Shown: positions 1 through 64,000 of the stretch, piece by piece
Numbering within the stretch: position 1 is the first letter of the stretch
Layout: each line of letters begins with the position of its first letter
Assembly (NCBI GenBank): GCA_046757025.1
Contig: JBHHXN010000004.1
Coordinates: 1 to 64,000 of the forward strand
Direction: 5' to 3'
Source of the DNA: a bacterium
GTDB lineage: Bacteria; Zhuqueibacterota; Zhuqueibacteria; Oceanimicrobiales; Oceanimicrobiaceae
DNA length: 64,000 bases
The notes under the pieces: generated by a model
Told to the model about the DNA's origin: nothing
Seen by the model: the letters and a program-made list of their open reading frames with translations, nothing else
Database searches by the model: none
Translations under genes and position numbers: made by a program

Positions 1-91
1 GATAAATCTTATGCAACTCTAACGAGGCTGGATATTCCGAATTATTGATGCAGACAGCAAATTGCGGCGCCGCATTTTCATGTTTGTTCAT
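1..91 (-). CDS. Small conserved hypothetical protein, N-terminal part, runs off the window (MNKHENAAPQFAVCINNSEYPASLELHKIY...)
   Basis: Translated manually. ATG at 91, 4 bp after the stop of the upstream small gene; the frame stays open to the edge. Confidence 0.65.
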   Translation of the reverse strand, partial: MNKHENAAPQFAVCINNSEYPASLELHKIY

Positions 92-95
92 GGTA

Positions 96-329
96 CTAAT
101 CCAAATAGCGTTTACGTTTAAATTCTTTCTTACCTATGCCGTGTGCCTCATACCAATGTAGTTCGGCTATGCGTATCCTTCCAGTACGAAGGCGAATTTT
201 AGCAACTCCTTTCATCTTACGCCAACGCCCTGAGCCGTATTGTTTCCGTAGGCGTTTAATGTCACGGATTGAGGTACCAACGGCGATTGTTTCAATGGAG
301 TTGATTGTTCCGATTATTTCAAAATGCAT
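96..329 (-). CDS. Small basic conserved hypothetical protein (77 aa)
   Basis: Internal ATG of ORF 96..485 (MHFEIIG...WRKMKG...ELHWYEAHGIGKKEFK); tightly coupled to the next gene. Confidence 0.7.
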   Translation of the reverse strand: MHFEIIGTINSIETIAVGTSIRDIKRLRKQYGSGRWRKMKGVAKIRLRTGRIRIAELHWYEAHGIGKKEFKRKRYLD

Positions 330-634
330 TGACAGGTATGCTTCCAGACTTATCTGTAAGAAACATGCTCCTTTTTTGCTGCCATCGGCAAATGCTGGCG
401 GTGCGATAATAATGAAAATCTTTAGGCCATTCCCTTCTCTCGGAATAAAAGTGAAAAAAATAGGTTGTTGACTGATTACTTGCATGTTGAGCTACCTCAA
501 GCCAAACCCGCTTTTTCCAATAATCTAATATAGCACAAATCTTACTTTGATGCAATTCAAAGATGGCTGTGCTAACCTTATTTTTTTACATATACGACAA
601 CAAAGTATCACGCAACCTACTGGCTAACGGATTT

Positions 635-1372
635 CTATTGAATTCCGATCAAATACTCCGGCCCGAAAAATTGCACCGGATCATCCAAACGCATGGGCTC
701 GCGCACCAAAAACGGCTCGGCATATTTCACCCCGATGTAAGAACCGTACTGCTTGGCGCGAGTGATGATGGCTTCCAGAAATTCCGGACGGCTGATGTTG
801 GTTTCGTCGTCGCCAAATTTATCTTTATCGGGATTATGAAACTGCGATCGGTACGCCTGAATGGCTTGCAGTTTGCGCTGGTGAGTTTCAGAAACGTCCA
901 CGATGAAAGACGGCTGAAATTCAAAACGGCAGGCGTAATAAATCACTTTGTAGGGCCGGTGCGCTTCCTGGCCGGTATCGATCTTTTTGAGCCCAGCAAA
1001 AAACGCCGCTTCTCGAATTAAATGCGAGGCATGGCCGTGATCCGGGTGCCGCACTTCCCAGTTGGGCGCCACCACGATTCTGGGCTTGTACGTGCGAATC
1101 TCTTTGATCACTTTCAGCTTATTTTCCTGGTTGACCGCCACCTGGCCGTCGGGAATATCCAGCATTTTGTGCACCGACAGACCCATAATTTTGCCGGCGG
1201 CTTCAAATTCTTTCTGGCGGATTTCAGCCGCACCGCGGGTGCCGAGCTCGCCGCGGGTTAATGCAATGACGCCGGTTTTGTAGCCCAGGTCGCCCAGTTT
1301 TATGATGGTGCCAGCGCACGCCAATTCGATATCGTCCGGATGGGCGCCAAAGGCTAAAACATCGAGCTGCAT
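635..1372 (-). CDS. bshB1: Bacillithiol biosynthesis deacetylase BshB1 (PIG-L family)
   Basis: AHPDDIE metal motif, RHPDH, AYRSQF; directly downstream of bshC. Confidence 0.9.
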   Translation of the reverse strand: MQLDVLAFGAHPDDIELACAGTIIKLGDLGYKTGVIALTRGELGTRGAAEIRQKEFEAAGKIMGLSVHKMLDIPDGQVAVNQENKLKVIKEIRTYKPRIVVAPNWEVRHPDHGHASHLIREAAFFAGLKKIDTGQEAHRPYKVIYYACRFEFQPSFIVDVSETHQRKLQAIQAYRSQFHNPDKDKFGDDETNISRPEFLEAIITRAKQYGSYIGVKYAEPFLVREPMRLDDPVQFFGPEYLIGIQ

Positions 1373-1398
1373 GTCTCAACTCTCCACTTCAAGCTAAT

Positions 1399-3018
1399 TT
1401 ACAACCGAATTATTTGATGATCAAAATGCGAGATATCCATGGCTTCATACAACTGGTCGATAAAATCAAATCCGAATTTAAACAGATAGGGCAAAATGTT
1501 CAGCTCGCGCTCCTGCACAAGATTGTTGGGGTAAAGACTGTTTTTGGCTTTGTAAATTTGTTGGGTGATGACGTCGTTGCGTTTTTTGTAAGCCTGCAGA
1601 ATCTTTTTTTCCAGCCCTTCTATCTGATTCAGAATTCGACCCCGAGTTTGATCCACAGTGTTTTCCAGTGTGGGTTCGAATTTAAGCACCTGCTCTGTTA
1701 GTGCCTGCAATTTTTCATCCACAGAAGCCGAAGTCTCCGCGATACTTTGTTCCAACGATTCTGGCAATTGCGCCTTGACAATTTCGGTGATCAGCGAGTC
1801 CACTTTGCCCCAAAAGTCGGACACCTGCAACTGGTAATTATCCAGCACTTTCTCAATTTTGCTCTCCAGCAGCGTGATGCTTTTGCGGGGATAAATGATG
1901 GGCATGGTCAGGCCAAACGCTTCGTAGATGCCTTTCATTTGCGCGTAGTAGGCGCTCTCGGCCGGGCCGGCCACGTACGCTACCGTGGGCAGCAGCATGT
2001 CCTGTAGAATCGGCCGCAGCAACACATTGGGACTAAAATGCTGTGGCTTCTCCTGAACCAGCTCCAGAAGCTGCGCCTTGTCAAAGGCCAGATCGCCGCC
2101 TTTTACTATGAATTTGTTGTTTTGCAGCTCGAGAGCGTGCCGTTCTTTTTCTGCAAAAAACAGATTCAGGATGCCCTCGTGCAGTTGTACCTGAATGTGA
2201 TAATCTTTGACCTGCAAGCGTGCGTTTGCTTTCAACCCCTGTTCGGTGGAAGGCGACCGTTCGGCGATTTCTTTGTGGAACACCGGCTGCCCCAGTTTTT
2301 TAATGCGGGCATCGCTGGCGTCCATGAAAATCAACCCGAACGATTTGAACAAATGGGTCAACCAGACGCCAAATGCCTGCGAAAAGGCAGCTCCCGCGCG
2401 ATATGCCTGTGACAGGTGCTGCAAAACATTTTCCTTGAATTCGGAAGGGTGAGTTGCCTGGTCGATTTGCTCGATGATTTCAGCGATCTCCGGCGCGATT
2501 TGAATGCGCGACACCGGCAGCTTCGAATCCACCGGGTGACCGTCGTAGCTCAGTCTGATGGGCTGATTGTTTTTGTCGATGAAATGGATGTGGTTGACTT
2601 CCCGAAAATCGTGATCATCGGAAGCCAGCCAGAAAATCGGCACGAAACAGCCGTCGCAATTTCGGCTCAGGCGTTCCGCCAGTTTGATGGCGGTAAGCGC
2701 TTTGTAAACGGTAAACAACGGTCCGCCAAACAGCCCGGTCTGCTGGCCGGTCACCACCGCACAAGCTCGACCTTCCAACAGCAAATCGATCTTTTCCAGC
2801 GTGAGGGTACCGCAGCCAAAGCACTGGTTTTGCTCCTTTAAAATAGGAACGAGCTGACCCAGCGGCCGCTGCTTCGATTTGATGCCATCGGTTCTCTCTA
2901 GAAAAGTGCTTAAATTGCGATAATTGCCGTTGTAAAATTCCGACACTTTTTCAAAATTATCGAAAAAATCTTTCACCAGCGCGGAAACCCCCGGCATTTG
3001 ACTCATGGAAAATTTCAT
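1399..3018 (-). CDS. bshC: Bacillithiol biosynthesis cysteine-adding enzyme BshC
   Basis: VVTGQQTGLFGGP, FWLASDDHD, FSPNVLLRP, YVAGPAE, QERELN motifs; 539 aa. Confidence 0.93.
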   Translation of the reverse strand: MKFSMSQMPGVSALVKDFFDNFEKVSEFYNGNYRNLSTFLERTDGIKSKQRPLGQLVPILKEQNQCFGCGTLTLEKIDLLLEGRACAVVTGQQTGLFGGPLFTVYKALTAIKLAERLSRNCDGCFVPIFWLASDDHDFREVNHIHFIDKNNQPIRLSYDGHPVDSKLPVSRIQIAPEIAEIIEQIDQATHPSEFKENVLQHLSQAYRAGAAFSQAFGVWLTHLFKSFGLIFMDASDARIKKLGQPVFHKEIAERSPSTEQGLKANARLQVKDYHIQVQLHEGILNLFFAEKERHALELQNNKFIVKGGDLAFDKAQLLELVQEKPQHFSPNVLLRPILQDMLLPTVAYVAGPAESAYYAQMKGIYEAFGLTMPIIYPRKSITLLESKIEKVLDNYQLQVSDFWGKVDSLITEIVKAQLPESLEQSIAETSASVDEKLQALTEQVLKFEPTLENTVDQTRGRILNQIEGLEKKILQAYKKRNDVITQQIYKAKNSLYPNNLVQERELNILPYLFKFGFDFIDQLYEAMDISHFDHQIIRL

Positions 3019-3019
3019 A

Positions 3020-3757
3020 TTACGGCTCCCGTTGTCCGATTAAAATCAGGCGGGGGCTTTGAGACGAAAATGCGCTGCCGTCGAAATCGCCGAAGATTTT
3101 TTGCAACTGCAGGTTGGTTTTCGCAAGCAACGATTTCATTTCATCCAGCGTGTAAAGCCGCACGGATTCATAGTATTCCCGCTCGTTGCCGTTTTCTTTT
3201 AAAGTGATTTTCTTCTCGATGCGTTCCTCTGAGCGGTTGTAGTGTCGTTCCTGAGTGACTTCAAAACCGTTATCCCGCCGTGAATCAAACGGCACCAGGT
3301 TTTCAATGACGTGCGATTTATTCAAGTAGTCCAGAAGAAATTGACCGCCCGGTTTCAGCACTTCTTCGATGCTCTTTAAGGTCTGCAGATTTTCTTCATC
3401 TTTTTTAAAATAGCCAAACGTGGTAAAAAAGCTCACCACCACGTCGAACGCCTGGCGAAACGGGATGTACCGCATATCTGCCCGTACAAATCGGCTGCAG
3501 CACGCGGCGCCGGTATTTTTTTCCTTGGCTAATTTTAACAGCACGGTAGATAGATCGAGGCAGGTGACTTGCAATCCGCGTCGGGACATTTCCTGGGCAT
3601 GGCGGCCGCTGCCGCATCCCAGATCGAGTATCATTTTGCGGCCACTCAAATCGATATTTCTTTCTATGAAATCGATCTGACGCCGCGCCTCCTTTTCGTC
3701 ACGATGCGGATAGACCTTGAGATAGTCCTGTCCAAACCACTCTTTATACCAGGCCAT
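3020..3757 (-). CDS. Class I SAM-dependent methyltransferase, candidate bacillithiol N-methyltransferase (NmbA-like)
   Basis: LDLGCGSG motif I, FTTFGYF; 1 bp gap to bshC. Confidence 0.8.
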   Translation of the reverse strand: MAWYKEWFGQDYLKVYPHRDEKEARRQIDFIERNIDLSGRKMILDLGCGSGRHAQEMSRRGLQVTCLDLSTVLLKLAKEKNTGAACCSRFVRADMRYIPFRQAFDVVVSFFTTFGYFKKDEENLQTLKSIEEVLKPGGQFLLDYLNKSHVIENLVPFDSRRDNGFEVTQERHYNRSEERIEKKITLKENGNEREYYESVRLYTLDEMKSLLAKTNLQLQKIFGDFDGSAFSSQSPRLILIGQREP

Positions 3758-3989
3758 GCCTTCCGTTGTTCAGAGTTAGTTTTAATGTCATACGGTAAAT
3801 TTAATCATTTCAATGAATAAATCCAATGGTTTTTTGGAGAGAGTTTGGATTTGCCGGGAAATTTCAAACCAATTTGTCAGCTTCAATAGTGAAATTAGTA
3901 CAGCGCATTTAAAATCTTTTTGACTTCCAAAAAATAATTGCTTAATTTTCGTTTTTCCACCATCAATCTATCAAAACACGGAGGGTAAG

Positions 3990-6128
3990 ATGAAAAAACG
4001 TATTGGTATCAGAACCCAGATCATACTTTCATTAGCGGCTTTTCTGCTGCTGCCGAATGTAATCTTCACACAAACCACGCCGTTCTTATCGGATGATGAA
4101 ATCCGAATGCTGGCCAATGAAATCTCCGGCGATCGCGCCTTTGAACATATCCGCTGGCTCAGCCACTGGCATCGCAACTCCGGCTCGGACGACTATTTCA
4201 AAGCGGTAGATTATGTGCTGCAGGCCGCCAAAGAGGCGGGCCTGGAAGACGTGCAGTTTATCGAGCAGCCCGGACGTTCCGCGCCGTACAATCCCAAATC
4301 CGCCGAGCTGTGGATCGTGGAGCCGGTGCTGGTGAAACTGGCCGACCGCGGCGACCACGCTCTCTACCTTGCCGACGGCAGCCACGATGCGGATGTGACC
4401 GCCGAGCTCGTCTGGGTAGATGATTTTTCAGAAGAAGGTTTAAAAAACGTGGATGTCACCGGCAAAATCATCCTCACCAGCTCCAGCCCGTTTCAGGCTG
4501 TGCGTGTAGGCGTCTGGGAGAAAGGCGCCGTGGGCGTGGTGAGCTATCCCAATTCGGAAGGCAAGTCCATGATGGATTACCCGGATCAAATCGCCTGGAG
4601 CCGCATTCCCATGACGCCCCCAGAAGGCAAATCCGGCACATTTGCCTTTACTCTGCCGCCGCGCAAAGGCGACATGCTGCGCCGCCTGCTGCAAACCGAC
4701 GATATGCAGGACATTTTTGCCACGGGTAAACGCACCAAAGGTGGCCGGGTGGTATTAAAAGCCAAGGTGGACACCGAAATCGGCGAGGCGCCCGGGCGCA
4801 CGGGTTTTGTGGAAGGTTGGATCCGCGGCAGCAAGTACCACAACCAGCAGATCATCATCACCGCGCATTTGCAGGAAGAGCAGGGCTCGGCCAACGACGA
4901 TGGCAGCGGCTGTGGCAACATTCTGGAGCTGGCGCGTACACTAAACAAACTCATCCGCGAAGGCAAAATACCCCGGCCCCTGCGGGATATCCGTTTTTGG
5001 TGGACCGATGAGATCTATTCGGAATATCGCTATTTTCAGGACCACCCCGAAGAACCGAAAAAATTTTTAGCCAACCTGCATCAGGACATGACCGGCGCTT
5101 ACCAGGCTCTGGGCAGCCGAGTGCAGCATCTCATTTTCGCGCCGCACTCCCGCACCTCGTTTCTGGACGCGCTGTTCGAAAGCGTCGGCACCTATCTCAT
5201 CCGCACCAACAACTCGTTTCTGGCGGCCAACCGCCAGGGCGGACTGCCACGGCCGCACTCCAGACCCATTTACGCCACCCGGGGAACGCGAGATGGCTAC
5301 AACGCGACCTTCGTACCCTATTTCGATTCTTCCGACCACTTATGCTTTGTGGAAGGCATCATCGGTGTGCCGGCCGTGGCCCTCATCAACTGGGACGACG
5401 CCTACATCCACTCCTCCGACGACGATCTGGATAAAATCGACCAGACGCAGTTACAGCGCAACAGCTTTCTCATCGGTGCCATGGCCTACTATCTGGCCTT
5501 TGCCGAAGTCGAAGACGTGCCACTGCTGACCAGCGAAACTTTCAGTCAGGGCAGCAAAAGGCTGGCCCAGGATCAGGCAGCGGCGTTTCGGCTGCTAAAA
5601 AGCTCCACCGACGGCGCCAGCAGCAACTGGAAAGACGCAGCCATGCTCATCGAACAGGGCATCCAGCGCGAAGAACGTGCACTGAATTCCGTGAGTGTTT
5701 TCGCACGAGGTAATCGCTCGGCCATTCAAACCATCGGTAAATTTATCGACCGAATAAAATCCAGAAAATCCAATTTGATCAACGATCTGAAAACTTACTA
5801 CCGGCAGGTAAACGGCAGCAATCCTCCCGGAATCAAGCTCACCGCCGCCGAGCTGGTCGCCAGCAAAAAAATCCCACGCAACGTCGCCAGTTTGAAGGAC
5901 TATTTTACAAACCGCCGAAAAGTAGGTGTACAGAACAATCTGCACGGTTTGATGGAAGACGAAGTGTACAACTTTGTGGATGGCCAGCGCAGCTATTACG
6001 ACATTTACAAAGCGGTCAAAGCGGAAGCCCTGACCGTCGGCGCCTGGTACTACGGCGAAGTCTCTTTAGAGGACGTGGTGAAATTGCTGGACGCTGCCGT
6101 AGAGGCGCAGGCGTTGACGCTTAAATGA
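3990..6128 (+). CDS. Secreted M28-family metallopeptidase with PA-like insert
   Basis: Signal peptide; AHLQE, ANDDGSG, WTDE, HQDM, YIHSSDD zinc-site-like motifs; GGAGG RBS. Confidence 0.75.
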   Translation: MKKRIGIRTQIILSLAAFLLLPNVIFTQTTPFLSDDEIRMLANEISGDRAFEHIRWLSHWHRNSGSDDYFKAVDYVLQAAKEAGLEDVQFIEQPGRSAPYNPKSAELWIVEPVLVKLADRGDHALYLADGSHDADVTAELVWVDDFSEEGLKNVDVTGKIILTSSSPFQAVRVGVWEKGAVGVVSYPNSEGKSMMDYPDQIAWSRIPMTPPEGKSGTFAFTLPPRKGDMLRRLLQTDDMQDIFATGKRTKGGRVVLKAKVDTEIGEAPGRTGFVEGWIRGSKYHNQQIIITAHLQEEQGSANDDGSGCGNILELARTLNKLIREGKIPRPLRDIRFWWTDEIYSEYRYFQDHPEEPKKFLANLHQDMTGAYQALGSRVQHLIFAPHSRTSFLDALFESVGTYLIRTNNSFLAANRQGGLPRPHSRPIYATRGTRDGYNATFVPYFDSSDHLCFVEGIIGVPAVALINWDDAYIHSSDDDLDKIDQTQLQRNSFLIGAMAYYLAFAEVEDVPLLTSETFSQGSKRLAQDQAAAFRLLKSSTDGASSNWKDAAMLIEQGIQREERALNSVSVFARGNRSAIQTIGKFIDRIKSRKSNLINDLKTYYRQVNGSNPPGIKLTAAELVASKKIPRNVASLKDYFTNRRKVGVQNNLHGLMEDEVYNFVDGQRSYYDIYKAVKAEALTVGAWYYGEVSLEDVVKLLDAAVEAQALTLK

Positions 6129-6463
6129 CTCCTATATTGTGCCCGGCTGTAAACACCTGATTATACTACATTAGGCGTCTTCGTCTGACGGGAAAAAGTT
6201 AATCAGGGATGTAAGATTTAGGAGATGTGTGGAAATCAAACGCAGAGTCTTTGTCATTCTGCAACGGTTCAGCCCGGGTTGTCATGCTGGAAGAATCTTT
6301 TTAATAATCAGAACTTTATCTTATGAAAACAAGATTCTTTCAGCCTGTCCCGTAAAGCGAGGACTGACAAAGGGGAGATTTCTGTTCTTCAAATAGAATG
6401 GAAAAACCATTCCTTTTTAAGCTCGCAATGACGGCTCCCATTATTGGACAACCACAACAAACC

Positions 6464-6865
6464 TCACCTACGAAAGATAAATTTTCTGCTCAGCATTTTG
6501 TTCAGCACAAATAAAACCAGCAGCACCGCAAAGTAGAGCAAAACCAGCGTCAGCAACAATATCAAATCAAACGTATTTGAAAGATAACTGACCACCAAAA
6601 AACCCGCAAACACACTGGGCAGGAAATCCAGAACGTCGAAAAAATTCTGACTGCCGTCAGGTCGCAATGACGTGCCCTGTCCGGTTTCCAGAAAGCCCGA
6701 AATCAACATGGTGGTAAACGCCAATTGAAAGTCGCGATAACCCAGTTGCCAGAGCAAATAGGCAAACAAAAAATCTCTAAGAAAATGAATGATGGGCGTG
6801 GTATTGATATCCAGACCCATATAAGGCACCACTTTGTCAGAATACCTGCCGAGTATGCGGCTCAT
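6464..6865 (-). CDS. Hypothetical small multi-pass membrane protein
   Basis: 133 aa with several hydrophobic segments; GGAGGA RBS; downstream of msrP. Confidence 0.65.
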   Translation of the reverse strand: MSRILGRYSDKVVPYMGLDINTTPIIHFLRDFLFAYLLWQLGYRDFQLAFTTMLISGFLETGQGTSLRPDGSQNFFDVLDFLPSVFAGFLVVSYLSNTFDLILLLTLVLLYFAVLLVLFVLNKMLSRKFIFRR

Positions 6866-6964
6866 GAATCCTCCTCCCGAATTAAATTACCGGACAACCT
6901 TTCTTCGATTTCCAAACTAACAAATTTCTTCGACTTTAATCAAGTATATTTTCGCAAATGGAAG

Positions 6965-7957
6965 TTAACCGCGGTACAAGTGCGAAACAAACTCCGCGTA
7001 GCCATTGAACGGCAAGGTAGGGATGCGTTCATCGGTGCCGATAACGCGTTCGGTGGCTTGCGACCAGCGCGGGTGCGGCACCTGTGGATTCACGTTGGAG
7101 GTGAAATCGTATTCGTGCGGCGCCAGATCATTCCAGAAGGTCCGCGGCTGTTGGCTCACAAATTCGATCTTCACGATGGATTTGATGCTTTTGTAACCGT
7201 ATTTCCAGGGCGTGATCAAGCGAATGGGGGCGCCGTGCTGATTTGGCAGGGCATGGCCGTAAATACCGGTCACCAGCATAGTCAGCTCATTTGCGGCTTC
7301 TTGCATGGTCAAGCCTTCGTAATAAGGCCAATTGTACCAGCTCTGCGTTTTTTGGCCCACCGCCTGTTGGGGGCGAAGAAAAGTGAGCATTCTCACATAG
7401 CGCGCCTTCGAAGTGGGCTGCACTTCCTCGATGAGTTTTTTAAAAGGAAATCCCGTCCAGGGTACCACCATGGACCAGGCTTCCACACAACGAAAGCGAT
7501 AAACGCGTTCCTCCAGTGGAAAGCGTTTGAGGAAGTCATCGATATCATAGGTGTGCTTTTTGTGAACATGTCCGGTCACTTCGATTTCCCAGGGACGGGT
7601 TTCGAATTTTTCTGCCAGCTTCCACACGCGTCCTTTGTCCGTGGTGAACTCGTAGAAATTGTTGTAAGCGGCGGCGACCTCCTCTGAAGTCAACGAACGG
7701 GCAACGGCAAAATCAGTATTCCGGGCAACCGGATAGGGCGGCGCTGGTTTCGGGATGCTGCGCCGCACGGACTGGCTGGCCGCTTCCCGGGCGCCGGCCT
7801 CGCCGGACTTTTCGAGACAACCCGCAAGTAAGCCGTATACTCCCAGGCCTGAAAATCCCATAGCTTTGAGGAACTGGCGGCGATTTGCATAAACCGATTC
7901 CGGGGTGACCAGCTTTTCAGGTATCTCCCACCCCGTATCTATTTTATGAAAGAACAT
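6965..7957 (-). CDS. msrP: Protein-methionine-sulfoxide reductase catalytic subunit MsrP (molybdoenzyme)
   Basis: Tat signal RRQFLK; YNNFYEF, RFRCVEAWSMV, HGAPIRL, PWKYGYKSIK, VPHPRWSQATER. ATG at 7957 follows an AGGAG RBS. Confidence 0.92.
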   Translation of the reverse strand: MFFHKIDTGWEIPEKLVTPESVYANRRQFLKAMGFSGLGVYGLLAGCLEKSGEAGAREAASQSVRRSIPKPAPPYPVARNTDFAVARSLTSEEVAAAYNNFYEFTTDKGRVWKLAEKFETRPWEIEVTGHVHKKHTYDIDDFLKRFPLEERVYRFRCVEAWSMVVPWTGFPFKKLIEEVQPTSKARYVRMLTFLRPQQAVGQKTQSWYNWPYYEGLTMQEAANELTMLVTGIYGHALPNQHGAPIRLITPWKYGYKSIKSIVKIEFVSQQPRTFWNDLAPHEYDFTSNVNPQVPHPRWSQATERVIGTDERIPTLPFNGYAEFVSHLYRG

Positions 7958-8047
7958 TAGATTCTCCTTTTTAGTTACTTTTCGACTTTTGTGCAATTGA
8001 TGTCTGAACGAAAACTCAGTTTTTTGCTGTCATTGTCCCGCATGCGC

Positions 8048-8451
8048 TCAGCGATTTGTTACGCTATATTTATTTTACCATTGACGTTGTTTCACTTAGA
8101 ACACGGAGGGAACGGATTCGACGGAATTTAATGGATTATTAAGGAGTTACGATAACCAATACTGCGGAGCTGATAAGCATTCATTGTAAAATAGAATTTG
8201 GCGTTTGGTTTTTCTTCAATCACCGAGGTTAACAGGATGAAACCAATTTAATTTTAAAGGCTTAGATGAGTTTTGTCATCAAGGTACTCACAGAAAAATG
8301 CTTAAACCGGGTTCACCAGAACCGCCAAAATTAATTTTACACTTTTCGTAAATAATTTTGGATATATCCGTAAAAATCCGTTCAATCTGTCAAATCCGTG
8401 TTTTAAAGAGTGACTAAATTGGTCAATAAAATACAGTTAAAAAATCGCTGA
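8048..8451. repeat. Long nested imperfect inverted repeat (non-coding)
   Basis: tcagcgattt...aaatcgctga ends; aacacgga/acggat arms mirror atccgt/tccgtgtt; inner pair gtaaaatagaatttggcg / cgccaaaattaattttac. Confidence 0.6.
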
Positions 8452-8509
8452 AGTAAATTTGAGAAAGCATGATAGAATTCCAAGTTATTTTTGCGCAAGT
8501 ACTAAGATA

Positions 8510-9274
8510 TCATTGTTGGCTGTTCAAATTCCAGTCGTATTCCAAATATTTAATCGTGACCGGGTTCTCCGCTAAAAAAACCTGTTTCTCCTGCTCGAGA
8601 TAGGGCCGGATGAAATTAAGAATCGAACGGTTTTCAGAAAGAAAATCCTTTTGGTACCAGTTAAATATTTGAGAAAGGTAGAATATTTTGTTCTCCCGGT
8701 CCAACCGATTCTTTTGTGGATTATTCAAAAATATTCGCGCCACTTCCTCAATTCTGTCGAATACATTTTCTGAAGAATAAGCCCGGTCCGGCAAATTCGG
8801 GCAGCTTCGGGCGGCACAGACCAGAACAAAATGCAGTTTGGGATTTTTAAATTTTCTAAAAATAACTCCCTTTTCGATTTGATCCAGCGTTAACTGCTGC
8901 CTGGCAACAGGGTGTTTTTTTTTATTAAAAAACCCCGGCGCCTTCAACACGCTTTCCAGTGGATACGAAGTGATTACGCCTTGGATGGCCAGAGCGTTGT
9001 AAGCGTTAATCCAGAAGGCCAGCTCCTCCGTTTTTGAATTGAAAGAAGCTGCATCCACGCTTTTGAGCCAGTTTACATATTTTTGAAAATTCTGCTCCCG
9101 AGCCATGGCTTGGTAGTCCACCAACCCATCCTGGACATGTTTTTGCAATGCCAAATCAAAAAGCCGATGCTCCGCTTCCAAGTTTGGAGCAGAGCGGTTC
9201 TGTGTCAATGATATGGCAGCCGGCCAAACGGTCATCACGCTGAGCCACAGCCAGAAATTTATCTTTCGTCGCAT
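8510..9274 (-). CDS. DUF547 domain-containing secreted protein
   Basis: LAFWINAYNA, LHFVLVCAARSCP, LSQIFNWY, YDWNLN motifs. Confidence 0.85.
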   Translation of the reverse strand: MRRKINFWLWLSVMTVWPAAISLTQNRSAPNLEAEHRLFDLALQKHVQDGLVDYQAMAREQNFQKYVNWLKSVDAASFNSKTEELAFWINAYNALAIQGVITSYPLESVLKAPGFFNKKKHPVARQQLTLDQIEKGVIFRKFKNPKLHFVLVCAARSCPNLPDRAYSSENVFDRIEEVARIFLNNPQKNRLDRENKIFYLSQIFNWYQKDFLSENRSILNFIRPYLEQEKQVFLAENPVTIKYLEYDWNLNSQQ

Positions 9275-9721
9275 TTCATCTCCTGATACATGCTTTATTC
9301 AGGGCAAATCATTTTGGATTTCGAGAAACGGTTCAACCTCTCATCCCGCAAATGCGGGGTGACAAAACAGGCTGAACAGTTACGATTTTGAAAAACGCCT
9401 TTTTTCATTAAACCTTTGTGAAAACATGCGGCATTCCATCTTTTTTTTCTAAATCGAAAACAAGCATTGAACTGGGCATACCTAACCGAATTTAATTTTA
9501 TCAATTTTAATGTTTTAAGATGTTTCAATTAATCAGTTCAAATCAGCCAAAAGTGTTTGACATTTGCAATTAATTTTATATATTGAAAGATTCATTTTTT
9601 AAGAAACCAAACGTGATGGAAAGGGGACTCAGGCAGGAAACCGTAGAATCCATGGTCATGTTCCCTCGCCTGGCCGATTTGGTTTTGGCACTTAATAATT
9701 TTTTGGAGTCGTGTAATCTTT

Positions 9722-10867
9722 ATGAGCAACCTTTCAGAACAACAAATTTTTGACGCCCTGAAAAAAGTGGTGGACCCCATGAGCGGGCAAAGTATCGTTG
9801 CCAGCAATATGGTGAAAAACCTCAGAATAGACAACCAGCACGTGGCCTTTTCGCTGGAATTTAAGATTTCATCTCATCCAAATCAAGAAGAAATACGACA
9901 AAAAGCGGAAGCGGCGCTACGGGCGGTAACGGACGTAAAGGATGTGTCCATCAATATTTCCGTGCATAATCCGTTAAAGGTGATTTCATCTTCGCCGGCG
10001 CCTCAGCAGACTTCACCGCCGCCGTCCATGCCGCAGCAGCAGCCACCGCAGCCGCAAAATTTGCTGACACAGGTCAAGCACACCATTGCGGTAGCCAGCG
10101 GTAAAGGCGGCGTGGGTAAGACCACGGTTTCAGTAAACCTGGCGGTGGCCCTGGCACAGACAGGCGCCCGCGTCGGCCTGCTGGACGCCGATGTTTACGG
10201 ACCCAACATTCCCATCATGATGGGTGTAGAAGACAAACTCAAGAGCCGCAACAACAAAATCGCGCCGCTGGAGCGCTACGGTGTGCAGATGGTCTCCGTG
10301 GGATTTATTTCGCAGGGCGACAACGCGATTATATGGCGCGGTCCGCTGGTGGGCCGAATGATCCAGCAATTCATTCAGGACGTGGACTGGGGTGAATTAG
10401 ACTATTTGATAATCGACCTGCCGCCTGGAACCGGCGACGCACAGCTCACTTTAACCCAGACCATTCCTCTAACCGGCGCCATCGTCGTCAGCACACCGCA
10501 GGATGTGGCGCTGGCCGACGCCCGCAAAGGCATCAACATGTTCCGAAAGGTAGAAGTGCCGGTGCTCGGGGTGGTTGAAAACATGAGCTACTTTGTCTGC
10601 CCGCATTGCAGCGAACGCACCGAAATTTTCGATCATGGCGGCGGCAAAAAAGCCAGTGAACAATTCAACACCGCCTTTCTCGGTGAAATCCCGCTAGACA
10701 CCAAAATACGCATCGGCGGCGACACCGGCAAGCCCATCGTGGTCGCCGAAGCGGATTCGCCTGTCACCGCGGCATTTAAAAAGCTGGCCGAGAGCATCAT
10801 AGCACAAGTTAGTAAAAGCAAAGACCAGGACGCTGGAATTTTCAAACGCGTATTTAAACTAAGTTAA
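9722..10867 (+). CDS. apbC: Mrp/NBP35 (ApbC) iron-sulfur cluster carrier ATPase
   Basis: N-terminal FeS-assembly domain, SGKGGVGKT, DADVYGP, DLPPGTGD, ENMSYFVCPHC. Confidence 0.93.
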   Translation: MSNLSEQQIFDALKKVVDPMSGQSIVASNMVKNLRIDNQHVAFSLEFKISSHPNQEEIRQKAEAALRAVTDVKDVSINISVHNPLKVISSSPAPQQTSPPPSMPQQQPPQPQNLLTQVKHTIAVASGKGGVGKTTVSVNLAVALAQTGARVGLLDADVYGPNIPIMMGVEDKLKSRNNKIAPLERYGVQMVSVGFISQGDNAIIWRGPLVGRMIQQFIQDVDWGELDYLIIDLPPGTGDAQLTLTQTIPLTGAIVVSTPQDVALADARKGINMFRKVEVPVLGVVENMSYFVCPHCSERTEIFDHGGGKKASEQFNTAFLGEIPLDTKIRIGGDTGKPIVVAEADSPVTAAFKKLAESIIAQVSKSKDQDAGIFKRVFKLS

Positions 10868-11145
10868 AAAGAATCATTCAAACAGCTTTACATCAACCTC
10901 AGGATCGCAAAATTTTCCTCAGTATCTTTATTCACCTTTCATCCTGATTGTAAATCTGGCAATCCTTTTTCTCAATTTAACTCTGCAGTGATTTCATAAT
11001 CCAGCAAGAATGAAAAGGACTGAACAATTCACAAAACACAATTGTATTTTCAATCTTCCGACTGCAGCGATTTTAACACGGGTATTTGGTAGTGTCAATG
11101 GGTCATAATTCTGTGAAACGTTAATTTTACTATTTGGAGGCTGTT

Positions 11146-13128
11146 ATGAGACTTCAAAATAATAAACATAAAAATATTCCATACGCTGGGATAGCCACCA
11201 CCACCGATGGCGCCGGCATGGTCGTGTGGGTGGACACCCACATCACTCAGGGAGGTTGCGCCTACCCCATCACTTCATCCACCACCATGGGGCAGGGTTA
11301 TCAAGCTGCGGTGGCCAACGGCAAAACCAACCTCTGGGATGAACCGCTGACTTTTCTCGAGCTGGAATCCGAGCACAGCTCCGCCACTTCCTGCGAGGGT
11401 TTTGCTCTGGCCGGCGGTAGAGTGAGTAATTTCACTTCCGGCCAGGGTCTGGTGCTGATGAAAGAGGTGCTGTTCACCATCTCCGGTAAACGCCTGCCGG
11501 CGGTGTTTCACATCGGCGCGCGGGCGCTGACTTCGCATTCGTTAAACGTGCACGCCGGGCATGACGACGTGATGGCAGTGAGCGACTGCGGTTGGGGCAT
11601 GCTCTTTGGCATGAATGCCCAGAACGCCGGCGATTTAGCGCTGATCGCCCGGCGTGCAGCCGAAGATTCTTCCACTCCGTTTTTAAACGTGATGGACGGA
11701 TTCTTAACCACCCACACCATCGAAAACGTGCAGCTGCCGGAACCGGAAATGATGCGCGTTTATATCGGCAATCCGCAGGACAAGCTACACAACTTCATGG
11801 ATCCCGAGCACCCGCTCATGACCGGTGTGGTGCAAAATCAGGACAGTTACATGAAAGGTAAAATTGCTCAGCGCTTTTTTTACGATAAAGTGCCCACTGC
11901 CCTGCAATCGGCCATGGATGAATTCTACAAATTGACCGGACGCAGATACGATTTGGTGCAGGGTTACCGCCTCGAAGACGCAGAATACGCCGTCGTCGGC
12001 ATGGGCTCTTTTATGGAAACCGCTATGGCCACCGTGGATTACTTGCGGGCGCAAGGCGAAAAGGTCGGTGTGTTGAATGTGGTGGCCTTTCGGCCCTTTC
12101 CCTCCAAACAGATTGTCGAAGCTTTGCAGCACCTGCAAGCGTTTTCGGTTTTGGAGCGGATGGACAATCCCCTGGCGCAATCCAACCCCCTCACTGTGGA
12201 GATCAAAGCGGCGTTTGCGGACGCGCTGAACAACCGTGCGCGGGGGCCGCAAATTACCAGTGTACCGCAAATCTATTCCGGCTCCGGCGGGCTGGGCAGC
12301 CGCGATGTCCGACCCGGCGATTTCATTGCCATTTTCAACAACATGAAAAACCAAGGCAACCACCGCTATTTCACCGTAGGCATCAAACACGAAACCGCCC
12401 TGCAAAACGGTTTTGACCCGGACGTGCGACCCGAGGGGGCGTTTTCCATGCGCGGGCATTCGGTGGGCGGTTACGGCTCGGTCACCACTAACAAGGTGAT
12501 TGCCACCATCGTCAGCGATCTGTACGGACTACAGGTGCAGGCGTATCCCAAGTACGGCTCCGAGAAAAAAGGCCTGCCTACTACCTATTACCTGACCATT
12601 GCCCGGGAGCCCATTCGCACGCACTGCGAATTGGAGCACGTGGAGTTTATTCCACTGAACGACGTCAACGCGTTCAATCTCGGCAATCCGCTGGCTGGCA
12701 TTTCAGAAAACGGCATGATTTTTCTGCAAACCTTCCTGACGAATCCTGATGAAATCTGGAAATCGATCCCTGATTATGCCAGACAAATCATTCGAGAGAA
12801 AGGCATTCGCGTGTTTGCGCTGGACACGGTTAAAATTGCCAAAGAAGTCGCAACCGATCTTTCCTTACAGCAAAGGATGCAGGGCATCGTGCTTCTGGGT
12901 ATTTTTTTGAAAATCACCCCTTTTCGAAAAGAGTTCAAATTGACGGATGCGGAGCTGTTAAAGGGCATCGAAAAATCCATTCGAAAATATTTTGGCAGCA
13001 AAGGCGAAACCGTGGTGCAGGACAATTTACAGGCCGTAAAAAAGGGGTACAACGAAGTATTCGAAATTCCGCGTGAAATCATCGAAAGTGAAAAGCAAGC
13101 GCTGATTTCTGAAATTGCCGCCAATTAA
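11146..13128 (+). CDS. 2-oxoacid (pyruvate):ferredoxin oxidoreductase, N-terminal subunit (alpha+gamma domains)
   Basis: YPITSS, ESEHS, FTSGQGL, GHDD, YGSEKKG; GGAGG RBS before ATG 11146. Confidence 0.88.
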   Translation: MRLQNNKHKNIPYAGIATTTDGAGMVVWVDTHITQGGCAYPITSSTTMGQGYQAAVANGKTNLWDEPLTFLELESEHSSATSCEGFALAGGRVSNFTSGQGLVLMKEVLFTISGKRLPAVFHIGARALTSHSLNVHAGHDDVMAVSDCGWGMLFGMNAQNAGDLALIARRAAEDSSTPFLNVMDGFLTTHTIENVQLPEPEMMRVYIGNPQDKLHNFMDPEHPLMTGVVQNQDSYMKGKIAQRFFYDKVPTALQSAMDEFYKLTGRRYDLVQGYRLEDAEYAVVGMGSFMETAMATVDYLRAQGEKVGVLNVVAFRPFPSKQIVEALQHLQAFSVLERMDNPLAQSNPLTVEIKAAFADALNNRARGPQITSVPQIYSGSGGLGSRDVRPGDFIAIFNNMKNQGNHRYFTVGIKHETALQNGFDPDVRPEGAFSMRGHSVGGYGSVTTNKVIATIVSDLYGLQVQAYPKYGSEKKGLPTTYYLTIAREPIRTHCELEHVEFIPLNDVNAFNLGNPLAGISENGMIFLQTFLTNPDEIWKSIPDYARQIIREKGIRVFALDTVKIAKEVATDLSLQQRMQGIVLLGIFLKITPFRKEFKLTDAELLKGIEKSIRKYFGSKGETVVQDNLQAVKKGYNEVFEIPREIIESEKQALISEIAAN

Positions 13129-13143
13129 AAAAAGAGGTGCAAA

Positions 13144-14784
13144 ATGAAGAGTCAAAAATACGTAAGTAAAACATCCGGGAATTCAGGAGAACGGGACACC
13201 GCCACCCTGGAAGCCCAGATTTTTGATATAAACGAGCTGGAAACCGATCAGTTTGTAGAACAATTCAACGCCCAGGTGTTGACCTGTTACAACCAGGGCG
13301 TCGCGGAAAAGCGACTGCCCGCCGATGTGGGCACCGCGCGCAGTATCATCCCAGCAGCCACCGGCGCTCTGCGGGACTTCAGCTACATCGCTCCGGACAT
13401 TCCGCTGTTTGCCAACGACAACTGCGTGGGCTGCATGGATTGTGTCACCGAATGTCCAGACACGGCCATTTTGGGTAAAGTCGTTCCCAAATCACAGCTC
13501 GAAAAAGAGCTGGCGCAAATTTCGGATCCGGCCGAGCGGACGTTTATAGCAGCTCAGTGGACCAAAACCAACAAATACTGGAAGGTTCCGGAACGCAAAG
13601 GCGAGGAACCCGGCTACTTTGGCATTTTTATCGATCCCACTAAATGCAAAGGCTGCGCAGAATGCGTGGATGCCTGCGGCGATCACCTGGCGCTGGAAAT
13701 GATCAAAAAAGATGGCGACAATTTACCCAAATTTCAACAAGCATTCAATTTTTACACACGCATGCCGGAAACACCGGCATCCTACATCCAGGAAAAGGTG
13801 CTGGCGGACATGATGTTGGCCGACAGCTCACTGCTGTATGTGGGCGGTGCCGGCTCCTGTATGGGATGCGGCGAAGCCACCGCCCTGCGCATGCTGCTGG
13901 CCGCCACCGGCTTTGTGTACGGGCCAGAGAGCGTGGGCATCGTGGCGGCCACCGGTTGCAACACGGTGTACGGTTCCACTTACCCTTACAATCCTTACAA
14001 AATACCGTGGACAAACTCGCTGTTTGAAAACGCCTCCGCAGACGCCATGGGCGTGCGTGCGCGTTGGAATCAAATGGGCTGGCACGATAAAAAATTGTGG
14101 GTGCTCGGCGGCGACGGTGCCATGCTCGATATCGGCTTCCAATCCCTCTCGAGGATGTTAGCCTCAGGAATGAACATAAATGCCTTTGTGCTGGACACGC
14201 AGGTCTATTCCAATACCGGCGGACAGGCTTCCACCGCCACATTCATGGGTCAGGAAACCAAGATGTCGGCGCACGGAAAAGCCATTCAGGGTAAAACTGA
14301 ACGGCGCAAGGAAATCGGGCAGATCGCCATGATGCATCCGGAGGTATTTGTGGCGCAAACCACTGCAGCGCACGTCAATCATTTTTATCGCGCAGTCATG
14401 GCCGCTAACGAATTTGACGGACCAGCCGTGATCAACGTTTACACAACCTGCCAGCCCGAGCACGGCGTGGCGGATAACATGGCCATGCACCAGGCTAAAT
14501 TAGCGGTGGATTCCCGTACCTTCCCGATATTCATTTACGACCCACGCAAAGGAGAAAAATTCAGAGAACGCCTGGATCTGAAGGGCAATCCCGCGGTGAA
14601 AGACGATTGGTACCGTCAACCCAAAACCGACGAACAGATCGATTTCATCCATTTTGCCCGTTCGGAAGGACGGTTCTCCAAGCACTTCGACAAAAATGGC
14701 AATCCAACTGAGCTTATCATCCAGGCTCAGGAAGACCGCCTGAAAAACTGGCGCCTTTTGCAGGAGCTAGCCGGCGTCATTTGA
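13144..14784 (+). CDS. 2-oxoacid:ferredoxin oxidoreductase, ferredoxin plus TPP-binding subunit
   Basis: CVGCMDCVTECP and CKGCAECVDAC 4Fe-4S motifs; GSCMGCGE, ATGC, GGDG, YSNTGGQ. Confidence 0.88.
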   Translation: MKSQKYVSKTSGNSGERDTATLEAQIFDINELETDQFVEQFNAQVLTCYNQGVAEKRLPADVGTARSIIPAATGALRDFSYIAPDIPLFANDNCVGCMDCVTECPDTAILGKVVPKSQLEKELAQISDPAERTFIAAQWTKTNKYWKVPERKGEEPGYFGIFIDPTKCKGCAECVDACGDHLALEMIKKDGDNLPKFQQAFNFYTRMPETPASYIQEKVLADMMLADSSLLYVGGAGSCMGCGEATALRMLLAATGFVYGPESVGIVAATGCNTVYGSTYPYNPYKIPWTNSLFENASADAMGVRARWNQMGWHDKKLWVLGGDGAMLDIGFQSLSRMLASGMNINAFVLDTQVYSNTGGQASTATFMGQETKMSAHGKAIQGKTERRKEIGQIAMMHPEVFVAQTTAAHVNHFYRAVMAANEFDGPAVINVYTTCQPEHGVADNMAMHQAKLAVDSRTFPIFIYDPRKGEKFRERLDLKGNPAVKDDWYRQPKTDEQIDFIHFARSEGRFSKHFDKNGNPTELIIQAQEDRLKNWRLLQELAGVI

Positions 14785-14839
14785 TGGCGTGCATTGTATA
14801 AAAGTTACAAAAAAACATTTGAAAACAAAATTATCTAAA

Positions 14840-14998
14840 TAGTGTCTGAACGAAAACTCGAGAAATACGCTATTCATAAACCTCTACGCGAAGGCATCCT
14901 TTCAACAAGGCTCAGGACAGGCCCCGCTGGGCCAAGCGGGAATTCACCCTCGACCCGGAGGCCTTCGGGAAGAAAAGGTCCTTTTCGGTCAATCACTA
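14840..14998. mobile_element. MITE-like element with terminal inverted repeats
   Basis: TAGTGTCTGAACGAAAA ... TTTTCGGTCAATCACTA; left part repeated at 48269-48322. Confidence 0.6.
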
Positions 14999-15290
14999 AA
15001 TAGGTATTTGAATCTTTGAAAGTGCGGAAGCAAGCGTCCACGCGTGGGTAAACTTCAATCGAAGACGCTTGACAAAACATTTTTAAATAAAAAAATAATA
15101 AAATAAATTTGACTTATTGCATGAAAAGAATGTAAATTACAGGGAAGTCAATTCGAGGCAGTGCATTCATCTATATGACCGATTAAATCAATATTTGGAT
15201 ATTTTTTGCAAACGTCCTTAACAAGACTTTTAAGAGATACGAGCACCCATTCTTAGTCGTTTTTTTTCAGAAAATGAAGAAAGGAAATCA

Positions 15291-16211
15291 ATGGCAGAGC
15301 ATGATTTATTTGTGCGATTCTGGGGAGTACGGGGAAGCTACCCCGTGCCCGGGCAAAGCACGATTCGTTACGGAGGCAACACATCCTGCATCGAGATTAG
15401 GGCGAAAAATCATCTCATCATTTTGGACGCCGGCACCGGCATCGTCGAGCTGGGAAATGAACTGCTGCAAAAGTTTCACCAGCAAAAAGCGTCGTCCTCT
15501 TTCATCATAAACCTATTGATGTCGCACACACATCACGATCACCTGCAAGGGCTGGCGTTTTTTGCACCAGCCTATCATCCGGATTGTGTGCTGAATATTT
15601 TTGGACCGCGCTCCTTTTCGCAGGATTTATCGCAGATTTTAAAAGCGACTATGGCGCCGCAGTACAGTCCCATAGAGTTAGATGAATTGAACTCCAAAAT
15701 GAACATACAAAATCTTACGGAAAATCACATTTTAATACTTAACGATAAATCTGAAAATCCTCAGATTTATGCACAAAATCATTTACCGGGCTTCTCAAAA
15801 AATGATGTGGCAGTGAAATTGATGCGCAGTTATGCTCATCCCAAAATTGGTGTGTTTGTGATCAAAATCGAAGTGAACAACAAACGACTGGTGTATGCCA
15901 CGGATACCGAAGGTTATGTGGGCAACGACGCCCGTTTGATCGAATTTGCCAGAGATGCCGACTTGCTGATTCACGACGCCCAGTATGCGCCAGAAGAATA
16001 CATGGACGCCAATCTACCGAAGCAGGGGTTTGGTCACAGCACTTATGAAATGGCCGCCCGGGTAGCCAGAACCGCCAACGTAAAAAATCTGGTGCTCTTT
16101 CATCACGATCCGTCTCACGACGATGAAAAAATTGCCGACATGGAAAACAAAACCCGCGAGTTTTTTCCGAACACCACCGCCGGCCGCGAAGGTCTGGAAT
16201 ACACTTTTTGA
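15291..16211 (+). CDS. MBL-fold metallo-hydrolase
   Basis: GVRGS, GGNTSC, SHTHHDH, TDTE, HDAQY, GHS, FHHDP motifs. Confidence 0.88.
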   Translation: MAEHDLFVRFWGVRGSYPVPGQSTIRYGGNTSCIEIRAKNHLIILDAGTGIVELGNELLQKFHQQKASSSFIINLLMSHTHHDHLQGLAFFAPAYHPDCVLNIFGPRSFSQDLSQILKATMAPQYSPIELDELNSKMNIQNLTENHILILNDKSENPQIYAQNHLPGFSKNDVAVKLMRSYAHPKIGVFVIKIEVNNKRLVYATDTEGYVGNDARLIEFARDADLLIHDAQYAPEEYMDANLPKQGFGHSTYEMAARVARTANVKNLVLFHHDPSHDDEKIADMENKTREFFPNTTAGREGLEYTF

Positions 16212-16332
16212 CTTCACATGCTTGTATTGTTCACATACGCTGCCTTTGAGTTGAAAAAGAACCTCAAGGATCATAGTCGCAAAAATTCATCGAACCAATA
16301 AATCAACCGCTTAACCAATTTGAGTGATCTTT

Positions 16333-16860
16333 ATGCCTGCCACAACCAACCATTCTCATGAACCGGACCAAGGTCGGGGGAAACCGGTATCGGCCACGGC
16401 AGTGGAAATGACCGAGATGGTTTTACCCAACGACGCCAACACCCTCGGAAATATTTTGGGCGGGAAAGTCATGCACCTCATCGATATCGCCTGCGCCGTG
16501 GCTGCTCACCGGCACTGCCGGCGGCCGGTGGTGACGGTTTCCATGGACTCGCTGGACTTCCGGCATCCCATTAAAGTCGGCGAGCTCATCATCATCAAAG
16601 CCTCGGTAAACCGGGTGTTCAAAACTTCCATGGAGTGCGGAGCCAAAGTCTTTTCAGAGGATCTGAATACCGGCGAGCGCAAGCATACCAGCACCGCTTA
16701 TTTGACCTTTGTGGCGCTGGATGAGAACAAAAGACCGACGCGAGTGGAGCCCATCATTCCTGAGACCGAAGACGAAAAACGCCGCTGGCGGGCCGCCGCC
16801 ATTCGCCGGGAGTTTCGCATGCAAGAAAAAGCCCGCTTAAAAATCAACTACACCCCATGA
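16333..16860 (+). CDS. Acyl-CoA thioesterase (hotdog fold, YciA-like)
   Basis: VLPNDANTLGNILGG, VVTVSMD, AYLTFVALD. Confidence 0.88.
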   Translation: MPATTNHSHEPDQGRGKPVSATAVEMTEMVLPNDANTLGNILGGKVMHLIDIACAVAAHRHCRRPVVTVSMDSLDFRHPIKVGELIIIKASVNRVFKTSMECGAKVFSEDLNTGERKHTSTAYLTFVALDENKRPTRVEPIIPETEDEKRRWRAAAIRREFRMQEKARLKINYTP

Positions 16861-17873
16861 AGATGCCAAGCATGGAAGAAAAAATTCAAACTGTACGTGA
16901 AATCACCACGCTGACCGGCGGATTTATGCCGGCGCAGATCGTGTTGACCGCAAACCGCCTGGAGGTATTCACGCACTTATCTGGTACAAAGCTCACCGGT
17001 CAACAACTGGCTGAGCGGTTAAACACCGACGCGCGCGCCACCGAATTGTTGTGCAACGCACTCACCGCGCTCGGTTTCCTGCAGAAAAAGGGTGGGCTTT
17101 TCTGGAATTCGGCAAAAGCCGACGAACATTTAGTTCAAGGACAACCGTTTTATTGCGGCGACAATCTACGGCATCAGGCCAATTACTGGCACAGGTGGTC
17201 GCAGTTGGAAGAGGTCATCAAAACCGGCGAACCGCTACCCAAAAAAGTGGATTCGCCGGAAGAAGAAAAACAGCAGGCGGCCGAGTTTACCCTGGCCATG
17301 GCCAACATCGGTCGTCTCAGCGCCGCACAAACTGCAGCCGGTCTGGATTTACGGAACGTGCGCAAAATGATCGACATCGGCGGCGGCCCCGGAACCTATG
17401 CTCTGGAGTTCGTAAAAAAAAATCCCGACCTGCAGGTCGTGGTTTTCGACCGTCCGCCGGTGGCAGCCGTGGCGGAGGAATCCATCCGCAAAAGTACTTT
17501 TCAAAAAAACATCACTTATCGCGCCGGCGATTGCTTCGTGGACAATTTAGGCTCAGACTATGATCTGGCTTTTTTATCCAATTTTATCCACATTTACAGC
17601 CTGGAAGAAATCGTGGTTTTATTTCGACGAATCTGGCCGGCGCTCAAATCGTCTGGCAAACTCGTGGTGAAGGATTTCTTTGTGAACGACGAGCGTACGG
17701 GCCCGCCGTTCGCGGCGCAATTTGCGCTACACATGCTCATCAACACCGAAAGGGGCAGCGTTTACTCACTCTCCGAAATGCAAACCGCCTTGAAGGAAGC
17801 GCAATTTCAATGTATCAGCCATTTCGAAGTGGGCGAACATTCCACTGTGATCGTAGCAGAAAAAGCCGATTAA
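16857..17873 (+). CDS. O-methyltransferase family 2 with dimerisation domain
   Basis: N-terminal winged helix, DIGGGPG, LSNFIH; ATGA overlap with the upstream gene. Confidence 0.85.
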   Translation: MKMPSMEEKIQTVREITTLTGGFMPAQIVLTANRLEVFTHLSGTKLTGQQLAERLNTDARATELLCNALTALGFLQKKGGLFWNSAKADEHLVQGQPFYCGDNLRHQANYWHRWSQLEEVIKTGEPLPKKVDSPEEEKQQAAEFTLAMANIGRLSAAQTAAGLDLRNVRKMIDIGGGPGTYALEFVKKNPDLQVVVFDRPPVAAVAEESIRKSTFQKNITYRAGDCFVDNLGSDYDLAFLSNFIHIYSLEEIVVLFRRIWPALKSSGKLVVKDFFVNDERTGPPFAAQFALHMLINTERGSVYSLSEMQTALKEAQFQCISHFEVGEHSTVIVAEKAD

Positions 17874-18104
17874 CCACCGCTTGTTTAACCGACTCCTGCT
17901 TTCTTCTCAATCCTTTGTGACCGAAATCTCATCGAGGAATCATGAAAACCCTTTTTACCTTGCAAAGCAATTTAACCGGTTAAAACAGGCCGCAAAAATA
18001 ACCTGCATCCATTTTAGTTTTCAGTCAAATTTAATCTTGAACTTTATTTTTCGAATAACTATATTAAGCCCTTGGAGAATTTAAAAATTGAGTAGCATTT
18101 TGGC

Positions 18105-18428
18105 TTGAAATATTCCGAGAGTAGAACAGAATTCATTACCGTGGCGCAGACAAGCGAGTTGTTTCCGGGCGAGTGTAAAATCGTCACCGCCAAAAACCGA
18201 ACCCTGGCGCTGTACAACGTGGCGGGCATTTTTTACGCCACAGACAACAAATGCTGCCATCGCAACGGTCCCCTGGGAGACGGCGTTTTAAACGGCTACG
18301 TGGTTACCTGTCCCTGGCACGGTTGGCGATTCAACGTCGCCAACGGGGAATGCCTCCTGGCAAACCAGGTTCGCATCGCGACGTACCCGGTGCAGGTGGT
18401 TGGCAAAGAAATTCAAGTGAAAATTTAA
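18105..18428 (+). CDS. Rieske (2Fe-2S) ferredoxin
   Basis: CCHRNGPL and CPWHGW Rieske boxes; TTG start is uncertain. Confidence 0.85.
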   Translation: MKYSESRTEFITVAQTSELFPGECKIVTAKNRTLALYNVAGIFYATDNKCCHRNGPLGDGVLNGYVVTCPWHGWRFNVANGECLLANQVRIATYPVQVVGKEIQVKI

Positions 18429-18431
18429 TGC

Positions 18432-19481
18432 ATGTCGTTAACCGAAAATATAAAAAACCAGGCGCTGGCCATGGGATTTGATCTGTTCGGGGTAGCGCCG
18501 GTGCAGCTCGTACCGGAGCTGGCGTTTTATGCCGACTGGTTGGCTGCCGGCTACGCTGGCAAAATGGCTTATTTGGAAAACAACGTTCCTAAGCGCACAG
18601 ATGTGACGCAAGTGGCGCCCGAAGCCAAATCCATAATCGTATGTGCCGTGATTTACAACACCGAGCACCCCCGTTCGATGGAGCAGACCGCACCGGACCG
18701 CGGCTGGATTTCCAGATATAGCTGGGGCGATGATTATCACGACCTCCTGCAGGCTCGTTTGAAAAAGTTGACCGAGTACATCCAATCCTCCTGCAGCCAG
18801 GAAGTGCAATACCGTGTGTATGTGGACACCGGTCCGCTGGTGGAGCGGGTGCACGCAAAATACGCCGGCATCGGCTGGTTCGGTAAAAACACCTGCCTCA
18901 TCAATCAGCAAAAAGGCTCGTGGTTTTTTCTGGGCGAAATCATCACCAATTTGGAGCTGGAATATGACACACCCGTGGCCGACCGCTGCGGCACCTGCAA
19001 CCGCTGCATCGAAGCCTGCCCAACGGACGCCATCCTCGAACCGTATGTACTGGATTCCCGGCGCTGTATTTCTTATCTGACCATCGAGCTGCGCGATGAC
19101 ATACCCGTGACGCTGCGACCTCAAATGGGCAACCACATTTTCGGCTGCGATATCTGTCAGGACGTGTGCCCGTGGAACCGCAAAGCGCCGGTTACCCGCG
19201 AAGTGGGGTTTCAACCGCGGGAGGGCATTTTCAATCCTGAGCTGGCAGCCCTGGCTGGCATGCAGCCGCAACAATTTAGCGCCAAGTTTAAAAACAGTCC
19301 GGTAAAACGCAGTAAGTACCGCGGTTTTCTTCGCAATGTGGCCGTGGCCATGGGGAACTCAGGTGATGAACGATTTTTGCCTGCATTGAATGAGCTAAAA
19401 GAACACACAGATCCTTTGATAGCTGAGCACGCAGAATGGGCTATGGAGCAAATTCAAAACCATCATCAAACCGAATCATAA
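18432..19481 (+). CDS. queG: tRNA epoxyqueuosine(34) reductase QueG
   Basis: ISRYSWGDDYH, YVDTGP, GKNT, CGTCNRCIEACPT, FGCDICQDVCPWN. Confidence 0.93.
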   Translation: MSLTENIKNQALAMGFDLFGVAPVQLVPELAFYADWLAAGYAGKMAYLENNVPKRTDVTQVAPEAKSIIVCAVIYNTEHPRSMEQTAPDRGWISRYSWGDDYHDLLQARLKKLTEYIQSSCSQEVQYRVYVDTGPLVERVHAKYAGIGWFGKNTCLINQQKGSWFFLGEIITNLELEYDTPVADRCGTCNRCIEACPTDAILEPYVLDSRRCISYLTIELRDDIPVTLRPQMGNHIFGCDICQDVCPWNRKAPVTREVGFQPREGIFNPELAALAGMQPQQFSAKFKNSPVKRSKYRGFLRNVAVAMGNSGDERFLPALNELKEHTDPLIAEHAEWAMEQIQNHHQTES

Positions 19482-19485
19482 AAAA

Positions 19486-20160
19486 TTGAACGCTGACAAG
19501 ATACAAGACGCCATCCCAATCTTTCCGTTACCGAATGTAGTGTTTTTTCCGAAAACGTTACTTCCCATGCACATTTTTGAAGAGCGCTACCGCGAACTGG
19601 TGACGGATGCCTTGCGTGGCTCAAATCAAATAGGCATGGTGCTTTTAAAATACGGCTGGGAAAAAGACTATTTTGGGGCGCCCCAAACCCACGAAATCGG
19701 CTGTGTCGGCGATATTCAATTTTCAGAAAAATTGGAAAACGGAAAGTACAACATTCTGCTGTATGGTCTCTGCCGAATTAAAATTTTGCAATTTGTTCAG
19801 GAAAGCCCGTACCGGATTGCCCGAGTGCAGTTTTTGAAGGATCGGCATGTTGACCATGACGATTTTAATGAGCATCTGGAAACGGAGTCTTTTCTGAGAT
19901 TGGTTCACAAATATCTCCATTTAAGCGGTGTGAAAAATGTGAAAGATCTTTTCAAAATACACGCCCATTCATTCGAGTCCATACTTAATCAAGCGGCATC
20001 GATTTTGGACTTCAGCACTCAGGAGAAACAAGCTTTGCTGGAGCTGAACTCTTTGGAAATGCGACACGCACATTTAAAAAGTCTGATAAAAGAAAAACTT
20101 ACGGTGCTAAAAATAGCCCGAACGCCTAAATTTGTACCAGAGGATCCAAGTTGGAATTAA
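19486..20160 (+). CDS. LON peptidase substrate-binding (N-terminal) domain protein
   Basis: IPIFPLPNVVFFP..LPMHIFEERY; no ATPase or protease domain. Confidence 0.85.
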   Translation: MNADKIQDAIPIFPLPNVVFFPKTLLPMHIFEERYRELVTDALRGSNQIGMVLLKYGWEKDYFGAPQTHEIGCVGDIQFSEKLENGKYNILLYGLCRIKILQFVQESPYRIARVQFLKDRHVDHDDFNEHLETESFLRLVHKYLHLSGVKNVKDLFKIHAHSFESILNQAASILDFSTQEKQALLELNSLEMRHAHLKSLIKEKLTVLKIARTPKFVPEDPSWN

Positions 20161-20162
20161 AA

Positions 20163-20630
20163 ATGACCGTTGAATTCGTTTGTGTAAATTGTAATAAAGA
20201 TGTTTTGTTGGATATCACTGCGGAGGATAAACCCACCCATTGTCCGCACTGTTCGCAAAAACGGTATTACACTCTGAGCGCGAGCCTGCAAAAAGGCGAT
20301 AAAATAGACCGCTGTGCGCTTTGCGGCAAGATCAAATTTTATGTTCAAAAGGATTTCAATCCACGCCTGGGTCTGCTGATATTCGGTATCGGAGTCCTCT
20401 TCAGTTACCACACTTACGGCCTGACTCTGCTCATCGCCACCATAATCGATTTTTTTTTGTACAAGGTGCTGAAAACAGTCACCATTTGTTATCATTGTCG
20501 GGCCATTTATCGCGGTTTCCAGGAAGATCCCGCGCATCGCGGATTCGATCATAATCTGGCTGTCACCTTGATGGAACAGAATAACCCCGACGATGAAAAA
20601 GTCTTCCAGGAAACCGCAGGGGTCAAATGA
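20163..20630 (+). CDS. Hypothetical zinc-ribbon membrane protein
   Basis: Four CxxC pairs (CVNC, CPHC, CALC, CYHC) around a hydrophobic hairpin; overlaps the moaD start. Confidence 0.7.
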   Translation: MTVEFVCVNCNKDVLLDITAEDKPTHCPHCSQKRYYTLSASLQKGDKIDRCALCGKIKFYVQKDFNPRLGLLIFGIGVLFSYHTYGLTLLIATIIDFFLYKVLKTVTICYHCRAIYRGFQEDPAHRGFDHNLAVTLMEQNNPDDEKVFQETAGVK

Positions 20631-20878
20631 GCATGAAAATCAAACTCAAATTTTTTGCCCAATTGCGCGACCTCACCGGCGTCGATGAAACCGAAATGGA
20701 AGTCGCCGAAAACACCACCGTCGCCGAGCTGGCGCACCTGGTAAGCGAACGCTTTCCGGAGGTGCGTGAGCATTTGAAAGTCGTGAGCTTTGCCGTGGAC
20801 AACGAATACGCTTCCAGAAAAACGCTTCTAAATGCGAGCTGCGAAGTCGGGTTGCTGCCGCCCATAAGCGGAGGATAA
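20627..20878 (+). CDS. moaD: Molybdopterin synthase sulfur carrier MoaD
   Basis: FFAQLRD, FAVDNEY, C-terminal PPISGG; adjacent to moaE. Confidence 0.9.
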   Translation: MSMKIKLKFFAQLRDLTGVDETEMEVAENTTVAELAHLVSERFPEVREHLKVVSFAVDNEYASRKTLLNASCEVGLLPPISGG

Positions 20879-20879
20879 A

Positions 20880-21311
20880 ATGGTCAAACTGGTGACGGAA
20901 AAAATCAGCGTGGACAAACTCTTGGAAGAAATGGAAGAACACGGCACAGGCGCGGTGACGATCTTTCTGGGCCGGGTGCGTGACTATGCCCAAGGCCGGC
21001 AAGTAACCAAAATGGCTTATCAGGCCTATCCAGACATGGCTTTGAAAAAAATGCAAGAAATCGAATCCGAAATACAAACTCGCTGGCCGGTCGCAAAAGC
21101 TGTCCTGGTTCATCGTACCGGCGAGCTGCAGTTGGGGGAGGTTAGCGTCGCCATTGCCGTGGCCACACCGCACCGTCGAGAGGCTTTCGAAGCCTGCCGT
21201 TTTGCCATCAACACGCTGAAAGAAACCGTCCCCATCTGGAAAAAAGAAATTTTCGCGGACGGCGAATCGTGGGTGGAAGGGGTGGTACCTAAAAAGCAGC
21301 TCAAAGATTAA
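20880..21311 (+). CDS. moaE: Molybdopterin synthase catalytic subunit MoaE
   Basis: GAVTIFLGRVR, HRTGEL, HRREAF, VPIWKKE. Confidence 0.92.
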   Translation: MVKLVTEKISVDKLLEEMEEHGTGAVTIFLGRVRDYAQGRQVTKMAYQAYPDMALKKMQEIESEIQTRWPVAKAVLVHRTGELQLGEVSVAIAVATPHRREAFEACRFAINTLKETVPIWKKEIFADGESWVEGVVPKKQLKD

Positions 21312-21353
21312 ATTTTTCAGGGAAGCTTTGAAATAAATGTAGTAAAACAACAC

Positions 21354-21522
21354 GGGGCTCTGTCCAAAAAGTCGTGTTTCTTCACCTTGAGTCCTTCGAC
21401 GCGCTCAGGATAGACTTCGTCGAAGGGTTTTGTAAGTTGATTAAAAACACACATGCTTTCCCGAATTTACTTCGGGACTCAGCATGAAGTTGTGTGTGTT
21501 TTGGGACTTTTCGGACTGCCCC
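21354..21522. mobile_element. MITE/REP-like element (inverted copy of the 29894 element)
   Basis: gtccaaaaagtc...gacttttcggac ends; interior tccttcga..gctcaggatagac..cgtcgaaggg and gaatttacttcg..tcag.atgaag match the reverse complement of 29894-30050. Confidence 0.6.
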
Positions 21523-21716
21523 CGGTCCCAAACGAACGTGATATCTGTCATTCCCGAGCAAACGGGAATCAATAACTTGTTGATTTTTCTGGATCCTGCT
21601 GCCGCAGAAATGACCTTCGTTGCTAAATTGAAGCTTTTTGGAATCCCCGAAAAGTGAACAATGTGAAAAAAAATGAAAACACCTGCGCACCGAATCCAGA
21701 TGAGGAGAAATTCAAA

Positions 21717-22022
21717 ATGATGGTTCAATTCAGCATTCTGCCGGTGAGTGAAAATTTGCACATTAGCGAACCGGTGTCCAAGGCGTTGAAAATCATTCAC
21801 GAAAGCGGATTACAGTACAAACTGACTCCCATGGGTACGCTCATCAAAGGCGAATGGGATGAAGTGATGGATTTGATTCAGAAATGTCACGAAGCGGTGC
21901 GCGAAGATTTCGACCGCGTGATGACGCACATTAAAATCGACGACGCCCAGGATCACGACTACGACTTTGATGATAAAATCAAATCGGTTGAGGAAAAAGC
22001 GGGGATTGCATTTAACAAATAA
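21717..22022 (+). CDS. MTH1187/YkoF-like thiamine-binding family protein
   Basis: FSILP, SGLQYKLTPMGTLIKGEWDEV, IKIDD; GAGGAG RBS. Confidence 0.85.
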   Translation: MMVQFSILPVSENLHISEPVSKALKIIHESGLQYKLTPMGTLIKGEWDEVMDLIQKCHEAVREDFDRVMTHIKIDDAQDHDYDFDDKIKSVEEKAGIAFNK

Positions 22023-22192
22023 ACTTAATAATATTGTATTAATTTGATTTGCGCGTGTTAAATATCTCCTTGGGAGAAAGGGTGTTCACGCTTTAGCGTG
22101 TTCCAGACATCCCAAGCAAAGGAAAGTTGATACGCCAATAATCATGTAAAATAAATCGTTTTAAGCCGAACTGACCACAAATAAGAAAATTT

Positions 22193-22516
22193 ATGACGCC
22201 GTTTCGCCAGCATTATTTTGTTTGTACCCATGCTCGACCACCCTTTGCTAAACCTTCCTGCGGGCCGCAAACTAGCCATCAAATTTTGATGAAATTGCAG
22301 GAAGAGGCGGAGAAGCAAAATCTACTGCATGAAATTAAAATCACCGCCTGCGCTTGCCTAGGTCCTTGTGAAGCCGGCCCCAGCATGGTGGTCTATCCGG
22401 ATGGCATCTGGTATGCCAAAGTCACACTGGAAGACGTACCCGAGATCGTGTCAAGTCACATGCTGCAAAATAAACCCATTGAGCGACTAATTTATCATTG
22501 GCCTGAAAATATTTGA
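22193..22516 (+). CDS. Thioredoxin-like (2Fe-2S) ferredoxin
   Basis: FVCT...SC...CLGPC...VVYPDGIWY. Confidence 0.88.
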   Translation: MTPFRQHYFVCTHARPPFAKPSCGPQTSHQILMKLQEEAEKQNLLHEIKITACACLGPCEAGPSMVVYPDGIWYAKVTLEDVPEIVSSHMLQNKPIERLIYHWPENI

Positions 22517-22531
22517 ATTCGAGGAGGGCAC

Positions 22532-23053
22532 ATGGCAAAAGAAAACAGCAAATCCGTTTTGATGATTGTAGCTCACAATAATTTTCGAGATGAGGAATAC
22601 ACCGCTGCCCGGGAAAAATTAGAAAAGAACGGCACTAAAATAACCGTGGCATCCACCACCACCAACGGCGCCAGGAGCACGCAGGGCATGCAGATAAATC
22701 CCGATGTGCTCCTCGATGCGGTGAATGCCGACGATTACGATGCCGTGGTATTCGTCGGCGGTTCCGGCGCCAGCCAGTACTGGCACGATGCCAAAGCCCA
22801 TGAAATCGCCTGTCATGCTGCCAGCCACGGTAAAGTAGTGGCCGCTAGCTCGCATGCTGCCGTCACCCTGGCGGTAGCCGGGCTTCTGAAAGACAAAACA
22901 GTCACGGGGCACGTGGCGGTTTATGAAAAATTAACCGTACAGGGCGCAAACTATTCAGGCAAAAAACTCGAAATAGATGGTAATATCATTACCAGCTCCG
23001 GCGCCAACGCAGCCCGCGAATTTGCCGAGGCGCTGGTCAATTCGTTAAATTAA
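22532..23053 (+). CDS. DJ-1/PfpI family protein lacking the canonical nucleophile Cys
   Basis: FRDEEY, YDAVVFVGG, DGNIITS; the elbow reads AASSHAA instead of AAICHxP. Confidence 0.85.
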   Translation: MAKENSKSVLMIVAHNNFRDEEYTAAREKLEKNGTKITVASTTTNGARSTQGMQINPDVLLDAVNADDYDAVVFVGGSGASQYWHDAKAHEIACHAASHGKVVAASSHAAVTLAVAGLLKDKTVTGHVAVYEKLTVQGANYSGKKLEIDGNIITSSGANAAREFAEALVNSLN

Positions 23054-23056
23054 ACC

Positions 23057-24007
23057 ATGCAAAGTGCAAATACTCGATATCATTCTTACAGCGCCTTTCT
23101 GAAAAACAAATTCGGGGGCAGGGTGCACAAAGTACCGGTGCACGCCGGTTTGACCTGTCCCAACCGGGATGGCGCCGTGGCCACCGGCGGCTGCACCTAC
23201 TGCAACATCGACAGCTTCACCCCCGCTGCCGCCCGGGCGAAAATCCCTATCCAAACGCAGGTGCAGAACGGCATCGACTATTTGACCCGGCGTTTCAATG
23301 TAGAAAATTTCATCGTCTATTTTCAACCGTACTCCAACACGTATGCGCCGCTAAGCCATCTCAAAACTTTGTACGAACAGGCGCTGGCTCATCATCAGGT
23401 CGTCGGGATATCGGTGGGTACCCGACCCGATTGCATCGATGCAGAGAAACTCGACTATCTGGAAGAGCTCAGCCAAAAATATTTTGTCACCGTGGAATAC
23501 GGCATTGAATCGGTGCACGACCAGACTCTGCGCCTGATCAACCGCGGACACAATTTTGCTTGCACCGTGGAAGCCGTACACAAAACCGCCGAGCGCGGCC
23601 TGTACGTCTGCGGTCACCTCATTTTAGGCTTCCCCAATGAAACCGAAGAGCAGATGTTCGAAACCGCGGAGCGGGTGGCCCGGCTGCCGCTCAATTTCAT
23701 CAAGCTGCACAATTTGCACGTGGTGCGGCACACCGAAATGGCCCGTGCGTACGCAGAAAAGCCGTTTCATCTCTTCACGTTCTCTGAGTGGGTGGATTTC
23801 GTCTGCAAATTTCTGGAGCGCCTTCATCCGGACCTTGTCATCGAGCGCCTGCACGGCGATGCGCCTGCGGAGATGCTCATTGCCCCGCAGTGGTGTCGGG
23901 ACGGCGCCCGGATTATTCACGCCATCCAGCGTGAGCTCGAAAACCGAGAAACGTATCAGGGGAAATATTTCAATCAAAAAATCGACCATCAAAATGTGCC
24001 CGTTTAA
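23057..24007 (+). CDS. YhcC/TIGR01212-type radical SAM protein
   Basis: TCPNRDG...GGCTYC, YFQPYSNTY, GTRPDC, IKLHNL. Confidence 0.88.
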   Translation: MQSANTRYHSYSAFLKNKFGGRVHKVPVHAGLTCPNRDGAVATGGCTYCNIDSFTPAAARAKIPIQTQVQNGIDYLTRRFNVENFIVYFQPYSNTYAPLSHLKTLYEQALAHHQVVGISVGTRPDCIDAEKLDYLEELSQKYFVTVEYGIESVHDQTLRLINRGHNFACTVEAVHKTAERGLYVCGHLILGFPNETEEQMFETAERVARLPLNFIKLHNLHVVRHTEMARAYAEKPFHLFTFSEWVDFVCKFLERLHPDLVIERLHGDAPAEMLIAPQWCRDGARIIHAIQRELENRETYQGKYFNQKIDHQNVPV

Positions 24008-24353
24008 GTGTCATTTTGAAACGATAAAGCTATTGGCATTTAACCGTTTGCTGTTGGGCAGGGTTAATAAATTGCTTGCACAAAATGAAAAAATTCAGGA
24101 CTCTCTATATTGGGAACAGATGCCACTTGAATCAAGTTTCCTAATTGGCAGAACGCCTGTGTGTTGAAAAAAGTTAAGTGATCAGATTTATTGTTACCTG
24201 GATTCGAATCCATCGAATAAAGAGCAAAATGATCACGAACCTGATCTGCAAACACCAAGCTAAAGGCAAATAGCTAACCGCCAAAAGCCGATAATCAACA
24301 CCTGATTAACGAAGAAATATTGCCTGATTCTAATCATACACCGCAATCCAATA

Positions 24354-24467
24354 ATGGAAGAAAAACAGCAAAAAACAGCGAAAAAACACTTAATCTTATT
24401 AACCATTGGAATCCTCGGCTTGCTGATATTGTTGTCGTTGCTTTCAATGTGGACTCCAGGAAATTAA
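24354..24467 (+). CDS. Putative small single-pass membrane protein (37 aa)
   Basis: Manual translation MEEKQQKTAKKHLILLTIGILGLLILLSLLSMWTPGN; ends 41 bp before folE. Confidence 0.5.
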   Translation: MEEKQQKTAKKHLILLTIGILGLLILLSLLSMWTPGN

Positions 24468-24508
24468 CAACACCAACCTGAATTGAATTCCTAAAGGATT
24501 AGCAACTT

Positions 24509-25063
24509 ATGCAAGAATTGATCAAAGAATTACTCCAAAAACTGGGTGAAAATCCGCAAAGAGAGGGTTTGCTCCAAACACCGCTGCGGGTGGAAAAATC
24601 GCTGAAATTTTTAACCAGCGGCTATCGAGAAGATGTTTGCAAGATCATAAACGACGCTCTGTTTCATGAAAAATACGATGAAATGGTCATCGTCAAAGAT
24701 ATCGAGCTTTACAGTTTATGTGAGCACCATTTGCTACCGTTTTACGGCAAGTGCCACGTGGCTTACATGCCAAACGGCAAGGTAGTAGGCCTGAGCAAAA
24801 TTCCAAGAATAGTCGATGCGTTCGCAAAAAGGCTGCAAGTACAGGAAAGACTCACCAACGAGATTGCCGACATTTTGATGGATTGTCTGGATCCGCAAGG
24901 GGCAGCGGTGGTTATCGAAGCCCGCCATTTATGCATGATGATGCGCGGGGTGGGCAAACAAAATACGGTGGTCACCACCAGCGCCCTGCAGGGAGTGTTT
25001 CGCGACAATCAGGCCACGCGCGATGAATTTATGCATTTAATCAAAGCACAACGATTTGTATAA
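24509..25063 (+). CDS. folE: GTP cyclohydrolase I FolE
   Basis: [41 protein letters not shown]. Confidence 0.95.
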
Positions 25064-25083
25064 ACTTTTCAGAGGAGGATAAT

Positions 25084-25770
25084 ATGGCAAAGTTAACCTA
25101 TTTGAGCCATTCGGCATTTTTACTGGAAACCAACGGACACGGTATCTTGATCGATCCCTTTTTTACGGGCAACCCGCTGGCCACGGTCAAACCGGACGAG
25201 GTCAAGTGTGATTTCATTCTGCTGACTCATGGCCACGGTGACCACGTGGGCGATACCGTCGCCATTGCCAAACGCAACAACGCCACCGTCATTTCCAACT
25301 ACGAGATCGTCACCTGGTGCGGTGAGCAGGGATTGAACGGCCATCCACTGCATATCGGCGGCGGCCACGATTTTGACTTTGGCCGGGTCAAGCTCACCAT
25401 CGCGCATCACGGTTCCGCGTTTCAAACGGACAAAGGATTTGTTTACATGGGCAATCCTGCAGGTGCGCTAATCACCGTGGAAGGCAAAACTGTGTACCAT
25501 GCCGGCGACACCGGTTTGTTCTACGACATGAAATTGATCGGTGAAATGCATGCCATCGAGGTGGCGCTGCTGCCCATCGGCGACAATTTCACAATGGGCA
25601 TCGACGACGCCGTGAAAGCCACCGAGTTTCTTAATCCAAAACAGGTTGTTCCCATGCACTACAAAACCTTCGAGGTCATCGAGGTGGACCCCAATGAATT
25701 TGCCAGCAAAGTTGCTGCCAAAGGATTTACCGCCACCGTTCTGGATATCGGCGGCAGTCTGGAGTTTTAG
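25084..25770 (+). CDS. UPF0173 family metal-dependent hydrolase (MBL fold)
   Basis: IDPF, THGHGDH, YHAGDTG, LPIGDNFTM, PMHY. Confidence 0.88.
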   Translation: MAKLTYLSHSAFLLETNGHGILIDPFFTGNPLATVKPDEVKCDFILLTHGHGDHVGDTVAIAKRNNATVISNYEIVTWCGEQGLNGHPLHIGGGHDFDFGRVKLTIAHHGSAFQTDKGFVYMGNPAGALITVEGKTVYHAGDTGLFYDMKLIGEMHAIEVALLPIGDNFTMGIDDAVKATEFLNPKQVVPMHYKTFEVIEVDPNEFASKVAAKGFTATVLDIGGSLEF

Positions 25771-25870
25771 CGGTTTTACATGATTAAATATTCGAAAGCA
25801 ATCGGCCTGGTGACGGTGAGGGACTGACCGAGCCTCCGTCATCAAGCCGGATTGGGAGGGAGACAAAACC

Positions 25871-27214
25871 ATGCCTAAAAAAAAGGGGAAATCTAAAAAG
25901 AAAAAAAACAGCTCCGCCGCGTTATCGCCCAAAACCTATCTCAAAACCCGGGCCCGTAATTTACCCATTTATGAGTGTTTTATCTCCGATAACTGGAAAA
26001 CGTTGCGTATTCCAGACATTGTTGTAGCCAGAAAGCACAAAAACGGTAATATCACCTGCGGCCTCTTCCTTGTGGACCTGTTTTGCCTGGGCGTTGTGGA
26101 CACGTTTTTTGGATTTAATATGACCGAGGCGGAATACCAGGATTTTCTGGATACTTACATTCAGTATTCAATTTTGGAAGAATGCGACTACGCTTTAGTG
26201 CATAACATCGTTTACGGCGCTTTGGACTTTGCGTGTAAATATGGATTTCAGCCTCACAGAGAATTCGCCACCACTCAATACCTCTTGGAAGAGGCGTCCG
26301 CAGAAATTGACCATATCGAAATCGAGTTTGGAGATGAAGGCATGCCGTGCGTGCTTACCGAATCCCTGGAAGAATCCAAGGACATTATCAAACAACTTGA
26401 TAAAACCGCCGGCCGGGGCAATTACAAAGTGGTTTATCTGGAAGCGAACGGATCTGACGATGAATATGCTGTTGCAGACGACTATTATTATGATGATGAC
26501 TTTGATGACACAATAGAAGACCGCCTGAACGCTATCGAAAAACTCGATCAGCTATATGAAGAGAAGTTTGGCAAAACGCATAGGCCAGAAATTAAACCTG
26601 AATTTCTTGAATACCGCGAATATAAGATCACATTCGAACCGCTGAAAAATCCGAATTACTTCAGTCCAGAAGAAGACCAGCTTAAAGCCGAAGAGCTTTA
26701 TAATCTGTCGCGTTCTGGAAGCGCCAGCAAAGCACGTAAAGCGATTCCGCAATTGCTCGCGTTGATGGAGCAATTCCCCAATAATCCCATCTATTACAAT
26801 TATTTGGCAATTGCTTATTCAACTGCAGGTGAAAAAAAAGCCGCCACGGAAGTTTGTAAAAACTGTTATAAAAAATTTCCTGAATATCTGTTCGCTAAAT
26901 GTAATTATGCCCAGTACTTGCTCGATGAACAGAAATTCGAAGAATTATCGGCCGTTTTTGACAACAAGTTTGATCTGCAAATGATTTATCCGGATCGAGA
27001 CGAGTTTCACATCAGCGAGGTGCTGACTTTTTTTGCGACCATGTGCCGATATTTCATTGCCATCGATGATTTGGCCACGGCGGATGTTTACGGAAATTTG
27101 TTAAAAGAATTTAAAGACATGGATAACCCCTTGAAAAATCGGGCCCTGTTCGAATTAACCGCTAAGAAGTATGAAAAGGTTTTCGGTATGCCTCTTTTTA
27201 ATAAGGAAGCGTGA
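25871..27214 (+). CDS. Hypothetical protein with acidic linker and C-terminal TPR-like repeats
   Basis: 447 aa; GGGAGG RBS; FLVDLFCLGV N-terminal domain; helical repeat PIYYNYLAIAY...FPEYLFAKCNYA. Confidence 0.7.
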   Translation: MPKKKGKSKKKKNSSAALSPKTYLKTRARNLPIYECFISDNWKTLRIPDIVVARKHKNGNITCGLFLVDLFCLGVVDTFFGFNMTEAEYQDFLDTYIQYSILEECDYALVHNIVYGALDFACKYGFQPHREFATTQYLLEEASAEIDHIEIEFGDEGMPCVLTESLEESKDIIKQLDKTAGRGNYKVVYLEANGSDDEYAVADDYYYDDDFDDTIEDRLNAIEKLDQLYEEKFGKTHRPEIKPEFLEYREYKITFEPLKNPNYFSPEEDQLKAEELYNLSRSGSASKARKAIPQLLALMEQFPNNPIYYNYLAIAYSTAGEKKAATEVCKNCYKKFPEYLFAKCNYAQYLLDEQKFEELSAVFDNKFDLQMIYPDRDEFHISEVLTFFATMCRYFIAIDDLATADVYGNLLKEFKDMDNPLKNRALFELTAKKYEKVFGMPLFNKEA

Positions 27215-27328
27215 ATTGGTTCGACACGCCGGTAGTCAGGAAGTTGACTTGGGTGAAGTTAAGGCCTCACCGTTTTTCTTCAGAAGATTAATCTTCAACA
27301 CAGTCATTGTTTATGAATAGAAAGCTAA

Positions 27329-28696
27329 ATGTTTGCCAGCGCTAAAATTGACGCCGCAACGGTAATAAATTCTTCCGGGCAATCAGACGCTGTGGTCTCT
27401 GAAACTTTCGATATCAAGTTAAGCCGCCCGCAGCAGCAAAAATCAAGCTCAAAAAAATACCGTAAACCGCGGGTTCTATTTCTGATGCCAACCCGAACTT
27501 ACCGCGCAAACATGTTTTTAGAAGCCGCCGAACGCCTGGATGTGGATGCGGTGATCGGCACAGACCAGCCGCAGACACTGCCGTCCTTCACCGCTGGCAA
27601 AATCCTCACCCTCAACTTCAACAATGAGGAGCGGGCGAAACAAGCCATCGTCGAGTTTGCGGCCGCGCATCCCCTGGCCGCGATCATCGCCACGGATGAC
27701 GACACGGTGGTGGTGGCCGCGCTGGCATGCGAAGCGCTTTCCCTGCCATCTAACCCGCCCGATGCAGTGCGGGCCACTCGTCAAAAGCACTTAATGCGGG
27801 AAATCCTGCAAAAGGCCGGTCAGCCTACCCCGAATTTCACCGTGTGCACCACCGATAAAGATCCGGAAGCTCTCTCCCGGTCGGTACGCTATCCTTGTGT
27901 CATCAAACCAGTATTTTTATCCGCCAGTCAGGGTGTCATTCGGGTAAATAATCCGCCGAAGCTGCAGCAAGCGTTTGCCCGAATCGTCGATCTCCTCAAA
28001 AACAGCGAGCTGAGAGAACGCGGCGGCCCGGCCGCCGATCTCATTCTGATTGAGGACTATATCCCCGGACGGGAATTCGCTCTGGAAGGTTTGTATTCCA
28101 ACGGCATACTAAAGGTGCTGGCCCTCTTCGATAAACCCGATCTGCTGGAAGGACCCTATTTCGCCGAAACCATCTACGTCACTCCTTCGCGCCTGTCGGA
28201 AGATCAACAGGCCCAAATTGTGCAATGTGTGGACGGCGCGGCCAAAGCGCTTGGGCTGACTCACGGACCTATTCACGCGGAAATTCGTCTTCACGATGCG
28301 CAGCTCTTTATTCTGGAGATTGCAGCGCGTTCCATCGGCGGTCTCTGCTCTCGCAGCCTGCGATTCGAAAAAAACATGTCGTTGGAAGAGCTGCTTTTAC
28401 GACATGCCCTGGGTTCGCACATCGCCGCAGTTGAGAGAGAAAGCCAGGCCGCCGGTGTCATGATGATCCCGGTACCCCAGGAAGGCATTCTAACAGAGAT
28501 TCGCGGTCTGGAATGGGCCAAAGGAGTGGCAAACGTAGAAGAAATCAAAATCACCATACCCGTGGGACAAAAGTTGATCCCGCTGCCCGAAGGCAATCAG
28601 TATCTCGGGTTCATTTTTGCCCGGCACCCCAACCCGCAAAACGTCGAAATAGCTTTGCGAGAAGCTTTTGGTTGTTTGGAATTTGTGATTGATTGA
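27329..28696 (+). CDS. ATP-grasp domain ligase
   Basis: YPCVIKP..SASQGV, IEDYIPGREF, FDKPD, IHAEIR, LEIAARSIGG; the true start may be later. Confidence 0.85.
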   Translation: MFASAKIDAATVINSSGQSDAVVSETFDIKLSRPQQQKSSSKKYRKPRVLFLMPTRTYRANMFLEAAERLDVDAVIGTDQPQTLPSFTAGKILTLNFNNEERAKQAIVEFAAAHPLAAIIATDDDTVVVAALACEALSLPSNPPDAVRATRQKHLMREILQKAGQPTPNFTVCTTDKDPEALSRSVRYPCVIKPVFLSASQGVIRVNNPPKLQQAFARIVDLLKNSELRERGGPAADLILIEDYIPGREFALEGLYSNGILKVLALFDKPDLLEGPYFAETIYVTPSRLSEDQQAQIVQCVDGAAKALGLTHGPIHAEIRLHDAQLFILEIAARSIGGLCSRSLRFEKNMSLEELLLRHALGSHIAAVERESQAAGVMMIPVPQEGILTEIRGLEWAKGVANVEEIKITIPVGQKLIPLPEGNQYLGFIFARHPNPQNVEIALREAFGCLEFVID

Positions 28697-28926
28697 TGAA
28701 TCTCGCAAGTTTGGGGGCCATGGAAAGGTATGATGGCTTTCTTTCTTACTTGCATTATTCACGAGAGACGGTTTATCTGGATTGTCCAAAAGCTTTTTGG
28801 GGCGTCATTCCCGCGAAAACGGGAATCCATAACGCAATGGAGTTTATTGGAAAGCCGCTAAAAGCATACAGGCATGACACAGGAAAAATCAATGTTTTTA
28901 GACATCCCTGGAACGCCTCCGCCAGA

Positions 28927-28973
28927 AAACCCGGTTTTGCCTTTTCGTGCCTAAGGCGGGCACCCGGGGTTTT
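28927..28973. terminator. Putative bidirectional terminator hairpin between the convergent ATP-grasp gene and nfuA
   Basis: aaaacccgg...gcct...aggc...ccggggtttt imperfect inverted repeat with A/T flanks. Confidence 0.4.
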
Positions 28974-29109
28974 GGTGTACAACGCCTTCGGCGTAATAGA
29001 CTAGCGTCATCAAAGACTTTTGCTGGACGTTACCTACTCAAATCAACATACCACCTCTATAAATCATTTTTTGACAGCCTTTATTGACCGCCTTCAAGGC
29101 AACCGATGG

Positions 29110-29697
29110 CTACTTCGAAGGCTGATAATACGGATTTTTGCCGTCCGCGTGATCGGTGACATCCATCACTTCTTTGATTTCGGGGATGGCTTCTTTGATC
29201 ATCACTTCCACGCCCTGCTTCAGGGTCACGTTGACCATGCCGCAGCCCTGGCAGCCTCCGCCAAATCTCAGGTAAGCGATATGGTCTTTCACATCCACCA
29301 GCGAAATAAAGCCGCCGTGGGAAGCGATGGCCGGATTGATGCGCGAAGCGATCACCTGCTGCACTTTATCGGCCAGCGGGCCGGATGGCACCGGCGGTCC
29401 CATGGCTTTCGGATTGGTGATTTTAAAGCCGGTTTCATTGAGACCCTGCACAAAGTCCACATTGGCGCCCTCCACCAGCGGCGCGCTCTGCGGATCCACG
29501 TAAAATTTGATACCGGAAAATTCCGTAACCTTATCGGCTTCATGCGTCTGCCCTGGCTCCACGAACGCCAGTCCGTAATCCACAGAAAACGGCGAAGCTC
29601 CGCGTTGGGCCGTAATCCGGATGCCCTGGCCTTTATGGTCTTCCTCCTCTAAAATCGATTGAAATTTTTTTAACGCATTATCACTGAGGTTGAACAT
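29110..29697 (-). CDS. nfuA: Fe/S biogenesis protein NfuA
   Basis: Degenerate A-type domain plus NifU-C (INPAIASHGG...GGGCQGC...DVTDH...NPYY); AGGAG RBS before ATG 29697. Confidence 0.88.
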   Translation of the reverse strand: MFNLSDNALKKFQSILEEEDHKGQGIRITAQRGASPFSVDYGLAFVEPGQTHEADKVTEFSGIKFYVDPQSAPLVEGANVDFVQGLNETGFKITNPKAMGPPVPSGPLADKVQQVIASRINPAIASHGGFISLVDVKDHIAYLRFGGGCQGCGMVNVTLKQGVEVMIKEAIPEIKEVMDVTDHADGKNPYYQPSK

Positions 29698-29893
29698 CGA
29701 GCTCTCCTGCTTTAAATTTGTCAGATCGGCTAAAGTTGTCGTGACTGGTCTTTTTATTTTTAAATCCCGTTTAATTTTCAATTTTTCAAAATAATCGTTT
29801 GTGATTAAAAATGCAAGTTAAATTAAACTGAGCTGCAAAACAAATGCAAAATTCATCTTCTATTTAAAGTCATTCCATCAATTAACCCCTGAT

Positions 29894-30050
29894 TAGTGTT
29901 TGACCGAAAATGAGCGTCTTCATACTGAATCGCGAAGTAAATTCAAGAGAACATGACGTAAAAACAAAAGCTAATCCCCCTTCGACGCCGTCTATCCTGA
30001 GCTTATCGAAGGATTCAGGTTGAAGAAATATGGACTTTTCGGTCAGACAC
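29894..30050. mobile_element. MITE-like element
   Basis: TAGTGTTTGACCGAAAA...TTTTCGGTCAGACAC; interior is nearly collinear with 39053-39200. Confidence 0.65.
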
Positions 30051-30068
30051 GAATTTATCATTTTCAAA

Positions 30069-31496
30069 TCACATGGAACCAAACTGATCCCGGTTGGGCT
30101 CCGCTCAGCAGAACCAATCTTCTGTCAGGCGCGGTGTAAACATTCGCTGTTGAGCCAAATGAGTCGGACGAATTTGCCGTTTCCTGCCAGCCAGCTCGAA
30201 TACACCATTTCTTATTTCAAAGTAAGTATCTATTAAATCCTGATGGCGGCCGGCGGCTTTTTCCACCATTTCTGCGATGGCAATTTGAAGTTCATCCATG
30301 TCCGAATGGGGATGCCGCCAGGCGTACAGCCATTTTTCCTTATCCAACCCAAGAACAAACGGTTTGATGTCCCCTAAATTCAAAATGCTCGAGCCCGGCG
30401 GAATGAGCAATCGAATGCTGTACTGGATGGGGTCGATTTGATCATAGAGATGAAATTCTTCCACCAGATTGAAAATGTCCAGCAAATCGGAGATTTTCGT
30501 CCAGGGGGTGAAGGGCATCAACGAGGGACGCAGGGGAATACCCGCTGCGTGCGTCAGGTGCAAAGCTTCCTGCACATCCGATTTCGTGTGGTTTTTTGCC
30601 AGAAATTTCAAAATCGCATCGTTCAAAAGCTCCACTGCCGACACGATGAACACACAGCCAGTTGCTTTAAATTCCGGCAAAAGATGCTGGTATTCCAGCA
30701 GGTGTTCTATCTTGGCTGTGAAATCAAATGTCAGCTCAGGAAATCGCTGGTGAAACTCGCGGACGATGTCCAGCGAATGTTTGACGCCGTTTAAAAAATC
30801 GGGATCCCCGAACGTGATGTGTTCGGCTCCCAGCTCTACGAGCTGTTCTACATCCGCCAGTACGATTTCTTTCGGGATGATCCGCATGCGTCCGGCATAA
30901 ACCGGGGTAATGGGACAGTGCCGGCAGCGATGCGCACAACCCCTGCTGGCCAGAGTGTATCCGGTGAGTCGCAGCTCCTCACCCATTTTTAATCGGGTAT
31001 AGCGGTCGAGCGGCGGCATCAAGCTGCGCTCGGGCACGATGAATTTTTGCCTTGAAACAGACGTTATGGATTGCGGCAAACTTGAGCGGTTTTCGAAACG
31101 GGGGTCATTGAGGTTATTTACGACGGCCCGGGCAATCTGTACCAGAGTCTGCTCAAATTCTCCGCCGGCGATTGAATCGGCCAAGCCCGTGTTTCCGTTT
31201 TGAGCCAGCAAAAATTCCGAGTGCATGCCGGCGTAGAGTCCAAAAAAACAGATGTGACAGCCGGGATTCAATTTGCGGACGCGTTTGGCGACCTTTTCGG
31301 ACAAACGCAGGGCGGTGTGCATGGGAGTGGACAGCGCAACCAGTTGGGCCTCTTTTATCAAATCTTCAGCAAACGGCTCAACCGACAAATCCAAACAGTT
31401 AACTTGAAAACCAGCAGCCAGCAAATGGGCCGTGGGCGAAGCTAAATTAAACGGCTGGTGTCCCAGCTCGTAAAGGGAAATTAAAACGATGTTCAT
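30069..31496 (-). CDS. CUAEP-tail radical SAM selenoprotein (in-frame UGA at 30105-30107 read as Sec)
   Basis: CAHRCRHC motif, B12-binding-like N-terminus; reading through TGA gives PRLTEDWFC-U-AEPNRDQFGSM*. Confidence 0.85.
30075..30102 (-). promoter_or_regulatory. Candidate bacterial SECIS hairpin
   Basis: mRNA GGAGCC-C-AAC-C-G-(GGAU)-C-A-GUU-U-GGUUCC, immediately 3' of the UGA. Confidence 0.55.
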
Positions 31497-31504
31497 ACCG
31501 CTGC

Positions 31505-32512
31505 TTATCCGCCGATCTGATACATTTCGATCTTTTGGTGGGCGCCGATATCGGTATGAGAAGTTCTTTCCTCGGAATAACGATCCGTTCGTTTTTGCCA
31601 GATGCTTTTGATTTTTTGCAGCAGTTTTTCATCGGAAATACCCGAGCGCAGGGTTTTCTTCAAATCCACACCCTGACAGGCAAACAGGCAGGTGTACATT
31701 TTACCCTCGGCAGAAAGCCGGACGCGGGTGCAGCCGCTGCAAAATGGCTGCGTTACCGACGCGACCACGCCAATTTCGCCCCTGCCATCGAGGTAGCGGT
31801 AGCGATTGGCTACTTCGCTGTGAAAGTTTTTTTTCACCGGCGCGAGCGGTATCTCTGCATGAATGATCGCCACGATTTCTTTTGCTGAAATCACGTCATC
31901 CATTTTCCAACCGTTCAAATTTCCCACATCCATAAATTCGATAAAACGTATGATGAACCCGTTGTCCCGGGCAAACCTGGCGAGGTCGAGAATCTCACCA
32001 TCGTTGACGCCTTTTTGAATCACCGCGTTGATTTTAACGGGCGCTAATCCTGCTTTGACCGCGGCTTCGATACCATCCAGCACGTTTCGCAGATCCAGAT
32101 GATTACCGGCTAATTCTTTCAGCAAAGCGGGTTTCAGGGTATCCAGACTCACCGTGACTCTTTTCAAGCCGGCTTGTTTTAATCCCTGTGCTTTCTGTTT
32201 CAAGAGATAACCGTTACTGGTGAGCGCCAAATCTTTCAGCCCGTGGATATTGGCCAGCTTTTCAATGAGTACTTCCAGTTCGTGTCGCAGCAGAGGCTCG
32301 CCGCCAGTCAGCCGGATTTTAGCGACGCCGCATTGCACATACGCCTTTGCAAGGCGATGAATTTCTTCAAAGGAGAGAATTTCATTCCTGGCTAAAAAAA
32401 CATAATTATGGCCGAAAATATCCGCCGGCATGCAGTAATTACAACGAAAATTGCAGCGGTCGGTTACGGAGATGCGTAAATCCTGCAGCGGTCGGGAGAG
32501 TCTATCTAACAT
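31505..32512 (-). CDS. moaA: GTP 3',8-cyclase MoaA
   Basis: LRISVTDRCNFRCNYCM, RLTGGEP, FCSGCTRVRL...TCLF, C-terminal IGG. Confidence 0.95.
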   Translation of the reverse strand: MLDRLSRPLQDLRISVTDRCNFRCNYCMPADIFGHNYVFLARNEILSFEEIHRLAKAYVQCGVAKIRLTGGEPLLRHELEVLIEKLANIHGLKDLALTSNGYLLKQKAQGLKQAGLKRVTVSLDTLKPALLKELAGNHLDLRNVLDGIEAAVKAGLAPVKINAVIQKGVNDGEILDLARFARDNGFIIRFIEFMDVGNLNGWKMDDVISAKEIVAIIHAEIPLAPVKKNFHSEVANRYRYLDGRGEIGVVASVTQPFCSGCTRVRLSAEGKMYTCLFACQGVDLKKTLRSGISDEKLLQKIKSIWQKRTDRYSEERTSHTDIGAHQKIEMYQIGG

Positions 32513-32861
32513 TTACACACTTTTTTAAAAAGTTAAAACAACCCGTGCTAATTTCTTCGGTTATCCCCCACCGCTCCCTGCTTACGACAATCAGGGAGAA
32601 ATTCATTGTGAATTTCGTGCTGAAAATTCAATCGGCTGTCCGCTCAATGAATGCGGACATGACCATCCTATCTAAAAATTACCGTAGTCTCGAAAAACGA
32701 TAATTTTTCTTGACCAGGCCAAACTCAGCACCGCGCGGCTGAAAATGTTGTTTTGAAAACCGTTTAAATCACCCTATCCGCGCTAAATTACGATAAATTT
32801 ACGCCAATGTCAACATTTGATACGGGCTGCCCCAAACGGTAAATCCGATTAAATTTCACGA

Positions 32862-33578
32862 TCACGGGTTGGAAGGCCGAATATCGATTTCGCTCACCAT
32901 GGCGCGCTGCGGCAGTTTGACGGCTTCCACGATGGTTTGCGCCACGTCTTCTGGCTTCAAAATACGTTCGCGTTTTGGTTTTGCGGTGATGGATTCGTGA
33001 TTGAAAAACGGCGTATCCACCGAGCCCGGGCATATAGCCAGAACACGTACGCCAGCCTGGCGTTCCTCCAGCATCAAACATTTTGAGAAAGCCAGCACCC
33101 CCCATTTGGTGGCGGCATACCCCGAGCCCCCAGCAAAGGCATTTTTACCAGCCAGGGACGCCACATTGACGATGAAACTTTCTTCCTTCTTTTTCAAATA
33201 CGGTAACGCCTCGCGTGTGCAGAGAAACAGACCGCGCAAATTGACCTCAAACATTTCATCCCAATCCATGGTGGAGAATTCCACAATGCGCCCGAAACGT
33301 CCGGTGCCGGCGTTATTCACCAGAATGTCGATGCCGCCAAATTTGCCCGCGGCTTCGGTGATTAAATTTTTGATTTCACTTTCCCGGGTGACGTCCGTTT
33401 GCACGATGAGCGCTTTTCTACCCAGATTCCCGATTTCTTTTGCCAATGTTTGTAAATCGGTGACGGTGCGGGAGGCAATCACCACATTGGCGCCAGCCCG
33501 GGCCAATGCCAGCGCCGTGGCCCGCCCGATGCCTTTGCCGGCGCCGGTCACCACAGCAATTTTGTTCTTTATGTCCAT
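32862..33578 (-). CDS. SDR family oxidoreductase
   Basis: TGAGKGIG, NNAG, YAATK. Confidence 0.9.
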   Translation of the reverse strand: MDIKNKIAVVTGAGKGIGRATALALARAGANVVIASRTVTDLQTLAKEIGNLGRKALIVQTDVTRESEIKNLITEAAGKFGGIDILVNNAGTGRFGRIVEFSTMDWDEMFEVNLRGLFLCTREALPYLKKKEESFIVNVASLAGKNAFAGGSGYAATKWGVLAFSKCLMLEERQAGVRVLAICPGSVDTPFFNHESITAKPKRERILKPEDVAQTIVEAVKLPQRAMVSEIDIRPSNP

Positions 33579-33747
33579 TCTGACCCTACCTGTTCTTTTA
33601 TATTGATTTTCTTAGTAAAATATTTTCTTTCTAAATGCTTGCACAATCCGACCCATGGTTTCGTTGGTTCTGAAGTGATGAATCCCTGAACGGCCATTTT
33701 GTTTGAAAAATAAAATTCGGCGTTCCAAATTTCCGCGGCAATAGACA

Positions 33748-34089
33748 TCAAAACGTTTTAGCGCTGGAGCTCAGGTAATTGATCAAGTAAACAGCTACGA
33801 AAAAAACCACCAGCAAAACCAACGAGGCGATTCCCACAACGATGGCGATCATGGTAATTAAATCTTTTCGTGGGTTGGATTCCCTTTCATGCTGCCGTGG
33901 GAAAAACACCACGTCGTACAAAAGTTTCCCGGCAAAGATGACAAACAAACCGATGCCGGCTGCCACCCGCGCAAAATCAACGCTTCCCTGCAGGGCGCCT
34001 TTTAACGGCAGCAGTAAATAGATGAGGAGTCCCCATTTTCCTATTTCCACCGCGTACACATAAATTTTCTGTCTCGAACTGGAAGCCAT
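33748..34089 (-). CDS. Hypothetical membrane protein (about 3 TM)
   Basis: Three hydrophobic segments; same strand as the neighbours. Confidence 0.65.
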   Translation of the reverse strand: MASSSRQKIYVYAVEIGKWGLLIYLLLPLKGALQGSVDFARVAAGIGLFVIFAGKLLYDVVFFPRQHERESNPRKDLITMIAIVVGIASLVLLVVFFVAVYLINYLSSSAKTF

Positions 34090-34214
34090 CTTTGCTTGAA
34101 ATTTTTACTTTAATTTTAAACAATTGCGGGTTGAATGAAGCGCTGCAAATGAATTTAGATTCCTTCACTAAATGGCCTAACTTTTTACACACACATTCAA
34201 ACATGCCGCCTGGG

Positions 34215-34580
34215 CTAAAGCCAAAAGGCATTCTCAATATGGCGAATAGTCCATTGATTCCCCTGCGCTTTTACCGCCACCACATCAAAACGGCAGTCCA
34301 TATCTGATATGGCTTGCTCCTGCAGATATCTTTCCGCAACGCGAGCGATTTGTCGCTGCTTGCGCTCATCCACCCAGGTCTCGGGTTCCCCAAACGCGTC
34401 GCTGCGCGCGGTTTTGACTTCCACGAACACCAGCAGTTCGTCCTTTTGGGCCACGATGTCAATTTCACCGCGCGCCCAGCGGAAATTGCGCTCGCGAATC
34501 CGGTACCGTTTTTTTTGCAAATATTCCGCCGCCAGCTGCTCCCCTCTCTCTCCGAGCGATTTAGGATCCTTTTTCGGCAT
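34215..34580 (-). CDS. yraN: YraN (UPF0102) family protein
   Basis: GERGE, RNFR..GEIDIVA, FVEVKT, RFDVV; follows rnhB. Confidence 0.88.
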   Translation of the reverse strand: MPKKDPKSLGERGEQLAAEYLQKKRYRIRERNFRWARGEIDIVAQKDELLVFVEVKTARSDAFGEPETWVDERKQRQIARVAERYLQEQAISDMDCRFDVVAVKAQGNQWTIRHIENAFWL

Positions 34581-35229
34581 TTTTCTCTTTATCGAAGGCG
34601 TTTTCTAGAAAACGTTTGGGATGGAAAGACTGGCGATGGATTTTACAGAAACCGTATTTCTCTATGGCGTCCAGATGTGCCCGCGTGGGATAACCTTTGT
34701 GCCGCGCAAATCCGTAGTACGGAAATTTCGTATCGTACTCATACATGATTTTGTCGCGGGTGACTTTGGCTATGATGGAAGCCGAAGCGATGGAAAAGCA
34801 CTGGCTGTCGCCTTTCACAATGGCCGTGAAAGGAATCGAGTCATGCGGAAAAGCGCGCCCGTCCACCAGTAAAAATTCCGGTTCGATTTTCAAAGTATCC
34901 AGCGCCCGCTTCATGGCCAGAAAAGAAGCCTGATAGATGTTGATTTCATCTATTTCGCTCACCTCAGCCATGCCGATGCCAAAGTCCAGGGCTTCCTGCA
35001 AAATGACGTCGTATAGAAATTCTCTGACCTCTGCCGACAACCTTTTTGAATCATCGATCATCGGGATGTAGGCGTTTTTGGAGAAAATAACCGCCGCCGC
35101 CACCACCGGCCCAGCCAGAGGCCCGCGTCCGGCCTCATCCAGTCCCGCGACATAGCGGATGTCTTTTTCCCAGAGTTCCCGCTCAAATGACAGCATATTT
35201 TGAATACGATCGTATTCGGCTATATTCAT
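34561..35229 (-). CDS. rnhB: Ribonuclease HII
   Basis: GLDEAGRGPLAGP, DDSK, KGD, ASIIAKVTRD, HKGYPT. Confidence 0.95.
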   Translation of the reverse strand: MNIAEYDRIQNMLSFERELWEKDIRYVAGLDEAGRGPLAGPVVAAAVIFSKNAYIPMIDDSKRLSAEVREFLYDVILQEALDFGIGMAEVSEIDEINIYQASFLAMKRALDTLKIEPEFLLVDGRAFPHDSIPFTAIVKGDSQCFSIASASIIAKVTRDKIMYEYDTKFPYYGFARHKGYPTRAHLDAIEKYGFCKIHRQSFHPKRFLENAFDKEKNAEKGS

Positions 35230-35291
35230 ATTATTAATTGTCCATAATAAATGGTTACATCAAATTTAAGATTAATCTGATGAAATGCAAC

Positions 35292-35323
35292 AAAAAGCCA
35301 CCACAGAACAATTCTATGGTGGC
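35292..35323 (-). terminator. Rho-independent terminator ending the TolC/MlaC transcript
   Basis: Minus strand GCCACCATAGAA-TTG-TTCTGTGGTGGC followed by TTTTT. Confidence 0.7.
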
Positions 35324-35359
35324 GCGATAACTTAAACAAAAGTTATTTCGTAAAGTAAA

Positions 35360-35968
35360 TTATTTTTCCTCTAACTTTTTCACCAATTTGTTATACATTT
35401 CCTCATAGGAATTTTTGGCGATCTGTTTGTAAAAAGACTCGCGATAATTGCGCGCGGTGCTCACGCCGTCGATTTCTATGTCATAAACCAGCCATTGCCC
35501 GTCCACTTTGTGCATTTTGTAAACGATTTCCACTTCCTTCCTTTTTTTAAAAGCGATGGTGGTCACCTTGGCTTTTGAACCGTTGATCTCCGCTTCTTCA
35601 TACACCATTTTATCGGCTTTATAAATTTCTAATTTTTTCACAGAAGAATTTTTGATGAGTTGTGAAAAAGTTTTCACGAAGTCGTCTTGTTCCTTCGGGG
35701 TTCGCTGTTTCCAGTATTTGCCCAAAGACAATCTCGACAGCTCGCGAAAGTCCATGACGCCATTTATGACCTCTTTCAATTTTTCCCGAATTTCAGTGGT
35801 GATGTTATCATCCGCTTCATCGAGTATATTTTCGATGGCTTGATTGCGGGCTTTTACGATTTCCACCGGCGACACATCCGGTCGAGCAAAATTAGCGTTA
35901 CTGAAAAGGGTCAGGGCTCCCAATAACAAAATCGTTGGAATTATCCATCTATTTTTTTTCATGGTCAT
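35360..35968 (-). CDS. MlaC/Ttg2D-family periplasmic lipid-binding protein
   Basis: Signal peptide; MDFRELSRLSLGKYW, WLVYDIEIDGVS..RNYRESF. Confidence 0.85.
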   Translation of the reverse strand: MTMKKNRWIIPTILLLGALTLFSNANFARPDVSPVEIVKARNQAIENILDEADDNITTEIREKLKEVINGVMDFRELSRLSLGKYWKQRTPKEQDDFVKTFSQLIKNSSVKKLEIYKADKMVYEEAEINGSKAKVTTIAFKKRKEVEIVYKMHKVDGQWLVYDIEIDGVSTARNYRESFYKQIAKNSYEEMYNKLVKKLEEK

Positions 35969-36000
35969 TTCCTCTTTTTCTAAAATCTATCTATTACATT

Positions 36001-37374
36001 CTATTTCGCATACAAATCTCGGCCTGTAGCTTTACTTAATTTCGCCATTGCTATATTATACGTAAAAATGTTCTGTAAATGTTCCGCTTGCATGGCGCCA
36101 TTGGCTTTAAAAGCGTCGATCAGCTCTTTGACTTCGCCCACGCCGATATCAAAAGTCATGGTAGCAGAGCGCAGCCAATTGTCGCTGGCTTTGAGTGCCC
36201 GACGGCTGGCCCGCATGTTGCGTTCGGCCTGCTGCAATTCTAAATACGACTTCTCCACTTCCAATTTCAGACCGTCTATCAGCAGCTTTTCTTTTTGTGC
36301 CAGTTGTCGAAACTCCATCTGCGCCACACGCACCTTATCCCGCGTTTGCAAAAAATTCAGATTCAAATTCATCCCCAGAGCGACGCCCGGACGAAAATAA
36401 TTGGTGGGGTTGTAAATGAACGGTCCTTTCGGATCAAAGCGATCCTGTGCATAATTATATTTAATCTGTCCACCAAAAAAGAATTGCGGAAAATAATCGC
36501 TTTTGCTCACCGTAATCATGGCTCTTCGCGCGTTGATGCCCGCCCGCAGTTGCGACAGCTCCGCCCGATTTTGCAGCGCCATTTCGTAATAAACCGAGAG
36601 GCTGTCCAAATGAAAATCCAATGGATCCAGATATTCGGTAGCCGGCTCGATTTCCACGTCGTCTGCCAGTCCCAGCGTCACTTTCAGCACCGATTTCGTC
36701 AGCTTGATCTTATCCACGGTTTGCCTTTTTCTTTTGTCCACTTCGTAGCGGAAAATTTTCAGTTTAAACAGATCGGTTTGCGATATTTCATCGGAGCCCT
36801 CATCCAGCTTTTCCTGAATTTTGTCTTCCGCCTTTTTCAGCTCGTTGTCGGCATTTTCAACCACGCTTAAAAGCTCCTTTCCCAGCACCAGCGCCCAGTA
36901 GAGCTGACGCACTTGCAATCGCACGCTTTCGCGCTCTTTTTCGATTTTCGCTTGGTCTGCCTTCACCCCATAAGACGCAGCTTTTGCAATCCCGCTCAGT
37001 TTACCAAAGGTGTAAATCGGCTGAATCAAATCTAAATCTACCTGAGTGAAAAGTCTGAGATCGCCAGGAATACTGGTAATTGAATCCGGAGAAATGACAA
37101 AGCTGCCGGTTGGATCCATTTTACCGCGTGCTCTGGGAAGCGTTCCCCAGATATTTTTCACTTCAAATTTTGGGAGAAATTTAGCATGAGACGCCTGAGT
37201 TAATTTCGCCTCAGAGGTTTTTAAACTGAGCCGGGCATCTTGAATGGTCAAATTATTTTCAAAGGCTAATTTTTCGCAATCAGGCAGGCTTAATACTAAC
37301 TTTTTATTTTCTTGACTAACGGCATAGGTCGTGCAGATTAGAAAAATGTAGAGAACAAAATTTTGTTTTACCAT
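36001..37374 (-). CDS. TolC-family outer membrane protein
   Basis: Two OEP-like repeats (FLPKF/YFPQF, QPIYTFGK), C-terminal LSKATG. Confidence 0.85.
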   Translation of the reverse strand: MVKQNFVLYIFLICTTYAVSQENKKLVLSLPDCEKLAFENNLTIQDARLSLKTSEAKLTQASHAKFLPKFEVKNIWGTLPRARGKMDPTGSFVISPDSITSIPGDLRLFTQVDLDLIQPIYTFGKLSGIAKAASYGVKADQAKIEKERESVRLQVRQLYWALVLGKELLSVVENADNELKKAEDKIQEKLDEGSDEISQTDLFKLKIFRYEVDKRKRQTVDKIKLTKSVLKVTLGLADDVEIEPATEYLDPLDFHLDSLSVYYEMALQNRAELSQLRAGINARRAMITVSKSDYFPQFFFGGQIKYNYAQDRFDPKGPFIYNPTNYFRPGVALGMNLNLNFLQTRDKVRVAQMEFRQLAQKEKLLIDGLKLEVEKSYLELQQAERNMRASRRALKASDNWLRSATMTFDIGVGEVKELIDAFKANGAMQAEHLQNIFTYNIAMAKLSKATGRDLYAK

Positions 37375-37400
37375 CCACCCTCTTCATTGTATTTAAATGG

Positions 37401-38666
37401 TTATTCGGCTTTTAATTTCTCTTTGACACCGGAATCGGCGTCCGCCTCTTTAAGCGCCCGGATATCATCGTAATCGGCGTAAGCTTTTGAGTTCGTCGAA
37501 TTGGCGTCAGACAGGATGCCGATACCAACAGGCCGGGCGGGCGGTTTACCGCCGAAAGTTTTTTTATAGGCTTCATAAGCGTTGAATGTATAGGTTCGCC
37601 ATTCTCCCAGATGTTCTTCGCCGCTATCCGCCACGATGTTCCAGGGCTTGCCAATACCGCTGCGCTGCATGGCGGCTCCCACCGGCAGCGTGGTGCTCCA
37701 AACATATTTCACCGACTCCGGAATCAAACCCAATTTCTTTTTGTAGATGATGTAGATGCCAGCCGCGCTGTCCACCGAGCGACTGTAGCGCTCATCCCCG
37801 CCGGCTGGCACATGATGCACCCTCCAACGAAATGAAATGTAAGGATATTTCTTCAAATTCCACACGATGTCTTTCCCCAAAATCACCGATTCTCCGTTGT
37901 CTTCGGCTGCTAAAAATTTGTTACCCTTTTCTTCTACGATTTTGTATGGTTTATTTTTTTTATTATCCGATTTCTTCCACAGCCAGCCTCTTGGCAGCTT
38001 GCCGACTTCACTCGATTCAAAATCCTCTAAGATGACATAGTCGGAACGGGTCATCTCAGCTATCAAGTAAGCCAGCGAGTATTTTTTAATGATCTTGCTG
38101 CAAAAACTGTAGTAATCGCGCAGTAAACTTCTTTTTCCGGCTTTCAAGTTAGATATACGCCAGCTACCGTCTGGATATTTCAACATGTAAAGCGTGATTT
38201 CTTTTTTCTCTTTTACGCCTTCCAGTGAATAATTTAGTGTCGCAACGTTGTCATTGGTTTTGCTCGACGTTAATTTTATCCCTGGCAAATTTCCATTGCT
38301 TTTATCATTAAGATAGGTCAGAATCTTTTGCCGTAAAGAGATCTTGATTGCTTCCATGAACGCCTTTTTTTGGTGATCGCTGGTACCCTTCCACTTTTTT
38401 TGCAACATCTGTGGAGCCAGCCTTTCTACAGCGAACAATTCATCCACCAACTGGTAGAGCTGCTGCTCTCGCGAATCCGGATCGTTTTTAGCGCCATTTT
38501 TAAATTGATCGTGGATTTGTTTGTAAAATCGATCGATGGTTTGCTTGGGCGTCAGGCTGTCGTTTTCCCCCATCCCAAAATATGATGTGCCAGCACCAAC
38601 GACGGAAAACGACAAAATCAAGGAAACAAGCACAAAACGGGGCTTTAGATTTTTGTATTTAAACAT
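37401..38666 (-). CDS. Fusion of an MlaC-like domain and a DUF3047-like domain
   Basis: N-half resembles MlaC (QMLQKKW...WRISNL...SLLRDY); C-half YPYISFRWRV..GGDER..DSAA..IKY/VKYVWS..SDANST. Start chosen at ATG 38666. Confidence 0.7.
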   Translation of the reverse strand: MFKYKNLKPRFVLVSLILSFSVVGAGTSYFGMGENDSLTPKQTIDRFYKQIHDQFKNGAKNDPDSREQQLYQLVDELFAVERLAPQMLQKKWKGTSDHQKKAFMEAIKISLRQKILTYLNDKSNGNLPGIKLTSSKTNDNVATLNYSLEGVKEKKEITLYMLKYPDGSWRISNLKAGKRSLLRDYYSFCSKIIKKYSLAYLIAEMTRSDYVILEDFESSEVGKLPRGWLWKKSDNKKNKPYKIVEEKGNKFLAAEDNGESVILGKDIVWNLKKYPYISFRWRVHHVPAGGDERYSRSVDSAAGIYIIYKKKLGLIPESVKYVWSTTLPVGAAMQRSGIGKPWNIVADSGEEHLGEWRTYTFNAYEAYKKTFGGKPPARPVGIGILSDANSTNSKAYADYDDIRALKEADADSGVKEKLKAE

Positions 38667-39052
38667 AAATGATAGTCGCTGAATAAAATGATAAATTTGC
38701 AATCGCTTGGTTATTCTTTTAATAATCAACACTTTTGAGGATAGTATTGTTCCAGCAATCAATTTAATTTAGTTTAATCAAAATACAAATCAATACTTAT
38801 TTCGTTGAACAAAATAATCCATTCAACGCGATTTTGAGACAAAGGTTGCAAATTTGCTCATACCTGTGAAGCGTTAACCGGTATTATGAAAAACGGCTAT
38901 CCAGTTATATTATTCACCAAATTGCAATTTTTTTTTGAATATGTCAGAATTTTTTTCTCCCCAAAACAAGCGATTGGTTTTCAACTTTTGGCCATTGGTA
39001 TTTAATTTTTTAGTACTTACGTTGGGATTATCAATTCACCCTGTCGCTTAGT

Positions 39053-39200
39053 TAGTGATTGACCGAAAACGAACATCTTCATGCTGAGCGGAGTCAAAGC
39101 ATGACTAAAAAACAACAGCTTATCACCCTTCGACGCAGTTTATCCTGAGCTTGTCGAAGGGCTCTGGGTGAAGAAATATGGACTTTTCGGTCAATCACTA
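39053..39200. mobile_element. MITE-like element with perfect 17-bp terminal inverted repeats
   Basis: TAGTGATTGACCGAAAA ... TTTTCGGTCAATCACTA enclosing REP-like hairpins. Confidence 0.7.
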
Positions 39201-39301
39201 GTTACAATAACCATTTTAACTGATTGTGTTTTATTAGCTAACAACCAACGGCTAATTGCGAATCGCGCAATTTAGGTTCTCTTTTAATTGCTGATGATGC
39301 T

Positions 39302-41719
39302 CTAAGCAGTTTGCAGTTCCTTCACGGGCTGCTTTTTCGAGGTTTTCTTCTCTAAAAATTGCAGCAAAGCTGGCAAAACCAACATGGCCGTGACAAACGC
39401 AGCACTGATACCGATGATGGCCAGATCGCCGATGGAATTCAAGCCTGGATGTCGCGCCAGAATTAATCCAGAATAGCCCACGATGGTGGTTAAGGTGGTC
39501 ATAGCAATGGCCATTCCGGTGTTTCTTAAGACGTGGTAAAGAGAGCCGGGGCCTTCTTCCAGATAGCGGTGGTACAAATGCACGCCGTTGTCCACTCCGA
39601 TGCCGATGATACTGGGAAGCACCACAATGTTAAAGAAATTGAGTTTCATCCCGGTGAGATACATGACCACGCCCATCCACACTACACCGACTACCAAAGG
39701 AGTTAGCACAAACAAGGTGGCTTTGAAGCTATTGAAATCGATGAACACGATTATAAACACCACAAAAAAAGTCAGAATCACTGCCAACCTCCCCTCGCGA
39801 ATTAAGATCGTCAGCATCTCAGCCAGAATAATGTTTGAGCTGGAAGCATAATACGTTTTGCCGGACGCGGTAGTCATCTTGCCGATATCCCGGCGAAATT
39901 CAATGGCGTTACGGCCGTCTTTCAAGGCGACGCTGGGATAGATGAAAACAAAATTACCCACCTCGCCTTTTTTGTTGATGAATTGTCTTTTGTCTTTTTC
40001 AGGAAAATCCTCCCAGGTGAACGGCGCTTCCACCTGTAAGTAGCCGTACAATTTGTCCAGTCTTTCTTTATCTTCGCCCTTCACCACGTCTTCGGCTTCC
40101 TCGTCGATGAGCTGTCTTATTTGCTTGATTTTCGCGATTTTCTCAAACTGATCATCCGGCACCAGCGAAAACGCCGAGCGCACAGTTTTAACCGTTGGCG
40201 AAGTGGTGTCGCTTTTGATGATCGCTTTCACGGCTGTCACAATTTCTTCGGTCTCCGCTTTGGTGTCGGCCATTACCAGCGCCGGCGATTCGGACAGTTT
40301 GAACGCCCCCTCGGATTTTTTGCCGATCAACTCCCGCTCTTTGATATTGGCCCGCAGATTGGTAAAATCGTATTCAAAACTTACCTGACTGAAACTGTAA
40401 ACAGCAAACAGCGTGATCAGACCCGAGATCAGCAAGATCGGTTTAGCATATTTGAATTCCCTGCGCTGAAAGCTCATGCTCTTAGCCGGCACCGGCTTGA
40501 TTTTCAGCAAATGCCACTTTTCAAACAAGGTGATCATAGCGGGCAGCACCACCACCATGGCCACCAGCGCAAATAACATTCCCACGCCGGCGATGAAACC
40601 CAGATCGGAGAAGCCTTTGAAATCCATCAGCGTGAGCGACAAAAACGCCGCCGAAGTCGTGACCGCAGTGGTGGCCAGGGCCTTACCCGTTTGGTTGACC
40701 AGTTTCTCGATGGCGGCTTCAAAGCTCAAGCCGCTTCTTCGACTCTCCGAATATCGGGCGAAAGCGTGAATGCCGTAGTCGATTCCCAGTCCAAATAAAA
40801 TCACAAACAAAAAGCCGGTGATGGTATTTAAATTCCCAATGACCCAGTAGGTCAAACCAAACGTCCAGGTCAGCGACATCAGCAGGGTTAAGGTAATCAT
40901 GAATGCACCGGCAAAGCGACGAAAATAGAGAATGATCAACAAAAACACGCCGCCAAAGCCGTAATAAGCCGTACCGAGGATGTCCCTTTTCACCACCGCG
41001 TATTCATCTAATTTGGTTTTGAAATTGCCGCCGTAATAAATCGCCATTTCGGGATCGTACTTTTGTGGCTCTGCGGCTTCGACAATGGCCGTGACTTCGT
41101 CGTAAAAATCCTGTACAAAAGCCAGGTCGGTGTTGGTGCTGGTGGGCATCACTTTCATGATCAGCACAGTGCTGTCTTTGTTGATGTAATATTCATTGGG
41201 TTCTTTGTACTGGTATTCTTCTTCCCAGCTCGCCCAGCTCTCGTCTTCCGTTGATTCCTCATCGTCTGCAAAAAGGTCATCCACAAACAGAGGATTGAGC
41301 TTTTGTTTCTCCGCATCGATTTTATCCTGAATGCCCTCGTAAAGCGCGTCGATCTCCTCCAGGTCCATCAGCAGCAAACCGTATTTTTTGTAAAAAGCCA
41401 CGTCGTTTTTGTAATCCACATAATTGACAATGGGACTGGCAAGCAGTTTATTTTCCAGAGCGGCCGCAAACGCTTTGGCAGAATCGAGGTGGCTGGTTTC
41501 CAGGATTATTTTTAAATTGCCCACGCCGCCCACTTCTTCCTTGATGGCGTTCAGGGCTTTTACGCTTTCGAAATTATTGGGCAACAATTCAGCCAAATCA
41601 GTCTGCAAAGTCAACTTGGAAGAATAGTAGCCGCCAACAATACTGAGCAAAAGCGCTACGAGTAAAATGGGTACATAATACTTATAAACCACATAATATT
41701 TCTCAGAAAATCTGAACAT
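39302..41719 (-). CDS. MMPL/RND-family lipid exporter (HpnN-like)
   Basis: Two repeats with GLGIDYGIH and GIGVDNGVH; about 12 TM; 805 aa. Confidence 0.88.
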   Translation of the reverse strand: MFRFSEKYYVVYKYYVPILLVALLLSIVGGYYSSKLTLQTDLAELLPNNFESVKALNAIKEEVGGVGNLKIILETSHLDSAKAFAAALENKLLASPIVNYVDYKNDVAFYKKYGLLLMDLEEIDALYEGIQDKIDAEKQKLNPLFVDDLFADDEESTEDESWASWEEEYQYKEPNEYYINKDSTVLIMKVMPTSTNTDLAFVQDFYDEVTAIVEAAEPQKYDPEMAIYYGGNFKTKLDEYAVVKRDILGTAYYGFGGVFLLIILYFRRFAGAFMITLTLLMSLTWTFGLTYWVIGNLNTITGFLFVILFGLGIDYGIHAFARYSESRRSGLSFEAAIEKLVNQTGKALATTAVTTSAAFLSLTLMDFKGFSDLGFIAGVGMLFALVAMVVVLPAMITLFEKWHLLKIKPVPAKSMSFQRREFKYAKPILLISGLITLFAVYSFSQVSFEYDFTNLRANIKERELIGKKSEGAFKLSESPALVMADTKAETEEIVTAVKAIIKSDTTSPTVKTVRSAFSLVPDDQFEKIAKIKQIRQLIDEEAEDVVKGEDKERLDKLYGYLQVEAPFTWEDFPEKDKRQFINKKGEVGNFVFIYPSVALKDGRNAIEFRRDIGKMTTASGKTYYASSSNIILAEMLTILIREGRLAVILTFFVVFIIVFIDFNSFKATLFVLTPLVVGVVWMGVVMYLTGMKLNFFNIVVLPSIIGIGVDNGVHLYHRYLEEGPGSLYHVLRNTGMAIAMTTLTTIVGYSGLILARHPGLNSIGDLAIIGISAAFVTAMLVLPALLQFLEKKTSKKQPVKELQTA

Positions 41720-41805
41720 GTGCTATCCTTTTGTTGTTTTGGAATTAAAACGAATAGTATGAATGACCAGTTGAAAATCTGTATTGATTGATCATTGAAT
41801 AGTTA

Positions 41806-42087
41806 TCATGGTTTCCCGAATTTACTTAGGGACTCACCATGAAAAAATCCCCTTCGGCTTGAGCGGAAGATACGCTTCAACCGGAGTCCCGAAACAAGTT
41901 CGGGAATGGCTATGTTTTCAACGGGTCATTCCTATTAATAAATTAGAATCTAACATTTCTCACTTTAAGTTATGCATCTATGTTCATATTAAATAATTAG
42001 ATATGACAGGTTCACTTCATGCTGAGCGGAGTCGAAGCATGAATTACAGCCAGAACTAGTCACCCTTCGACTCCGCTCAGGGTGAAA
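41806..42087. repeat. Cluster of REP-like palindromes related to the MITE interior
   Basis: tcatggtttcccgaatttacttagggactcaccatga; cttcatgctgagcggagtcgaagcatga...cccttcgactccgctcagggtgaa. Confidence 0.6.
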
Positions 42088-42436
42088 GTAGAACAATCAG
42101 TAACCTCTTAATTAACAGTTGGTTTATGAATCACGTCACGAAGTGAGAAATGTTAATTAGAATGTAAAATTATTTCAAAAATCATTTTCAAACTTGAAAT
42201 TTATCATATAAACCATAAAAAGCAATAAATTGTTTCCAACAATTGCTCCGCTGTTCACCGACAACACCAGACCGGTAGCCGATTATTGAGTAAAGTAGGT
42301 ATTGTTCGAAAAGGAACTTATCACTTTACTCGTTTAACCAGATAAATATCCAACTTAGTGCTTGCAATGCATGTTTGAATAAACTAAATTAGCGTCATTT
42401 CATTCCAACAAACATAACGGGATTACAAATCTGAGC

Positions 42437-43954
42437 TTGAAAAACTTACCAGAAACTGCACAAAACAGCACAGACGGGCAAATTCAAAAAAAGCGCTCAA
42501 ACGTGGCCGGCAAAGCCGGTTTGATGGTAATGAGCCGGGCGGTGACCATCACTGTGCAGATGCTTTCGTTGATGGCGCTGACCCGTATTCTCACCAAAGA
42601 GGATTTCGGGCTGCTGACCTTTGTGCTGCTGGCATACGCTACCGTGACCACGCTTTCGCAGGTAGGCTTGCCGGACAGCATCTTTTATTATTTCGAGCGC
42701 GTCCCCCCCGAATCCCGAAAAACCCTGGCGTACCTCACCAGCAAAACTCTGCTCAAAATCGGTCTGGGCACTTCTATTTTGTTCGTGGTCTTGACATTCG
42801 TGGCTCCGCTCTGGGGGCACCCGGTAGACGGATTATTCATTCCCTTGATTTTCCTGGCGCTTTTGGAGCTGCCCACCATTCCCGTTCCCAATGTGTTGAT
42901 CGCCATCGATCGCGCCAAAGACGCGGCCTGGTTTAACATCGTGGCCAGCGTTTTGCAGTTAGCCACTTTGATCGTGCCGGCACTGATGGGTCAACCGCTG
43001 CTCATCATTCTGCTGAGTTACCTGGGATATGGCGTTGTGCGCTTTCTGTTAAGCGTTTATTTGTTTTTTAAAAATTTCAAAGGTCAATCTGGTGAACTGC
43101 CGGCAGGCATGGCACGCGAGCAGTTGCTTTACTCGTTACCGCTGGGATTGGCGCAGATGCTCTGGGGGCTGAATCGGCAGATTGATAAATACATCATTGC
43201 GGCCTTTTTTCCCATCGCCATCTTTGCGGAGTACAGCATCGGCGCCTGGGAAATCCCTCTGATTCCCTCTATTGCCTACGCGGTGGCTTCGGTGATGATG
43301 CCGCAATTTGTGGCAAACCATATAAAAAATGATCGGGAAGGCTTGCTTTCGCTCTGGTTCACTTCCATCCAAAAGGTCTCTATCATCGTACTACCGCTGA
43401 CCATTCTGTTTTTGATCAGCGCGGAAGAGTTCATTGCGGTTTGTTTTTCCGAAAAATATCTCGCAGCGGCGGTACCTTTTCGAATTTACACCCTGATCCT
43501 CCTGCAGCGGGTGGCCGCTTACAGCTCCATGCACCGGGCACTGGGTAACACTAAGGTCATATCTTACGCAGCCGCATATCTTTTGCTGATCAACGTGGGC
43601 TTGAGCCTGCCGCTGGTTATTTTGATGGGGGTAGCCGGACCGCCCACGGCGACGCTGCTGGCCAACATCTTCACCTGGGTTTACACTTTACAGAAAATGC
43701 GCCGCACGCTTGCCGTGTCTTTCAAAGAGGTCTTTCCGTTTCGTTTTTATGGCAAAACGCTGCTTACGGCGGTGATGGCCGGTATACCGGTTTTTATTCT
43801 AAAAATGAATGTGAACTATTCTTACGCGGTTGATTTGATCTGGATGGCGACGCTTTATTTGACCCTGTACGCCCTGCTCTCAAAAGTTGCCGGAGTGGTC
43901 AAAAAAGAAGATTGGCAGTTTCTGGCCAGAGGATTGAAACTGAAAGCGCAGTGA
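42437..43954 (+). CDS. Oligosaccharide flippase (Wzx/MOP family)
   Basis: RILTKEDFG, GLPDSIFYY, YSLPL..IDKYII..Y; 12-14 TM. Confidence 0.82.
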   Translation: MKNLPETAQNSTDGQIQKKRSNVAGKAGLMVMSRAVTITVQMLSLMALTRILTKEDFGLLTFVLLAYATVTTLSQVGLPDSIFYYFERVPPESRKTLAYLTSKTLLKIGLGTSILFVVLTFVAPLWGHPVDGLFIPLIFLALLELPTIPVPNVLIAIDRAKDAAWFNIVASVLQLATLIVPALMGQPLLIILLSYLGYGVVRFLLSVYLFFKNFKGQSGELPAGMAREQLLYSLPLGLAQMLWGLNRQIDKYIIAAFFPIAIFAEYSIGAWEIPLIPSIAYAVASVMMPQFVANHIKNDREGLLSLWFTSIQKVSIIVLPLTILFLISAEEFIAVCFSEKYLAAAVPFRIYTLILLQRVAAYSSMHRALGNTKVISYAAAYLLLINVGLSLPLVILMGVAGPPTATLLANIFTWVYTLQKMRRTLAVSFKEVFPFRFYGKTLLTAVMAGIPVFILKMNVNYSYAVDLIWMATLYLTLYALLSKVAGVVKKEDWQFLARGLKLKAQ

Positions 43955-43955
43955 T

Positions 43956-45731
43956 TCAACTAAAATGTTTTTCCACCCACCAGCTAAAAATTAAAATTGA
44001 CCAGAGCTTTAGTCCCACATTTTTGCCCTTTAAATGCGACTGCATCAAAGCAGAAATAAAATCAACATCTACCCATTGGGTGATTTTTGAATTCTCCAGG
44101 ACGGTATCTTCAAAAACGGCATGCAACGGCCCTTTGAGCCATTCTCCGACAGGCACGGTAAATCCATGTTTCGGCCGGCGGATAATTTCTATGGGAATAT
44201 GTGGTTTGGCCACTTCCTTTAAAAGCCGTTTTTTCTCTTTTAATCCAGTTTTAAAATTTCCGGACAAGGTCAAAACGTATTCAGCAACCTTTTGATCCAG
44301 GTAGGGTACGCGCGTTTCCAGGGAAGCCAGCATGCCCATTTTGTCCACCTTCATGAGCAAATCATCCACCAACCAATTGCGTAGATCGGTATAGAGCATG
44401 CTGTTTAGATGCCCGGCATCCTGGAAAAACGCTTGATCAGTACGCATTTTTTGTTCTGCGTCCATTTGGTCATCTTGAATAAAGCATCCCGGTAAAAGCC
44501 TTTTGCGCTCTGGTTCATGGAACAGACACGGACCCGGCAGGTTTATTTTGGTAAACATCCCGCTCAGGAACGTTCTACTCAAGAGATCTTTCAGCGCGTA
44601 TAAATGGTACCGTTTGTAACCACCAAAAAGTTCATCCGCACCCTCACCTGAAAGCACGACTTTTACTTTTTCAGCCGCAAATCGACTCATCAAATAGGTT
44701 GGTAAAATGGCGTAATCGGCTATCGGTTCATCCAACTGTTCGATGATGAATGGCAAGTGCTTCAGCGCTTCGGTGCCGGTTACGTTTATTTCATGATGAT
44801 GGGTTTGGTATTTTTCAGCTAAAATACGTGCGTAATCAATTTCATTAAATTTAGAGCCCTGGCCAAATCCCACAGAAAAAGTGTTCAACGGTTCCTGGCT
44901 ATTTTGCGCCGCGAAGGCCAACAGGCAGGAAGAATCCACCCCGCCGCTTAAAAACACGCCCACCGGTACATCGCTCACCAGGTGGCCCTTCACGGCCTCG
45001 TTGAAGAGACCATCCAGTTGGATTGCAGCCTGAGACATGGTGACGCCATTTTGCAACGCCGGTGCTGGCTGCCAATATCGGTACTCGCTTTTCGACTCCC
45101 GAACAATCTCCATCACGGAGGCCGGGGGAAGTTTCTCTATTCCGTTGAAAATGGTGCAATTGCCGCCGACGTATTGCCGAGTAAAATAAAAATTCACCGC
45201 GGCTGGATTCAACTCATTTAATTGTGGCAGGACACTGCGAATGGCTTTGATCTCGGAAGCAAAATATATTTTGCCTTCGAAATCGCAATGATAAAGCGGC
45301 TTGATGCCGATGCGGTCACGGGTTAAAATCAGTTTCCGTTTTGTGCGATCCCACAGAGCAAAAGCGAACATACCCGAAATGTAATCCAGAAACGACATGC
45401 CGTATTTTTCATACAGGGCCAGAATGACTTCGGTATCGCTTCTGGTTTTAAACGGATACCCTTCAGCTACAAGATTTTGTCGCAGCTGAGGAAAATTGTA
45501 AATTTCACCGTTGTAAGTGATGATGGACTGTCCGGTCGGAGAGGTCATGGGCTGTTGCCCGCTATCGATGTCGATGATGCTGAGCCGGCGATGCCCAAAA
45601 GCCACCGCATCTTCTTGAAAAAAACCACTGCCATCCGGACCGCGATGCGCCAGCACTTCGGTCATCTGTTCGATTTCTCGCTTTGCAGGCGGCGCCGAGT
45701 TGTAAGCGTAAATTCCAGCGATTCCACACAT
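43956..45731 (-). CDS. asnB: Asparagine synthase (glutamine-hydrolysing) family amidotransferase
   Basis: MCGIAG, HRGPD, HRRLSIID, LSGGVDSS, SGEGADELFGGY, KVDKMGM. Confidence 0.92.
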   Translation of the reverse strand: MCGIAGIYAYNSAPPAKREIEQMTEVLAHRGPDGSGFFQEDAVAFGHRRLSIIDIDSGQQPMTSPTGQSIITYNGEIYNFPQLRQNLVAEGYPFKTRSDTEVILALYEKYGMSFLDYISGMFAFALWDRTKRKLILTRDRIGIKPLYHCDFEGKIYFASEIKAIRSVLPQLNELNPAAVNFYFTRQYVGGNCTIFNGIEKLPPASVMEIVRESKSEYRYWQPAPALQNGVTMSQAAIQLDGLFNEAVKGHLVSDVPVGVFLSGGVDSSCLLAFAAQNSQEPLNTFSVGFGQGSKFNEIDYARILAEKYQTHHHEINVTGTEALKHLPFIIEQLDEPIADYAILPTYLMSRFAAEKVKVVLSGEGADELFGGYKRYHLYALKDLLSRTFLSGMFTKINLPGPCLFHEPERKRLLPGCFIQDDQMDAEQKMRTDQAFFQDAGHLNSMLYTDLRNWLVDDLLMKVDKMGMLASLETRVPYLDQKVAEYVLTLSGNFKTGLKEKKRLLKEVAKPHIPIEIIRRPKHGFTVPVGEWLKGPLHAVFEDTVLENSKITQWVDVDFISALMQSHLKGKNVGLKLWSILIFSWWVEKHFS

Positions 45732-45732
45732 T

Positions 45733-46965
45733 TTAATTTCGATATTTTTTCATTATTTGATAAAGCGCCGACACATTTTTTTTGACATCGAATTTTTCGC
45801 ACGCCGTGTTCCGGGCCGCCGTTCGCATGGCGGATAAATCCTTTGCTTCCAAAAAAGCCATCATAGCTTTGCTTAGAGCCTGCGAATCGCCTGCAGGAAT
45901 GAGCATCCCGTTTACGCCGTTTGTAATCGCCTCCGGAATGCCGGAAATATTTGTACCGATGATGGGCAGGCCGTGTGCCAGAGCTTCCAGACAAACATTG
46001 GGCAGGCCATCGCGATCGCCGTGCTCATCGATAATGGAGGGCATGACCAAAGCGTGGCAAGAGTCATAAATTTGGCTCATAGTATGTGGTGGCACGTAAC
46101 CAGGCAGGTCCACAGTGTCATGCAAACACCGTGCGCGAATTTGCTCTCTAAATGATTCCTCCAACGGGCCCTCGCCCACGATTTTGCACTTGAATCGATA
46201 GCCCGCCTCCTTTAAGCTCTGGCACGCTTCCAATAAATATTCGTAGCCTTTCTTAGGCACAAATCGACCCACGGCCAAAAAGGTAAAGGAATTGATTGGT
46301 TTTGCTTTCTGTTCGTGCTCTTTAGACAAAGCCAATCCGTGATGAATGGCAAACAATTTCGAGTTGACCCCCTTATCTACATTTTGCAAAAACTCTGCAT
46401 TAAAATTTGTGCAAGTCACCACGTAATTGGCTTTTTGAATTTTAGTCAGCATTCCACTGTTATCTTTGTAGATATCCATGGCGTGAGCGGTGCAGCCAAA
46501 AGGAATTTTTGTTAAAATAGAAAGATACAACGCTGTTTCAGTAGGCGCCGTTAAAAAATGGGCATGTATCAAATCAACCTGCTGTATTTTGATTTTTTCT
46601 GCAATCGCCGCTGCGCGAAACAGACAAACCAAACTTCGGCCGAGCTTTGGACGACGGTGTCCGAAAGTAATAAATTGTTGCCACGCCTGAATGTAAACGA
46701 CTGGATTTTTAACTTTGAAAATGGCATGTCGGAACAAACACCCGGGCGTAAACGGATTTTCGGGAATTTGGATAAAACGCGTCTTTAATGATTTTTCATC
46801 GTCGGTTAAATCTTCGCGTTCGATCACGGTGCGGGCGCCTACGAGCAATTCCACTCCCTGACTTTTCAGCTCCACCATTTCTCGCGTGATAAAATTCTGT
46901 GACCACTCAAACAGGCGATTTACAATGACGAAAACTCGCAAATTATCTGGCGCTGACTTTTTCAT
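45733..46965 (-). CDS. Glycosyltransferase family 4 (WcaL-like)
   Basis: IHAHF, TAHAMDIY, VGRFVPKKG, DGLPNVCLEA. Confidence 0.88.
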   Translation of the reverse strand: MKKSAPDNLRVFVIVNRLFEWSQNFITREMVELKSQGVELLVGARTVIEREDLTDDEKSLKTRFIQIPENPFTPGCLFRHAIFKVKNPVVYIQAWQQFITFGHRRPKLGRSLVCLFRAAAIAEKIKIQQVDLIHAHFLTAPTETALYLSILTKIPFGCTAHAMDIYKDNSGMLTKIQKANYVVTCTNFNAEFLQNVDKGVNSKLFAIHHGLALSKEHEQKAKPINSFTFLAVGRFVPKKGYEYLLEACQSLKEAGYRFKCKIVGEGPLEESFREQIRARCLHDTVDLPGYVPPHTMSQIYDSCHALVMPSIIDEHGDRDGLPNVCLEALAHGLPIIGTNISGIPEAITNGVNGMLIPAGDSQALSKAMMAFLEAKDLSAMRTAARNTACEKFDVKKNVSALYQIMKKYRN

Positions 46966-48169
46966 ATTCCTGCAATCGCTGGCTTAAAAACTCGGCGATC
47001 CTTTTTGCGCGCTGCTGCCAGGTGAATTTTTCCGAATCCAATCTGGCTTGTCTTGCAATGGAATGGGCCCAGGCTCGGTCTGCAAAAAGTTTACGCAGCG
47101 CAACGCTTGCGGATTCGACGTCATCCGGTGGCACCAATGCCGCGTTCTTTTCATGGAGGACGCCTTGTGTGTCCGGCAAATCCGGCGCTAAAATCGGTAC
47201 GCCAGCGGACAGGTAAAGAAAAGTCTTGATAGGTAGAATAGTACGGCCGTACTGCATCATGGGTTTGGCGCTGGGCGGGATGAGCAGCACATCGGAAGCA
47301 AACAGATATTTCGGCAGCTCCAAAACGGGCGCCCAGGGAAACTGTTTCACGTTTTTAAGCTGATCTCTACGGGCAGCGGTGGTAATCCAATCGGCGCGGT
47401 CGGAGACGGTTTTGCCGATAAAATAAAATTTCAGCGCCGGCAGTCTGGCCGCCATTTGCAAAACCATCTCCAGCCCTTTCATTTTATCCAGACGACCTGC
47501 ATAACAGACGATCTGATCGTCTTCCGTCCAACCGAGCTGCTTGCGGGCTTCCTGCTGGCTCAAACGCGGCGCCAGCAGCGCTGGATTAAAACCATTGTGA
47601 ATGACTGCAATCTTGTTTTCGTCCGCTCCAGCCTGCACCAGACTCTCCTTCGCTGGAATGGAATGGGTGATGATTCCCAGCAAATTTCGCCGGTGGCTTA
47701 GTTTGGCGATTTTTTTCGCGCAATTCAGCGGTGAGCGCGCGTAAATCCGATAGGTTTCGAAAACCACGGGCAGACCCAGCTGCAGCGCCAGCAGCAACGA
47801 AGCCCGGTGGCGGGTGTAGATGAGATCGTGATGTTTGAGCCGGGCATACGGCGAGGCCAGCAAGGCATGTGAATATTTTTCCAACCGCAACGGCATGCGC
47901 GGCAGATGCAGCAGCTCTTTCAATCCAAAACCGTTTGCCACGCGATAATAATTTCCGATGGCCTGTTTGCGCGATTCCGCGGCGACACCGAGATTTCGCC
48001 ACATTCTGGGAATGACAAGCTCGATGTTCAAGCCTTCCGCCGCCAAGGTCGAAACCGTGTTGATCACCTGCTCAGATTCCGCGTCTGAACGATCCAGCAT
48101 AAATTGATTATCGGAAATATAGGCGATTTTCTTTTTTTTAATGGAGTTTTCCAACAAATTGCGTTTCAT
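46943..48169 (-). CDS. Glycosyltransferase family 4
   Basis: VIHNG, YAGRLDKMKG, PIKTFLYLSAGVPI, FTWQQRA. Confidence 0.85.
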   Translation of the reverse strand: MKRNLLENSIKKKKIAYISDNQFMLDRSDAESEQVINTVSTLAAEGLNIELVIPRMWRNLGVAAESRKQAIGNYYRVANGFGLKELLHLPRMPLRLEKYSHALLASPYARLKHHDLIYTRHRASLLLALQLGLPVVFETYRIYARSPLNCAKKIAKLSHRRNLLGIITHSIPAKESLVQAGADENKIAVIHNGFNPALLAPRLSQQEARKQLGWTEDDQIVCYAGRLDKMKGLEMVLQMAARLPALKFYFIGKTVSDRADWITTAARRDQLKNVKQFPWAPVLELPKYLFASDVLLIPPSAKPMMQYGRTILPIKTFLYLSAGVPILAPDLPDTQGVLHEKNAALVPPDDVESASVALRKLFADRAWAHSIARQARLDSEKFTWQQRAKRIAEFLSQRLQEYEKVSAR

Positions 48170-48268
48170 CTTTGTTGATAAATAATGCTTATGACCCCAA
48201 TGAACGAACGTAAAAAAATATAGATAAACCTGCCCTCAGATGCAACTGCTTTTTGTTGGACTGTTAAT

Positions 48269-48322
48269 GAGTGTTTGAACGAAAACTCGAGAAATGCGCG
48301 ATTGAAAACCTCTACGCGAAGG
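48269..48322. repeat. Partial copy of the MITE left end
   Basis: gtgtttgaacgaaaactcgagaaat...aaacctctacgcgaagg, near-identical to 14842-14894. Confidence 0.6.
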
Positions 48323-48429
48323 TCTCCTCAGAATGACATCAAACCCGAGAGGTGGGGTGTGCGCAATTTACTGATCAAAACAAATCTAATTCATCTCTGG
48401 AAAATAAGTAAATAGGAGGATGCGGTCAG

Positions 48430-49440
48430 TTACGGAAGAGAACTTTCTTCTGTGACTTTGCCGTGTAACAGGCGCGCGGTTTTGGCCTGCAGGCGTTCTT
48501 TCACTTCGCGCGCCACAAACTGCACGGGGTACTGGTTGGCCAGGGAGTCCGACACCACACAATAGACACCGCAGCCATCCTGGCAATCTTTCTTCTTATT
48601 GTAACTGCGCAGCATTTCGGGTGTTACATCCAGCAAATCGATATTGGGCCGGCGCTGCATGCTGCACAACCAGAATTTGCCGCGTGCGGAAACGAAAAAA
48701 TATTTGTAGCCCGCCACGCAGGTCCAGTCGCGGCCGCCGCCGTTGAGCAGGGATTTCTGGTAGTCGAATAAAAAACCAGTGGTGTGAATTTTCTGGCCTT
48801 TTTTCTTGGCGTCGATTTGAAAATCGAGCAGCGATTTCAACGCGACTTTGTCGCCGTTGTTCACGCCGTATTTGCCGTTGGGACCGGCATGCACTAAACG
48901 CGCATGGGTGGGGATGTCATGGGCAATTCCATATTCCAAAACCTGCCTGGCTTCGTTCAGGGATTCTTTGAACAGCACCCCGGTAATATTAAATTTCAGG
49001 CTTGATTTTTTGAGCAGCTCAATTTTTGGGATAACGGTTTTCAGGGATTTTCGGGTTGAGGGTATGGGCGTCATGCGATCCACGGAAATTTGCAGGGAGT
49101 CTAAACCGGCGGCTTCCAGCCCGCTGATGAGCTCGGCCGTGAGTTTGAAACCGTTGGTGGACATGCTGGTGCGCAAATCCAGCTCTTTGCAATAGCGCAC
49201 GATTTCCACGATATTCGGGTGCAGCAGCGGTTCCCCGCCCTGCAGCCCGATGCGAATGCAGCCCAATTCTTTGATTTTATCCAGCCATTTTTTTACGTCA
49301 TCCAGAGACGGATGCGGCACGCTGTTGTCGTATTCCGTACAATAATGGCAGTCCAGATTGCATTGGTCCGTTACATAAAAATGACAGGCAATCGGTTTAT
49401 CATCAAACTCACGTTTAGCCATTTTAAGCCAGAACGCCAT
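48430..49440 (-). CDS. Radical SAM protein with C-terminal Twitch/SPASM-like Cys motif
   Basis: CNLDCHYC, GGEPLLHP, CVAG...WLC...CQDGCGVYC. Confidence 0.88.
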   Translation of the reverse strand: MAFWLKMAKREFDDKPIACHFYVTDQCNLDCHYCTEYDNSVPHPSLDDVKKWLDKIKELGCIRIGLQGGEPLLHPNIVEIVRYCKELDLRTSMSTNGFKLTAELISGLEAAGLDSLQISVDRMTPIPSTRKSLKTVIPKIELLKKSSLKFNITGVLFKESLNEARQVLEYGIAHDIPTHARLVHAGPNGKYGVNNGDKVALKSLLDFQIDAKKKGQKIHTTGFLFDYQKSLLNGGGRDWTCVAGYKYFFVSARGKFWLCSMQRRPNIDLLDVTPEMLRSYNKKKDCQDGCGVYCVVSDSLANQYPVQFVAREVKERLQAKTARLLHGKVTEESSLP

Positions 49441-49553
49441 CTTATTCCTCCATTAAAATAAGGGGGACCGGCAAAACCGCTGGTCCGCGTAAAATTCAAT
49501 TCTTGCTATTGAACCGCATAATCCAGGATAGATTAGGCAACTTCCCCTGGAAT

Positions 49554-50582
49554 TCAGGAAGCATCCTGCTGCACGGTGATTTCCGCCGCTTCCTCTAAAA
49601 CCTGCCGGTCTTTTACTTCCTCGGAAGTCGGGTCGGGAATGGTCTGCTTTGAACGCCACTGATCCAGGTAGCTCATCTGATGCACACAACTCACGGTGCA
49701 ATAGGTGCTGCAATTTTTATGGGTACGGTATTCCCGCTTGATGTCTTCCATCGTGTATTCATTAACAGGAATGGCAGGGTAACCGCGCTGCTGCGAACAC
49801 CAATGCACCTGTCCGAATTCACAAATATAGAGATAGCGAGCCCCTGCCCGGCATTTCCACCGATTGATTTTGCCTTCGATGAGTTTTTTTTGAAAAACAT
49901 GATAATTGACAAAATGCACAAACGATCTGGAAAGCTTGCCAATTTCATCATACACTTCACGCTGTGTTTTGCTCAGCGGCTTTAAGATGCCGTTTTCATC
50001 ATGCAGCAAACCGACGGTGCTGGAAAAACCGTAACCCTTGGCGCGCTTGGCGATGATGACCGCGTCCTGAGTTCGGTCCTCGCTCACCCCCATCACGGAA
50101 TTGATGTTGACTTTAAACCGGGCATGTCGCGCCAACAATTGCAGTTTTTTATCCAGCACTTTTAAGCTTTTATGGGAAACGTCGTCCGGTTCGATATTGT
50201 CGATGCTGATTTGCAGCTCCTGCAAACCAGCTTGGTTAAGCCGCTCAATGCGTTCTTTGGTGAGCAGATAACCGTTGGTGATCAAGGTCACAACCATGCC
50301 GTGCTTCCGAACATGCTCAATGATGATCTCCAGGTCGGGGTGCAATAACGGCTCTCCTCCCGTGCAGGTGACCACCGAAGTTTTTAGCCGGGCTAATGCT
50401 TCGATGCGCCGCTTCATCATGTCAAGTGGAATGGGCTCCGACACTTTATCATACTCGTTGCAATAAGTACAACTTAAGTTACAGCGACGCGTTACCACAA
50501 GGTGAGCTAAAAGAGGGTGAGACGTTGAAACCGTAGCACGACAGAGGAATTTTAGGAAGATCAGTAGCTCACGAATTTTCAT
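49554..50582 (-). CDS. Radical SAM protein, paralog of 48430..49440
   Basis: CNLSCTYC, GGEPLLHP, CRAG...HWC...CSTYCTVSC. Confidence 0.88.
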   Translation of the reverse strand: MKIRELLIFLKFLCRATVSTSHPLLAHLVVTRRCNLSCTYCNEYDKVSEPIPLDMMKRRIEALARLKTSVVTCTGGEPLLHPDLEIIIEHVRKHGMVVTLITNGYLLTKERIERLNQAGLQELQISIDNIEPDDVSHKSLKVLDKKLQLLARHARFKVNINSVMGVSEDRTQDAVIIAKRAKGYGFSSTVGLLHDENGILKPLSKTQREVYDEIGKLSRSFVHFVNYHVFQKKLIEGKINRWKCRAGARYLYICEFGQVHWCSQQRGYPAIPVNEYTMEDIKREYRTHKNCSTYCTVSCVHQMSYLDQWRSKQTIPDPTSEEVKDRQVLEEAAEITVQQDAS

Positions 50583-50590
50583 GAATTTCT

Positions 50591-52189
50591 CTATGAAGTG
50601 AATTTCTGTTTTTTCACATATATTGAACCTTCTAATGCAGCGCCGTTATTCCGAGAAGTCAATAAACTTTTTATCGGGTTAAAAACAGAAATTTTGTTTT
50701 CTTGTGAAAGCATGGTCAGGGCTGATACAAAAATACACACGCTGATAAAAAAAACCACGCTCATCAACAGCCAATAAAAAAAGGTGATATTTCCCGACAA
50801 CATGAGCAAAGCAGCGATGAATGAAAACAAATCTCTTCGACCGAAACCGTGCACCAGTCCAAAGAGCTTTAAATACCAAACTTTGTTTTTAGAATTTTTA
50901 AAAGCCGAAATTTCTTTATCAAAGGTTCTCATACTGCGTGAACCTTTTCTGCGCACGTAGAGCATGCCGTATTTTAACGCGACGATCAAAAAGGCAATAT
51001 TTATCACTGCCGCCACAAATACGATAAAATTTTGACTGGCGTTATAAGCACCAACCGTAACCCCGATGATAAATGCGATGTAAGACATTTGATCGGTGAT
51101 GGTATCCACCAGCGCGCCGGAGTTGGAATTCTTCAATTTGATCTTGGCCACTTCGCCATCGCAGCCGTCTAAAATCGACACCAGTTGAAACAGGATGCCG
51201 GCCACAATGGTGGTGACGACTTCCCCAAACGAAACCAGATACGCGATGAAAATCGTAAACAACAAGTTAAAAATAGAAATTTGATTCGGAGTAATCGGAG
51301 TTCGGATCAACCATTTGGTTATGTGATTCGAGATTTTGCGGTTGATGGATTTCGCAATGATTCCATCACTTTTGGAGCGGGTGGAATGCAGCAATATTTT
51401 TTCCGCGTGCCGGACATCCGGAATCGTGTCCACATCCTGCCAGTAGGAGTTTTCGATGTTGAACGTCCTCATGCGGTTGATCTGAGACAGCACGCGAATG
51501 CCTCCCGAAAGCGTGTAATCGCCGTTGGCCTGACTCTGGCGCAAGGCGTCAAATAAATGCGGGGTACAGACGAAGATTCCCACATCGATGGCGTTGAAAT
51601 CCGTGAGGCTTTTACCCAAATTGATGAGACGATTGTTCTCCGTCCGAACTTTGGTGGCGTCATCGAGATTGGGTACTCTATTCAACGCATAGTCCACACA
51701 TAAAAGCCCCTGATCGTTGCCCAGGTCGATGTCCACCAGTTTGCTCAAAATGTTGGGATCGAAGACGTGATCAGACATAAACAGAAAAAATTTACCTTCG
51801 ACGTATCGTTCTGCTTTTAACACGGAAATGCCATTAGGATTGCGCCAATCGAGATTGCGCACCCAGGTTATCTTAACCCCCAGTTTGTCAGCTTTGATGG
51901 TTTGGCGAATCCGCGCAGCCTGATACCCCAAAACGATGACAAATTCTTTCACCCCAGCCTTTTTTGCAGACAGAATCACCCGTTGCAGCAAAGGCATGCC
52001 CCCGACTTTGACTAATGGTTTGGGGCAGTTATTTTGATAACCGTGTAACCGGCTGCCGTTACCCGCTGCGATGATCACAGCTTTGGTGATGGATTCTTGT
52101 TTTTCTAAAAGTTCTGCGTTGGTGGAAGAGGAATTTACATCAGGTAGATAAGTAGAACAAGACGTATCATTTCGTAAATTGAATTGCAT
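50591..52189 (-). CDS. Bifunctional NTP-transferase / CDP-alcohol phosphatidyltransferase (IPCT/DIPPS-like)
   Basis: IIAAGNGSR..PKPL, MSDH, WQDVDT; then DG...NRKIS, TPNQIS, DGCDGEVAK...GALVDTITD plus TM helices. Confidence 0.85.
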   Translation of the reverse strand: MQFNLRNDTSCSTYLPDVNSSSTNAELLEKQESITKAVIIAAGNGSRLHGYQNNCPKPLVKVGGMPLLQRVILSAKKAGVKEFVIVLGYQAARIRQTIKADKLGVKITWVRNLDWRNPNGISVLKAERYVEGKFFLFMSDHVFDPNILSKLVDIDLGNDQGLLCVDYALNRVPNLDDATKVRTENNRLINLGKSLTDFNAIDVGIFVCTPHLFDALRQSQANGDYTLSGGIRVLSQINRMRTFNIENSYWQDVDTIPDVRHAEKILLHSTRSKSDGIIAKSINRKISNHITKWLIRTPITPNQISIFNLLFTIFIAYLVSFGEVVTTIVAGILFQLVSILDGCDGEVAKIKLKNSNSGALVDTITDQMSYIAFIIGVTVGAYNASQNFIVFVAAVINIAFLIVALKYGMLYVRRKGSRSMRTFDKEISAFKNSKNKVWYLKLFGLVHGFGRRDLFSFIAALLMLSGNITFFYWLLMSVVFFISVCIFVSALTMLSQENKISVFNPIKSLLTSRNNGAALEGSIYVKKQKFTS

Positions 52190-52544
52190 TTTTCCTCCGC
52201 TCCGGTAATTGACAAAAATTTAAAAAGTTCAATCATTTAAGCCGAAAACTCAAATGATTTTTTTCCCTCTAATGCTCCAGGTACTTGGGATAAAATCTAT
52301 ATTTCCAAATACAAGGCGTAAATATACAAAAACTTTTACAGTATGTCAAGAAATCTTTAAAATATACATCAAAAAGTAAACGACCGCAAATACAAGAAGT
52401 TTCACCGATTTTTAAGTTAACATCGGCCTTCATTTTCAGGCTGATTTTCAATCAAAATGTTCAATTGGTGAGCCATTTAAAGCGCCCGATTCCCGTGAAA
52501 ATGATCGGATTGAGCCGTAGTCAATTGAAACCAGAATTAACATC

Positions 52545-53948
52545 TTACTGTCGATTGACCTTCCACCAATCACCGCTTCGAATCAACAAAGCACGGGCGT
52601 ACTCCACGTGCGACCACATCAAAGGCGTGGCGAATTGAATGTAGCCGCCTTCGGGACTGGCTGCGTTCACAAACATGCACTTCTCACCGGTTTCACCGTA
52701 GGCACGAGCCATGTTGTTGGTTTCCTCTAATATTTTATCAAATTGCACATTTTCCAGCAAAATTGGCTCATGGAATTCTTTCTGGAAATCGACGCCCGTT
52801 TGCCATTCATTTTTCCTGAATTCCTCAAATCGCTTGCAGGTGGAGAGATGCTCAGGAATTTCACCCTGATCATTTTTATGAACGTCGATCAGTTGCAGCA
52901 GCTCATCCCCGCGTTTGAGGTTTCCCGACCAGTAGTGGTACTGAGCCAGGATGGCCGTATATTGCAGCCAGGGACCGTTGCCGGCATGCACGTGGGTAGC
53001 AAAATCCTTGCTGAAGGGAAGATAGCGCATGATCATGCCCAGCTCGGGATCCCACAACTGTTTTTCTAAGAAACTGACGCTCTTATTTAAAGCAGATCCA
53101 TAATGACAAAAGCCAAAATAAAAGGGACTCAGGAGGGTGAAATCCGGCCTCATGTCGATATTTCCCTGCGGATCGATGCGGCGAACATATCTTTCACCGT
53201 ACAGGAACAATTCACTCACAGAGTAGAGAAAATGCTTTCGAAAACGCAGGTGTGAATCAGAGATGAGGTTCTTTTCGTCCAACAGATTCGCCACTTCCTC
53301 TGCTAAGGAAAAGGCATACAAAAAAGCAAAATTGACCCAGCAGGTAAAGCCCTCTTCCAGCGCCGATTCATGGATGGAGGTGGTGGAATGAAACAGATTC
53401 AGCTCTTTCTGGTAAAAACGCTCGATAGCATACACCAGCGCCTGGTCGATTTTATAGAGCAGTTCTTCCAGCTCCGGAATAGCCTTCTTCAGGCGATGGC
53501 AAGCCAACAAATAATTGCAAATGATGGCAATGCCGTGCGCCAGGTTATCCTCCTGTTTGTAAATGCTTTTATCGCAACCGTCCAGGCCATAACGCTGACC
53601 CCAGTAACCGGAATCGGACAGGACATCTTTAATAAAATACGCCATGGAGCGCATGAGATCAAAGGCTTGCCCGGCCACATCATATCCGACCACTGAACCA
53701 GCTAATCGACGAAAAAGCTGCACAGCACAGTTACAGTCACGCGGATAAACATAAGGGTAGCGGGACTCCGGCGGGGAAGCCAATAGCAATCGCCCGTATT
53801 TTTCCGAAGAAATGGTACATTTTAGGATGATGTCCATTTGCTGAGTGAGCTGTTCGTTCAGCTTGATGGATTCTTTTTCTTTTACAGACATAGCAAAGGG
53901 TTTCCGTATTTTATCTTCATGAGTTAATACAGCAGCCCATAAGTTCAT
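52545..53948 (-). CDS. Glycoside hydrolase family 15-like (six-hairpin) protein
   Basis: YPYVYPRD, GNGPW, IPEH, TPLMWSHVEY; the start may be at 53891. Confidence 0.7.
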   Translation of the reverse strand: MNLWAAVLTHEDKIRKPFAMSVKEKESIKLNEQLTQQMDIILKCTISSEKYGRLLLASPPESRYPYVYPRDCNCAVQLFRRLAGSVVGYDVAGQAFDLMRSMAYFIKDVLSDSGYWGQRYGLDGCDKSIYKQEDNLAHGIAIICNYLLACHRLKKAIPELEELLYKIDQALVYAIERFYQKELNLFHSTTSIHESALEEGFTCWVNFAFLYAFSLAEEVANLLDEKNLISDSHLRFRKHFLYSVSELFLYGERYVRRIDPQGNIDMRPDFTLLSPFYFGFCHYGSALNKSVSFLEKQLWDPELGMIMRYLPFSKDFATHVHAGNGPWLQYTAILAQYHYWSGNLKRGDELLQLIDVHKNDQGEIPEHLSTCKRFEEFRKNEWQTGVDFQKEFHEPILLENVQFDKILEETNNMARAYGETGEKCMFVNAASPEGGYIQFATPLMWSHVEYARALLIRSGDWWKVNRQ

Positions 53949-54021
53949 TCTTCATGCATGGCCGGTCTCGCGCTTCGCCCCCCCCGTTACAGGACATCTC
54001 AGGGAAATAAAAATGGCGCCT

Positions 54022-55623
54022 TTAAAGATAGTCGTTTCGAAACACCGCCTTAACAACCGCCGGCAGGCTGCGGAGACGTTTCCACAAGCCATGGCCGTGC
54101 AGAAAATCCGTGAACACTTTAAATCGATTCACCGCGTTTTCACTATAGTTAAACCACCAGATATCGTTGTTGACAAGTCTGCGGGCAAACAACGACAGAA
54201 ATCTCCGCAGCAGGGGGCGGTCGGTGTTGATAAATTTCGGCTGCATCACTTCCATGACTCCCCAGGGACCGTGAGTGACGCCGAGGCCGCTGTTTTTGTG
54301 GCCGTTGTAGGGCGCTTCCATCTGTGCGATGTGAATGAGCAGATCGTTAATCATGACGCTGCCGGCCTGGAGCTTTTCAGCCAACGCCAGACCGCGTTTA
54401 CGGTTTTGTGTCCAGATGCTGGCAGCGAGACCGTACTCCGTACCGTTAGCCAGGGTCACCGCTTCTTCTTCCGTCGAAAAAGGCGTGACGGTGAGCAAAG
54501 GTCCGAAAATTTCCTCCTGCATCACGTCCATAGAGCGGTCCACGTTGGTTAAAATTGTCGGTTCAAAAAACCACGCTCCGAGCTCCTGGCGCGGCTTGCC
54601 GCCGGCGACAACCGAGGCGCCCTTTTGCCGGGCATTCTCCGCCAAACGCCGCACCTTTTCAAACTGGGCTTCGTTGATCAAACAAGAAATATCGCCAGTA
54701 CCGTTCTTCGAATTGAGACGGATTTTGCCGGCTTTTTCTACCAACATCCGCACAAAAGTCTCATAAATCGCTTCCTGCACGTAGAGCCGTTCCACAGAAA
54801 GACAGGCCTGTCCGGCGTTACAAAAGGCGCCCCATAAGGCACCGTTCACCGCTCGTTCGACCGGGGCATCCTCCAAAACGATCATGCAATCGTTGCCGCC
54901 CAGCTCCATGCTGACCGGCACCAGATTTTTGGCGGCCGATTGGTAGATCTTTTTCCCTACGGCGGTACTGCCCGTAAAAATGATCTTGTCCACTTTGGAA
55001 TTGACCAGAGCTTGTCCCACATCGCCCAGGCCGGTGACGATTTCCAGCACCCCCTTGGGCAGGTAGGCACGATCGAATATTTCTCGAATATTCAAACCGG
55101 TTAAAGTCGTCTGCTCCGACGGCTTGTGGATAACCACGTTGCCGGCCAGAATCGCCGGCACGATATGCTGCATGGCCAGAAGAAACGGATAATTCCAGGG
55201 TGAAATCACCAGAATCACACCCAGAGGCTCGTAGCGCACAAAGCCTTTTCGAAGTTTAAATATGGGGTTGCCCGATCGAATCGGTTGATCCCGAATTATT
55301 TTTGGAGTATTTTTTAAATAATATTTGAAGCAATCCAGCACCGGTAGTATTTCACTGGAATAGGCCTCTGCCAACGGTTTGCCGGTCTCTGCAGAGATAA
55401 TTTGGGCGACCTCATCCTGATAAAAATAAAATTGCCGATAGGCCTTTTTCCCCAGCTCGAGCCGGGTTTTCAAACTCAAATTGCTCCAGTTTTCTGAAGC
55501 GGTCTGCACTTTTTGAATGATGGCTGGTATTTCATCAATCGGAGTACTGGCGAATTCCCCGATGGCTTCTCCATTGCGGGGATTGATGGACTGCAGCGCG
55601 TCCGATTTGATTTTTAAGGTCAT
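54022..55623 (-). CDS. Aldehyde dehydrogenase family protein
   Basis: SPWNYP, KPSE, FTGS, MELGG, NAGQAC, EEIFGP. Confidence 0.92.
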   Translation of the reverse strand: MTLKIKSDALQSINPRNGEAIGEFASTPIDEIPAIIQKVQTASENWSNLSLKTRLELGKKAYRQFYFYQDEVAQIISAETGKPLAEAYSSEILPVLDCFKYYLKNTPKIIRDQPIRSGNPIFKLRKGFVRYEPLGVILVISPWNYPFLLAMQHIVPAILAGNVVIHKPSEQTTLTGLNIREIFDRAYLPKGVLEIVTGLGDVGQALVNSKVDKIIFTGSTAVGKKIYQSAAKNLVPVSMELGGNDCMIVLEDAPVERAVNGALWGAFCNAGQACLSVERLYVQEAIYETFVRMLVEKAGKIRLNSKNGTGDISCLINEAQFEKVRRLAENARQKGASVVAGGKPRQELGAWFFEPTILTNVDRSMDVMQEEIFGPLLTVTPFSTEEEAVTLANGTEYGLAASIWTQNRKRGLALAEKLQAGSVMINDLLIHIAQMEAPYNGHKNSGLGVTHGPWGVMEVMQPKFINTDRPLLRRFLSLFARRLVNNDIWWFNYSENAVNRFKVFTDFLHGHGLWKRLRSLPAVVKAVFRNDYL

Positions 55624-55774
55624 TGGAATCTTTCCTGTGCTTATTTTTTTAAAACTTAGCAGAGCGATTTAGCGTAACATTGGTTCAGGTGTTTAGAATC
55701 GAGGGTGTGCACGCTTCCCAGTCTGTGTGAAAAGTCGATACTGACTAAAAACTCATTCGCAAAATAGGCCGCCT

Positions 55775-56005
55775 TCAGCTCAAATTCAAAAAGGTGTGCA
55801 TTTCTTTGTCCAGGAATTTACTGTGTTCATCGTTCAAAGGGTCGAGCCGATATTCATTCATCAACATTAATTGTTGACTCATCCAGGCGCTCCAGCAGTC
55901 TTGACAGGTGGCGGCCAGAACCTTTTGTCCCAGCTCATTTTTGTAAGGAGCTTCTTCCAAAGCCAGGCTATCGTTCCCGCAACGGGCACATTTTACTACG
56001 GCCAT
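55775..56005 (-). CDS. yggX: Fe(II)-trafficking / oxidative damage protection protein YggX
   Basis: VKCAR, ELGQKV, CWSAW..Q.MLMNEYRL; AGGAGG RBS. Confidence 0.85.
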   Translation of the reverse strand: MAVVKCARCGNDSLALEEAPYKNELGQKVLAATCQDCWSAWMSQQLMLMNEYRLDPLNDEHSKFLDKEMHTFLNLS

Positions 56006-56065
56006 TTTTACCTCCTGAATTGGATTAGTTGGAATTAATCATTACAAACACCACAGCAGCGCGTT

Positions 56066-57445
56066 TTAATCCAGCATTTCAGAAACGCGCACAAGCTGAT
56101 ACCCGTGCTCTCGCAGGCCATCGATGATTTTGGGCAGCATTTTGTGGGGAAAGTCGTGCTTACGCATGCTGCCTAAATGCATGATGACGATGGCCCCGTT
56201 GGCGCCGCTGCTTTTTCCGTTGCCGAAATTCAACACCTTCTCATAAATCTCTTCGGCGCTGCGGTACGCTGTGGAAGTCGTGTCCGAAACCCAATCCAGA
56301 GTATCCATGTTATTTTCCCAGTCGTGCCCGATGGTCCAGCCGATGTGACGGTACCCCAATTCCGCAGCCCACTCGCGAATCTCCCGATTGTGCTCCCCGT
56401 ACGGCGCCCGCCACAGTCGATGAATGGTGGTACCGGTACAAGCCTGAAACGCCAGCGCAGTCTCATTGAGTTGCTTTTGCACAAATTCCCGAGTAACATC
56501 GGAGCGGGTCACATGTACTTTTTTATCGACAAATTCCGTGAGATGTGGATGGTTCCAGGTGTGGTTGCCGATGTCATGTCCTTCTGCCACCATTCTGCGC
56601 ACCAGATCAGCATGCTTGCGAATGTAGGTGCCGGACAGAAACATGGTGCACTTAACCTGTTTATCTTTTAAAATATCTAAAATTTCTTCACTGACATTGG
56701 CGAGATAGCCTCCGTCAAAAGTCAACGCGATTTTTGACTCCTCCCGATTCCCTCGCGTGAAATTTTTAGCCAGATAACTTACAGTTGGATTGCGATATTT
56801 AATGTGAATGGTTTGCAACGAAACCACTTTCCCATCTTCGGTCATGGCTTTCACAGTAAACACATTTTCGCCGCGTTTGGCTGTAATATCAGCAAATTCA
56901 AATTGGCCATTGTGCGGCAATGTCACCGCTTTAATTTGTTCATCCACCACCAGACAGATCATCTGGTTTTCCGGTGCTTCGCCCACAATATCTATGCGAT
57001 TGGACAACACCAGGGCGCCATCCTCTGGTTGGGCAATGGCAAGGGACGGCAAGGATTCAGCTAAAGGACGGGCGCTTTCAGAAGACACTTTTAATTCCTG
57101 CAATTTGAGCTCCATAACCCCGAGCTTTTGTCGAATATCCAGAACCAGCCAGATCGCAACAGCGAGTACCACTAATGGTAGAAGATTGAACAGATATTTC
57201 AAAAAAGAGGATTTCCAAATATTTTTAAGATCACGATAAATATACAAAGGCAATTGCAAAGGATTTTTTAGCCATTTTAAAAATCCGGTTACCAGGCTGA
57301 TGTTTCGATATCTTTTATAACATTTGATGCTGCAAAAATAGTGGTGATCGGCTAAAATCTGACAATCGGTGCAAATAAACTTCAGGCAGTGAAAACATTT
57401 GCGTTTGGTGGTAACATGTGGGTGATTCGAACAAAAGTCTGCCAT
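56066..57445 (-). CDS. Membrane-anchored polysaccharide deacetylase (CE4) with N-terminal B-box-like zinc finger
   Basis: CSNH...CFHC..ICTDC...FCSIKC, TM helix, Ig-like region, ALTFDGG, GNHTWNHP, RAPYG, IMHLG. Confidence 0.82.
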   Translation of the reverse strand: MADFCSNHPHVTTKRKCFHCLKFICTDCQILADHHYFCSIKCYKRYRNISLVTGFLKWLKNPLQLPLYIYRDLKNIWKSSFLKYLFNLLPLVVLAVAIWLVLDIRQKLGVMELKLQELKVSSESARPLAESLPSLAIAQPEDGALVLSNRIDIVGEAPENQMICLVVDEQIKAVTLPHNGQFEFADITAKRGENVFTVKAMTEDGKVVSLQTIHIKYRNPTVSYLAKNFTRGNREESKIALTFDGGYLANVSEEILDILKDKQVKCTMFLSGTYIRKHADLVRRMVAEGHDIGNHTWNHPHLTEFVDKKVHVTRSDVTREFVQKQLNETALAFQACTGTTIHRLWRAPYGEHNREIREWAAELGYRHIGWTIGHDWENNMDTLDWVSDTTSTAYRSAEEIYEKVLNFGNGKSSGANGAIVIMHLGSMRKHDFPHKMLPKIIDGLREHGYQLVRVSEMLD

Positions 57446-57862
57446 AAGAAATCAACATTAGACCTGATTTGAGTTGAGATGATTTTAAAATAATTTCTGT
57501 TAAAAGTCAAGCAAAATTTAGAACCGGCGGAAGGGAAGTTTGTTTGGTGTTTTAAGGATAATTCTGGGTGGAAAAGGCAGTCTAACTTTAAAAAAATATG
57601 GATGTTTCAGTATGAAACAGTGTAGTATCGTATAACGCCGGTTTTTGCGAATTTAATTAATTTCTTTTTAAGGGAAAAATTATGAGAATGGGCTTAATTA
57701 CAATTATTTTATATTAGTTATGCCAAATACAAAAAACGATATTTTTCTTAATTTTAATGTGGCACAATAGTTGTTAAACAAAGCATTACTTAATTAAAAA
57801 TATGACATTTAATTTTCAATGATATAATAAATAGAATTTCTCCATCCACCCCTCCTTTCCCT

Positions 57863-57892
57863 AAACGGCGGAGCATTAGTTCCGCCGTTTTT
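57863..57892. terminator. Terminator-like hairpin after the DUF4097 genes
   Basis: aaacggcgga-gcattagt-tccgccgttttt. Confidence 0.6.
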
Positions 57893-57898
57893 GGTTTG

Positions 57899-58687
57899 TT
57901 ACCGCTCCAAAATTTTAATGCTGCCATTGGTCGTGTGCAGACTGAGATGTCCTCCGCCGCGATTTATGGAACCGCGCAATCTTCTTCTGCTGATTTCACC
58001 TCGCACCTTTATGGGAAAATCGGTGCGGATGCTGCCATTGGTGGTGCGGGCATCCACGAACGCGCTAAAAGCAGCGGGTAAGTAAACGCGGATGCTGCCG
58101 TTGGTGGTTTTGAACGTCATGTCTTCGCCCTGATCGAAATTCAGCAGCTCCACTTCGATGCCGCCATTGGTGGTTTTAGCCTGCACCGAACCTCTGGCTT
58201 TTGCGATTTCAATTCGGCCGTTGGTGGAATGCACTTCGATTTCACCAGTGACCTCGGCGATGCTTACCCGCCCATTCACCGTGCCAATTTCCAGATCCAC
58301 TTTTTCTGGAACCAGCAAACGATACTCGACGCGGACCTGGGCGTTTTCTCCAAAAATGGCGCCCCAGAAGCCGTTCTGCCGTCTTGGAATATAGGTGTCG
58401 ATTCGGAGAAAGTCCATTTTTGAGTCGATCTCAATTTCAATCTCATCCATAATTTTTTCAGCGGTGCGGCGATCGTTGGCTCTAACAATTTTCTCTGCCC
58501 GGATGCGTACCTCGTCTCTATTCCACGATTCGATGATCACGTTGCCATTGGTATTGGAAAGTACAACTTTACTACCGCGCTGCAATTTAAACGTCTCATC
58601 TAAATGCTCGCGAATGGTGCCGGCGAAAAGCAGCGTCGCCAATCCCACAAGGATGAAAATGCTGTAGATAAAAATTCTCTTACGCAT
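57899..58687 (-). CDS. DUF4097 family beta-strand repeat protein
   Basis: Signal peptide; repeated TTNG/STNG motifs. Confidence 0.82.
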   Translation of the reverse strand: MRKRIFIYSIFILVGLATLLFAGTIREHLDETFKLQRGSKVVLSNTNGNVIIESWNRDEVRIRAEKIVRANDRRTAEKIMDEIEIEIDSKMDFLRIDTYIPRRQNGFWGAIFGENAQVRVEYRLLVPEKVDLEIGTVNGRVSIAEVTGEIEVHSTNGRIEIAKARGSVQAKTTNGGIEVELLNFDQGEDMTFKTTNGSIRVYLPAAFSAFVDARTTNGSIRTDFPIKVRGEISRRRLRGSINRGGGHLSLHTTNGSIKILER

Positions 58688-58712
58688 GGATTATCTCCCA
58701 AATTCGATCAGA

Positions 58713-59708
58713 TTACCATTTTCTAAGAAAAATATTACCCTCTTCAGTGAAGGCGATAATTCGCACCCGCCCTTCACCCAACCGATCATCTAAACGCTCG
58801 CCGTCTTCCCCGCGTCGGTTTATCTCCACAGGAAAGTCAGTGCGAATGCGGCCTTCCGTGGTTTCCACTCGAAAATCGGCTTCGATATCGGCAGGCAGAT
58901 AAATCTCGATATCTCCTTCATCCGTGCGAAATTTGCAGCGTCCTTTTTTGTAAATCTCCACCTCGGCTTCGATATCACCCTCATCGGTTTCCACGTCCAG
59001 CAGTTTGGCTTTCAAGCCTTTTAAAATAAAATCGCCCTCATCGCTGCTGAGTCCGCATTCTTCCAGCTCGCAATTGTACAAACGCACCGCTCCTTCATCG
59101 ATATTTGCATAAAAGGTGGTGTTTTTCCCGCCAAGGTCTTCCGCCTTCAAATGGCCCTCATCGAGTTCGATGTTCAAACGGATGGCGGTTAACTTTTTTA
59201 AATCGATGTTGCCTTCATCCACTTTAATACGCGCGCTTCCGGAGAGGCCTTTAACCTCCACATCCCCTTCGTCGTTTTCAATTTTCAGATTCACTTGCCG
59301 GGGCAGAGTGAGTTTGTAGTCGATCTGATACTCTCCCCTGCGCCGCCGGCGGTGGTCATCAAAAATATCCCAGAAACTGCCGCCGTGATCGTGGTAATAA
59401 TCGATTTCTCGAATATAGAGACGTGTGTCTGAATGCTCGATTTCGATTTCCAGTTCGTTCATCAGCTCTTCTGCGAGCTCTTCATTGCGGTGCCAGACCT
59501 TTTTGGTGATTTTTAAAAAGGCCTCGTTTTTATCCCAGGAATCAACCACAATCGTACCTTCGTCGCCGATGATGGTCACGGAGCTGTTTAATTTCAGTTT
59601 AAAAGTCTTTTCTTCAACTTTTTTAATTTCTTTGCTGACCCCCGACTCAAACCCTAGTAGAGTACAAACCGCCATCAGAATGAATATTTTAGATTTCATT
59701 TTTTGCAC
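58713..59708 (-). CDS. DUF4097 family beta-strand repeat protein
   Basis: Signal peptide; repeated xDEG motifs. Confidence 0.78.
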   Translation of the reverse strand: MQKMKSKIFILMAVCTLLGFESGVSKEIKKVEEKTFKLKLNSSVTIIGDEGTIVVDSWDKNEAFLKITKKVWHRNEELAEELMNELEIEIEHSDTRLYIREIDYYHDHGGSFWDIFDDHRRRRRGEYQIDYKLTLPRQVNLKIENDEGDVEVKGLSGSARIKVDEGNIDLKKLTAIRLNIELDEGHLKAEDLGGKNTTFYANIDEGAVRLYNCELEECGLSSDEGDFILKGLKAKLLDVETDEGDIEAEVEIYKKGRCKFRTDEGDIEIYLPADIEADFRVETTEGRIRTDFPVEINRRGEDGERLDDRLGEGRVRIIAFTEEGNIFLRKW

Positions 59709-59852
59709 CCTCTTTTTAACTGAGTAGTTTTCCCATTAAAATTTTTATCTGTCTAATAAATCAATTCACGTTATTTCTGCAAGGTTTGCTTTACAAAACA
59801 CAGCAAGCAGAAATCAAATGCCAGTTTATGGCAGGCCTCGGTGATTCACCAT

Positions 59853-60716
59853 TTAGTAGCCGATTTTTAGCTCACCCAGGCCAGGGCTAATGTGCAGCTC
59901 CAGTTCATGGTTGGTATGGTCATAATTTTGGCTGAAATAATATCGTCCGGATTTTGTGAATCGCTTCGGAACCCGAAAATCAGACAAAAATAGAAATTTG
60001 GACACGGCCATTTTAATACCCACCTCTCGGGGCAAAACTATATCGGTTTCACCGATGTCCAGATCTACTTTTGCCACAGCTTCATACAAAAGTTGTCCGC
60101 GAAAATCGACCTGCAGCTCGCCGATGCCGCCGTTGATTTCCGCCCTTTTAAAACGGGCATTTCCCAATTTATCGATATGGGTTTCGCCGATCTTGGTATT
60201 GATTCTCAAATAGTCCATTCGGGTTTTATTGGGCTCCGAGAAGTCCACAGACACTTCTCCAGCCCAAGTGGTCAAATCCAGCCCGGCAAGCGCCAGACCC
60301 CCAAAATCGATATCGACTTCACCGGCTTTCACATTGGCTTCCAGGTCGATTTCCACGCCCGCCGGCAGCTCGATTATGGCCTCGGCTTTCACATCGTCGT
60401 CATCCGAGTGCACCCACTTTTTACGCTCGAATTCGATGTCCAGACGCGAATGCCGTTCATCGAAATCAGATGATACTCGGACGTTGAACATGTCTACCAC
60501 GTAATAAATGGTCACCCTCGCTTCCCGACGCCGGGGCGAAGCTTCCATTCTCACTTCAGCCGCGTCGATATCAATATTAACCTCCAGGAGCTGGTTGGCG
60601 GGAACGTCGAAGCGTTTTTTAAATCGTTTAACTTGATAGTATTGGGCCAATCCGGATTCAAATGCCAGACACATCAGGCAAATGAAAACGGAGGCTGCTA
60701 ACGGTTTGTGATTCAT
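59853..60716 (-). CDS. Secreted beta-strand repeat protein (LiaF/DUF4097/toast-rack-like)
   Basis: GGAGA RBS before ATG 60716; signal peptide; repeated xGExxID motifs. Confidence 0.7.
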   Translation of the reverse strand: MNHKPLAASVFICLMCLAFESGLAQYYQVKRFKKRFDVPANQLLEVNIDIDAAEVRMEASPRRREARVTIYYVVDMFNVRVSSDFDERHSRLDIEFERKKWVHSDDDDVKAEAIIELPAGVEIDLEANVKAGEVDIDFGGLALAGLDLTTWAGEVSVDFSEPNKTRMDYLRINTKIGETHIDKLGNARFKRAEINGGIGELQVDFRGQLLYEAVAKVDLDIGETDIVLPREVGIKMAVSKFLFLSDFRVPKRFTKSGRYYFSQNYDHTNHELELHISPGLGELKIGY

Positions 60717-60771
60717 GTTAGATTCTCCTATCTGGTCGTTTTGGGGATTATTTAGTCCATCCGTAATCGTT

Positions 60772-60865
60772 GCCGTTATCGGGAATCTCGTGCCTAATTG
60801 ACCAATGGATTCCTTCTTAACAATTGCAGGAATGACAAGTAAAGGCCGTTTTCGGTCAATCACTA
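60772..60865. repeat. REP-like palindrome plus MITE right end
   Basis: gggaatc...ggattcc...ggaatgac followed by TTTTCGGTCAATCACTA. Confidence 0.55.
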
Positions 60866-60998
60866 TTTATTTGGCATTTACTTAATATCACATCGAAACT
60901 TGTGGTATTTGTTTTGGATAAATGTCTGTCATTATTCAAAATCGTGGGTGAGGAAAAAAGATTGTGCAACAATTCAGTCTAAGAATTGCATCTCAAAG

Positions 60999-61973
60999 TT
61001 ATGCCACTTCTTTACGCAGTCGTTCAAGCAAATGTTTCATGTCGGCAGGCAATTCCGAATCGAACTGCATAAGCTGGTTTTTGATGGGATGGGTGAAAGC
61101 CAAAGTTTTCGCATGCAGCGCTTGGCGATCCAGACAGTCCAACAACTCGATGGCATATAGTCGGTCTTGATTCGAAAGTGCGCCCAGTTGTCTGTTTCTC
61201 CCGCCGTAAGTGTGATCGCCAAATACCGGGTGACCTAAAAAGGTAAGGTGCACTCGGATCTGGTGCGTACGGCCGGTTTCGAGTTTGAGCTGAACCGCGG
61301 ATAAAAGTCGAAAAGTCTGCATCACTTCATAATTGGTGACTGCCACTTTGCCCTGGGGCTGCACCGTCATGCGCATGCGGTCTTTGGGGCTTCTGGCGAT
61401 GAAGGTAGATATTTTATCTTTTCGCTTTTTAAATCTGCCCCAGGCAAGGGCGAAATATTCTCGGGTGGCGCGTTTTTCGGCAAACTGCCACGACAGGTGG
61501 CGATGAGTGATATCATCCTTCGCTACCACCATGAGCCCCGAGGTGTCTTTGTCCAGCCGATGTACAATCCCCGGACGCTGTTTGCCGCCGATGTTGGAGA
61601 GGTTGCCACAATGGTGCAGCAGCGCATTGACCAGGGTGCCGGTGTAATTGGCAAAAGCCGGATGCACTACCATACCGGCTTCTTTGTTCAGCACGATGAG
61701 ATGGTTATCTTCGTAGAGAATGTTCAGCGGGATGTTTTCAGGAAGGATATCGATTTTTTGCGGTTTGGGGACGCAAACCACGATTTTTTCATCCGGCGCT
61801 ACCTGATGACTGGCCCGGGCCGGCACGCCGTTCACCAGAACTTTGCCTTCTTCGATCACTTTCTGCAGTCGTGCCCGCGAAACCGACCCGATCAGGCGGG
61901 TTAAGTATTTATCAAGACGCTCTTTGTCCTTGTTGGGAGGAATAACGAATTCGAAAAATTCATCCTCTTGCAT
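60999..61973 (-). CDS. rluD: RluA-family pseudouridine synthase (RluD-like)
   Basis: S4 domain RLDKYL, GIVHRLDKDTSG, TGRTHQIRVH, RQALHA. Confidence 0.9.
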   Translation of the reverse strand: MQEDEFFEFVIPPNKDKERLDKYLTRLIGSVSRARLQKVIEEGKVLVNGVPARASHQVAPDEKIVVCVPKPQKIDILPENIPLNILYEDNHLIVLNKEAGMVVHPAFANYTGTLVNALLHHCGNLSNIGGKQRPGIVHRLDKDTSGLMVVAKDDITHRHLSWQFAEKRATREYFALAWGRFKKRKDKISTFIARSPKDRMRMTVQPQGKVAVTNYEVMQTFRLLSAVQLKLETGRTHQIRVHLTFLGHPVFGDHTYGGRNRQLGALSNQDRLYAIELLDCLDRQALHAKTLAFTHPIKNQLMQFDSELPADMKHLLERLRKEVA

Positions 61974-62018
61974 AAATCAAATTTGAGATGAGATGGTATT
62001 TGGGAAAAACAGTAAATT

Positions 62019-62510
62019 TTATGGGAATGCTTCTTTTTCAGCGGGCTGCTCTTCCTGCTGTTTCTGGCTTTTATCAAACAGGACGAGGGTGACCAATATG
62101 ATCATACCGATGGTGACCGAACTGTCCGCCAGGTTAAAAATGGGCCAGCGCGTATCGTCGAGGCCGATATCCACGAAATCCACAACTTTGCCGTACAAAA
62201 AACGGTCGATCAAATTCCCGATCGCTCCGCCCAATATCAGGGCTAGCGAAAAACGCAGGGGGCCCTTTTCCTCCCGGGCTTTTACGATATAAATAAAAAT
62301 GATGACCGTCGCTACCGCAGCAAAGATGGTGAAAAATTTTTGCCCGCCAAATTGAATTCCAAAAGCCATGCCGGGATTTTCAATGTAGGTCAATCGGACG
62401 ACATCGCCGAATATATCATGTGACGTTCCAAGTTTAAAATAGAACTTTACGGCGAATTTGGAAATTTGGTCTAAAACGACAACGATTAATGATACGATTA
62501 ATATCCGCAA
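62019..62510 (-). CDS. lspA: Lipoprotein signal peptidase II
   Basis: DQISK, NPGMAFG, GAIGNLIDR, VVDF, FNLAD; GTG/TTG-type start. Confidence 0.93.
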   Translation of the reverse strand: MRILIVSLIVVVLDQISKFAVKFYFKLGTSHDIFGDVVRLTYIENPGMAFGIQFGGQKFFTIFAAVATVIIFIYIVKAREEKGPLRFSLALILGGAIGNLIDRFLYGKVVDFVDIGLDDTRWPIFNLADSSVTIGMIILVTLVLFDKSQKQQEEQPAEKEAFP

Positions 62511-62584
62511 AACATACCTTTAAAGTTTACGGCCCTTAAATAAAAATTCATTTCTCAAGCATCGGCAATAATTGCATCCGGTTA

Positions 62585-62971
62585 TTATTTAACCGATTTT
62601 TTATTCTTTTCTTCGTTGGACTTGCAGGTGATGCACAGTCGTGCATGTGGCACGGCTTCTAATCGTTCTTTACCGATGGGATTGCCACATTCATGACACA
62701 CGCCAAACGTTTTTTCTTCAATACGCTCCAGCGCTTGCTCAATATGATAGAGGAATCGACCTTCTTTTGTTGCAAAAAAGAACTTTTTTTCCCTCTCCAT
62801 ATTATCGGTGCCGACATCTGCCATGTGGAAAGAGTATGCGGAATTTTCACCGGATGCATCTTTCAAAGTTGCTGACATTTCGCCGTCCTTGAGTTGGCCT
62901 AATTCCTTGAGTATTTCTTTTCTCTTATCCAAAAGGATATTCTTGAAATAGGCCAGTTCCTCTTTAGTCAT
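62585..62971 (-). CDS. dksA: TraR/DksA family C4 zinc-finger protein
   Basis: HMADVGTD coiled-coil tip; CHECG...RLEAVPHARLCITC. Confidence 0.85.
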   Translation of the reverse strand: MTKEELAYFKNILLDKRKEILKELGQLKDGEMSATLKDASGENSAYSFHMADVGTDNMEREKKFFFATKEGRFLYHIEQALERIEEKTFGVCHECGNPIGKERLEAVPHARLCITCKSNEEKNKKSVK

Positions 62972-63045
62972 AGAAACCTCCCATATTATTTATGTATTGC
63001 TCAGACATTAGCTATTGATTAAAATACTTCATTATTATTTAATTT

Positions 63046-64000
63046 TCACGATTTTTTTTCAATCGCAATAAGGGTTTTATTACCATCGATGATCCATTCC
63101 TCGGAGTAGGCGCCTTGTCCGGAATTGGCGGTCAGCTTATCTGCCAGAGTTTCGTTGCAAATGTAAGAAGCACGCGATTCGATAGCCGCATGCAAAATAT
63201 CCGAAGTTTTGTAGTATATATTTATACGATCTACCACATCGAATCCCGCATTTTTGCGCATGTTTTGAATCCGGTTGACAAATTCGCGCGCCAATCCTTC
63301 GTTCAGCAGGTCCGGTGTAATCTGCACATCCAGAGCGATGGTCAAGTCGTCTTCTTTCTGCACCACCAACCCTTCTACGTTTTCGGTAGTGATGGCCACG
63401 TCTTCAAGCGCCACGGTAAATTTGCGTCCTTTAATTTCGAACTCTAATTGGCCGTTGGCTTCCAAACGCTCAATTTCTGAACTGCTTAAATCACGAATAG
63501 CCTCTGAAACTTCTTTGACTTCCTTGCCAAATTTCGGTCCTAACTGATTGAATAGCGGCGCGGCTTTTTTTGAAAGCAATGCTTTTTCATCGGACACAAA
63601 CGCAATCTCCTTAACATTCAACTCCTCCAAAACCAGTTTCGTCATGCTGTCAATTTGTTTTTCGACGTTTTTGTCTTTGGCCGCCACAATGATTTTCATC
63701 AGCGGTTGTCGCACCTTGATGCCCGATTCATTTCGCAGGGCACGGCCGAGGAAAACCACTTTGCGCAGCAAATTCATGCGCTGTTCCAGTGCTTCGTCGC
63801 GATAGGCATGTTCTCTGGAAGCGGCCTGCGGAAAATCGGTTAAATGCACACTCTGCGCTTCGCCATTTTTGCCGGCGGTTAAATTCAAATAGATTTCTTC
63901 TGAAATAAAAGGCGTGAACGGCGCCATCAATTTCGTCAGACAAAACAACACTTCATACAGCGTCTGGTACGCGGCCAATTTGTCTTCCCCCAGATCCGAT
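63046..64000 (-). CDS. ileS: Isoleucine--tRNA ligase, C-terminal part (5' end outside the window)
   Basis: APFTPFISEEIY, SVHL, KVRQPL, EELNVK, EGLAREFVNRIQNMRK (type 2 IleRS). Confidence 0.92.
   Translation of the reverse strand, partial: SDLGEDKLAAYQTLYEVLFCLTKLMAPFTPFISEEIYLNLTAGKNGEAQSVHLTDFPQAASREHAYRDEALEQRMNLLRKVVFLGRALRNESGIKVRQPLMKIIVAAKDKNVEKQIDSMTKLVLEELNVKEIAFVSDEKALLSKKAAPLFNQLGPKFGKEVKEVSEAIRDLSSSEIERLEANGQLEFEIKGRKFTVALEDVAITTENVEGLVVQKEDDLTIALDVQITPDLLNEGLAREFVNRIQNMRKNAGFDVVDRINIYYKTSDILHAAIESRASYICNETLADKLTANSGQGAYSEEWIIDGNKTLIAIEKKS

Follow-up and report, generated by a model that had tools for sequence, protein, structure and literature searches.

A radical SAM selenoprotein with a CUAEP tail, an Fe-S cluster carrier of the NfuA type and an ATP-grasp ligase are encoded close together in a 64,000-nucleotide stretch of bacterial DNA (GCA_046757025.1 JBHHXN010000004.1:1-64000). 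They represent, locally, a module that is conserved across many phyla, [YggX]-rSAM-[Nfu]-[DUF169]-ATP-grasp. The radical SAM (rSAM) protein is, judged by sequence, sister to ArsL of arsinothricin biosynthesis, its closest relative. The module would unite this ArsL-sister selenoprotein with an amino-acid ligase, in a pathway that has so far not been described. Since an rSAM enzyme, a ligase and an Fe-S helper occur together here and in many phyla, the arrangement points to an undescribed small-molecule pathway.

The whole stretch is called the window below, and positions are counted from its first letter. Its 59 ORFs of at least 70 aa were compared with NCBIfam profiles, and those that matched none were also compared with Pfam. 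These profiles identify four genes in the arrangement that an earlier sequence-only reading of the window had described: the ATP-grasp gene on the plus strand converges on nfuA, the rSAM gene and moaA, all three on the minus strand. The finer points of that description hold as well. The rSAM gene and moaA are separated by 8 bp (31497-31504), and the coordinates and a repeat search place nfuA on the rSAM strand beyond a MITE-like repeat. This repeat (29892..30054) lies between the rSAM stop codon and nfuA and has 19-nt terminal inverted repeats that are 89% complementary in the inverted-repeat search. The label MITE appears reasonable because the element recurs at about 39052-39200 (88% identity across 86 bp) and, in part, at 21377-21427, which gives two full copies and a partial one across the 64 kb. 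No gene is recognisable in the 413 bp (28697..29109) that separate the convergent ATP-grasp and nfuA genes; ORF 28693-29004 matches nothing in NCBIfam or Pfam, and the only repeat found there is a 30-nt match to 21547-21576.

The rSAM gene (30069..31496, minus strand) encodes a selenoprotein of 475 aa. Under translation table 11 its ORF spans 30105-31496 (minus strand) and stops at a TGA after ...TEDWFC. When this in-frame UGA (30105..30107, minus strand) is read as selenocysteine, U464, the protein gains the tail CUAEPNRDQFGSM, up to a second TGA at 30071-30069. The protein belongs to family NF040546 ('CUAEP/CCAEP-tail radical SAM (seleno)protein'), which it matches at 615 bits (cut-off 500), its residues 3-473 covering model positions 1-467 of 468; 10.1101/2022.07.06.499078 calls this family uncharacterised. 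The radical SAM domain scores 43.9 bits against PF04055, and its CxxxCxxC motif (C187/C191/C194) is invariant in 24 sequences. Outside this motif there are exactly three conserved Cys/Sec positions, namely C281, which is invariant and family-specific, and the tail pair C463-U464.

Evidence for selenocysteine comes from the tail codon and from the RNA that follows it. Among 80 homologous loci, the WFC-(U/C)-AEP tail is encoded as WFC-TGA-AEP in 56 and has a Cys form in 16. A SECIS-like hairpin, GGGAUC-aguuu-GGUUCC (30075..30091, minus strand), lies 13 nt past the UGA. A stem of at least 5 bp is present at the same place in 54 of 55 distinct homologous sequences, and it covaries, with 20 different 5' arms among the 55. 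The stem averages 6.07 bp, compared with 3.61 bp in a control with arms swapped between sequences. The hairpin matched no Rfam family; no sel genes were found among the 59 scanned ORFs, and no tRNA was found in the window.

The sequence-only reading had staked the link between the rSAM and the ATP-grasp on their occurring together in other genomes, and they do so repeatedly. Co-localisation was counted from the rSAM side, in 80 loci from many phyla that were anchored on rSAM homologues. An orthologue of the ATP-grasp gene is found in 34 of the 80, at 243-447 bits, and a truncated fragment in a 35th. The median distance between the two genes is 530 bp; they lie within 2 kb of each other in 33 of the 35 loci and on the same strand in 24. 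A DUF169 gene occurs in 16 of the 80 loci. When the count is restricted to the 46 loci whose flanks reach at least 3 kb on each side, the ATP-grasp gene lies within 3 kb in 23, and Nfu likewise in 23. Of the 46, 39 have one or more of ATP-grasp, Nfu, DUF169 and YggX anywhere in the locus, and the commonest unrelated family within 3 kb, ABC ATPases, reaches 4 of 46. About half of the long-flank loci (23/46) have no ATP-grasp gene nearby; the cultured rSAM carrier Thermomicrobium roseum has none within 9 kb.

Linkage to the ATP-grasp is spread over the whole rSAM tree, in at least seven named phyla and with differing gene orders: Acidobacteriota (10 of 13 loci), Nitrospirota (6 of 14), Methylomirabilota (3 of 4), Rokuibacteriota (3 of 5), Gemmatimonadota (3 of 10), Chloroflexota (3 of 13) and Planctomycetota (2 of 9). 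Loci of both tail types show it: 22 of the 56 with Sec and 9 of the 16 with Cys. Radical_SAM and ATP-grasp/LAL domains also appear together in four long database proteins. Because their linkers look like out-of-frame translation, these proteins may be artefacts of run-through gene calling instead of genuine fusions.

The comparison with ArsL suggests what the rSAM enzyme may do. The two share their overall architecture over about 410 residues, with CxxxCxxC at the same position, and the window protein scores 309.5 bits over residues 4-412 on the ArsL model NF040542, below its cut-off of 450. Identity to proteins with the RCCLKC tail of ArsL is 29-37% by tblastn. The CC of RCCLKC aligns with C463-U464; the third tail Cys aligns with P467, so that the window protein lacks the three-Cys motif. 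According to 10.1101/2024.02.01.577332 and 10.64898/2026.04.29.721666, ArsL generates a 3-amino-3-carboxypropyl (ACP) radical and uses its tail cysteines to bind As(III).

By analogy, the CUAEP enzyme, with a single [4Fe-4S] cluster on CxxxCxxC, would cut SAM at the C-gamma-S bond, as ArsL does. The ACP radical would then couple to a soft atom held on Cys463-Sec464, probably with the help of Cys281; Se, S, Sb and As are candidates for this atom. The result would be a non-proteinogenic amino acid similar to methionine or glutamate. The LAL-type ATP-grasp, presumably acting second, would join this product to another amino acid, giving a dipeptide, or to a different amine, at the expense of ATP. 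The oxygen-labile Fe-S cluster would be loaded or repaired by NfuA in this case and, in other lineages, by YggX or SufBD. MFS/ATG22-type transporters adjoin the module in some lineages and may export the product. Taken as a whole, ACP transfer followed by ligation, with Nfu keeping the cluster loaded, is judged to have about an even chance of being right.

The proposed supply of Fe-S clusters fits the recurrence of genes of this kind. In the window, nfuA (29110..29700, minus strand) encodes an A-type domain without Cys (PF01521, residues 3-99), followed by an Nfu domain with GGCQGC, a CxxC motif (PF01106, residues 113-178). Its match to TIGR03341 is full-length (4-192 on 2-190 of 190), at 155.7 bits against a cut-off of 269.35. 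Elsewhere, the gene directly downstream of the rSAM gene encodes an Nfu protein in 37 of the 80 loci, at a median of 9 bp, and the one directly upstream encodes YggX in 15. SufBD is beside the rSAM gene in one locus (L032) and near it in two others (L050 and L025), the last of which also has an IscA-like gene.

These neighbours could mean more than cluster maintenance. Cys281, Cys463 and Sec464 might bind an auxiliary Fe-S cluster that offers its sulfide as radical acceptor, as in LipA or BioB, and that Nfu, YggX and SufBD would rebuild at every turnover. The product would then be a homocysteine-like thiol amino acid, converted via the ATP-grasp to a low-molecular-weight thiol or a metal-binding amide. 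The frequency of Nfu and YggX speaks for this, as do the nearby SufBD and IscA-like genes, the presence of exactly three conserved Cys/Sec positions, of which C281 is not found in ArsL, and the restoration of the sacrificed LipA cluster by NfuA. Nonetheless, such a scheme is unlikely. No natural Fe-S cluster is known to have a selenocysteine ligand, making homocysteine from SAM would be circular, and Nfu and YggX are explained equally well as guarding an oxygen-labile cluster in aerobes. In addition, 10.1101/2024.02.01.577332 reports that removal of the Cys tail leaves the Fe and S content of ArsL unchanged; the homologous tail therefore binds no cluster in ArsL.

The second enzyme of the preferred pathway, in which the atom on Cys463-Sec464 receives the ACP group, would be the ATP-grasp protein. 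Its gene (27329..28696, plus strand) encodes 455 aa as the longest ORF. Residues 1 to about 47 are not conserved in orthologues, and the conserved part begins near residue 48, so the start is uncertain and may be ATG 27329 or GTG 27392. Three Pfam domains are found above their gathering scores: ATP-grasp_4 (120.1 bits), LAL_C2 (49.1) and ATPgrasp_N (36.1). The closest solved structure is 3VOT, the L-amino acid ligase BL00235, at 152 bits (E 2e-43, residues 64-446); BacD scores 66 bits in the same comparison. No NCBIfam model reaches its cut-off, the best being PRK02186 at 141 bits against 625. A motif quoted in the sequence-only reading as typical of this subfamily is indeed conserved, with T55, Y58, F267-D268-K269-P270, G275-P276, F278, E280 and Y283 invariant in 25 sequences. 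The domain set and the full-length match to BL00235 point to an L-amino acid ligase. The products of BL00235 listed in Table 2 of PMC6920838 are Met-Gly and Met-Met; BL00235 therefore accepts an ACP-type residue.

Some ATP-grasp enzymes, such as RimK and the graspetide ligases, modify protein C-termini or peptides. The ligase might accordingly act on the rSAM protein, at its flexible, conserved and acidic C-terminal tail (...CUAEPxxxQ), or on a ribosomal peptide, and the genes would form a modification system rather than a small-molecule pathway. This is very unlikely, given the LAL domain set and the match to a free-amino-acid ligase. Moreover, several loci are too tight for a precursor gene (rSAM, Nfu at +55, ATP-grasp at +359), and no extra ORF recurs among the ORFs of at least 60 aa that were surveyed.

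A role beside MoaA in molybdenum or tungsten cofactor metabolism, with the ATP-grasp as an incidental neighbour, draws support from the window. Here moaA (31505..32512, minus strand), the gene for GTP 3',8-cyclase (TIGR02666, 391 bits, cut-off 284; PF06463, Mob_synth_C, 131 bits), lies immediately upstream of the rSAM gene on one strand. The sequence-only reading had proposed a possible Mo-cofactor link and had listed further genes in the window. Two of the genes it listed, apbC (9722-10867) and msrP (6965-7996), are present, and msrP encodes a Mo enzyme. In contrast, moaD and moaE were not found among the 59 ORFs, nor was there a candidate for them in the two intergenic gaps whose ORFs were listed. 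Across the 80 loci, MoaA is near the rSAM in only three, adjacent in L003, as a fragment in L004 and within 3 kb in L032, all of them in the window's own seven-member rSAM clade. A MoeA-like gene occurs in one, as a MoeA_N protein upstream in L062. Among the neighbours, both ATP-grasp and Nfu turn up over ten times as often. The Mo-cofactor link has thus not stood up, and as an account of the module it is highly improbable; moaA is probably a lineage-specific neighbour and not part of the module.

The same very low credence is given to the view that the adjacency is merely inherited synteny of unrelated housekeeping genes: the ATP-grasp is missing from half of the long-flank loci and gene order is common to related genomes, but the genes adjoin in at least seven phyla, upstream, downstream or convergent, with or without Nfu/DUF169 between them and at a short median distance, and the same kind of partner stands beside the sister rSAM family, ArsL.

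The ArsL family and the CUAEP family each have an LAL-type ATP-grasp as a frequent neighbour. Plasmid loci of RCCLKC-tail proteins hold an ATP-grasp_4 gene within 4 kb in five of six examined, together with ArsM, an MFS transporter and ArsN. LAL_C2 was matched in the two Bacillales loci scanned for it; the Priestia locus lies outside that scan. The ATP-grasps in the ArsL-family loci and the one in the window are only distantly related (22% identity, 63-120 bits on the profile of the latter), so the parallel may be convergent. The rSAM proteins differ in that the invariant C281 is V or L in ArsL, that the CUAEP protein has an insert of about 45 residues ahead of the tail, and that the second Cys of the ArsL pair is replaced by Sec in the 56 TGA-containing loci. 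Their surroundings differ too. Nfu, YggX and DUF169 stand beside the CUAEP rSAM instead of ars genes, none of which is found in the window; arsM, arsR, arsN and arsenic transporters were not seen among the recurrent neighbours in the 80 loci or in 150 flanking ORFs scanned.

The other two proteins of the module in the window also have known counterparts. The ATP-grasp has the same three-domain set (ATPgrasp_N, ATP-grasp_4 and LAL_C2) as the L-amino acid ligases BL00235/3VOT, BacD and RizA. However, it falls below the curated models for BacD (68 bits against 850) and DdaF (43 against 840), and it belongs to a large orthologous family of its own with invariant PTxTYR and FDKPDxxxGPxFxExxY. The NfuA that works with LipA or MiaB likewise combines a degenerate A-type domain with an Nfu CxxC, and the nfuA gene of the window directly adjoins a radical SAM gene. 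The window protein lies below the cut-off of the NfuA equivalog model and, unlike NfuA, the Nfu partner in other rSAM loci is a bare Nfu domain of 93-99 aa or an Nfu_N + NifU protein.

Finally, HgcA variants, the MerB-like SaoL and the tail of thioredoxin reductase have a CU dipeptide close to a flexible C-terminus, as does the rSAM protein, whose fold and catalytic domain differ from all of these. The Cys-Sec tail of thioredoxin reductase is a redox shuttle, and by analogy such a role is possible for the rSAM tail. In 10.1101/2022.07.06.499078, Haft places NF040546 among the few CU selenoproteins and suggests that CU motifs contact heavy-metal atoms.

Four genes that the sequence-only reading had described as neighbours are all borne out by the ORF listing and family scans. 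On the minus strand, moaA (31505-32512; TIGR02666, 391 bits) ends 8 bp before the start of a radical SAM gene (rSAM), whose table-11 ORF (30105-31496) ends in ...TEDWFC followed by a TGA. The NfuA-type gene nfuA (29110-29700) lies on the same strand, and an ATP-grasp gene of the L-amino-acid-ligase (LAL) type (27329-28696, plus strand) converges on them. When the TGA is read as selenocysteine (Sec), the rSAM continues as ...WFC-U-AEPNRDQFGSM to a second TGA at 30071-30069. This read-through protein matches the model NF040546, 'CUAEP/CCAEP-tail radical SAM (seleno)protein', with 615 bits (cut-off 500), and the ArsL model NF040542 with 309.5 bits, below the cut-off of 450. Of the other genes said to be in the window, apbC and msrP are both present; moaD and moaE were found neither among the scanned window ORFs nor among the ORFs of two intergenic gaps.

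A MITE-like element of 163 bp (29892-30054) with 19-nt terminal inverted repeats separates the rSAM stop from nfuA. This repeat of about 160 bp occurs in the 64 kb in two full copies (29892-30054 and near 39052-39200) and one partial copy (21377-21427); its terminal inverted repeats are of the TTAGTGnTTGACCGAAAA type, and it contains an internal palindrome. A promoter and terminator scan of 27000-33000 gave nothing exceeding shuffled expectation. The first 47 or so residues of the ATP-grasp ORF (27329-27470) are not conserved across 24 orthologues, and the conserved PRVLFLMPT block requires a start upstream of 27470, either ATG 27329 or GTG 27392.

Other parts of the window hold a YggX-type 'oxidative damage protection' gene (55775-56005), 25 kb from the rSAM, and the bacillithiol genes bshB1 and bshC next to a methyltransferase (635-3018). 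Together with the closest named homologues, the bacillithiol genes hint at an organism of KSB1 type. A lipid-transport-type cluster (35360-41719) encodes an HpnN-like RND transporter, MlaC/HpnM-like proteins and a TolC-like outer membrane protein. Two more radical SAM genes (48430-49440 and 49554-50582), with weak MoaA-like matches of 75-80 bits, far under the cut-off, sit within a glycosyltransferase/asparagine-synthase/CDP-inositol-type cluster (43956-52189).

Evidence for Sec comes from comparing the window with 54 distinct loci over the 60 nt that begin at the UGA. At a constant distance from the UGA, 54 of these 55 sequences form a 5-8 bp stem whose loop is AGUU(N); in the window the hairpin is GGGAUC-aguuu-GGUUCC, at 30091-30075. 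The hairpins have 20 different 5' arms, each with its own matching 3' arm, and the mean stem of 6.07 bp drops to 3.61 bp after arms are swapped between sequences. Because the arms covary and the hairpin is kept almost throughout, comparison of homologues settles the prediction that the UGA really encodes Sec. Folded on its own, the window's sequence downstream of the UGA has an unremarkable energy (z = 0.18) and takes the form of a hairpin other than the comparative one. Rfam at gathering thresholds had no match in the whole window, and near the UGA there were chance-level matches only.

The CUAEP rSAM family is widespread. When 185,579 species genomes were scanned with an alignment of 24 family members as query, at least 588 species-level genomes yielded a confirmed match; the 80 best loci were retained, with flanks of up to 10 kb per side. 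Among these best 80, WFC-TGA-AEP is present in 56, Cys occupies the Sec position in 16, and 8 are cut or unclear.

Co-localisation of the rSAM and the ATP-grasp in other genomes had been set beforehand as the test of a two-enzyme pathway. When the window proteins were searched against six-frame ORFs of the 80 loci, the ATP-grasp was matched in 35 loci spread over several phyla (34 at 243-447 bits, plus one fragment at a contig end). Its median distance from the rSAM is 530 bp; it lies within 2 kb in 33 of the 35 and on the same strand in 24. NfuA-like proteins were matched in 28 loci, the SDR in 6 (paralogous) and RNase HII in 1, while the TPR protein, FolE, MnmL, the MBL hydrolase, YraN and ORF113 had no match in any of the 80.

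Unbiased all-against-all clustering of the neighbours, ranked after excluding the rSAM itself and its antisense artefacts, gave the same picture. Nfu-domain proteins come first (37 loci; median 9 bp downstream of the rSAM, same strand in 42 of 46 ORFs), followed by the ATP-grasp cluster (34), DUF169 (16; downstream, same strand), YggX/Fe(2+)-trafficking protein (15; directly upstream) and ABC ATPases (13; median distance 4118 bp). Where both flanks reach 3 kb or more (46 loci), the ATP-grasp lies within 3 kb in 23 and Nfu within 3 kb in 23; at least one of ATP-grasp, Nfu, DUF169 and YggX is found somewhere in the locus in 39.

On the rSAM tree, adjacency of the ATP-grasp changes state 22 times and is thus dispersed over its branches. 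By phylum, it is seen in Acidobacteriota (10/13), Nitrospirota (6/14), Methylomirabilota (3/4), Rokuibacteriota (3/5), Gemmatimonadota (3/10), Chloroflexota (3/13) and Planctomycetota (2/9). The order is rSAM-Nfu-ATPgrasp in Rokuibacteriota and Methylomirabilota, rSAM-DUF169-ATPgrasp in Nitrospirota and ATPgrasp-rSAM-Nfu in Blastocatellia, and in KSB1 and Longimicrobiia the genes converge. The ligase is linked to the rSAM in its Sec form as well as in its Cys form. In the tree, the window clusters with L001, L002 (KSB1 MAG) and four Gemmatimonadota loci (L numbers denote rSAM loci).

Proteins holding both domains can be found in databases. A search for fusions gave six long relatives, four of which (P0242, P0243, P0244 and P0246; 833-908 aa) carry Radical_SAM and ATP-grasp/LAL domains, in both orders. 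They may be run-through gene calls, and since their linkers resemble out-of-frame translation of high-GC DNA they are counted only as more cases of adjacency. A related rSAM subgroup includes P0242 as well as P0241, whose C-terminus is ...EPWYC. A complex prediction for the ATP-grasp and the rSAM (table-11 ORF ending at UGA), with a score of 0.00, speaks neither for nor against their binding.

The steady theme of the CUAEP neighbours is Fe-S supply or protection (Nfu, YggX, SufBD). In all, 150 module-flanking ORFs were matched against Pfam. They include SufBD, an IscA-like gene, a rhodanese and a MoeA_N protein, as well as ATG22/MFS transporters in about 9 loci and formyltransferases in Chloroflexota; none of them matched an arsenic-resistance or arsenic-methylation family. 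SufB/D-type and IscA-like genes adjoin the rSAM in some lineages (L032:8510-9973; L050:4580-6037 and 6418-8508; L025:186-1538 and 3616-3999), and in L062 YggX-rSAM has the MoeA_N protein (8177-9442) upstream. In three loci, all within the tree's Blastocatellia clade, selD adjoins the ATP-grasp (L007:3884-4981, L016:1957-2919, L012:752-1714; TIGR00476, 357 bits in L007 and 329 bits in L016). The rSAM of L007 is in the Cys form. The literature found on DUF169 mentions it only in passing, in a selenium comparative-genomics table (PMC5322559) and in the legend of a Nitrospina hgcA neighbourhood figure (10.1101/648329); these are weak leads.

A mechanism in three steps can be proposed, each step by homology. 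SAM's 3-amino-3-carboxypropyl (ACP) radical would be transferred to an atom which the rSAM holds with its Cys-Sec tail together with C281, the resulting amino acid would then be ligated by the ATP-grasp using ATP, and Nfu and YggX would serve the rSAM cluster. On a further reading, the CUAEP rSAM would be a second, far wider-spread noncanonical radical SAM enzyme forming C-heteroatom bonds, whose Sec tail offers a non-arsenic atom (candidates are Se, Sb, or S from an Nfu-supplied cluster) to the ACP radical, with the partner ligase producing a dipeptide. We advance this further reading tentatively, and consider it rather doubtful; the three-step mechanism by itself is about as likely as not.

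The main rival of the mechanism also gives Nfu a part: the rSAM would carry a sacrificial auxiliary cluster, which Nfu rebuilds. Modification of a protein or of the tail by the ATP-grasp is less likely. A Moco role, once suggested by the neighbouring moaA, is also less likely, as the window MoaA finds matches in only 3 of the 80 loci, all in the window's own 7-member clade. Chance synteny is likewise less likely, and the linkage of rSAM, ATP-grasp and partner genes is well supported and, in our judgement, very probably real. A RiPP system was rejected: the operons are tightly packed and show no recurrent extra ORF among those of at least 60 aa surveyed.

The CUAEP/CCAEP family is named, and called uncharacterised, in 10.1101/2022.07.06.499078. 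A search of open-access papers and preprints found no other paper naming it and none linking it to an ATP-grasp ligase. It is ArsL's nearest relative, much more widespread, usually with Sec, and has no assigned function. With a dedicated L-amino-acid ligase and genes for Fe-S helpers as its companions, an orphan selenoprotein becomes a defined two- to four-gene pathway. If the tentative reading were true, Acidobacteriota, Nitrospirota, Chloroflexota, Gemmatimonadota, Methylomirabilota, Planctomycetota and KSB1 would make a new class of organo-chalcogen or organo-metalloid amino-acid metabolites. Direct tests are possible in a cultured host, Thermomicrobium roseum DSM 5159, and with natural Cys-type versions, which should express more easily.

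The T. roseum gene is the single CUAEP-type gene among 37 plasmid records found by tblastn with the rSAM; the other 36 are RCCLKC-tail/ArsL genes. It lies on megaplasmid NC_011961.1 (L081:8935-10371) and is Sec-type: its annotation ends at the UGA, and WFC-TGA-AEP and a hairpin are present. A PLP aminotransferase (divergent) and an MFS transporter (convergent) are its neighbours, and there is no ATP-grasp within 9 kb. The same search with the ATP-grasp found only distant LALs, at less than 33% identity.

ArsL is, to our knowledge, the sole canonical-motif radical SAM enzyme so far known to release an ACP radical, and its product is a broad-spectrum antibiotic. It is described as splitting SAM into methylthioadenosine and the ACP radical and as binding As(III) by three tail cysteines; without the tail, C-As bond formation is lost and SAM cleavage kept (10.1101/2024.02.01.577332, 10.64898/2026.04.29.721666). 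In a two-family alignment, the Cys-Cys of the ArsL RCCLKC tail aligns with C463-U464 of the CUAEP rSAM, whereas the third tail Cys falls on P467. C281 is invariant in the CUAEP family, but V/L in ArsL.

Six RCCLKC-tail plasmid loci were opened. An 'ATP-grasp domain-containing protein' lies within 4 kb of the RCCLKC-tail gene in five, those of Bacillus cereus, Priestia, Alicyclobacillus, Pantoea and Klebsiella (L082-L085, L087); the canonical arsQLM locus of Pseudomonas amygdali (L086) has none. ArsM, an MFS transporter, a CobW-type GTPase, a CMD-family protein, ArsN and ArsR also occur in these loci. The same literature search found no paper linking arsinothricin clusters to an ATP-grasp ligase, and 'ligase' does not occur in PMC8552651. 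Clusters of this kind suggest a peptide form of arsinothricin. As a corollary of the tentative reading, the ATP-grasp genes of many ArsL clusters would make arsinothricin-type dipeptides, and many 'arsinothricin' clusters with such a gene are predicted to yield a peptide form of the antibiotic.

The five ArsL-locus ATP-grasps are 31-67% identical among themselves; ATP-grasp_4 was matched in all four scanned against Pfam, with LAL_C2 in the two Bacillales ones. They are distant from the window enzyme (22% identity, 63-120 bits against its profile). The window enzyme and the ArsL-locus enzymes have one and the same closest solved structure, the L-amino acid ligase BL00235 (152 and 104 bits), for which Table 2 of a review (PMC6920838) lists Met-Gly and Met-Met as products. 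This points to a type of ligase that takes a methionine-like residue beside an ACP-transferring radical SAM enzyme in both sister families, the CUAEP chemistry being the part that homology with ArsL predicts.

Follow-up and report, generated by a model that had tools for sequence, protein, structure and literature searches.

A CUAEP-tail radical SAM gene whose in-frame UGA is very probably decoded as selenocysteine

The window, by which we mean the whole 64-kb stretch of DNA analysed, contains a gene that is very probably a radical SAM selenoprotein of family NF040546 (CUAEP/CCAEP-tail radical SAM (seleno)protein), with the UGA at 30105-30107 decoded as selenocysteine. Both the family and its selenoprotein status are already known from curation and from a mention in print; the window's gene adds one more member. 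What goes beyond the print record that we found is covariation in the SECIS hairpin, statistics on the gene neighbourhood, and the presence or absence of the radical SAM gene among otherwise syntenic relatives. The features of the gene are as follows.

30069..31496, (-) strand: CUAEP-tail radical SAM gene, very probably for a selenoprotein; coding 30072-31496 (475 aa), stop TGA 30069-30071; translated with TGA read as U
30105..30107, (-) strand: UGA codon, very probably selenocysteine U464; homolog codon alternation and Sec machinery
30084..30134, (-) strand: C-terminal tail motif P455-R-L-T-E-D-W-F-C-U-A-E-P-N-R-D-Q471; conserved columns
30075..30091, (-) strand: putative SECIS hairpin of 6 bp, two of them G-U; comparison with homologs
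30915..30938, (-) strand: radical SAM cluster motif C187-x3-C191-x2-C194; invariant Cys columns and Pfam Radical_SAM (PF04055) at 43.9 bits

Family membership and decoding of the UGA

The open reading frame as called (30105..31496, (-) strand) has PRLTEDWFC as its last residues, followed by TGA at 30107-30105. Past this TGA the frame runs on as GCG GAG CCC AAC CGG GAT CAG TTT GGT TCC ATG until the TGA at 30071-30069, giving a read-through protein that ends in C463-U464-A-E-P-N-R-D-Q-F-G-S-M; such an in-frame AEP extension is well beyond what chance would give. The earlier note had proposed this hidden selenoprotein, with AEP after the first TGA and an open frame up to the second, and had placed it among the CUAEP/CCAEP-tail radical SAM proteins. 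Both proposals hold. In a profile search with the whole protein NF040546 reaches 615.1 bits (cut-off 500), and its alignment (profile 1-467 of 468, protein 3-473) spans the tail. In a six-frame search of the genome with the same profile the locus scores 608.3 bits, contains one in-frame TGA, and is the sole match over the cut-off.

The alternation of Cys and Sec, which the same note had suggested looking for by aligning homologs, is evident. We collected 80 homologous loci from many phyla and left out three that reach the contig end before the codon in question; of the 77 informative loci that remain, 55 have TGA at the aligned position and 22 have TGC or TGT. [A/S]EP follows in frame at all of them, every TGA included, and Q is found at P+4 with few exceptions. 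An 89-row alignment that includes 26 Cys forms and 46 read-through sequences of TGA forms places C463-U464-A465-E466-P467 against the CCAEP of the former and the tails of the latter, with L457, E459, W461, F462, C463, C/U464, E466, P467, and Q471 as invariant tail columns; C187, C191, and C194 are likewise invariant in the alignments. Among 120 database matches listed, 92 end in WFC (a count that includes the window's own open reading frame), 27 run on through CC[A/S]EP, and one is partial; the RefSeq entry from Thermomicrobium roseum likewise ends in WFC. The presumed catalytic tail is thus missing from most entries because ORF callers end the gene at Sec. The family is broad, with at least 581 species genomes from many phyla matched in one scan, and at least 8000 database clusters in a protein search.

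The Sec machinery, whose presence was the other check suggested, is all in the genome, with every component over its cut-off: selA (581 bits), selB (362 bits), two selD genes (406 bits, and 380 bits for one that itself has an in-frame TGA), and tRNA-Sec (65 bits; called by ARAGORN as tRNA-SeC with anticodon tca).

Comparison of homologous sequences points to a SelB-type hairpin, starting 13 nt past the codon, as the element that directs UGA decoding. Counting from the U of UGA, its 5′ arm GGGAUC occupies nt 17-22, its loop is A23 G24 U25 U26 U27, and its 3′ arm GGUUCC occupies nt 28-33. The 3′ arms fall out of register in the ungapped MAFFT alignment because loops are of 4 or 5 nt, and pairs were therefore scored instead by a script with controls, applied to 52 TGA forms and 19 Cys forms. 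A hairpin of at least 5 bp forms in 49 of the 52 TGA forms and in none of the 19 Cys forms (Mann-Whitney p = 5e-11), as compared to 2.8% of shuffled 3′ arms. Stem pairs 2, 3, 4, and 6 show compensatory covariation, each stem position being filled by several kinds of pair.

The SECIS is evident only through this homolog comparison. In the window's own gene the family hairpin is calculated at -6.3 kcal/mol and a rival fold using the same 3′ arm at -11.0, so that RNAfold prefers the other pairing. Minimum free energy folding of the 71 nt that follow the Cys codon gave values no better than shuffles (z = 0.16), and an Rfam scan of 28600-32700 with E up to 1 returned no match.

That the TGA is instead a real stop, with the protein ending at C463 and the AEP frame downstream a relic, is extremely improbable: gene callers and database records do end there, but conservation continues past the TGA, homologs have either a Cys codon or TGA at this position, only TGA forms carry the hairpin, and the genome has a complete Sec machinery.

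Protein architecture and gene neighbourhood

The protein consists of a Rossmann-like N-terminal domain, the CX3CX2C radical SAM core, a linker of ∼60 poorly conserved residues, and the invariant tail PRLTExWFC-U-AEPxxxQ. The N-terminal domain stands where class B enzymes have their B12 domain, and its fold resembles AprD4, OxsB, and TsrM; the Pfam B12-binding profile PF02310 scores 31.0 bits, slightly short of its gathering score of 32.1. The best Foldseek matches of the AlphaFold2 model are AprD4 (6fd2), OxsB (5ul2-4), TsrM (6wte), and MgmA (9ccb), with E-values of 3e-16 to 3e-13 and TM-scores of ∼0.55-0.68. The model places the tail against the protein body, with a pLDDT of 89 for residues 451-460 and 69 for residues 461-470. 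A sequence search of the PDB retrieved only distant class B and MiaB-type enzymes, and found no structure for ArsL or a CUAEP protein.

Three genes around the radical SAM gene enter the discussion below.

27329..28696, (+) strand: L-amino-acid-ligase-type ATP-grasp enzyme; Pfam ATP-grasp_4, LAL_C2, and ATPgrasp_N
29110..29781, (-) strand: NfuA-type Fe-S carrier; matches to Fe-S_biosyn and NifU domains; likely true start ATG 29697
31505..32512, (-) strand: MoaA (GTP 3′,8-cyclase); TIGR02666, 391 bits

The recurrent neighbour families over 81 loci are ATP-grasp, NfuA, DUF169, IscA-like, and an MFS transporter. Two other families, of ORFs antisense to the ATP-grasp gene and to the radical SAM gene itself, were judged spurious products of simple ORF calling. 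Taking the 48 well-flanked loci, those with at least 3 kb on either side of the radical SAM gene, and calling neighbour presence by tblastn, we find an ATP-grasp ligase within 8 kb in 32, an NfuA-type neighbour in 29, and an IscA-like one in 10; SufBD and a cysteine-desulfurase-like gene appear at single loci each. A look-up of the ATP-grasp enzyme in the ESM Atlas gave only unnamed ATP-grasp/LAL clusters.

The ATP-grasp gene is present in all 13 genomes of the phylum sample that are positive for the radical SAM gene, and also in 10 of 138 where the latter was not found. In two syntenic relatives ATP-grasp, NfuA, and MoaA are retained although the radical SAM gene is missing. The ligase is therefore not dependent on the radical SAM enzyme. 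NfuA and YggX remain beside ATP-grasp even where the radical SAM gene was not found, and the NfuA neighbour, being the sole NifU-domain gene of the genome, may be housekeeping rather than a dedicated partner. Thermomicrobium roseum DSM 5159, a cultured carrier, has its family member on a megaplasmid; in that single megaplasmid record, the one searched, no ATP-grasp ortholog was found. MoaA lies 9 nt upstream of the radical SAM gene on the same strand and is probably co-transcribed with it here; as a functional partner across the family it was rejected, since only 4 of 81 loci have it as a neighbour.

Candidate reactions

Judged by sequence, ArsL is the closest characterised relative: its profile NF040542 is the second-best match, at 309.5 bits (below the cut-off of 450), and a plasmid-borne RCCLKC-tail protein of the ArsL family is 37% identical over 412 columns. 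According to preprints, ArsL makes MTA and ACP species, and it is the sole canonical-fold radical SAM enzyme reported to make ACP species rather than 5′-dA. Its C-terminal Cys-rich motif binds As(III) (two preprints), and truncation of the tail left Fe/S content unchanged (preprint). The earlier note considered the reaction of the CUAEP family not established, and in this it agrees with a preprint that mentions the family as ‘uncharacterized’ (bioRxiv 10.1101/2022.07.06.499078); our searches of the literature on CUAEP/CCAEP tails, RCCLKC tails, and the combination of ATP-grasp, NfuA, and radical SAM found no functional study of the CUAEP family. Since ArsL is the nearest relative and its Cys-rich tail binds As(III), metal or metalloid binding, or redox relay, by the CUAEP tail, as that note suggested, would by analogy be reasonable.

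By the same analogy we tentatively favour a reaction like that of ArsL, in which a 3-amino-3-carboxypropyl group is transferred to an acceptor that the Cys–Sec tail presents. The enzyme would act as ArsL does, taking an ACP unit from SAM and attaching it to a soft acceptor atom that the vicinal Cys and Sec residues hold or present. This would yield an amino acid bearing the ACP group, which the ATP-grasp ligase encoded nearby could couple to a partner, while NfuA, IscA, or YggX could supply or repair the cluster. An arsenic-type version is disfavoured because the tail has two chalcogens and not three, and because no ars genes are among the recurrent neighbour families of 80-81 CUAEP loci. With respect to selenium, selD is over cut-off in all five Sec-form genomes and in one of five Cys-form genomes (the latter are MAGs of unstated completeness), and the four Cys-form MAGs without such a match disfavour it as an obligate substrate. 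Both arsenic and selenium are unlikely as obligate substrates. A fuller version, rather unlikely as a whole, is that this would be a second non-canonical radical SAM enzyme of ArsL type, one that transfers ACP to a non-arsenic acceptor (S, Se, or a tail chalcogen) at the Cys–Sec pair, with the ATP-grasp ligase coupling the new amino acid into a small molecule for iron-sulfur or thiol homeostasis in many uncultured phyla.

The main rival to the ArsL-like reading, possible though somewhat unlikely, is canonical 5′-deoxyadenosyl radical chemistry in which the Cys–Sec pair serves as a mobile redox or H-atom relay that quenches the product radical or delivers two electrons via a selenenylsulfide. 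Comparable roles are played by the C-terminal Cys–Sec of thioredoxin reductase and by the cysteines that act as H donors in radical SAM epimerases and in spore photoproduct lyase. In favour of this reading, the tail conserves only two chalcogens. The free interchange of Sec and Cys, together with the four of five Cys-form MAGs lacking an over-cut-off selD match, fits a catalytic residue of tuned reactivity and not a substrate role for selenium. Although the linker that carries it is poorly conserved, the tail is modelled as docked, as would be expected of a swinging arm, and the nearest solved folds are the 5′-dA enzymes AprD4, OxsB, MgmA, and MiaB. Yet ArsL itself is reported to make ACP and not 5′-dA, its equivalent C-terminal Cys motif binds substrate and not electrons, and the neighbourhoods examined show no recurrent partner of thioredoxin or reductase type.

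Formation of a carbon–metalloid bond as by ArsL, with the Cys–Sec pair chelating As(III), Sb(III), Hg(II), or a comparable soft ion, would make the enzyme an organometalloid or organometal synthase; this is improbable. The homology to ArsL speaks for it, as does the occurrence of CU dipeptides otherwise in mercury- and organometal-related proteins, noted in the same preprint (bioRxiv 10.1101/2022.07.06.499078). However, ars and mer genes are absent from the recurrent neighbour families of 81 loci, whereas RCCLKC-tail genes lie within ars islands, and a distribution over at least 581 species genomes of many phyla resembles core metabolism more than metalloid handling.

Quite improbable is a sulfur insertion in which an auxiliary Fe-S cluster or persulfide, ligated or fed by the tail, is consumed at each turnover and rebuilt by NfuA. 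Lipoyl synthase is reported to have such a consumed Fe-S cluster, likewise rebuilt by NfuA. As neighbours, Fe-S carriers are indeed second only to the ligase in persistence (NfuA at 29/48 loci and IscA-like at 10/48), SufBD and a cysteine-desulfurase-like gene occur at single loci, and the structural matches include MiaB and RimO. Against this, two tail residues would be insufficient to hold a cluster alone, the ArsL truncation was without effect on Fe/S content (preprint), adjacency of the genome's sole NifU-domain gene may reflect housekeeping, and NfuA and YggX still stand beside ATP-grasp where the radical SAM gene was not found.

The family is large and adjoins ArsL in sequence. Knowledge of its substrate would reveal if ACP chemistry occurs widely, and would account for the association of the gene with an amino-acid ligase and Fe-S carriers.

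Comparison with known systems

Relative to family NF040546, the gene has the same C-U-A-E-P tail, Cys/Sec alternation, and radical SAM motif, and the protein itself shows no difference. The E. coli fdhF SECIS is a hairpin soon after the UGA with an apical-loop G-U step near nt 23-25, counted from the U of UGA. The element described here is alike in starting soon after the UGA and in having a loop G-U step (G24-U25); it differs in its shorter stem (5-7 bp) and in overlying the last coding codons, finishing near the true stop. With the class B enzymes AprD4, OxsB, TsrM, and MgmA the protein shares an N-terminal Rossmann-like domain and, after it, the radical SAM barrel, but sequence identity is only 14-18% and none of these four has a Cys–Sec tail.

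ArsL is closer, with the two-domain architecture, a Cys-rich motif at the extreme C-terminus, and 37% identity over the first ∼403 residues. The tails are nonetheless distinct: C-U-A-E-P, with two chalcogens, is carried on a 60-residue linker, whereas the R-C-C-L-K-C of ArsL, with three, directly follows the core. H13, H60, H193, C281, and H303, which are invariant or nearly so in the CUAEP alignments, are replaced in the one ArsL-family sequence compared. Genomic settings differ as well, the RCCLKC-tail genes of the two plasmids inspected lying within ars islands and the CUAEP loci having no recurrent ars genes. In those islands, on Bacillus and Priestia plasmids, an ATP-grasp gene is also found close to the RCCLKC-tail gene.

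Recoding of UGA in the radical SAM gene

The minus-strand open frame at 30105..31496 ends in ...PRLTEDWFC at a TGA (30107-30105), past which the frame continues as GCG GAG CCC AAC CGG GAT CAG TTT GGT TCC ATG and closes at a second TGA (30071-30069). With the first TGA read as selenocysteine (U), the protein has 475 residues and ends in C463-U464-AEPNRDQFGSM; this translation bears out to the nucleotide what the earlier note had described of the ORF end, the TGA and the in-frame AEP continuation. The note's assignment to the CUAEP/CCAEP-tail radical SAM proteins is likewise established: the read-through protein scores 615.1 bits (cut-off 500) against NCBIfam NF040546, "CUAEP/CCAEP-tail radical SAM (seleno)protein", and aligns to positions 1-467 of the 468 in the profile, so the tail is included in the match. 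The second-ranking family, ArsL (NF040542), gives 309.5 bits, under its cut-off of 450. Pfam reports Radical_SAM at 43.9 bits; its B12-binding domain, at 31.0 bits, falls slightly below the gathering score of 32.1. The gene is the only NF040546 match above cut-off in its own genome. Because the family was curated before and its NCBIfam name already records selenoprotein status, this is not a new selenoprotein family. A passage of a 2022 preprint mentions it as uncharacterized (10.1101/2022.07.06.499078), and a functional study of it was not found in the literature searched, including for the combination of ATP-grasp, NfuA and radical SAM; the remaining interest lies in the reaction of a large sister family of ArsL.

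A protein search returned at least 8000 candidate homologs at an E-value of 1e-20 or better. Among the best 120, 92 (the window's own ORF counted) terminate in ...W[F/Y]C, 27 continue as CC[A/S]EP[T/S/M]xxQ, and one is partial. We also scanned one genome per species, obtaining at least 599 pattern matches, at least 581 of which encode relatives, and retained 80 loci from KSB1, Gemmatimonadota, Acidobacteriota, Methylomirabilota/Rokubacteria, Nitrospirota, Planctomycetota, Chloroflexota and other phyla. The aligned Sec codon is TGA in 55 of these and TGC or TGT in 22, and a contig end interrupts the remaining 3; [A/S]EP follows directly in frame in every TGA locus. This is the Cys/Sec alternation with AEP kept that the earlier note had proposed to look for. 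In an 89-row alignment, L457, E459, W461, F462, C463, C/U464, E466, P467 and Q471 are invariant.

The window has a candidate SECIS element just downstream of the codon:

30091-30075, minus strand: SECIS hairpin GGGAUC/AGUUU/GGUUCC, 6 bp including two G-U, -6.3 kcal/mol

For scoring, the 5' arm was ended at nucleotide 22 (U of UGA = 1) and the loop begun at A23. At least five contiguous pairs form in 49 of 52 TGA sequences (the window and 51 loci, one further locus being too short) versus none of 19 Cys-codon sequences, and in 2.8% of 1040 shuffled 3' arms (Mann-Whitney p = 5e-11 for pairing). The loops read AGUU(N), with G24-U25 inside, the site of the G-U step in the E. coli fdhF SECIS. Stem pairs 2, 3, 4 and 6 each occur as three to five distinct standard pair types, indicating compensatory change. 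The window's own element is weak in two respects: a rival fold, in which GGAGCC pairs with the hairpin's 3' arm, is stabler (-11.0 kcal/mol), and the whole 71-nt region folds no better than shuffles.

The window's own genome (94.8% complete) holds the Sec machinery that the earlier note had named: selA (581 bits), selB (362 bits), tRNA-Sec (65 bits, gathering score 47; called tRNA-SeC, anticodon tca, by ARAGORN) and two selD genes (406 and 380 bits). The 380-bit selD directly adjoins selB and has an in-frame TGA, and is therefore itself a selenoprotein gene; the other lacks a stop and lies inside a 755-residue open frame that may encode a fusion protein. The two genes are at C73:3532-6446 and C344:1415-2341. 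Among metagenome-assembled genomes of unstated completeness, selD exceeds the cut-off in all five that carry the TGA form, every copy itself containing an in-frame TGA, and in one of five with the Cys form. Together, the homologs, SECIS, machinery and selD correlation leave a real stop at this TGA almost without support, and hardly credible. Recoding is established, and the earlier note was right to call this a hidden selenoprotein, given the codon alternation, the TGA-specific hairpin and the Sec machinery.

Conserved partners and an optional gene

Three neighbours in the window concern us here:

27329-28696, plus strand: L-amino-acid-ligase-type ATP-grasp gene (the ligase)
29110-29781, minus strand: NfuA gene, with a listed TTG start at 29781 and a likely ATG start at 29697
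31505-32512: MoaA gene, 9 nt upstream of the radical SAM gene

We used tblastn to call neighbours in 81 loci (the window and the 80 retained), and frequencies were taken from the 48 that have 3 kb or more on either side. The conserved partners are the ligase-type gene (ATP-grasp_4, LAL_C2, ATPgrasp_N; 32/48) and an NfuA-type gene (Fe-S_biosyn plus NifU; 29/48), found together in 25 loci and at least singly in 36. DUF169 occurs in 11 of the 48 and an IscA-like gene in 10, while nine loci have none of the four. Gene order and strand differ between loci, a pattern that favours selection for proximity. MoaA lies nearby in just 4 of the 81 loci, and no ars or mer family recurs among the neighbours of the 81.

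The window's NfuA is the only NifU-domain gene of its genome and so may be a housekeeping carrier. Its listed start looks too far upstream, as homology sets in only at residue 30; about 370 nt (29698-30068), with no Rfam match, separate the likely ATG from the true stop of the radical SAM gene. Elsewhere in the window, an ORF of 447 residues, Lys-rich at its N-terminus and acidic in the middle (25871-27214, plus strand), has no NCBIfam match at an E-value of 1e-5 or better, and a lipid-transport-type run (35360-41719, minus strand) comprises an HpnN/BstA-like RND transporter of 805 residues, two MlaC/HpnM-like proteins and a TolC-like outer-membrane protein.

Across a sample of 151 genomes from the window's phylum, the radical SAM gene exceeds the cut-off in 13 (12 with one in-frame TGA, one cut short), and the ligase profile matches strongly in 23, including all 13; without one unpublished genome, the radical SAM gene is in 12 of 150, all 12 with the ligase. 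Because the sampled relatives are not independent, we give no p-value for this co-occurrence. No radical SAM gene turned up in the other ten ligase-bearing genomes (70-98% complete), for which we retrieved eight ligase loci. Two, from close relatives (L110 12838-14481 in G035, L114 3008-4749 in G078), are syntenic with window 29110-32512 and share the order FolE, hydrolase, ATP-grasp, NfuA, MoaA, SDR; between NfuA and MoaA they have no radical SAM gene, only gaps of 45 and 116 nt, and neither genome has a copy elsewhere at an E-value of 1e-30 or better. The gene is thus a clean presence/absence polymorphism among syntenic relatives. A YggX-type Fe(II)-trafficking gene adjoins the ligase in three loci without the radical SAM gene (L108 10035-10316, L111 7795-8082, L113 6882-7163), and a cysteine-desulfurase-like class V aminotransferase does so at L112 9855-10979, in a genome that likewise yielded no radical SAM gene. 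With iron-sulfur helper genes beside it even then, the ligase seems tied to iron-sulfur housekeeping, and the radical SAM gene appears to be an optional addition to the pair of ligase and helper.

Structure model and candidate reactions

The AlphaFold2 model, computed from the 89-row alignment, is of high confidence (mean pLDDT 92.5, pTM 0.92). The architecture comprises a Rossmann-like N-domain, a radical SAM barrel carrying C187-x3-C191-x2-C194, two C-terminal helices and a linker of low conservation. Tail pLDDT falls from 89 (residues 451-460) to 69 (461-470) and 55 (471-475), so PRLTEDWF is modelled as docked, with C-U less fixed. Among solved structures the model most resembles AprD4, OxsB, TsrM, MgmA and MiaB (TM about 0.55-0.68, 14-18% identity); no ArsL or CUAEP structure was found in the PDB.

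Two preprints describe ArsL as cleaving SAM to MTA and a 3-amino-3-carboxypropyl (ACP) species and as binding As(III) through three cysteines of a C-terminal CCxxC motif (10.1101/2024.02.01.577332; 10.64898/2026.04.29.721666). Our leading reading, a tentative one, is an ArsL-like reaction: SAM would be cleaved reductively at C-gamma-S, the ACP unit would move onto a soft acceptor that the Cys-Sec pair presents, and the product would then be handled by the ligase. The gene context makes arsenic an improbable substrate, and selenium can scarcely be obligate, as four of the five Cys-form genomes have no selD match above cut-off. The persistence of ligase and NfuA without the radical SAM gene weakens any model in which it makes the ligase's only substrate. 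Only a little less likely is a canonical 5'-dA enzyme that uses its Cys-Sec pair as a redox or H-atom relay. That the enzyme is a true metalloid or metal alkylase is unlikely. Quite improbable, in our view, is sulfur insertion from a sacrificial cluster that NfuA restores; NfuA is a frequent neighbour, but also stands beside the ligase in the two syntenic relatives in which no radical SAM gene was found.

Comparison with ArsL and plasmid homologs

A tblastn search of plasmids matched 40 records. Among the 15 listed is a Thermomicrobium roseum DSM 5159 megaplasmid member, 44% identical to the window protein and annotated as CUAEP/CCAEP-tail, whose RefSeq CDS ends at the TGA (L105 6935-8446). 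Past it the frame reads U-AEPLEDPSG..., without the otherwise invariant Gln four residues after Pro. Next to the gene are a PLP aminotransferase and an MFS transporter, not the ligase or NfuA. The other 14 listed records are all from Bacillus and Priestia, 13 annotated as RCCLKC-tail and one as a radical SAM domain protein (Bacillus cereus ATCC 10987); one RCCLKC-tail protein is 37% identical to the window protein over 412 columns (E = 5e-93).

Two plasmid RCCLKC-tail loci that we inspected lie within ars islands, which encode ArsR, ArsN1, a MIP channel, and either ACR3 or a different arsenic transporter. Among their genes are a GTP-binding protein and an N-acetyltransferase. Both contain an ATP-grasp gene 24% identical to the window's ligase (E = 5e-19), about 2-3 kb upstream of the RCCLKC-tail gene (L106 1741-6275, Priestia; L107 1444-7275, Bacillus cereus). 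The islands are related and so are not independent cases; they suggest that these Bacillus-type ArsL homologs, too, may make a product that is ligated to something.

Residues H13, H60, H193, C281 and H303 are invariant or almost so across the CUAEP alignments; the one ArsL-family sequence compared has F, F, Y, V and T at these positions. The CUAEP tail occupies the same topological place as that of ArsL, but lies about 50 residues further out and presents two chalcogens.

Follow-up and report, generated by a model that had tools for sequence, protein, structure and literature searches.

Eleven genes at 35360..52189 of a 64,000-nucleotide stretch of bacterial DNA (GCA_046757025.1 JBHHXN010000004.1:1-64000; the whole stretch is called the window here) raise the question of what is made and exported by a locus in which a nucleotidyltransferase fusion and two radical SAM enzymes are encoded together with periplasmic lipid-binding proteins, a pump and an outer membrane factor. 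No description of such a locus was found in the literature, and its DNA was present in hydrothermal-vent metagenome runs. We consider the chances about even that an envelope lipid with a modified head group is both made and exported by this locus. Gene content, protein families, folds, the catalytic motif and conserved synteny are shown below, and donor, acceptor, reactions and destination are inferred from them; the head group would probably be of the inositol-phosphate type, put on an envelope lipid, decorated and shipped to the outer membrane.

Gene content and protein families

Open reading frames, Pfam (reporting threshold for the 11 proteins, E <= 0.001) and NCBIfam bore out the gene content, coordinates, domain calls and closing terminator of a preliminary description made from the sequence alone (Table 1). 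Its statement that squalene-hopene cyclase, Wzy and inositol-phosphate synthase are missing was upheld for the 11 proteins of 35360-52189, among which these and an initiating phosphoglycosyltransferase gave no Pfam match. A GH15/glucoamylase-like (MGH-like) cytoplasmic hydrolase gene lies immediately upstream of the fusion gene.

Table 1. Features of the locus, with positions counted from the first letter of the window
Feature	Position	Strand	Part	Basis
Sigma-70-like promoter candidate	52321..52349	-	5' of fusion gene	TTGACA-17-TATATT, 11/12; consensus match only
NTP-transferase::CDP-alcohol phosphotransferase fusion (IPCT/DIPPS-like)	50591..52189	-	core	NTP_transf_3/NTP_transferase + CDP-OH_P_transf
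Radical SAM rS1	49554..50582	-	cassette	Radical_SAM (Pfam)
Radical SAM rS2	48430..49440	-	cassette; cross-phylum anchor	Radical_SAM (Pfam)
GT4 glycosyltransferase GTa	46943..48169	-	cassette	Pfam
GT4 glycosyltransferase GTb	45733..46965	-	cassette	Pfam
AsnB-type glutamine amidotransferase	43956..45731	-	cassette	Asn_synthase + GATase; TIGR01536
Wzx-like MOP flippase	42437..43954	+		Polysacc_synt
MMPL / HAE3-type RND transporter, HpnN-like	39302..41719	-		MMPL (Pfam), TIGR03480
Periplasmic MlaC::DUF3047 fusion	37401..38762	-	core	MlaC + DUF3047 (Pfam)
TolC-like outer membrane factor	36001..37374	-	core	OEP (Pfam)
MlaC/HpnM-like periplasmic lipid-binding protein	35360..35968	-	core	MlaC (Pfam, NCBIfam)
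Intrinsic-terminator-like hairpin	35297..35323	-	ends transport genes	12-bp stem, 6 GC pairs, then T run

The IPCT/DIPPS-like fusion consists of an N-terminal cytidylyltransferase domain homologous to IPCT (PF12804/PF00483, residues 36-153) and a membrane domain (PF01066, E 6e-11) with at least four hydrophobic segments beyond residue 300. This two-domain architecture is shared with A. fulgidus IPCT/DIPPS (4mnd; IPCT domain 2xme) and AF2299 (4o6m), and the PDB comparisons gave E 5.4e-50 for 4mnd (alignment residues 33-375) and E 1.4e-26 for 2xme. The CDP-alcohol phosphotransferase signature reads D341-G-C-D-G-E-V-A-K...G358xxxD362xxxD366, with Lys where Arg is expected in the motif DxxDGxxAR...GxxxDxxxD. 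The top NCBIfam match was IPCT/DIPPS NF041135, a Thermococcales model, at 238.4 bits and under the equivalog cut-off of 580. The only characterised close homologue, A. fulgidus IPCT/DIPPS, leads to soluble di-myo-inositol phosphate, whereas the fusion described here sits in a lipid-carrier and outer-membrane locus, not among solute genes.

The radical SAM enzymes rS1 and rS2 are paralogues (33% identical) with the CX3CX2C motif and the C-terminal cysteine pattern in common. Searches with rS2 found 955 relatives in an unnamed, highly conserved family, with 52-86% identity between phyla and eight invariant Cys in a 20-sequence alignment (C27, C31, C34 and those at 241, 259, 286, 290 and 294). 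The folds closest to its AF2 model (pLDDT 83.8) were PqqE, BlsE, MoaA and viperin; of these, PqqE, BlsE and MoaA are SPASM/Twitch enzymes. Pfam SPASM PF13186 gave no match at E <= 0.001. The GT4 proteins had Tll1590, Alr3699 and BshA as their top PDB matches, and the PDB sequence search revealed no specific likeness of GTa or GTb to the inositol-acting GT4s PimA and MshA. AsnB scored 504.9 bits against TIGR01536 (cut-off 267.1), and the flippase matched PF01943 (E 3.5e-19) and PF13440 (E 1.9e-17).

MlaC (PF05494) occurs in two genes of the locus. In the AF2 model of MlaC-DUF3047 (pLDDT 81.5), the MlaC domain was aligned with 4fcz_A over 169 residues (Z 16.2, rmsd 2.5), and the DUF3047 domain forms a beta-jelly-roll similar to a glucuronyl C5-epimerase beta-sandwich (Z 13.6) and to CBM11, CBM16 and CBM30 (Z about 10). 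The TTG start at 38762 is probably too far upstream and the likely true start is the Met at 38666, which precedes a signal-peptide-like segment. An MlaC-fold periplasmic lipid-binding protein is shared with the Mla system; that system, however, has an MlaFEDB complex and MlaA, and no MlaD, MlaE, MlaF or MlaA family match was found among the 11 proteins.

Conserved core and variable cassette

Among 20 same-family genomes, MlaC-DUF3047 was present in all 20 and an orthologue of the fusion in 18, and in 13 of the 20 both genes occur on the same contig at a distance of 1-14 kb. The same linkage was found in the organism's own genome (G000) and in one same-order genome. An OEP gene follows MlaC-DUF3047 in all eight same-family loci fetched, and in three loci (L088, L089 and L092) the fusion abuts MlaC-DUF3047 and OEP with no gene between. 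The fixed core in same-family genomes is the fusion, MlaC-DUF3047, the TolC-like OEP and MlaC; the standalone MlaC lies 3' of OEP in L084 and L092 and 3' of DUF3047 in L010, L015 and L109. The preliminary view that biosynthetic and transport blocks belong together gains from this linkage. An aldehyde dehydrogenase gene is also conserved beside the fusion in the family.

The variable cassette between the fusion and the carriers comprises radical SAMs, GT4s, AsnB, Wzx and MMPL as well as additional CDP-alcohol transferases. The space is empty in G003, G010 and G004 and holds one SPASM radical SAM in G005 and G001; such minimal family loci have neither GT nor Wzx. In G009 it contains a methyltransferase, a sulfatase-family protein, a CDP-AP and MMPL, in G014 a GT4, a radical SAM-SPASM, an NTP-transferase, HAD, a CDP-AP, Wzx and MMPL, and in G012 rS1, rS2, two GT4s, Wzx and MMPL together with a TPP enzyme and an NTP-transferase::aminotransferase fusion. 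Relatives with rich cassettes (L003, L083, L091 and L093) have MMPL, as do L013, L109 and L110, and GTa adjoins rS2 in L003, L004, L083 and L087.

The 17 kb are therefore not fixed as a single system, as had been proposed: among ten family loci examined, AsnB is present only in the window, with no counterpart in L003 or L083-L094, and GTb in one other locus (present in L003, missing in G012). Nor are the radical SAM genes conserved as a pair: rS1 adjoins rS2 in just one other same-family genome, G012. Orthologues of rS2 are present in only five of the 20 same-family genomes. The proposed synteny check showed the adjacency not to be incidental, and also that tailoring genes occupy a separate locus in some relatives: in G004, G009 and G001 the rS2, GT4 and Wzx genes are on another contig than MlaC-DUF3047. 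Conserved order inside one family may reflect descent rather than function; gene order here goes beyond chance, since relatives share it and portions of it reappear in other phyla.

Outside the family, rS2 served as anchor, and its neighbourhoods were counted in the best 80 of 234 loci, which are mostly from Verrucomicrobiota and not independent. In this set rS2 lies near a DIPPS-like CDP-AP or a fusion in 70/80, near a Wzx-like gene in 42/80 and near an OEP gene in 39/80, and it usually adjoins a GT4, or a GT2 and a YdjC deacetylase. The IPCT/DIPPS model was the best match of all four cluster CDP-APs tested. DIPPS-like CDP-APs stand beside DUF3047, MlaC, OEP or MMPL in L013, L076 and L109/L110, which represent at least three further lineages; in other phyla these genes recur next to one another or next to rS2. 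L013 has GT4, GT4, Wzx, rS2, the fusion, DUF3047, MMPL and HAD; L010 and L015 have LPG_synthase_TM, OEP, DUF3047, MlaC, rS2 and GT4; and L109 and L110, two genomes of another phylum, have a single run of NTP_transf, CDP-AP, LPG_synthase_TM, OEP, DUF3047, MlaC and MMPL without rS2. In Verrucomicrobiota-type clusters ABC, MacB, HlyD and two OEPs replace MMPL, MlaC and DUF3047; export is kept across cluster types and the machine is swapped. In a second phylum, rS2 orthologues were found in 4/61 genomes and DUF3047 in 42/61, and the DUF3047 family is broader than the locus system because all partner genes were missing from 15 of 20 sampled DUF3047 regions searched with the seed proteins.

Proposed product and competing explanations

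The polyol head group of the preliminary description gains support from MIPS, which lies inside 19 of the 80 rS2 clusters (Verrucomicrobiota-type; best 80 of 234 loci; Pfam E 7e-36) and, in the own genome, on contigs other than that of the locus, next to a small CDP-AP gene of PIP-synthase-like type. Heaver et al. 2022 (PMC9246714) describe a putative Bacteroidetes alternative inositol-lipid cluster, itself unconfirmed, of MIPS, NTP transferase, CDP-alcohol phosphatidyltransferase as well as HAD hydrolase, with an LPG-synthase-like gene nearby, in which the two transferases are proposed to form CDP-inositol and transfer it to lipid. The locus shares the NTP transferase and CDP-alcohol transferase, and HAD hydrolase or LPG_synthase_TM recur in related clusters (L013, L091, L010, L015 and L109). 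Unlike the Bacteroidetes cluster, 35360-52189 is without a HAD gene and without MIPS (Pfam), and it has radical SAM genes, an enzyme type with no mention in PMC9246714.

In the proposed route, the fusion would form an activated CDP-alcohol from a polyol phosphate, of which myo-inositol-1-phosphate is the likeliest, and its membrane domain would transfer the phospho-polyol to a membrane-bound acceptor at the cytoplasmic face; none of the locus genes produces the lipid acceptor or reveals its identity. From the cassette, the two GT4s would attach sugars, AsnB would amidate, rS1 and rS2 may remodel the head group or the CDP-activated precursor, Wzx would flip the head group so enlarged, and its extraction from the inner membrane would fall to the HpnN-like MMPL pump. 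MlaC and MlaC-DUF3047, the latter with a lipid-binding domain and a CBM-like jelly-roll, would move the product outward together with the TolC-like protein. The mycobacterial phosphatidylinositol-mannoside (PIM) pathway combines PI synthesis, glycosylation by the GT4s PimA and PimB', flipping and MmpL-type export. The proposal shares this logic of an inositol phospholipid, cytoplasmic-face GT4 glycosylation, a flip and MMPL-family export; the PIM route, however, runs via CDP-diacylglycerol, whereas the donor route of the locus would be CDP-inositol, and the outer-membrane leg of MlaC-DUF3047 and OEP is unlike the PIM pathway.

Hopanoid tailoring and transport, with the locus as an hpnH-N analogue, is suggested by an RND/MMPL pump and MlaC-like periplasmic proteins beside lipid-tailoring genes that include radical SAMs, and by the order GT2, YdjC, radical SAM of Verrucomicrobiota-type clusters, which recalls the HpnI, HpnK, HpnJ order of hopanoid clusters. 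Every Hpn match, however, is far under its NCBIfam cut-off (HpnN TIGR03480, 327.3 against 751.85 bits; HpnM, 61.6 and 31.6 against 160.1; HpnH, 51.9 against 225.05), and the organism's own genome (94.77% complete) gave no match to squalene-hopene cyclase TIGR01507. This known pathway, against which the preliminary description had asked to be checked, was rejected, and its probability is close to nil. According to a review (PMC13459092), which also describes the role of HpnJ, Cds (calditol synthase) and HpnJ, both radical SAM enzymes, act by remodelling a sugar-type head group on a lipid. rS1 and rS2 may act in a like manner, and rS2 has its usual GT4, or GT2 and YdjC, neighbours; HpnJ has a B12 domain that rS1 and rS2 are without (Pfam), and it was not among the matches listed for either (25 of 69 NCBIfam matches).

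Instead of ending as a membrane lipid, the product could be a glycoconjugate, either secreted or linked to a carrier lipid: an oligosaccharide or polymer with phospho-inositol, built on a carrier of the polyprenol type, that Wzx would flip before its release or attachment at the surface, with OEP as the exit channel. Polysaccharide loci typically carry Wzx-type flippases, GT4 pairs and AsnB-type amidotransferases (NCBIfam matches in the locus include EpsE, WcaL and XrtA/PEP-CTERM amidotransferase), Verrucomicrobiota-type clusters add GT-C (PMT_2), GT2, epimerase/dehydratase and a MacB-type tripartite exporter, and the DUF3047 fold is CBM-like. We nevertheless regard this reading as rather unlikely: a Wzx/Wzy polysaccharide locus shares the Wzx-type MOP flippase, but an initiating phosphoglycosyltransferase, Wzy, a chain-length regulator and Wza/export proteins were absent among the 11 proteins (E <= 0.001), the minimal family loci do without GT and Wzx, and the invariant partners are lipid carriers, whose MlaC domain resembles phospholipid-bound structures, with an HpnN-like pump. 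Alternatively, separate functions may simply have been joined, the fusion being a true IPCT/DIPPS for the solute di-myo-inositol phosphate, GT4/AsnB/Wzx serving a surface polysaccharide and MMPL/MlaC/OEP general envelope-lipid transport or efflux. Full-length homology to A. fulgidus IPCT/DIPPS, the vent occurrence, where such a solute is plausible, the tailoring genes apart from carriers in some relatives, the neighbouring hydrolase gene and MIPS in 41/41 of the class-sample genomes, irrespective of the cassette, all fit this explanation. It is made quite improbable by the recurrence of DIPPS-like CDP-APs beside carriers and rS2 described above, by the distance of the fusion from the equivalog cut-off, and by a second, shorter IPCT/DIPPS-like fusion in the own genome (443 aa, contig C146), which could account for solute synthesis.

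Returning to the envelope lipid, we tentatively suggest, as a possibility well short of even, that many environmental phyla of Gram-negative bacteria, labelled by NCBI in this analysis as Calditrichota/KSB1, Gemmatimonadota/Latescibacterota, Zixibacteria, Verrucomicrobiota, Desulfobacterota or Bacteroidota, share an undescribed CDP-inositol (Kennedy-type) pathway to inositol-phosphate-anchored glycolipids, in which a new radical SAM family would remodel the head group (a CDP-activated or glycosylated cyclitol) and MlaC-DUF3047 would read both lipid tail and glycan head on a dedicated outer-membrane route. If this is true, the variable cassette would give each strain its specific head group, as O-antigen loci do.

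Gene content and protein features

All of the 11 ORFs in the preliminary description were found exactly at the coordinates assigned to them, each domain call was confirmed by Pfam and NCBIfam, and the terminator said to close the run corresponds to a strong terminator-like hairpin. The positions of these features, together with the two genes directly upstream, are listed in the table below.

Features of the cluster and its upstream neighbours in the window
Feature	Position	Strand	Support
Aldehyde dehydrogenase	54022-55623	-	
467-aa ORF	52545-53948	-	
Promoter-like site (11/12)	52349-52321	-	
NTP-transferase::CDP-alcohol phosphotransferase fusion	50591-52189	-	Pfam, NCBIfam
Radical SAM rS1	49554-50582	-	Pfam, NCBIfam
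Radical SAM rS2	48430-49440	-	Pfam, NCBIfam
GT4 GTa	46943-48169	-	Pfam, NCBIfam
GT4 GTb	45733-46965	-	Pfam, NCBIfam
AsnB-type amidotransferase	43956-45731	-	Pfam, NCBIfam
Wzx-like flippase	42437-43954	+	Pfam, NCBIfam
HpnN-like MMPL pump	39302-41719	-	Pfam, NCBIfam
MlaC::DUF3047 fusion	37401-38762	-	Pfam, NCBIfam
TolC-like outer membrane factor (OEP)	36001-37374	-	Pfam, NCBIfam
MlaC	35360-35968	-	Pfam, NCBIfam
Terminator-like hairpin	35323-35297	-	

Judging by intergenic distances and strands, the genes would fall into three or more transcription units, namely the run from the NTP-transferase::CDP-alcohol phosphotransferase gene (hereafter the fusion) to AsnB, Wzx on the opposite strand, and MMPL followed after a gap of 540-636 bp by MlaC-DUF3047, OEP and MlaC. 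The two carriers (MlaC and MlaC-DUF3047) and the OEP have signal-peptide-like N-termini. No convincing ORF was found in the intergenic gaps 38763-39301 and 41720-42436, and there were 0 Rfam matches at gathering thresholds to structured RNAs between 34000 and 56000. In the divergent Wzx/MMPL intergenic region, 28 of 29 bases (42014-42042) match locus L084 of the closest relative, G012, near 5416-5444, about 5 kb beyond that relative's cluster; the stretch could be a short repeat, a regulatory motif or a chance match. Outside the cluster, a B12-binding radical SAM gene (30105-31496, minus strand) adjoins MoaA and belongs to the CUAEP/CCAEP-tail family (NF040546, 594 bits).

Residues 33-375 of the fusion align with the A. 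fulgidus IPCT/DIPPS (E 5.4e-50), its CDP-alcohol phosphotransferase signature is present with Lys replacing Arg, and the IPCT/DIPPS model was the best match for all four cluster CDP-alcohol phosphotransferases (CDP-APs) tested. In the structure model of MlaC-DUF3047 (pLDDT 81.5), residues 36-208 form an MlaC domain (against 4fcz_A: Z 16.2, rmsd 2.5, 169 aligned residues) and residues 206-409 a beta-jelly-roll, which most resembles the beta-sandwich of glucuronyl C5-epimerase (Z 13.6) and, after it, numerous carbohydrate-binding modules (Z about 10). For rS2 (model pLDDT 83.8) the closest folds were PqqE, BlsE, MoaA, SuiB, anSME and viperin, several of which act on nucleotide-linked substrates, and no close solved relative was found. 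A likeness of the GT4s to the inositol-acting enzymes PimA and MshA was considered and rejected: in the PDB sequence search GTa matched only Tll1590 and Alr3699, and GTb only BshA, which gave no specific lead.

The ORF that separates the aldehyde dehydrogenase gene from the fusion encodes a cytoplasmic protein of 467 aa. It has no match in Pfam, NCBIfam or PDB sequences, is grouped with GH15/glucoamylase-like proteins in a protein atlas (feature score 0.99, structure TM 0.69-0.97), and is missing at that position in locus L003 and in the loci of all eight relatives fetched. The aldehyde dehydrogenase is conserved immediately upstream of the fusion also in the same-family loci L003, L005, L083, L090, L091, L092 and L094.

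Gene order in the family and further copies in the genome

A total of 40 relatives were searched, counts were taken over 20 same-family genomes, and loci were fetched from eight of these. The MlaC-DUF3047 type was present in all 20 and a fusion orthologue (E < 1e-200) in 18, with one partial copy at a contig edge and none in one 70%-complete genome, and an rS2 orthologue (E < 1e-100) was found in five. In 13 of these 20 genomes, as well as in the window's own genome (G000) and one same-order genome, a single contig carries both the fusion and MlaC-DUF3047, at a distance of 1-14 kb; in another five they fall on different contigs of fragmented assemblies.

The eight genomes share a fixed frame of aldehyde dehydrogenase, fusion, a variable stretch, MlaC-DUF3047, OEP, MlaC and RNase HII. 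Three loci (L088, L089, L092) have no genes in the variable stretch, and two (L090, L094) have a single SPASM-type radical SAM there; it consists of GT4, radical SAM-SPASM, NTP-transferase, HAD, CDP-AP, Wzx and MMPL in L091 and of methyltransferase, sulfatase-family protein, CDP-AP and MMPL in L093. The closest relative (G012, loci L083/L084) carries rS1, rS2, two GT4s, Wzx, MMPL, a TPP enzyme and an NTP-transferase::aminotransferase fusion. Compared with it, the window is without the last two genes and has in addition GTb, AsnB and the 467-aa ORF. These two (368-aa TPP enzyme and 640-aa NTP_transf_3::class-V aminotransferase fusion, L083:13458-16467) lie between MMPL and MlaC-DUF3047, and we take the pair to recall phosphonate (2-aminoethylphosphonate) activation genes. 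A tblastn search with the extra cassette genes of G012 revealed no remnant in the window, the sole real match being its GT4 against GTa (E 3e-6).

In three relatives (L085, L086, L087) rS2 occurs with GT4 or Wzx genes on another contig than the MlaC-DUF3047 locus. In G013, all that is kept of rS2 is a 63-residue fragment in a 99-aa open frame (C4:5710-5898; 54% identity to rS2 residues 150-212) between the fusion and MlaC-DUF3047 genes, probably a decayed cassette gene. The sub-blocks had been proposed to make up one adjacent system; on the family synteny this holds for the fusion and the carriers, which stay together, but the sub-blocks can occur apart. Common descent, and not selection, may account for the conserved gene order in the family.

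The 5.96 Mb assembly of G000 (94.8% complete) was also surveyed. It contains two near-identical inositol-1-phosphate synthase (MIPS) genes on contigs other than that of the window, each preceded by a 223-225 aa CDP-alcohol transferase that is PIP-synthase-like but scores under the PIP-synthase cut-offs. They belong to near-identical operons on C249 (L115:121-5969) and C42 (L116:7585-13939), comprising aldehyde dehydrogenase, class-III aminotransferase, TP_methylase, the small CDP-alcohol transferase and MIPS, which could reflect a real duplication or assembly redundancy; the aldehyde dehydrogenase heading them is another one than that beside the fusion. A second, shorter IPCT/DIPPS-like fusion (443 aa, 39% identity to that of the window) adjoins a DUF4202/HD-domain gene on C146 (L118:7648-8979), with no transport genes in the 10 kb there. 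A second DUF3047 gene (241 aa, PF11249 E 4.7e-58) stands alone on C208 (L117:5698-6420) beside genes for a SpoU methylase and for an M14 carboxypeptidase that bears a type IX secretion tail, and copies of this sort occur in all 20 same-family genomes. A hopanoid link was rejected, no squalene-hopene cyclase match being found in this 94.8%-complete assembly.

Related loci in other phyla

The rS2 family is large, tightly conserved and unnamed: it counts 955 relatives, and 20 sequences picked across phyla share 52-86% identity. A pattern scan limited to a single genome for each species confirmed 234 relatives. The 80 best loci were retained and annotated by phmmer with the window proteins and Pfam-verified seeds, on gene calls that, as in the other loci, came from our own ORF script; three of the 80 duplicate stretches from the same-family comparison. 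Among these best 80 of 234, many on short contigs and about three quarters representing one Verrucomicrobiota-type cluster, and with one clade dominating the counts, rS2 was accompanied by a CDP-AP or fusion in 70, ABC ATPase in 49, Wzx in 42, MacB in 41, OEP in 39, HlyD in 37, SDR in 26, a separate NTP-transferase in 22, MIPS in 19, GT4 in 12, DUF3047 in five (four standalone, one fused), LPG_synthase_TM in four and MMPL in three.

The Verrucomicrobiota-type cluster has the order CDP-AP, NTP-transferase, SDR, Wzx, epimerase, GT-C (PMT_2), GT2, YdjC, rS2, CDP-AP, ABC, MacB, HlyD, OEP, OEP and MIPS. In L044 (5784-9875) and similar loci of this type, epimerase/dehydratase, GT-C (PMT_2), GT2 and a YdjC-type deacetylase lie directly upstream of rS2, and the order GT2, YdjC, radical SAM is reminiscent of HpnI, HpnK and HpnJ in hopanoid clusters. 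Other arrangements were GT4, GT4, Wzx, rS2, fusion, DUF3047, MMPL and HAD (L013); fusion, Wzx, CDP-AP, rS2, an unknown gene and OEP (L008); rS2, Wzx and CDP-AP (L034); rS2, CDP-AP and DUF3047 (L076); and LPG_synthase_TM, OEP, DUF3047, MlaC, rS2, GT4, DUF6798 and a second radical SAM (L010, L015). The genomes of the last two encode a fusion-like gene elsewhere, seen in L015's genome only as a contig-edge fragment.

DUF3047 was used as a second anchor in 61 genomes from the phylum to which L015 belongs, 42 of which carry it and four of which carry rS2 orthologues; rS2 lies within 3 kb of DUF3047 in three of these four, and at a contig edge in the fourth. Among 20 DUF3047 regions fetched from the sampled genomes, two contain NTP-transferase, CDP-AP, LPG_synthase_TM, OEP, DUF3047 (447 aa), MlaC and MMPL (Pfam-confirmed), two contain Wzx, GT4 and DUF3047, and one contains rS2, CDP-AP and DUF3047. 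The remaining 15 showed no partner genes with the seeds used; therefore DUF3047 is a broader family, one branch of which belongs to this system.

Proposed function and significance

The data support the view that the cluster genes form one functional neighbourhood. The DIPPS-like enzyme would make a CDP-polyol, most likely CDP-inositol, and put the phospho-polyol on a membrane acceptor, the variable cassette would decorate the head group, and the dedicated carriers and outer-membrane protein would move the product. The MIPS gene found within the Verrucomicrobiota-type cluster favours inositol as the polyol. Less probably, the fusion would make a soluble solute, as its characterised homologue does, and the vent origin of the DNA would make such a solute plausible: the window stretch occurs in hydrothermal-vent metagenome runs, with no RNA run among those listed. 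No acceptor-lipid gene is present in the locus. Export genes are always present and the machine differs by lineage, being MMPL/MlaC/DUF3047 in some and MacB/HlyD in others; both observations speak for a function that includes export to the outer membrane or through it.

The position of rS2, which adjoins either a GT4 or a GT2 together with a YdjC deacetylase, suggests that it may remodel the glycosylated head group or act on the CDP-activated precursor. In a 2026 review of lipid radical SAM enzymes, Cds and HpnJ are named as head-group enzymes, with head-group remodelling proposed for them, and the term 'CDP' does not appear in the review (PMC13459092). A literature search by the gene-family combinations of the locus and by inositol glycolipids of Caldithrix found no published description of such a locus, the nearest idea being the Bacteroidetes 'alternative' inositol-lipid cluster, itself unconfirmed (PMC9246714).

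If the proposed lipid synthesis and export is correct, DUF3047 and the rS2 family, both unnamed and to our knowledge without a known function, would be placed in a functional context for the first time. The locus would also be an example of lipid head-group genes organised like those for an O-antigen, with a variable middle part between constant flanks. Bacterial inositol lipids are considered rare, and the locus would offer a testable route to a new outer-membrane glycolipid class in phyla that are widespread and for the most part uncultured, the abundant soil Verrucomicrobiota among them. It would also bear on how special lipids are transported to the outer membrane in diderm bacteria other than Proteobacteria.
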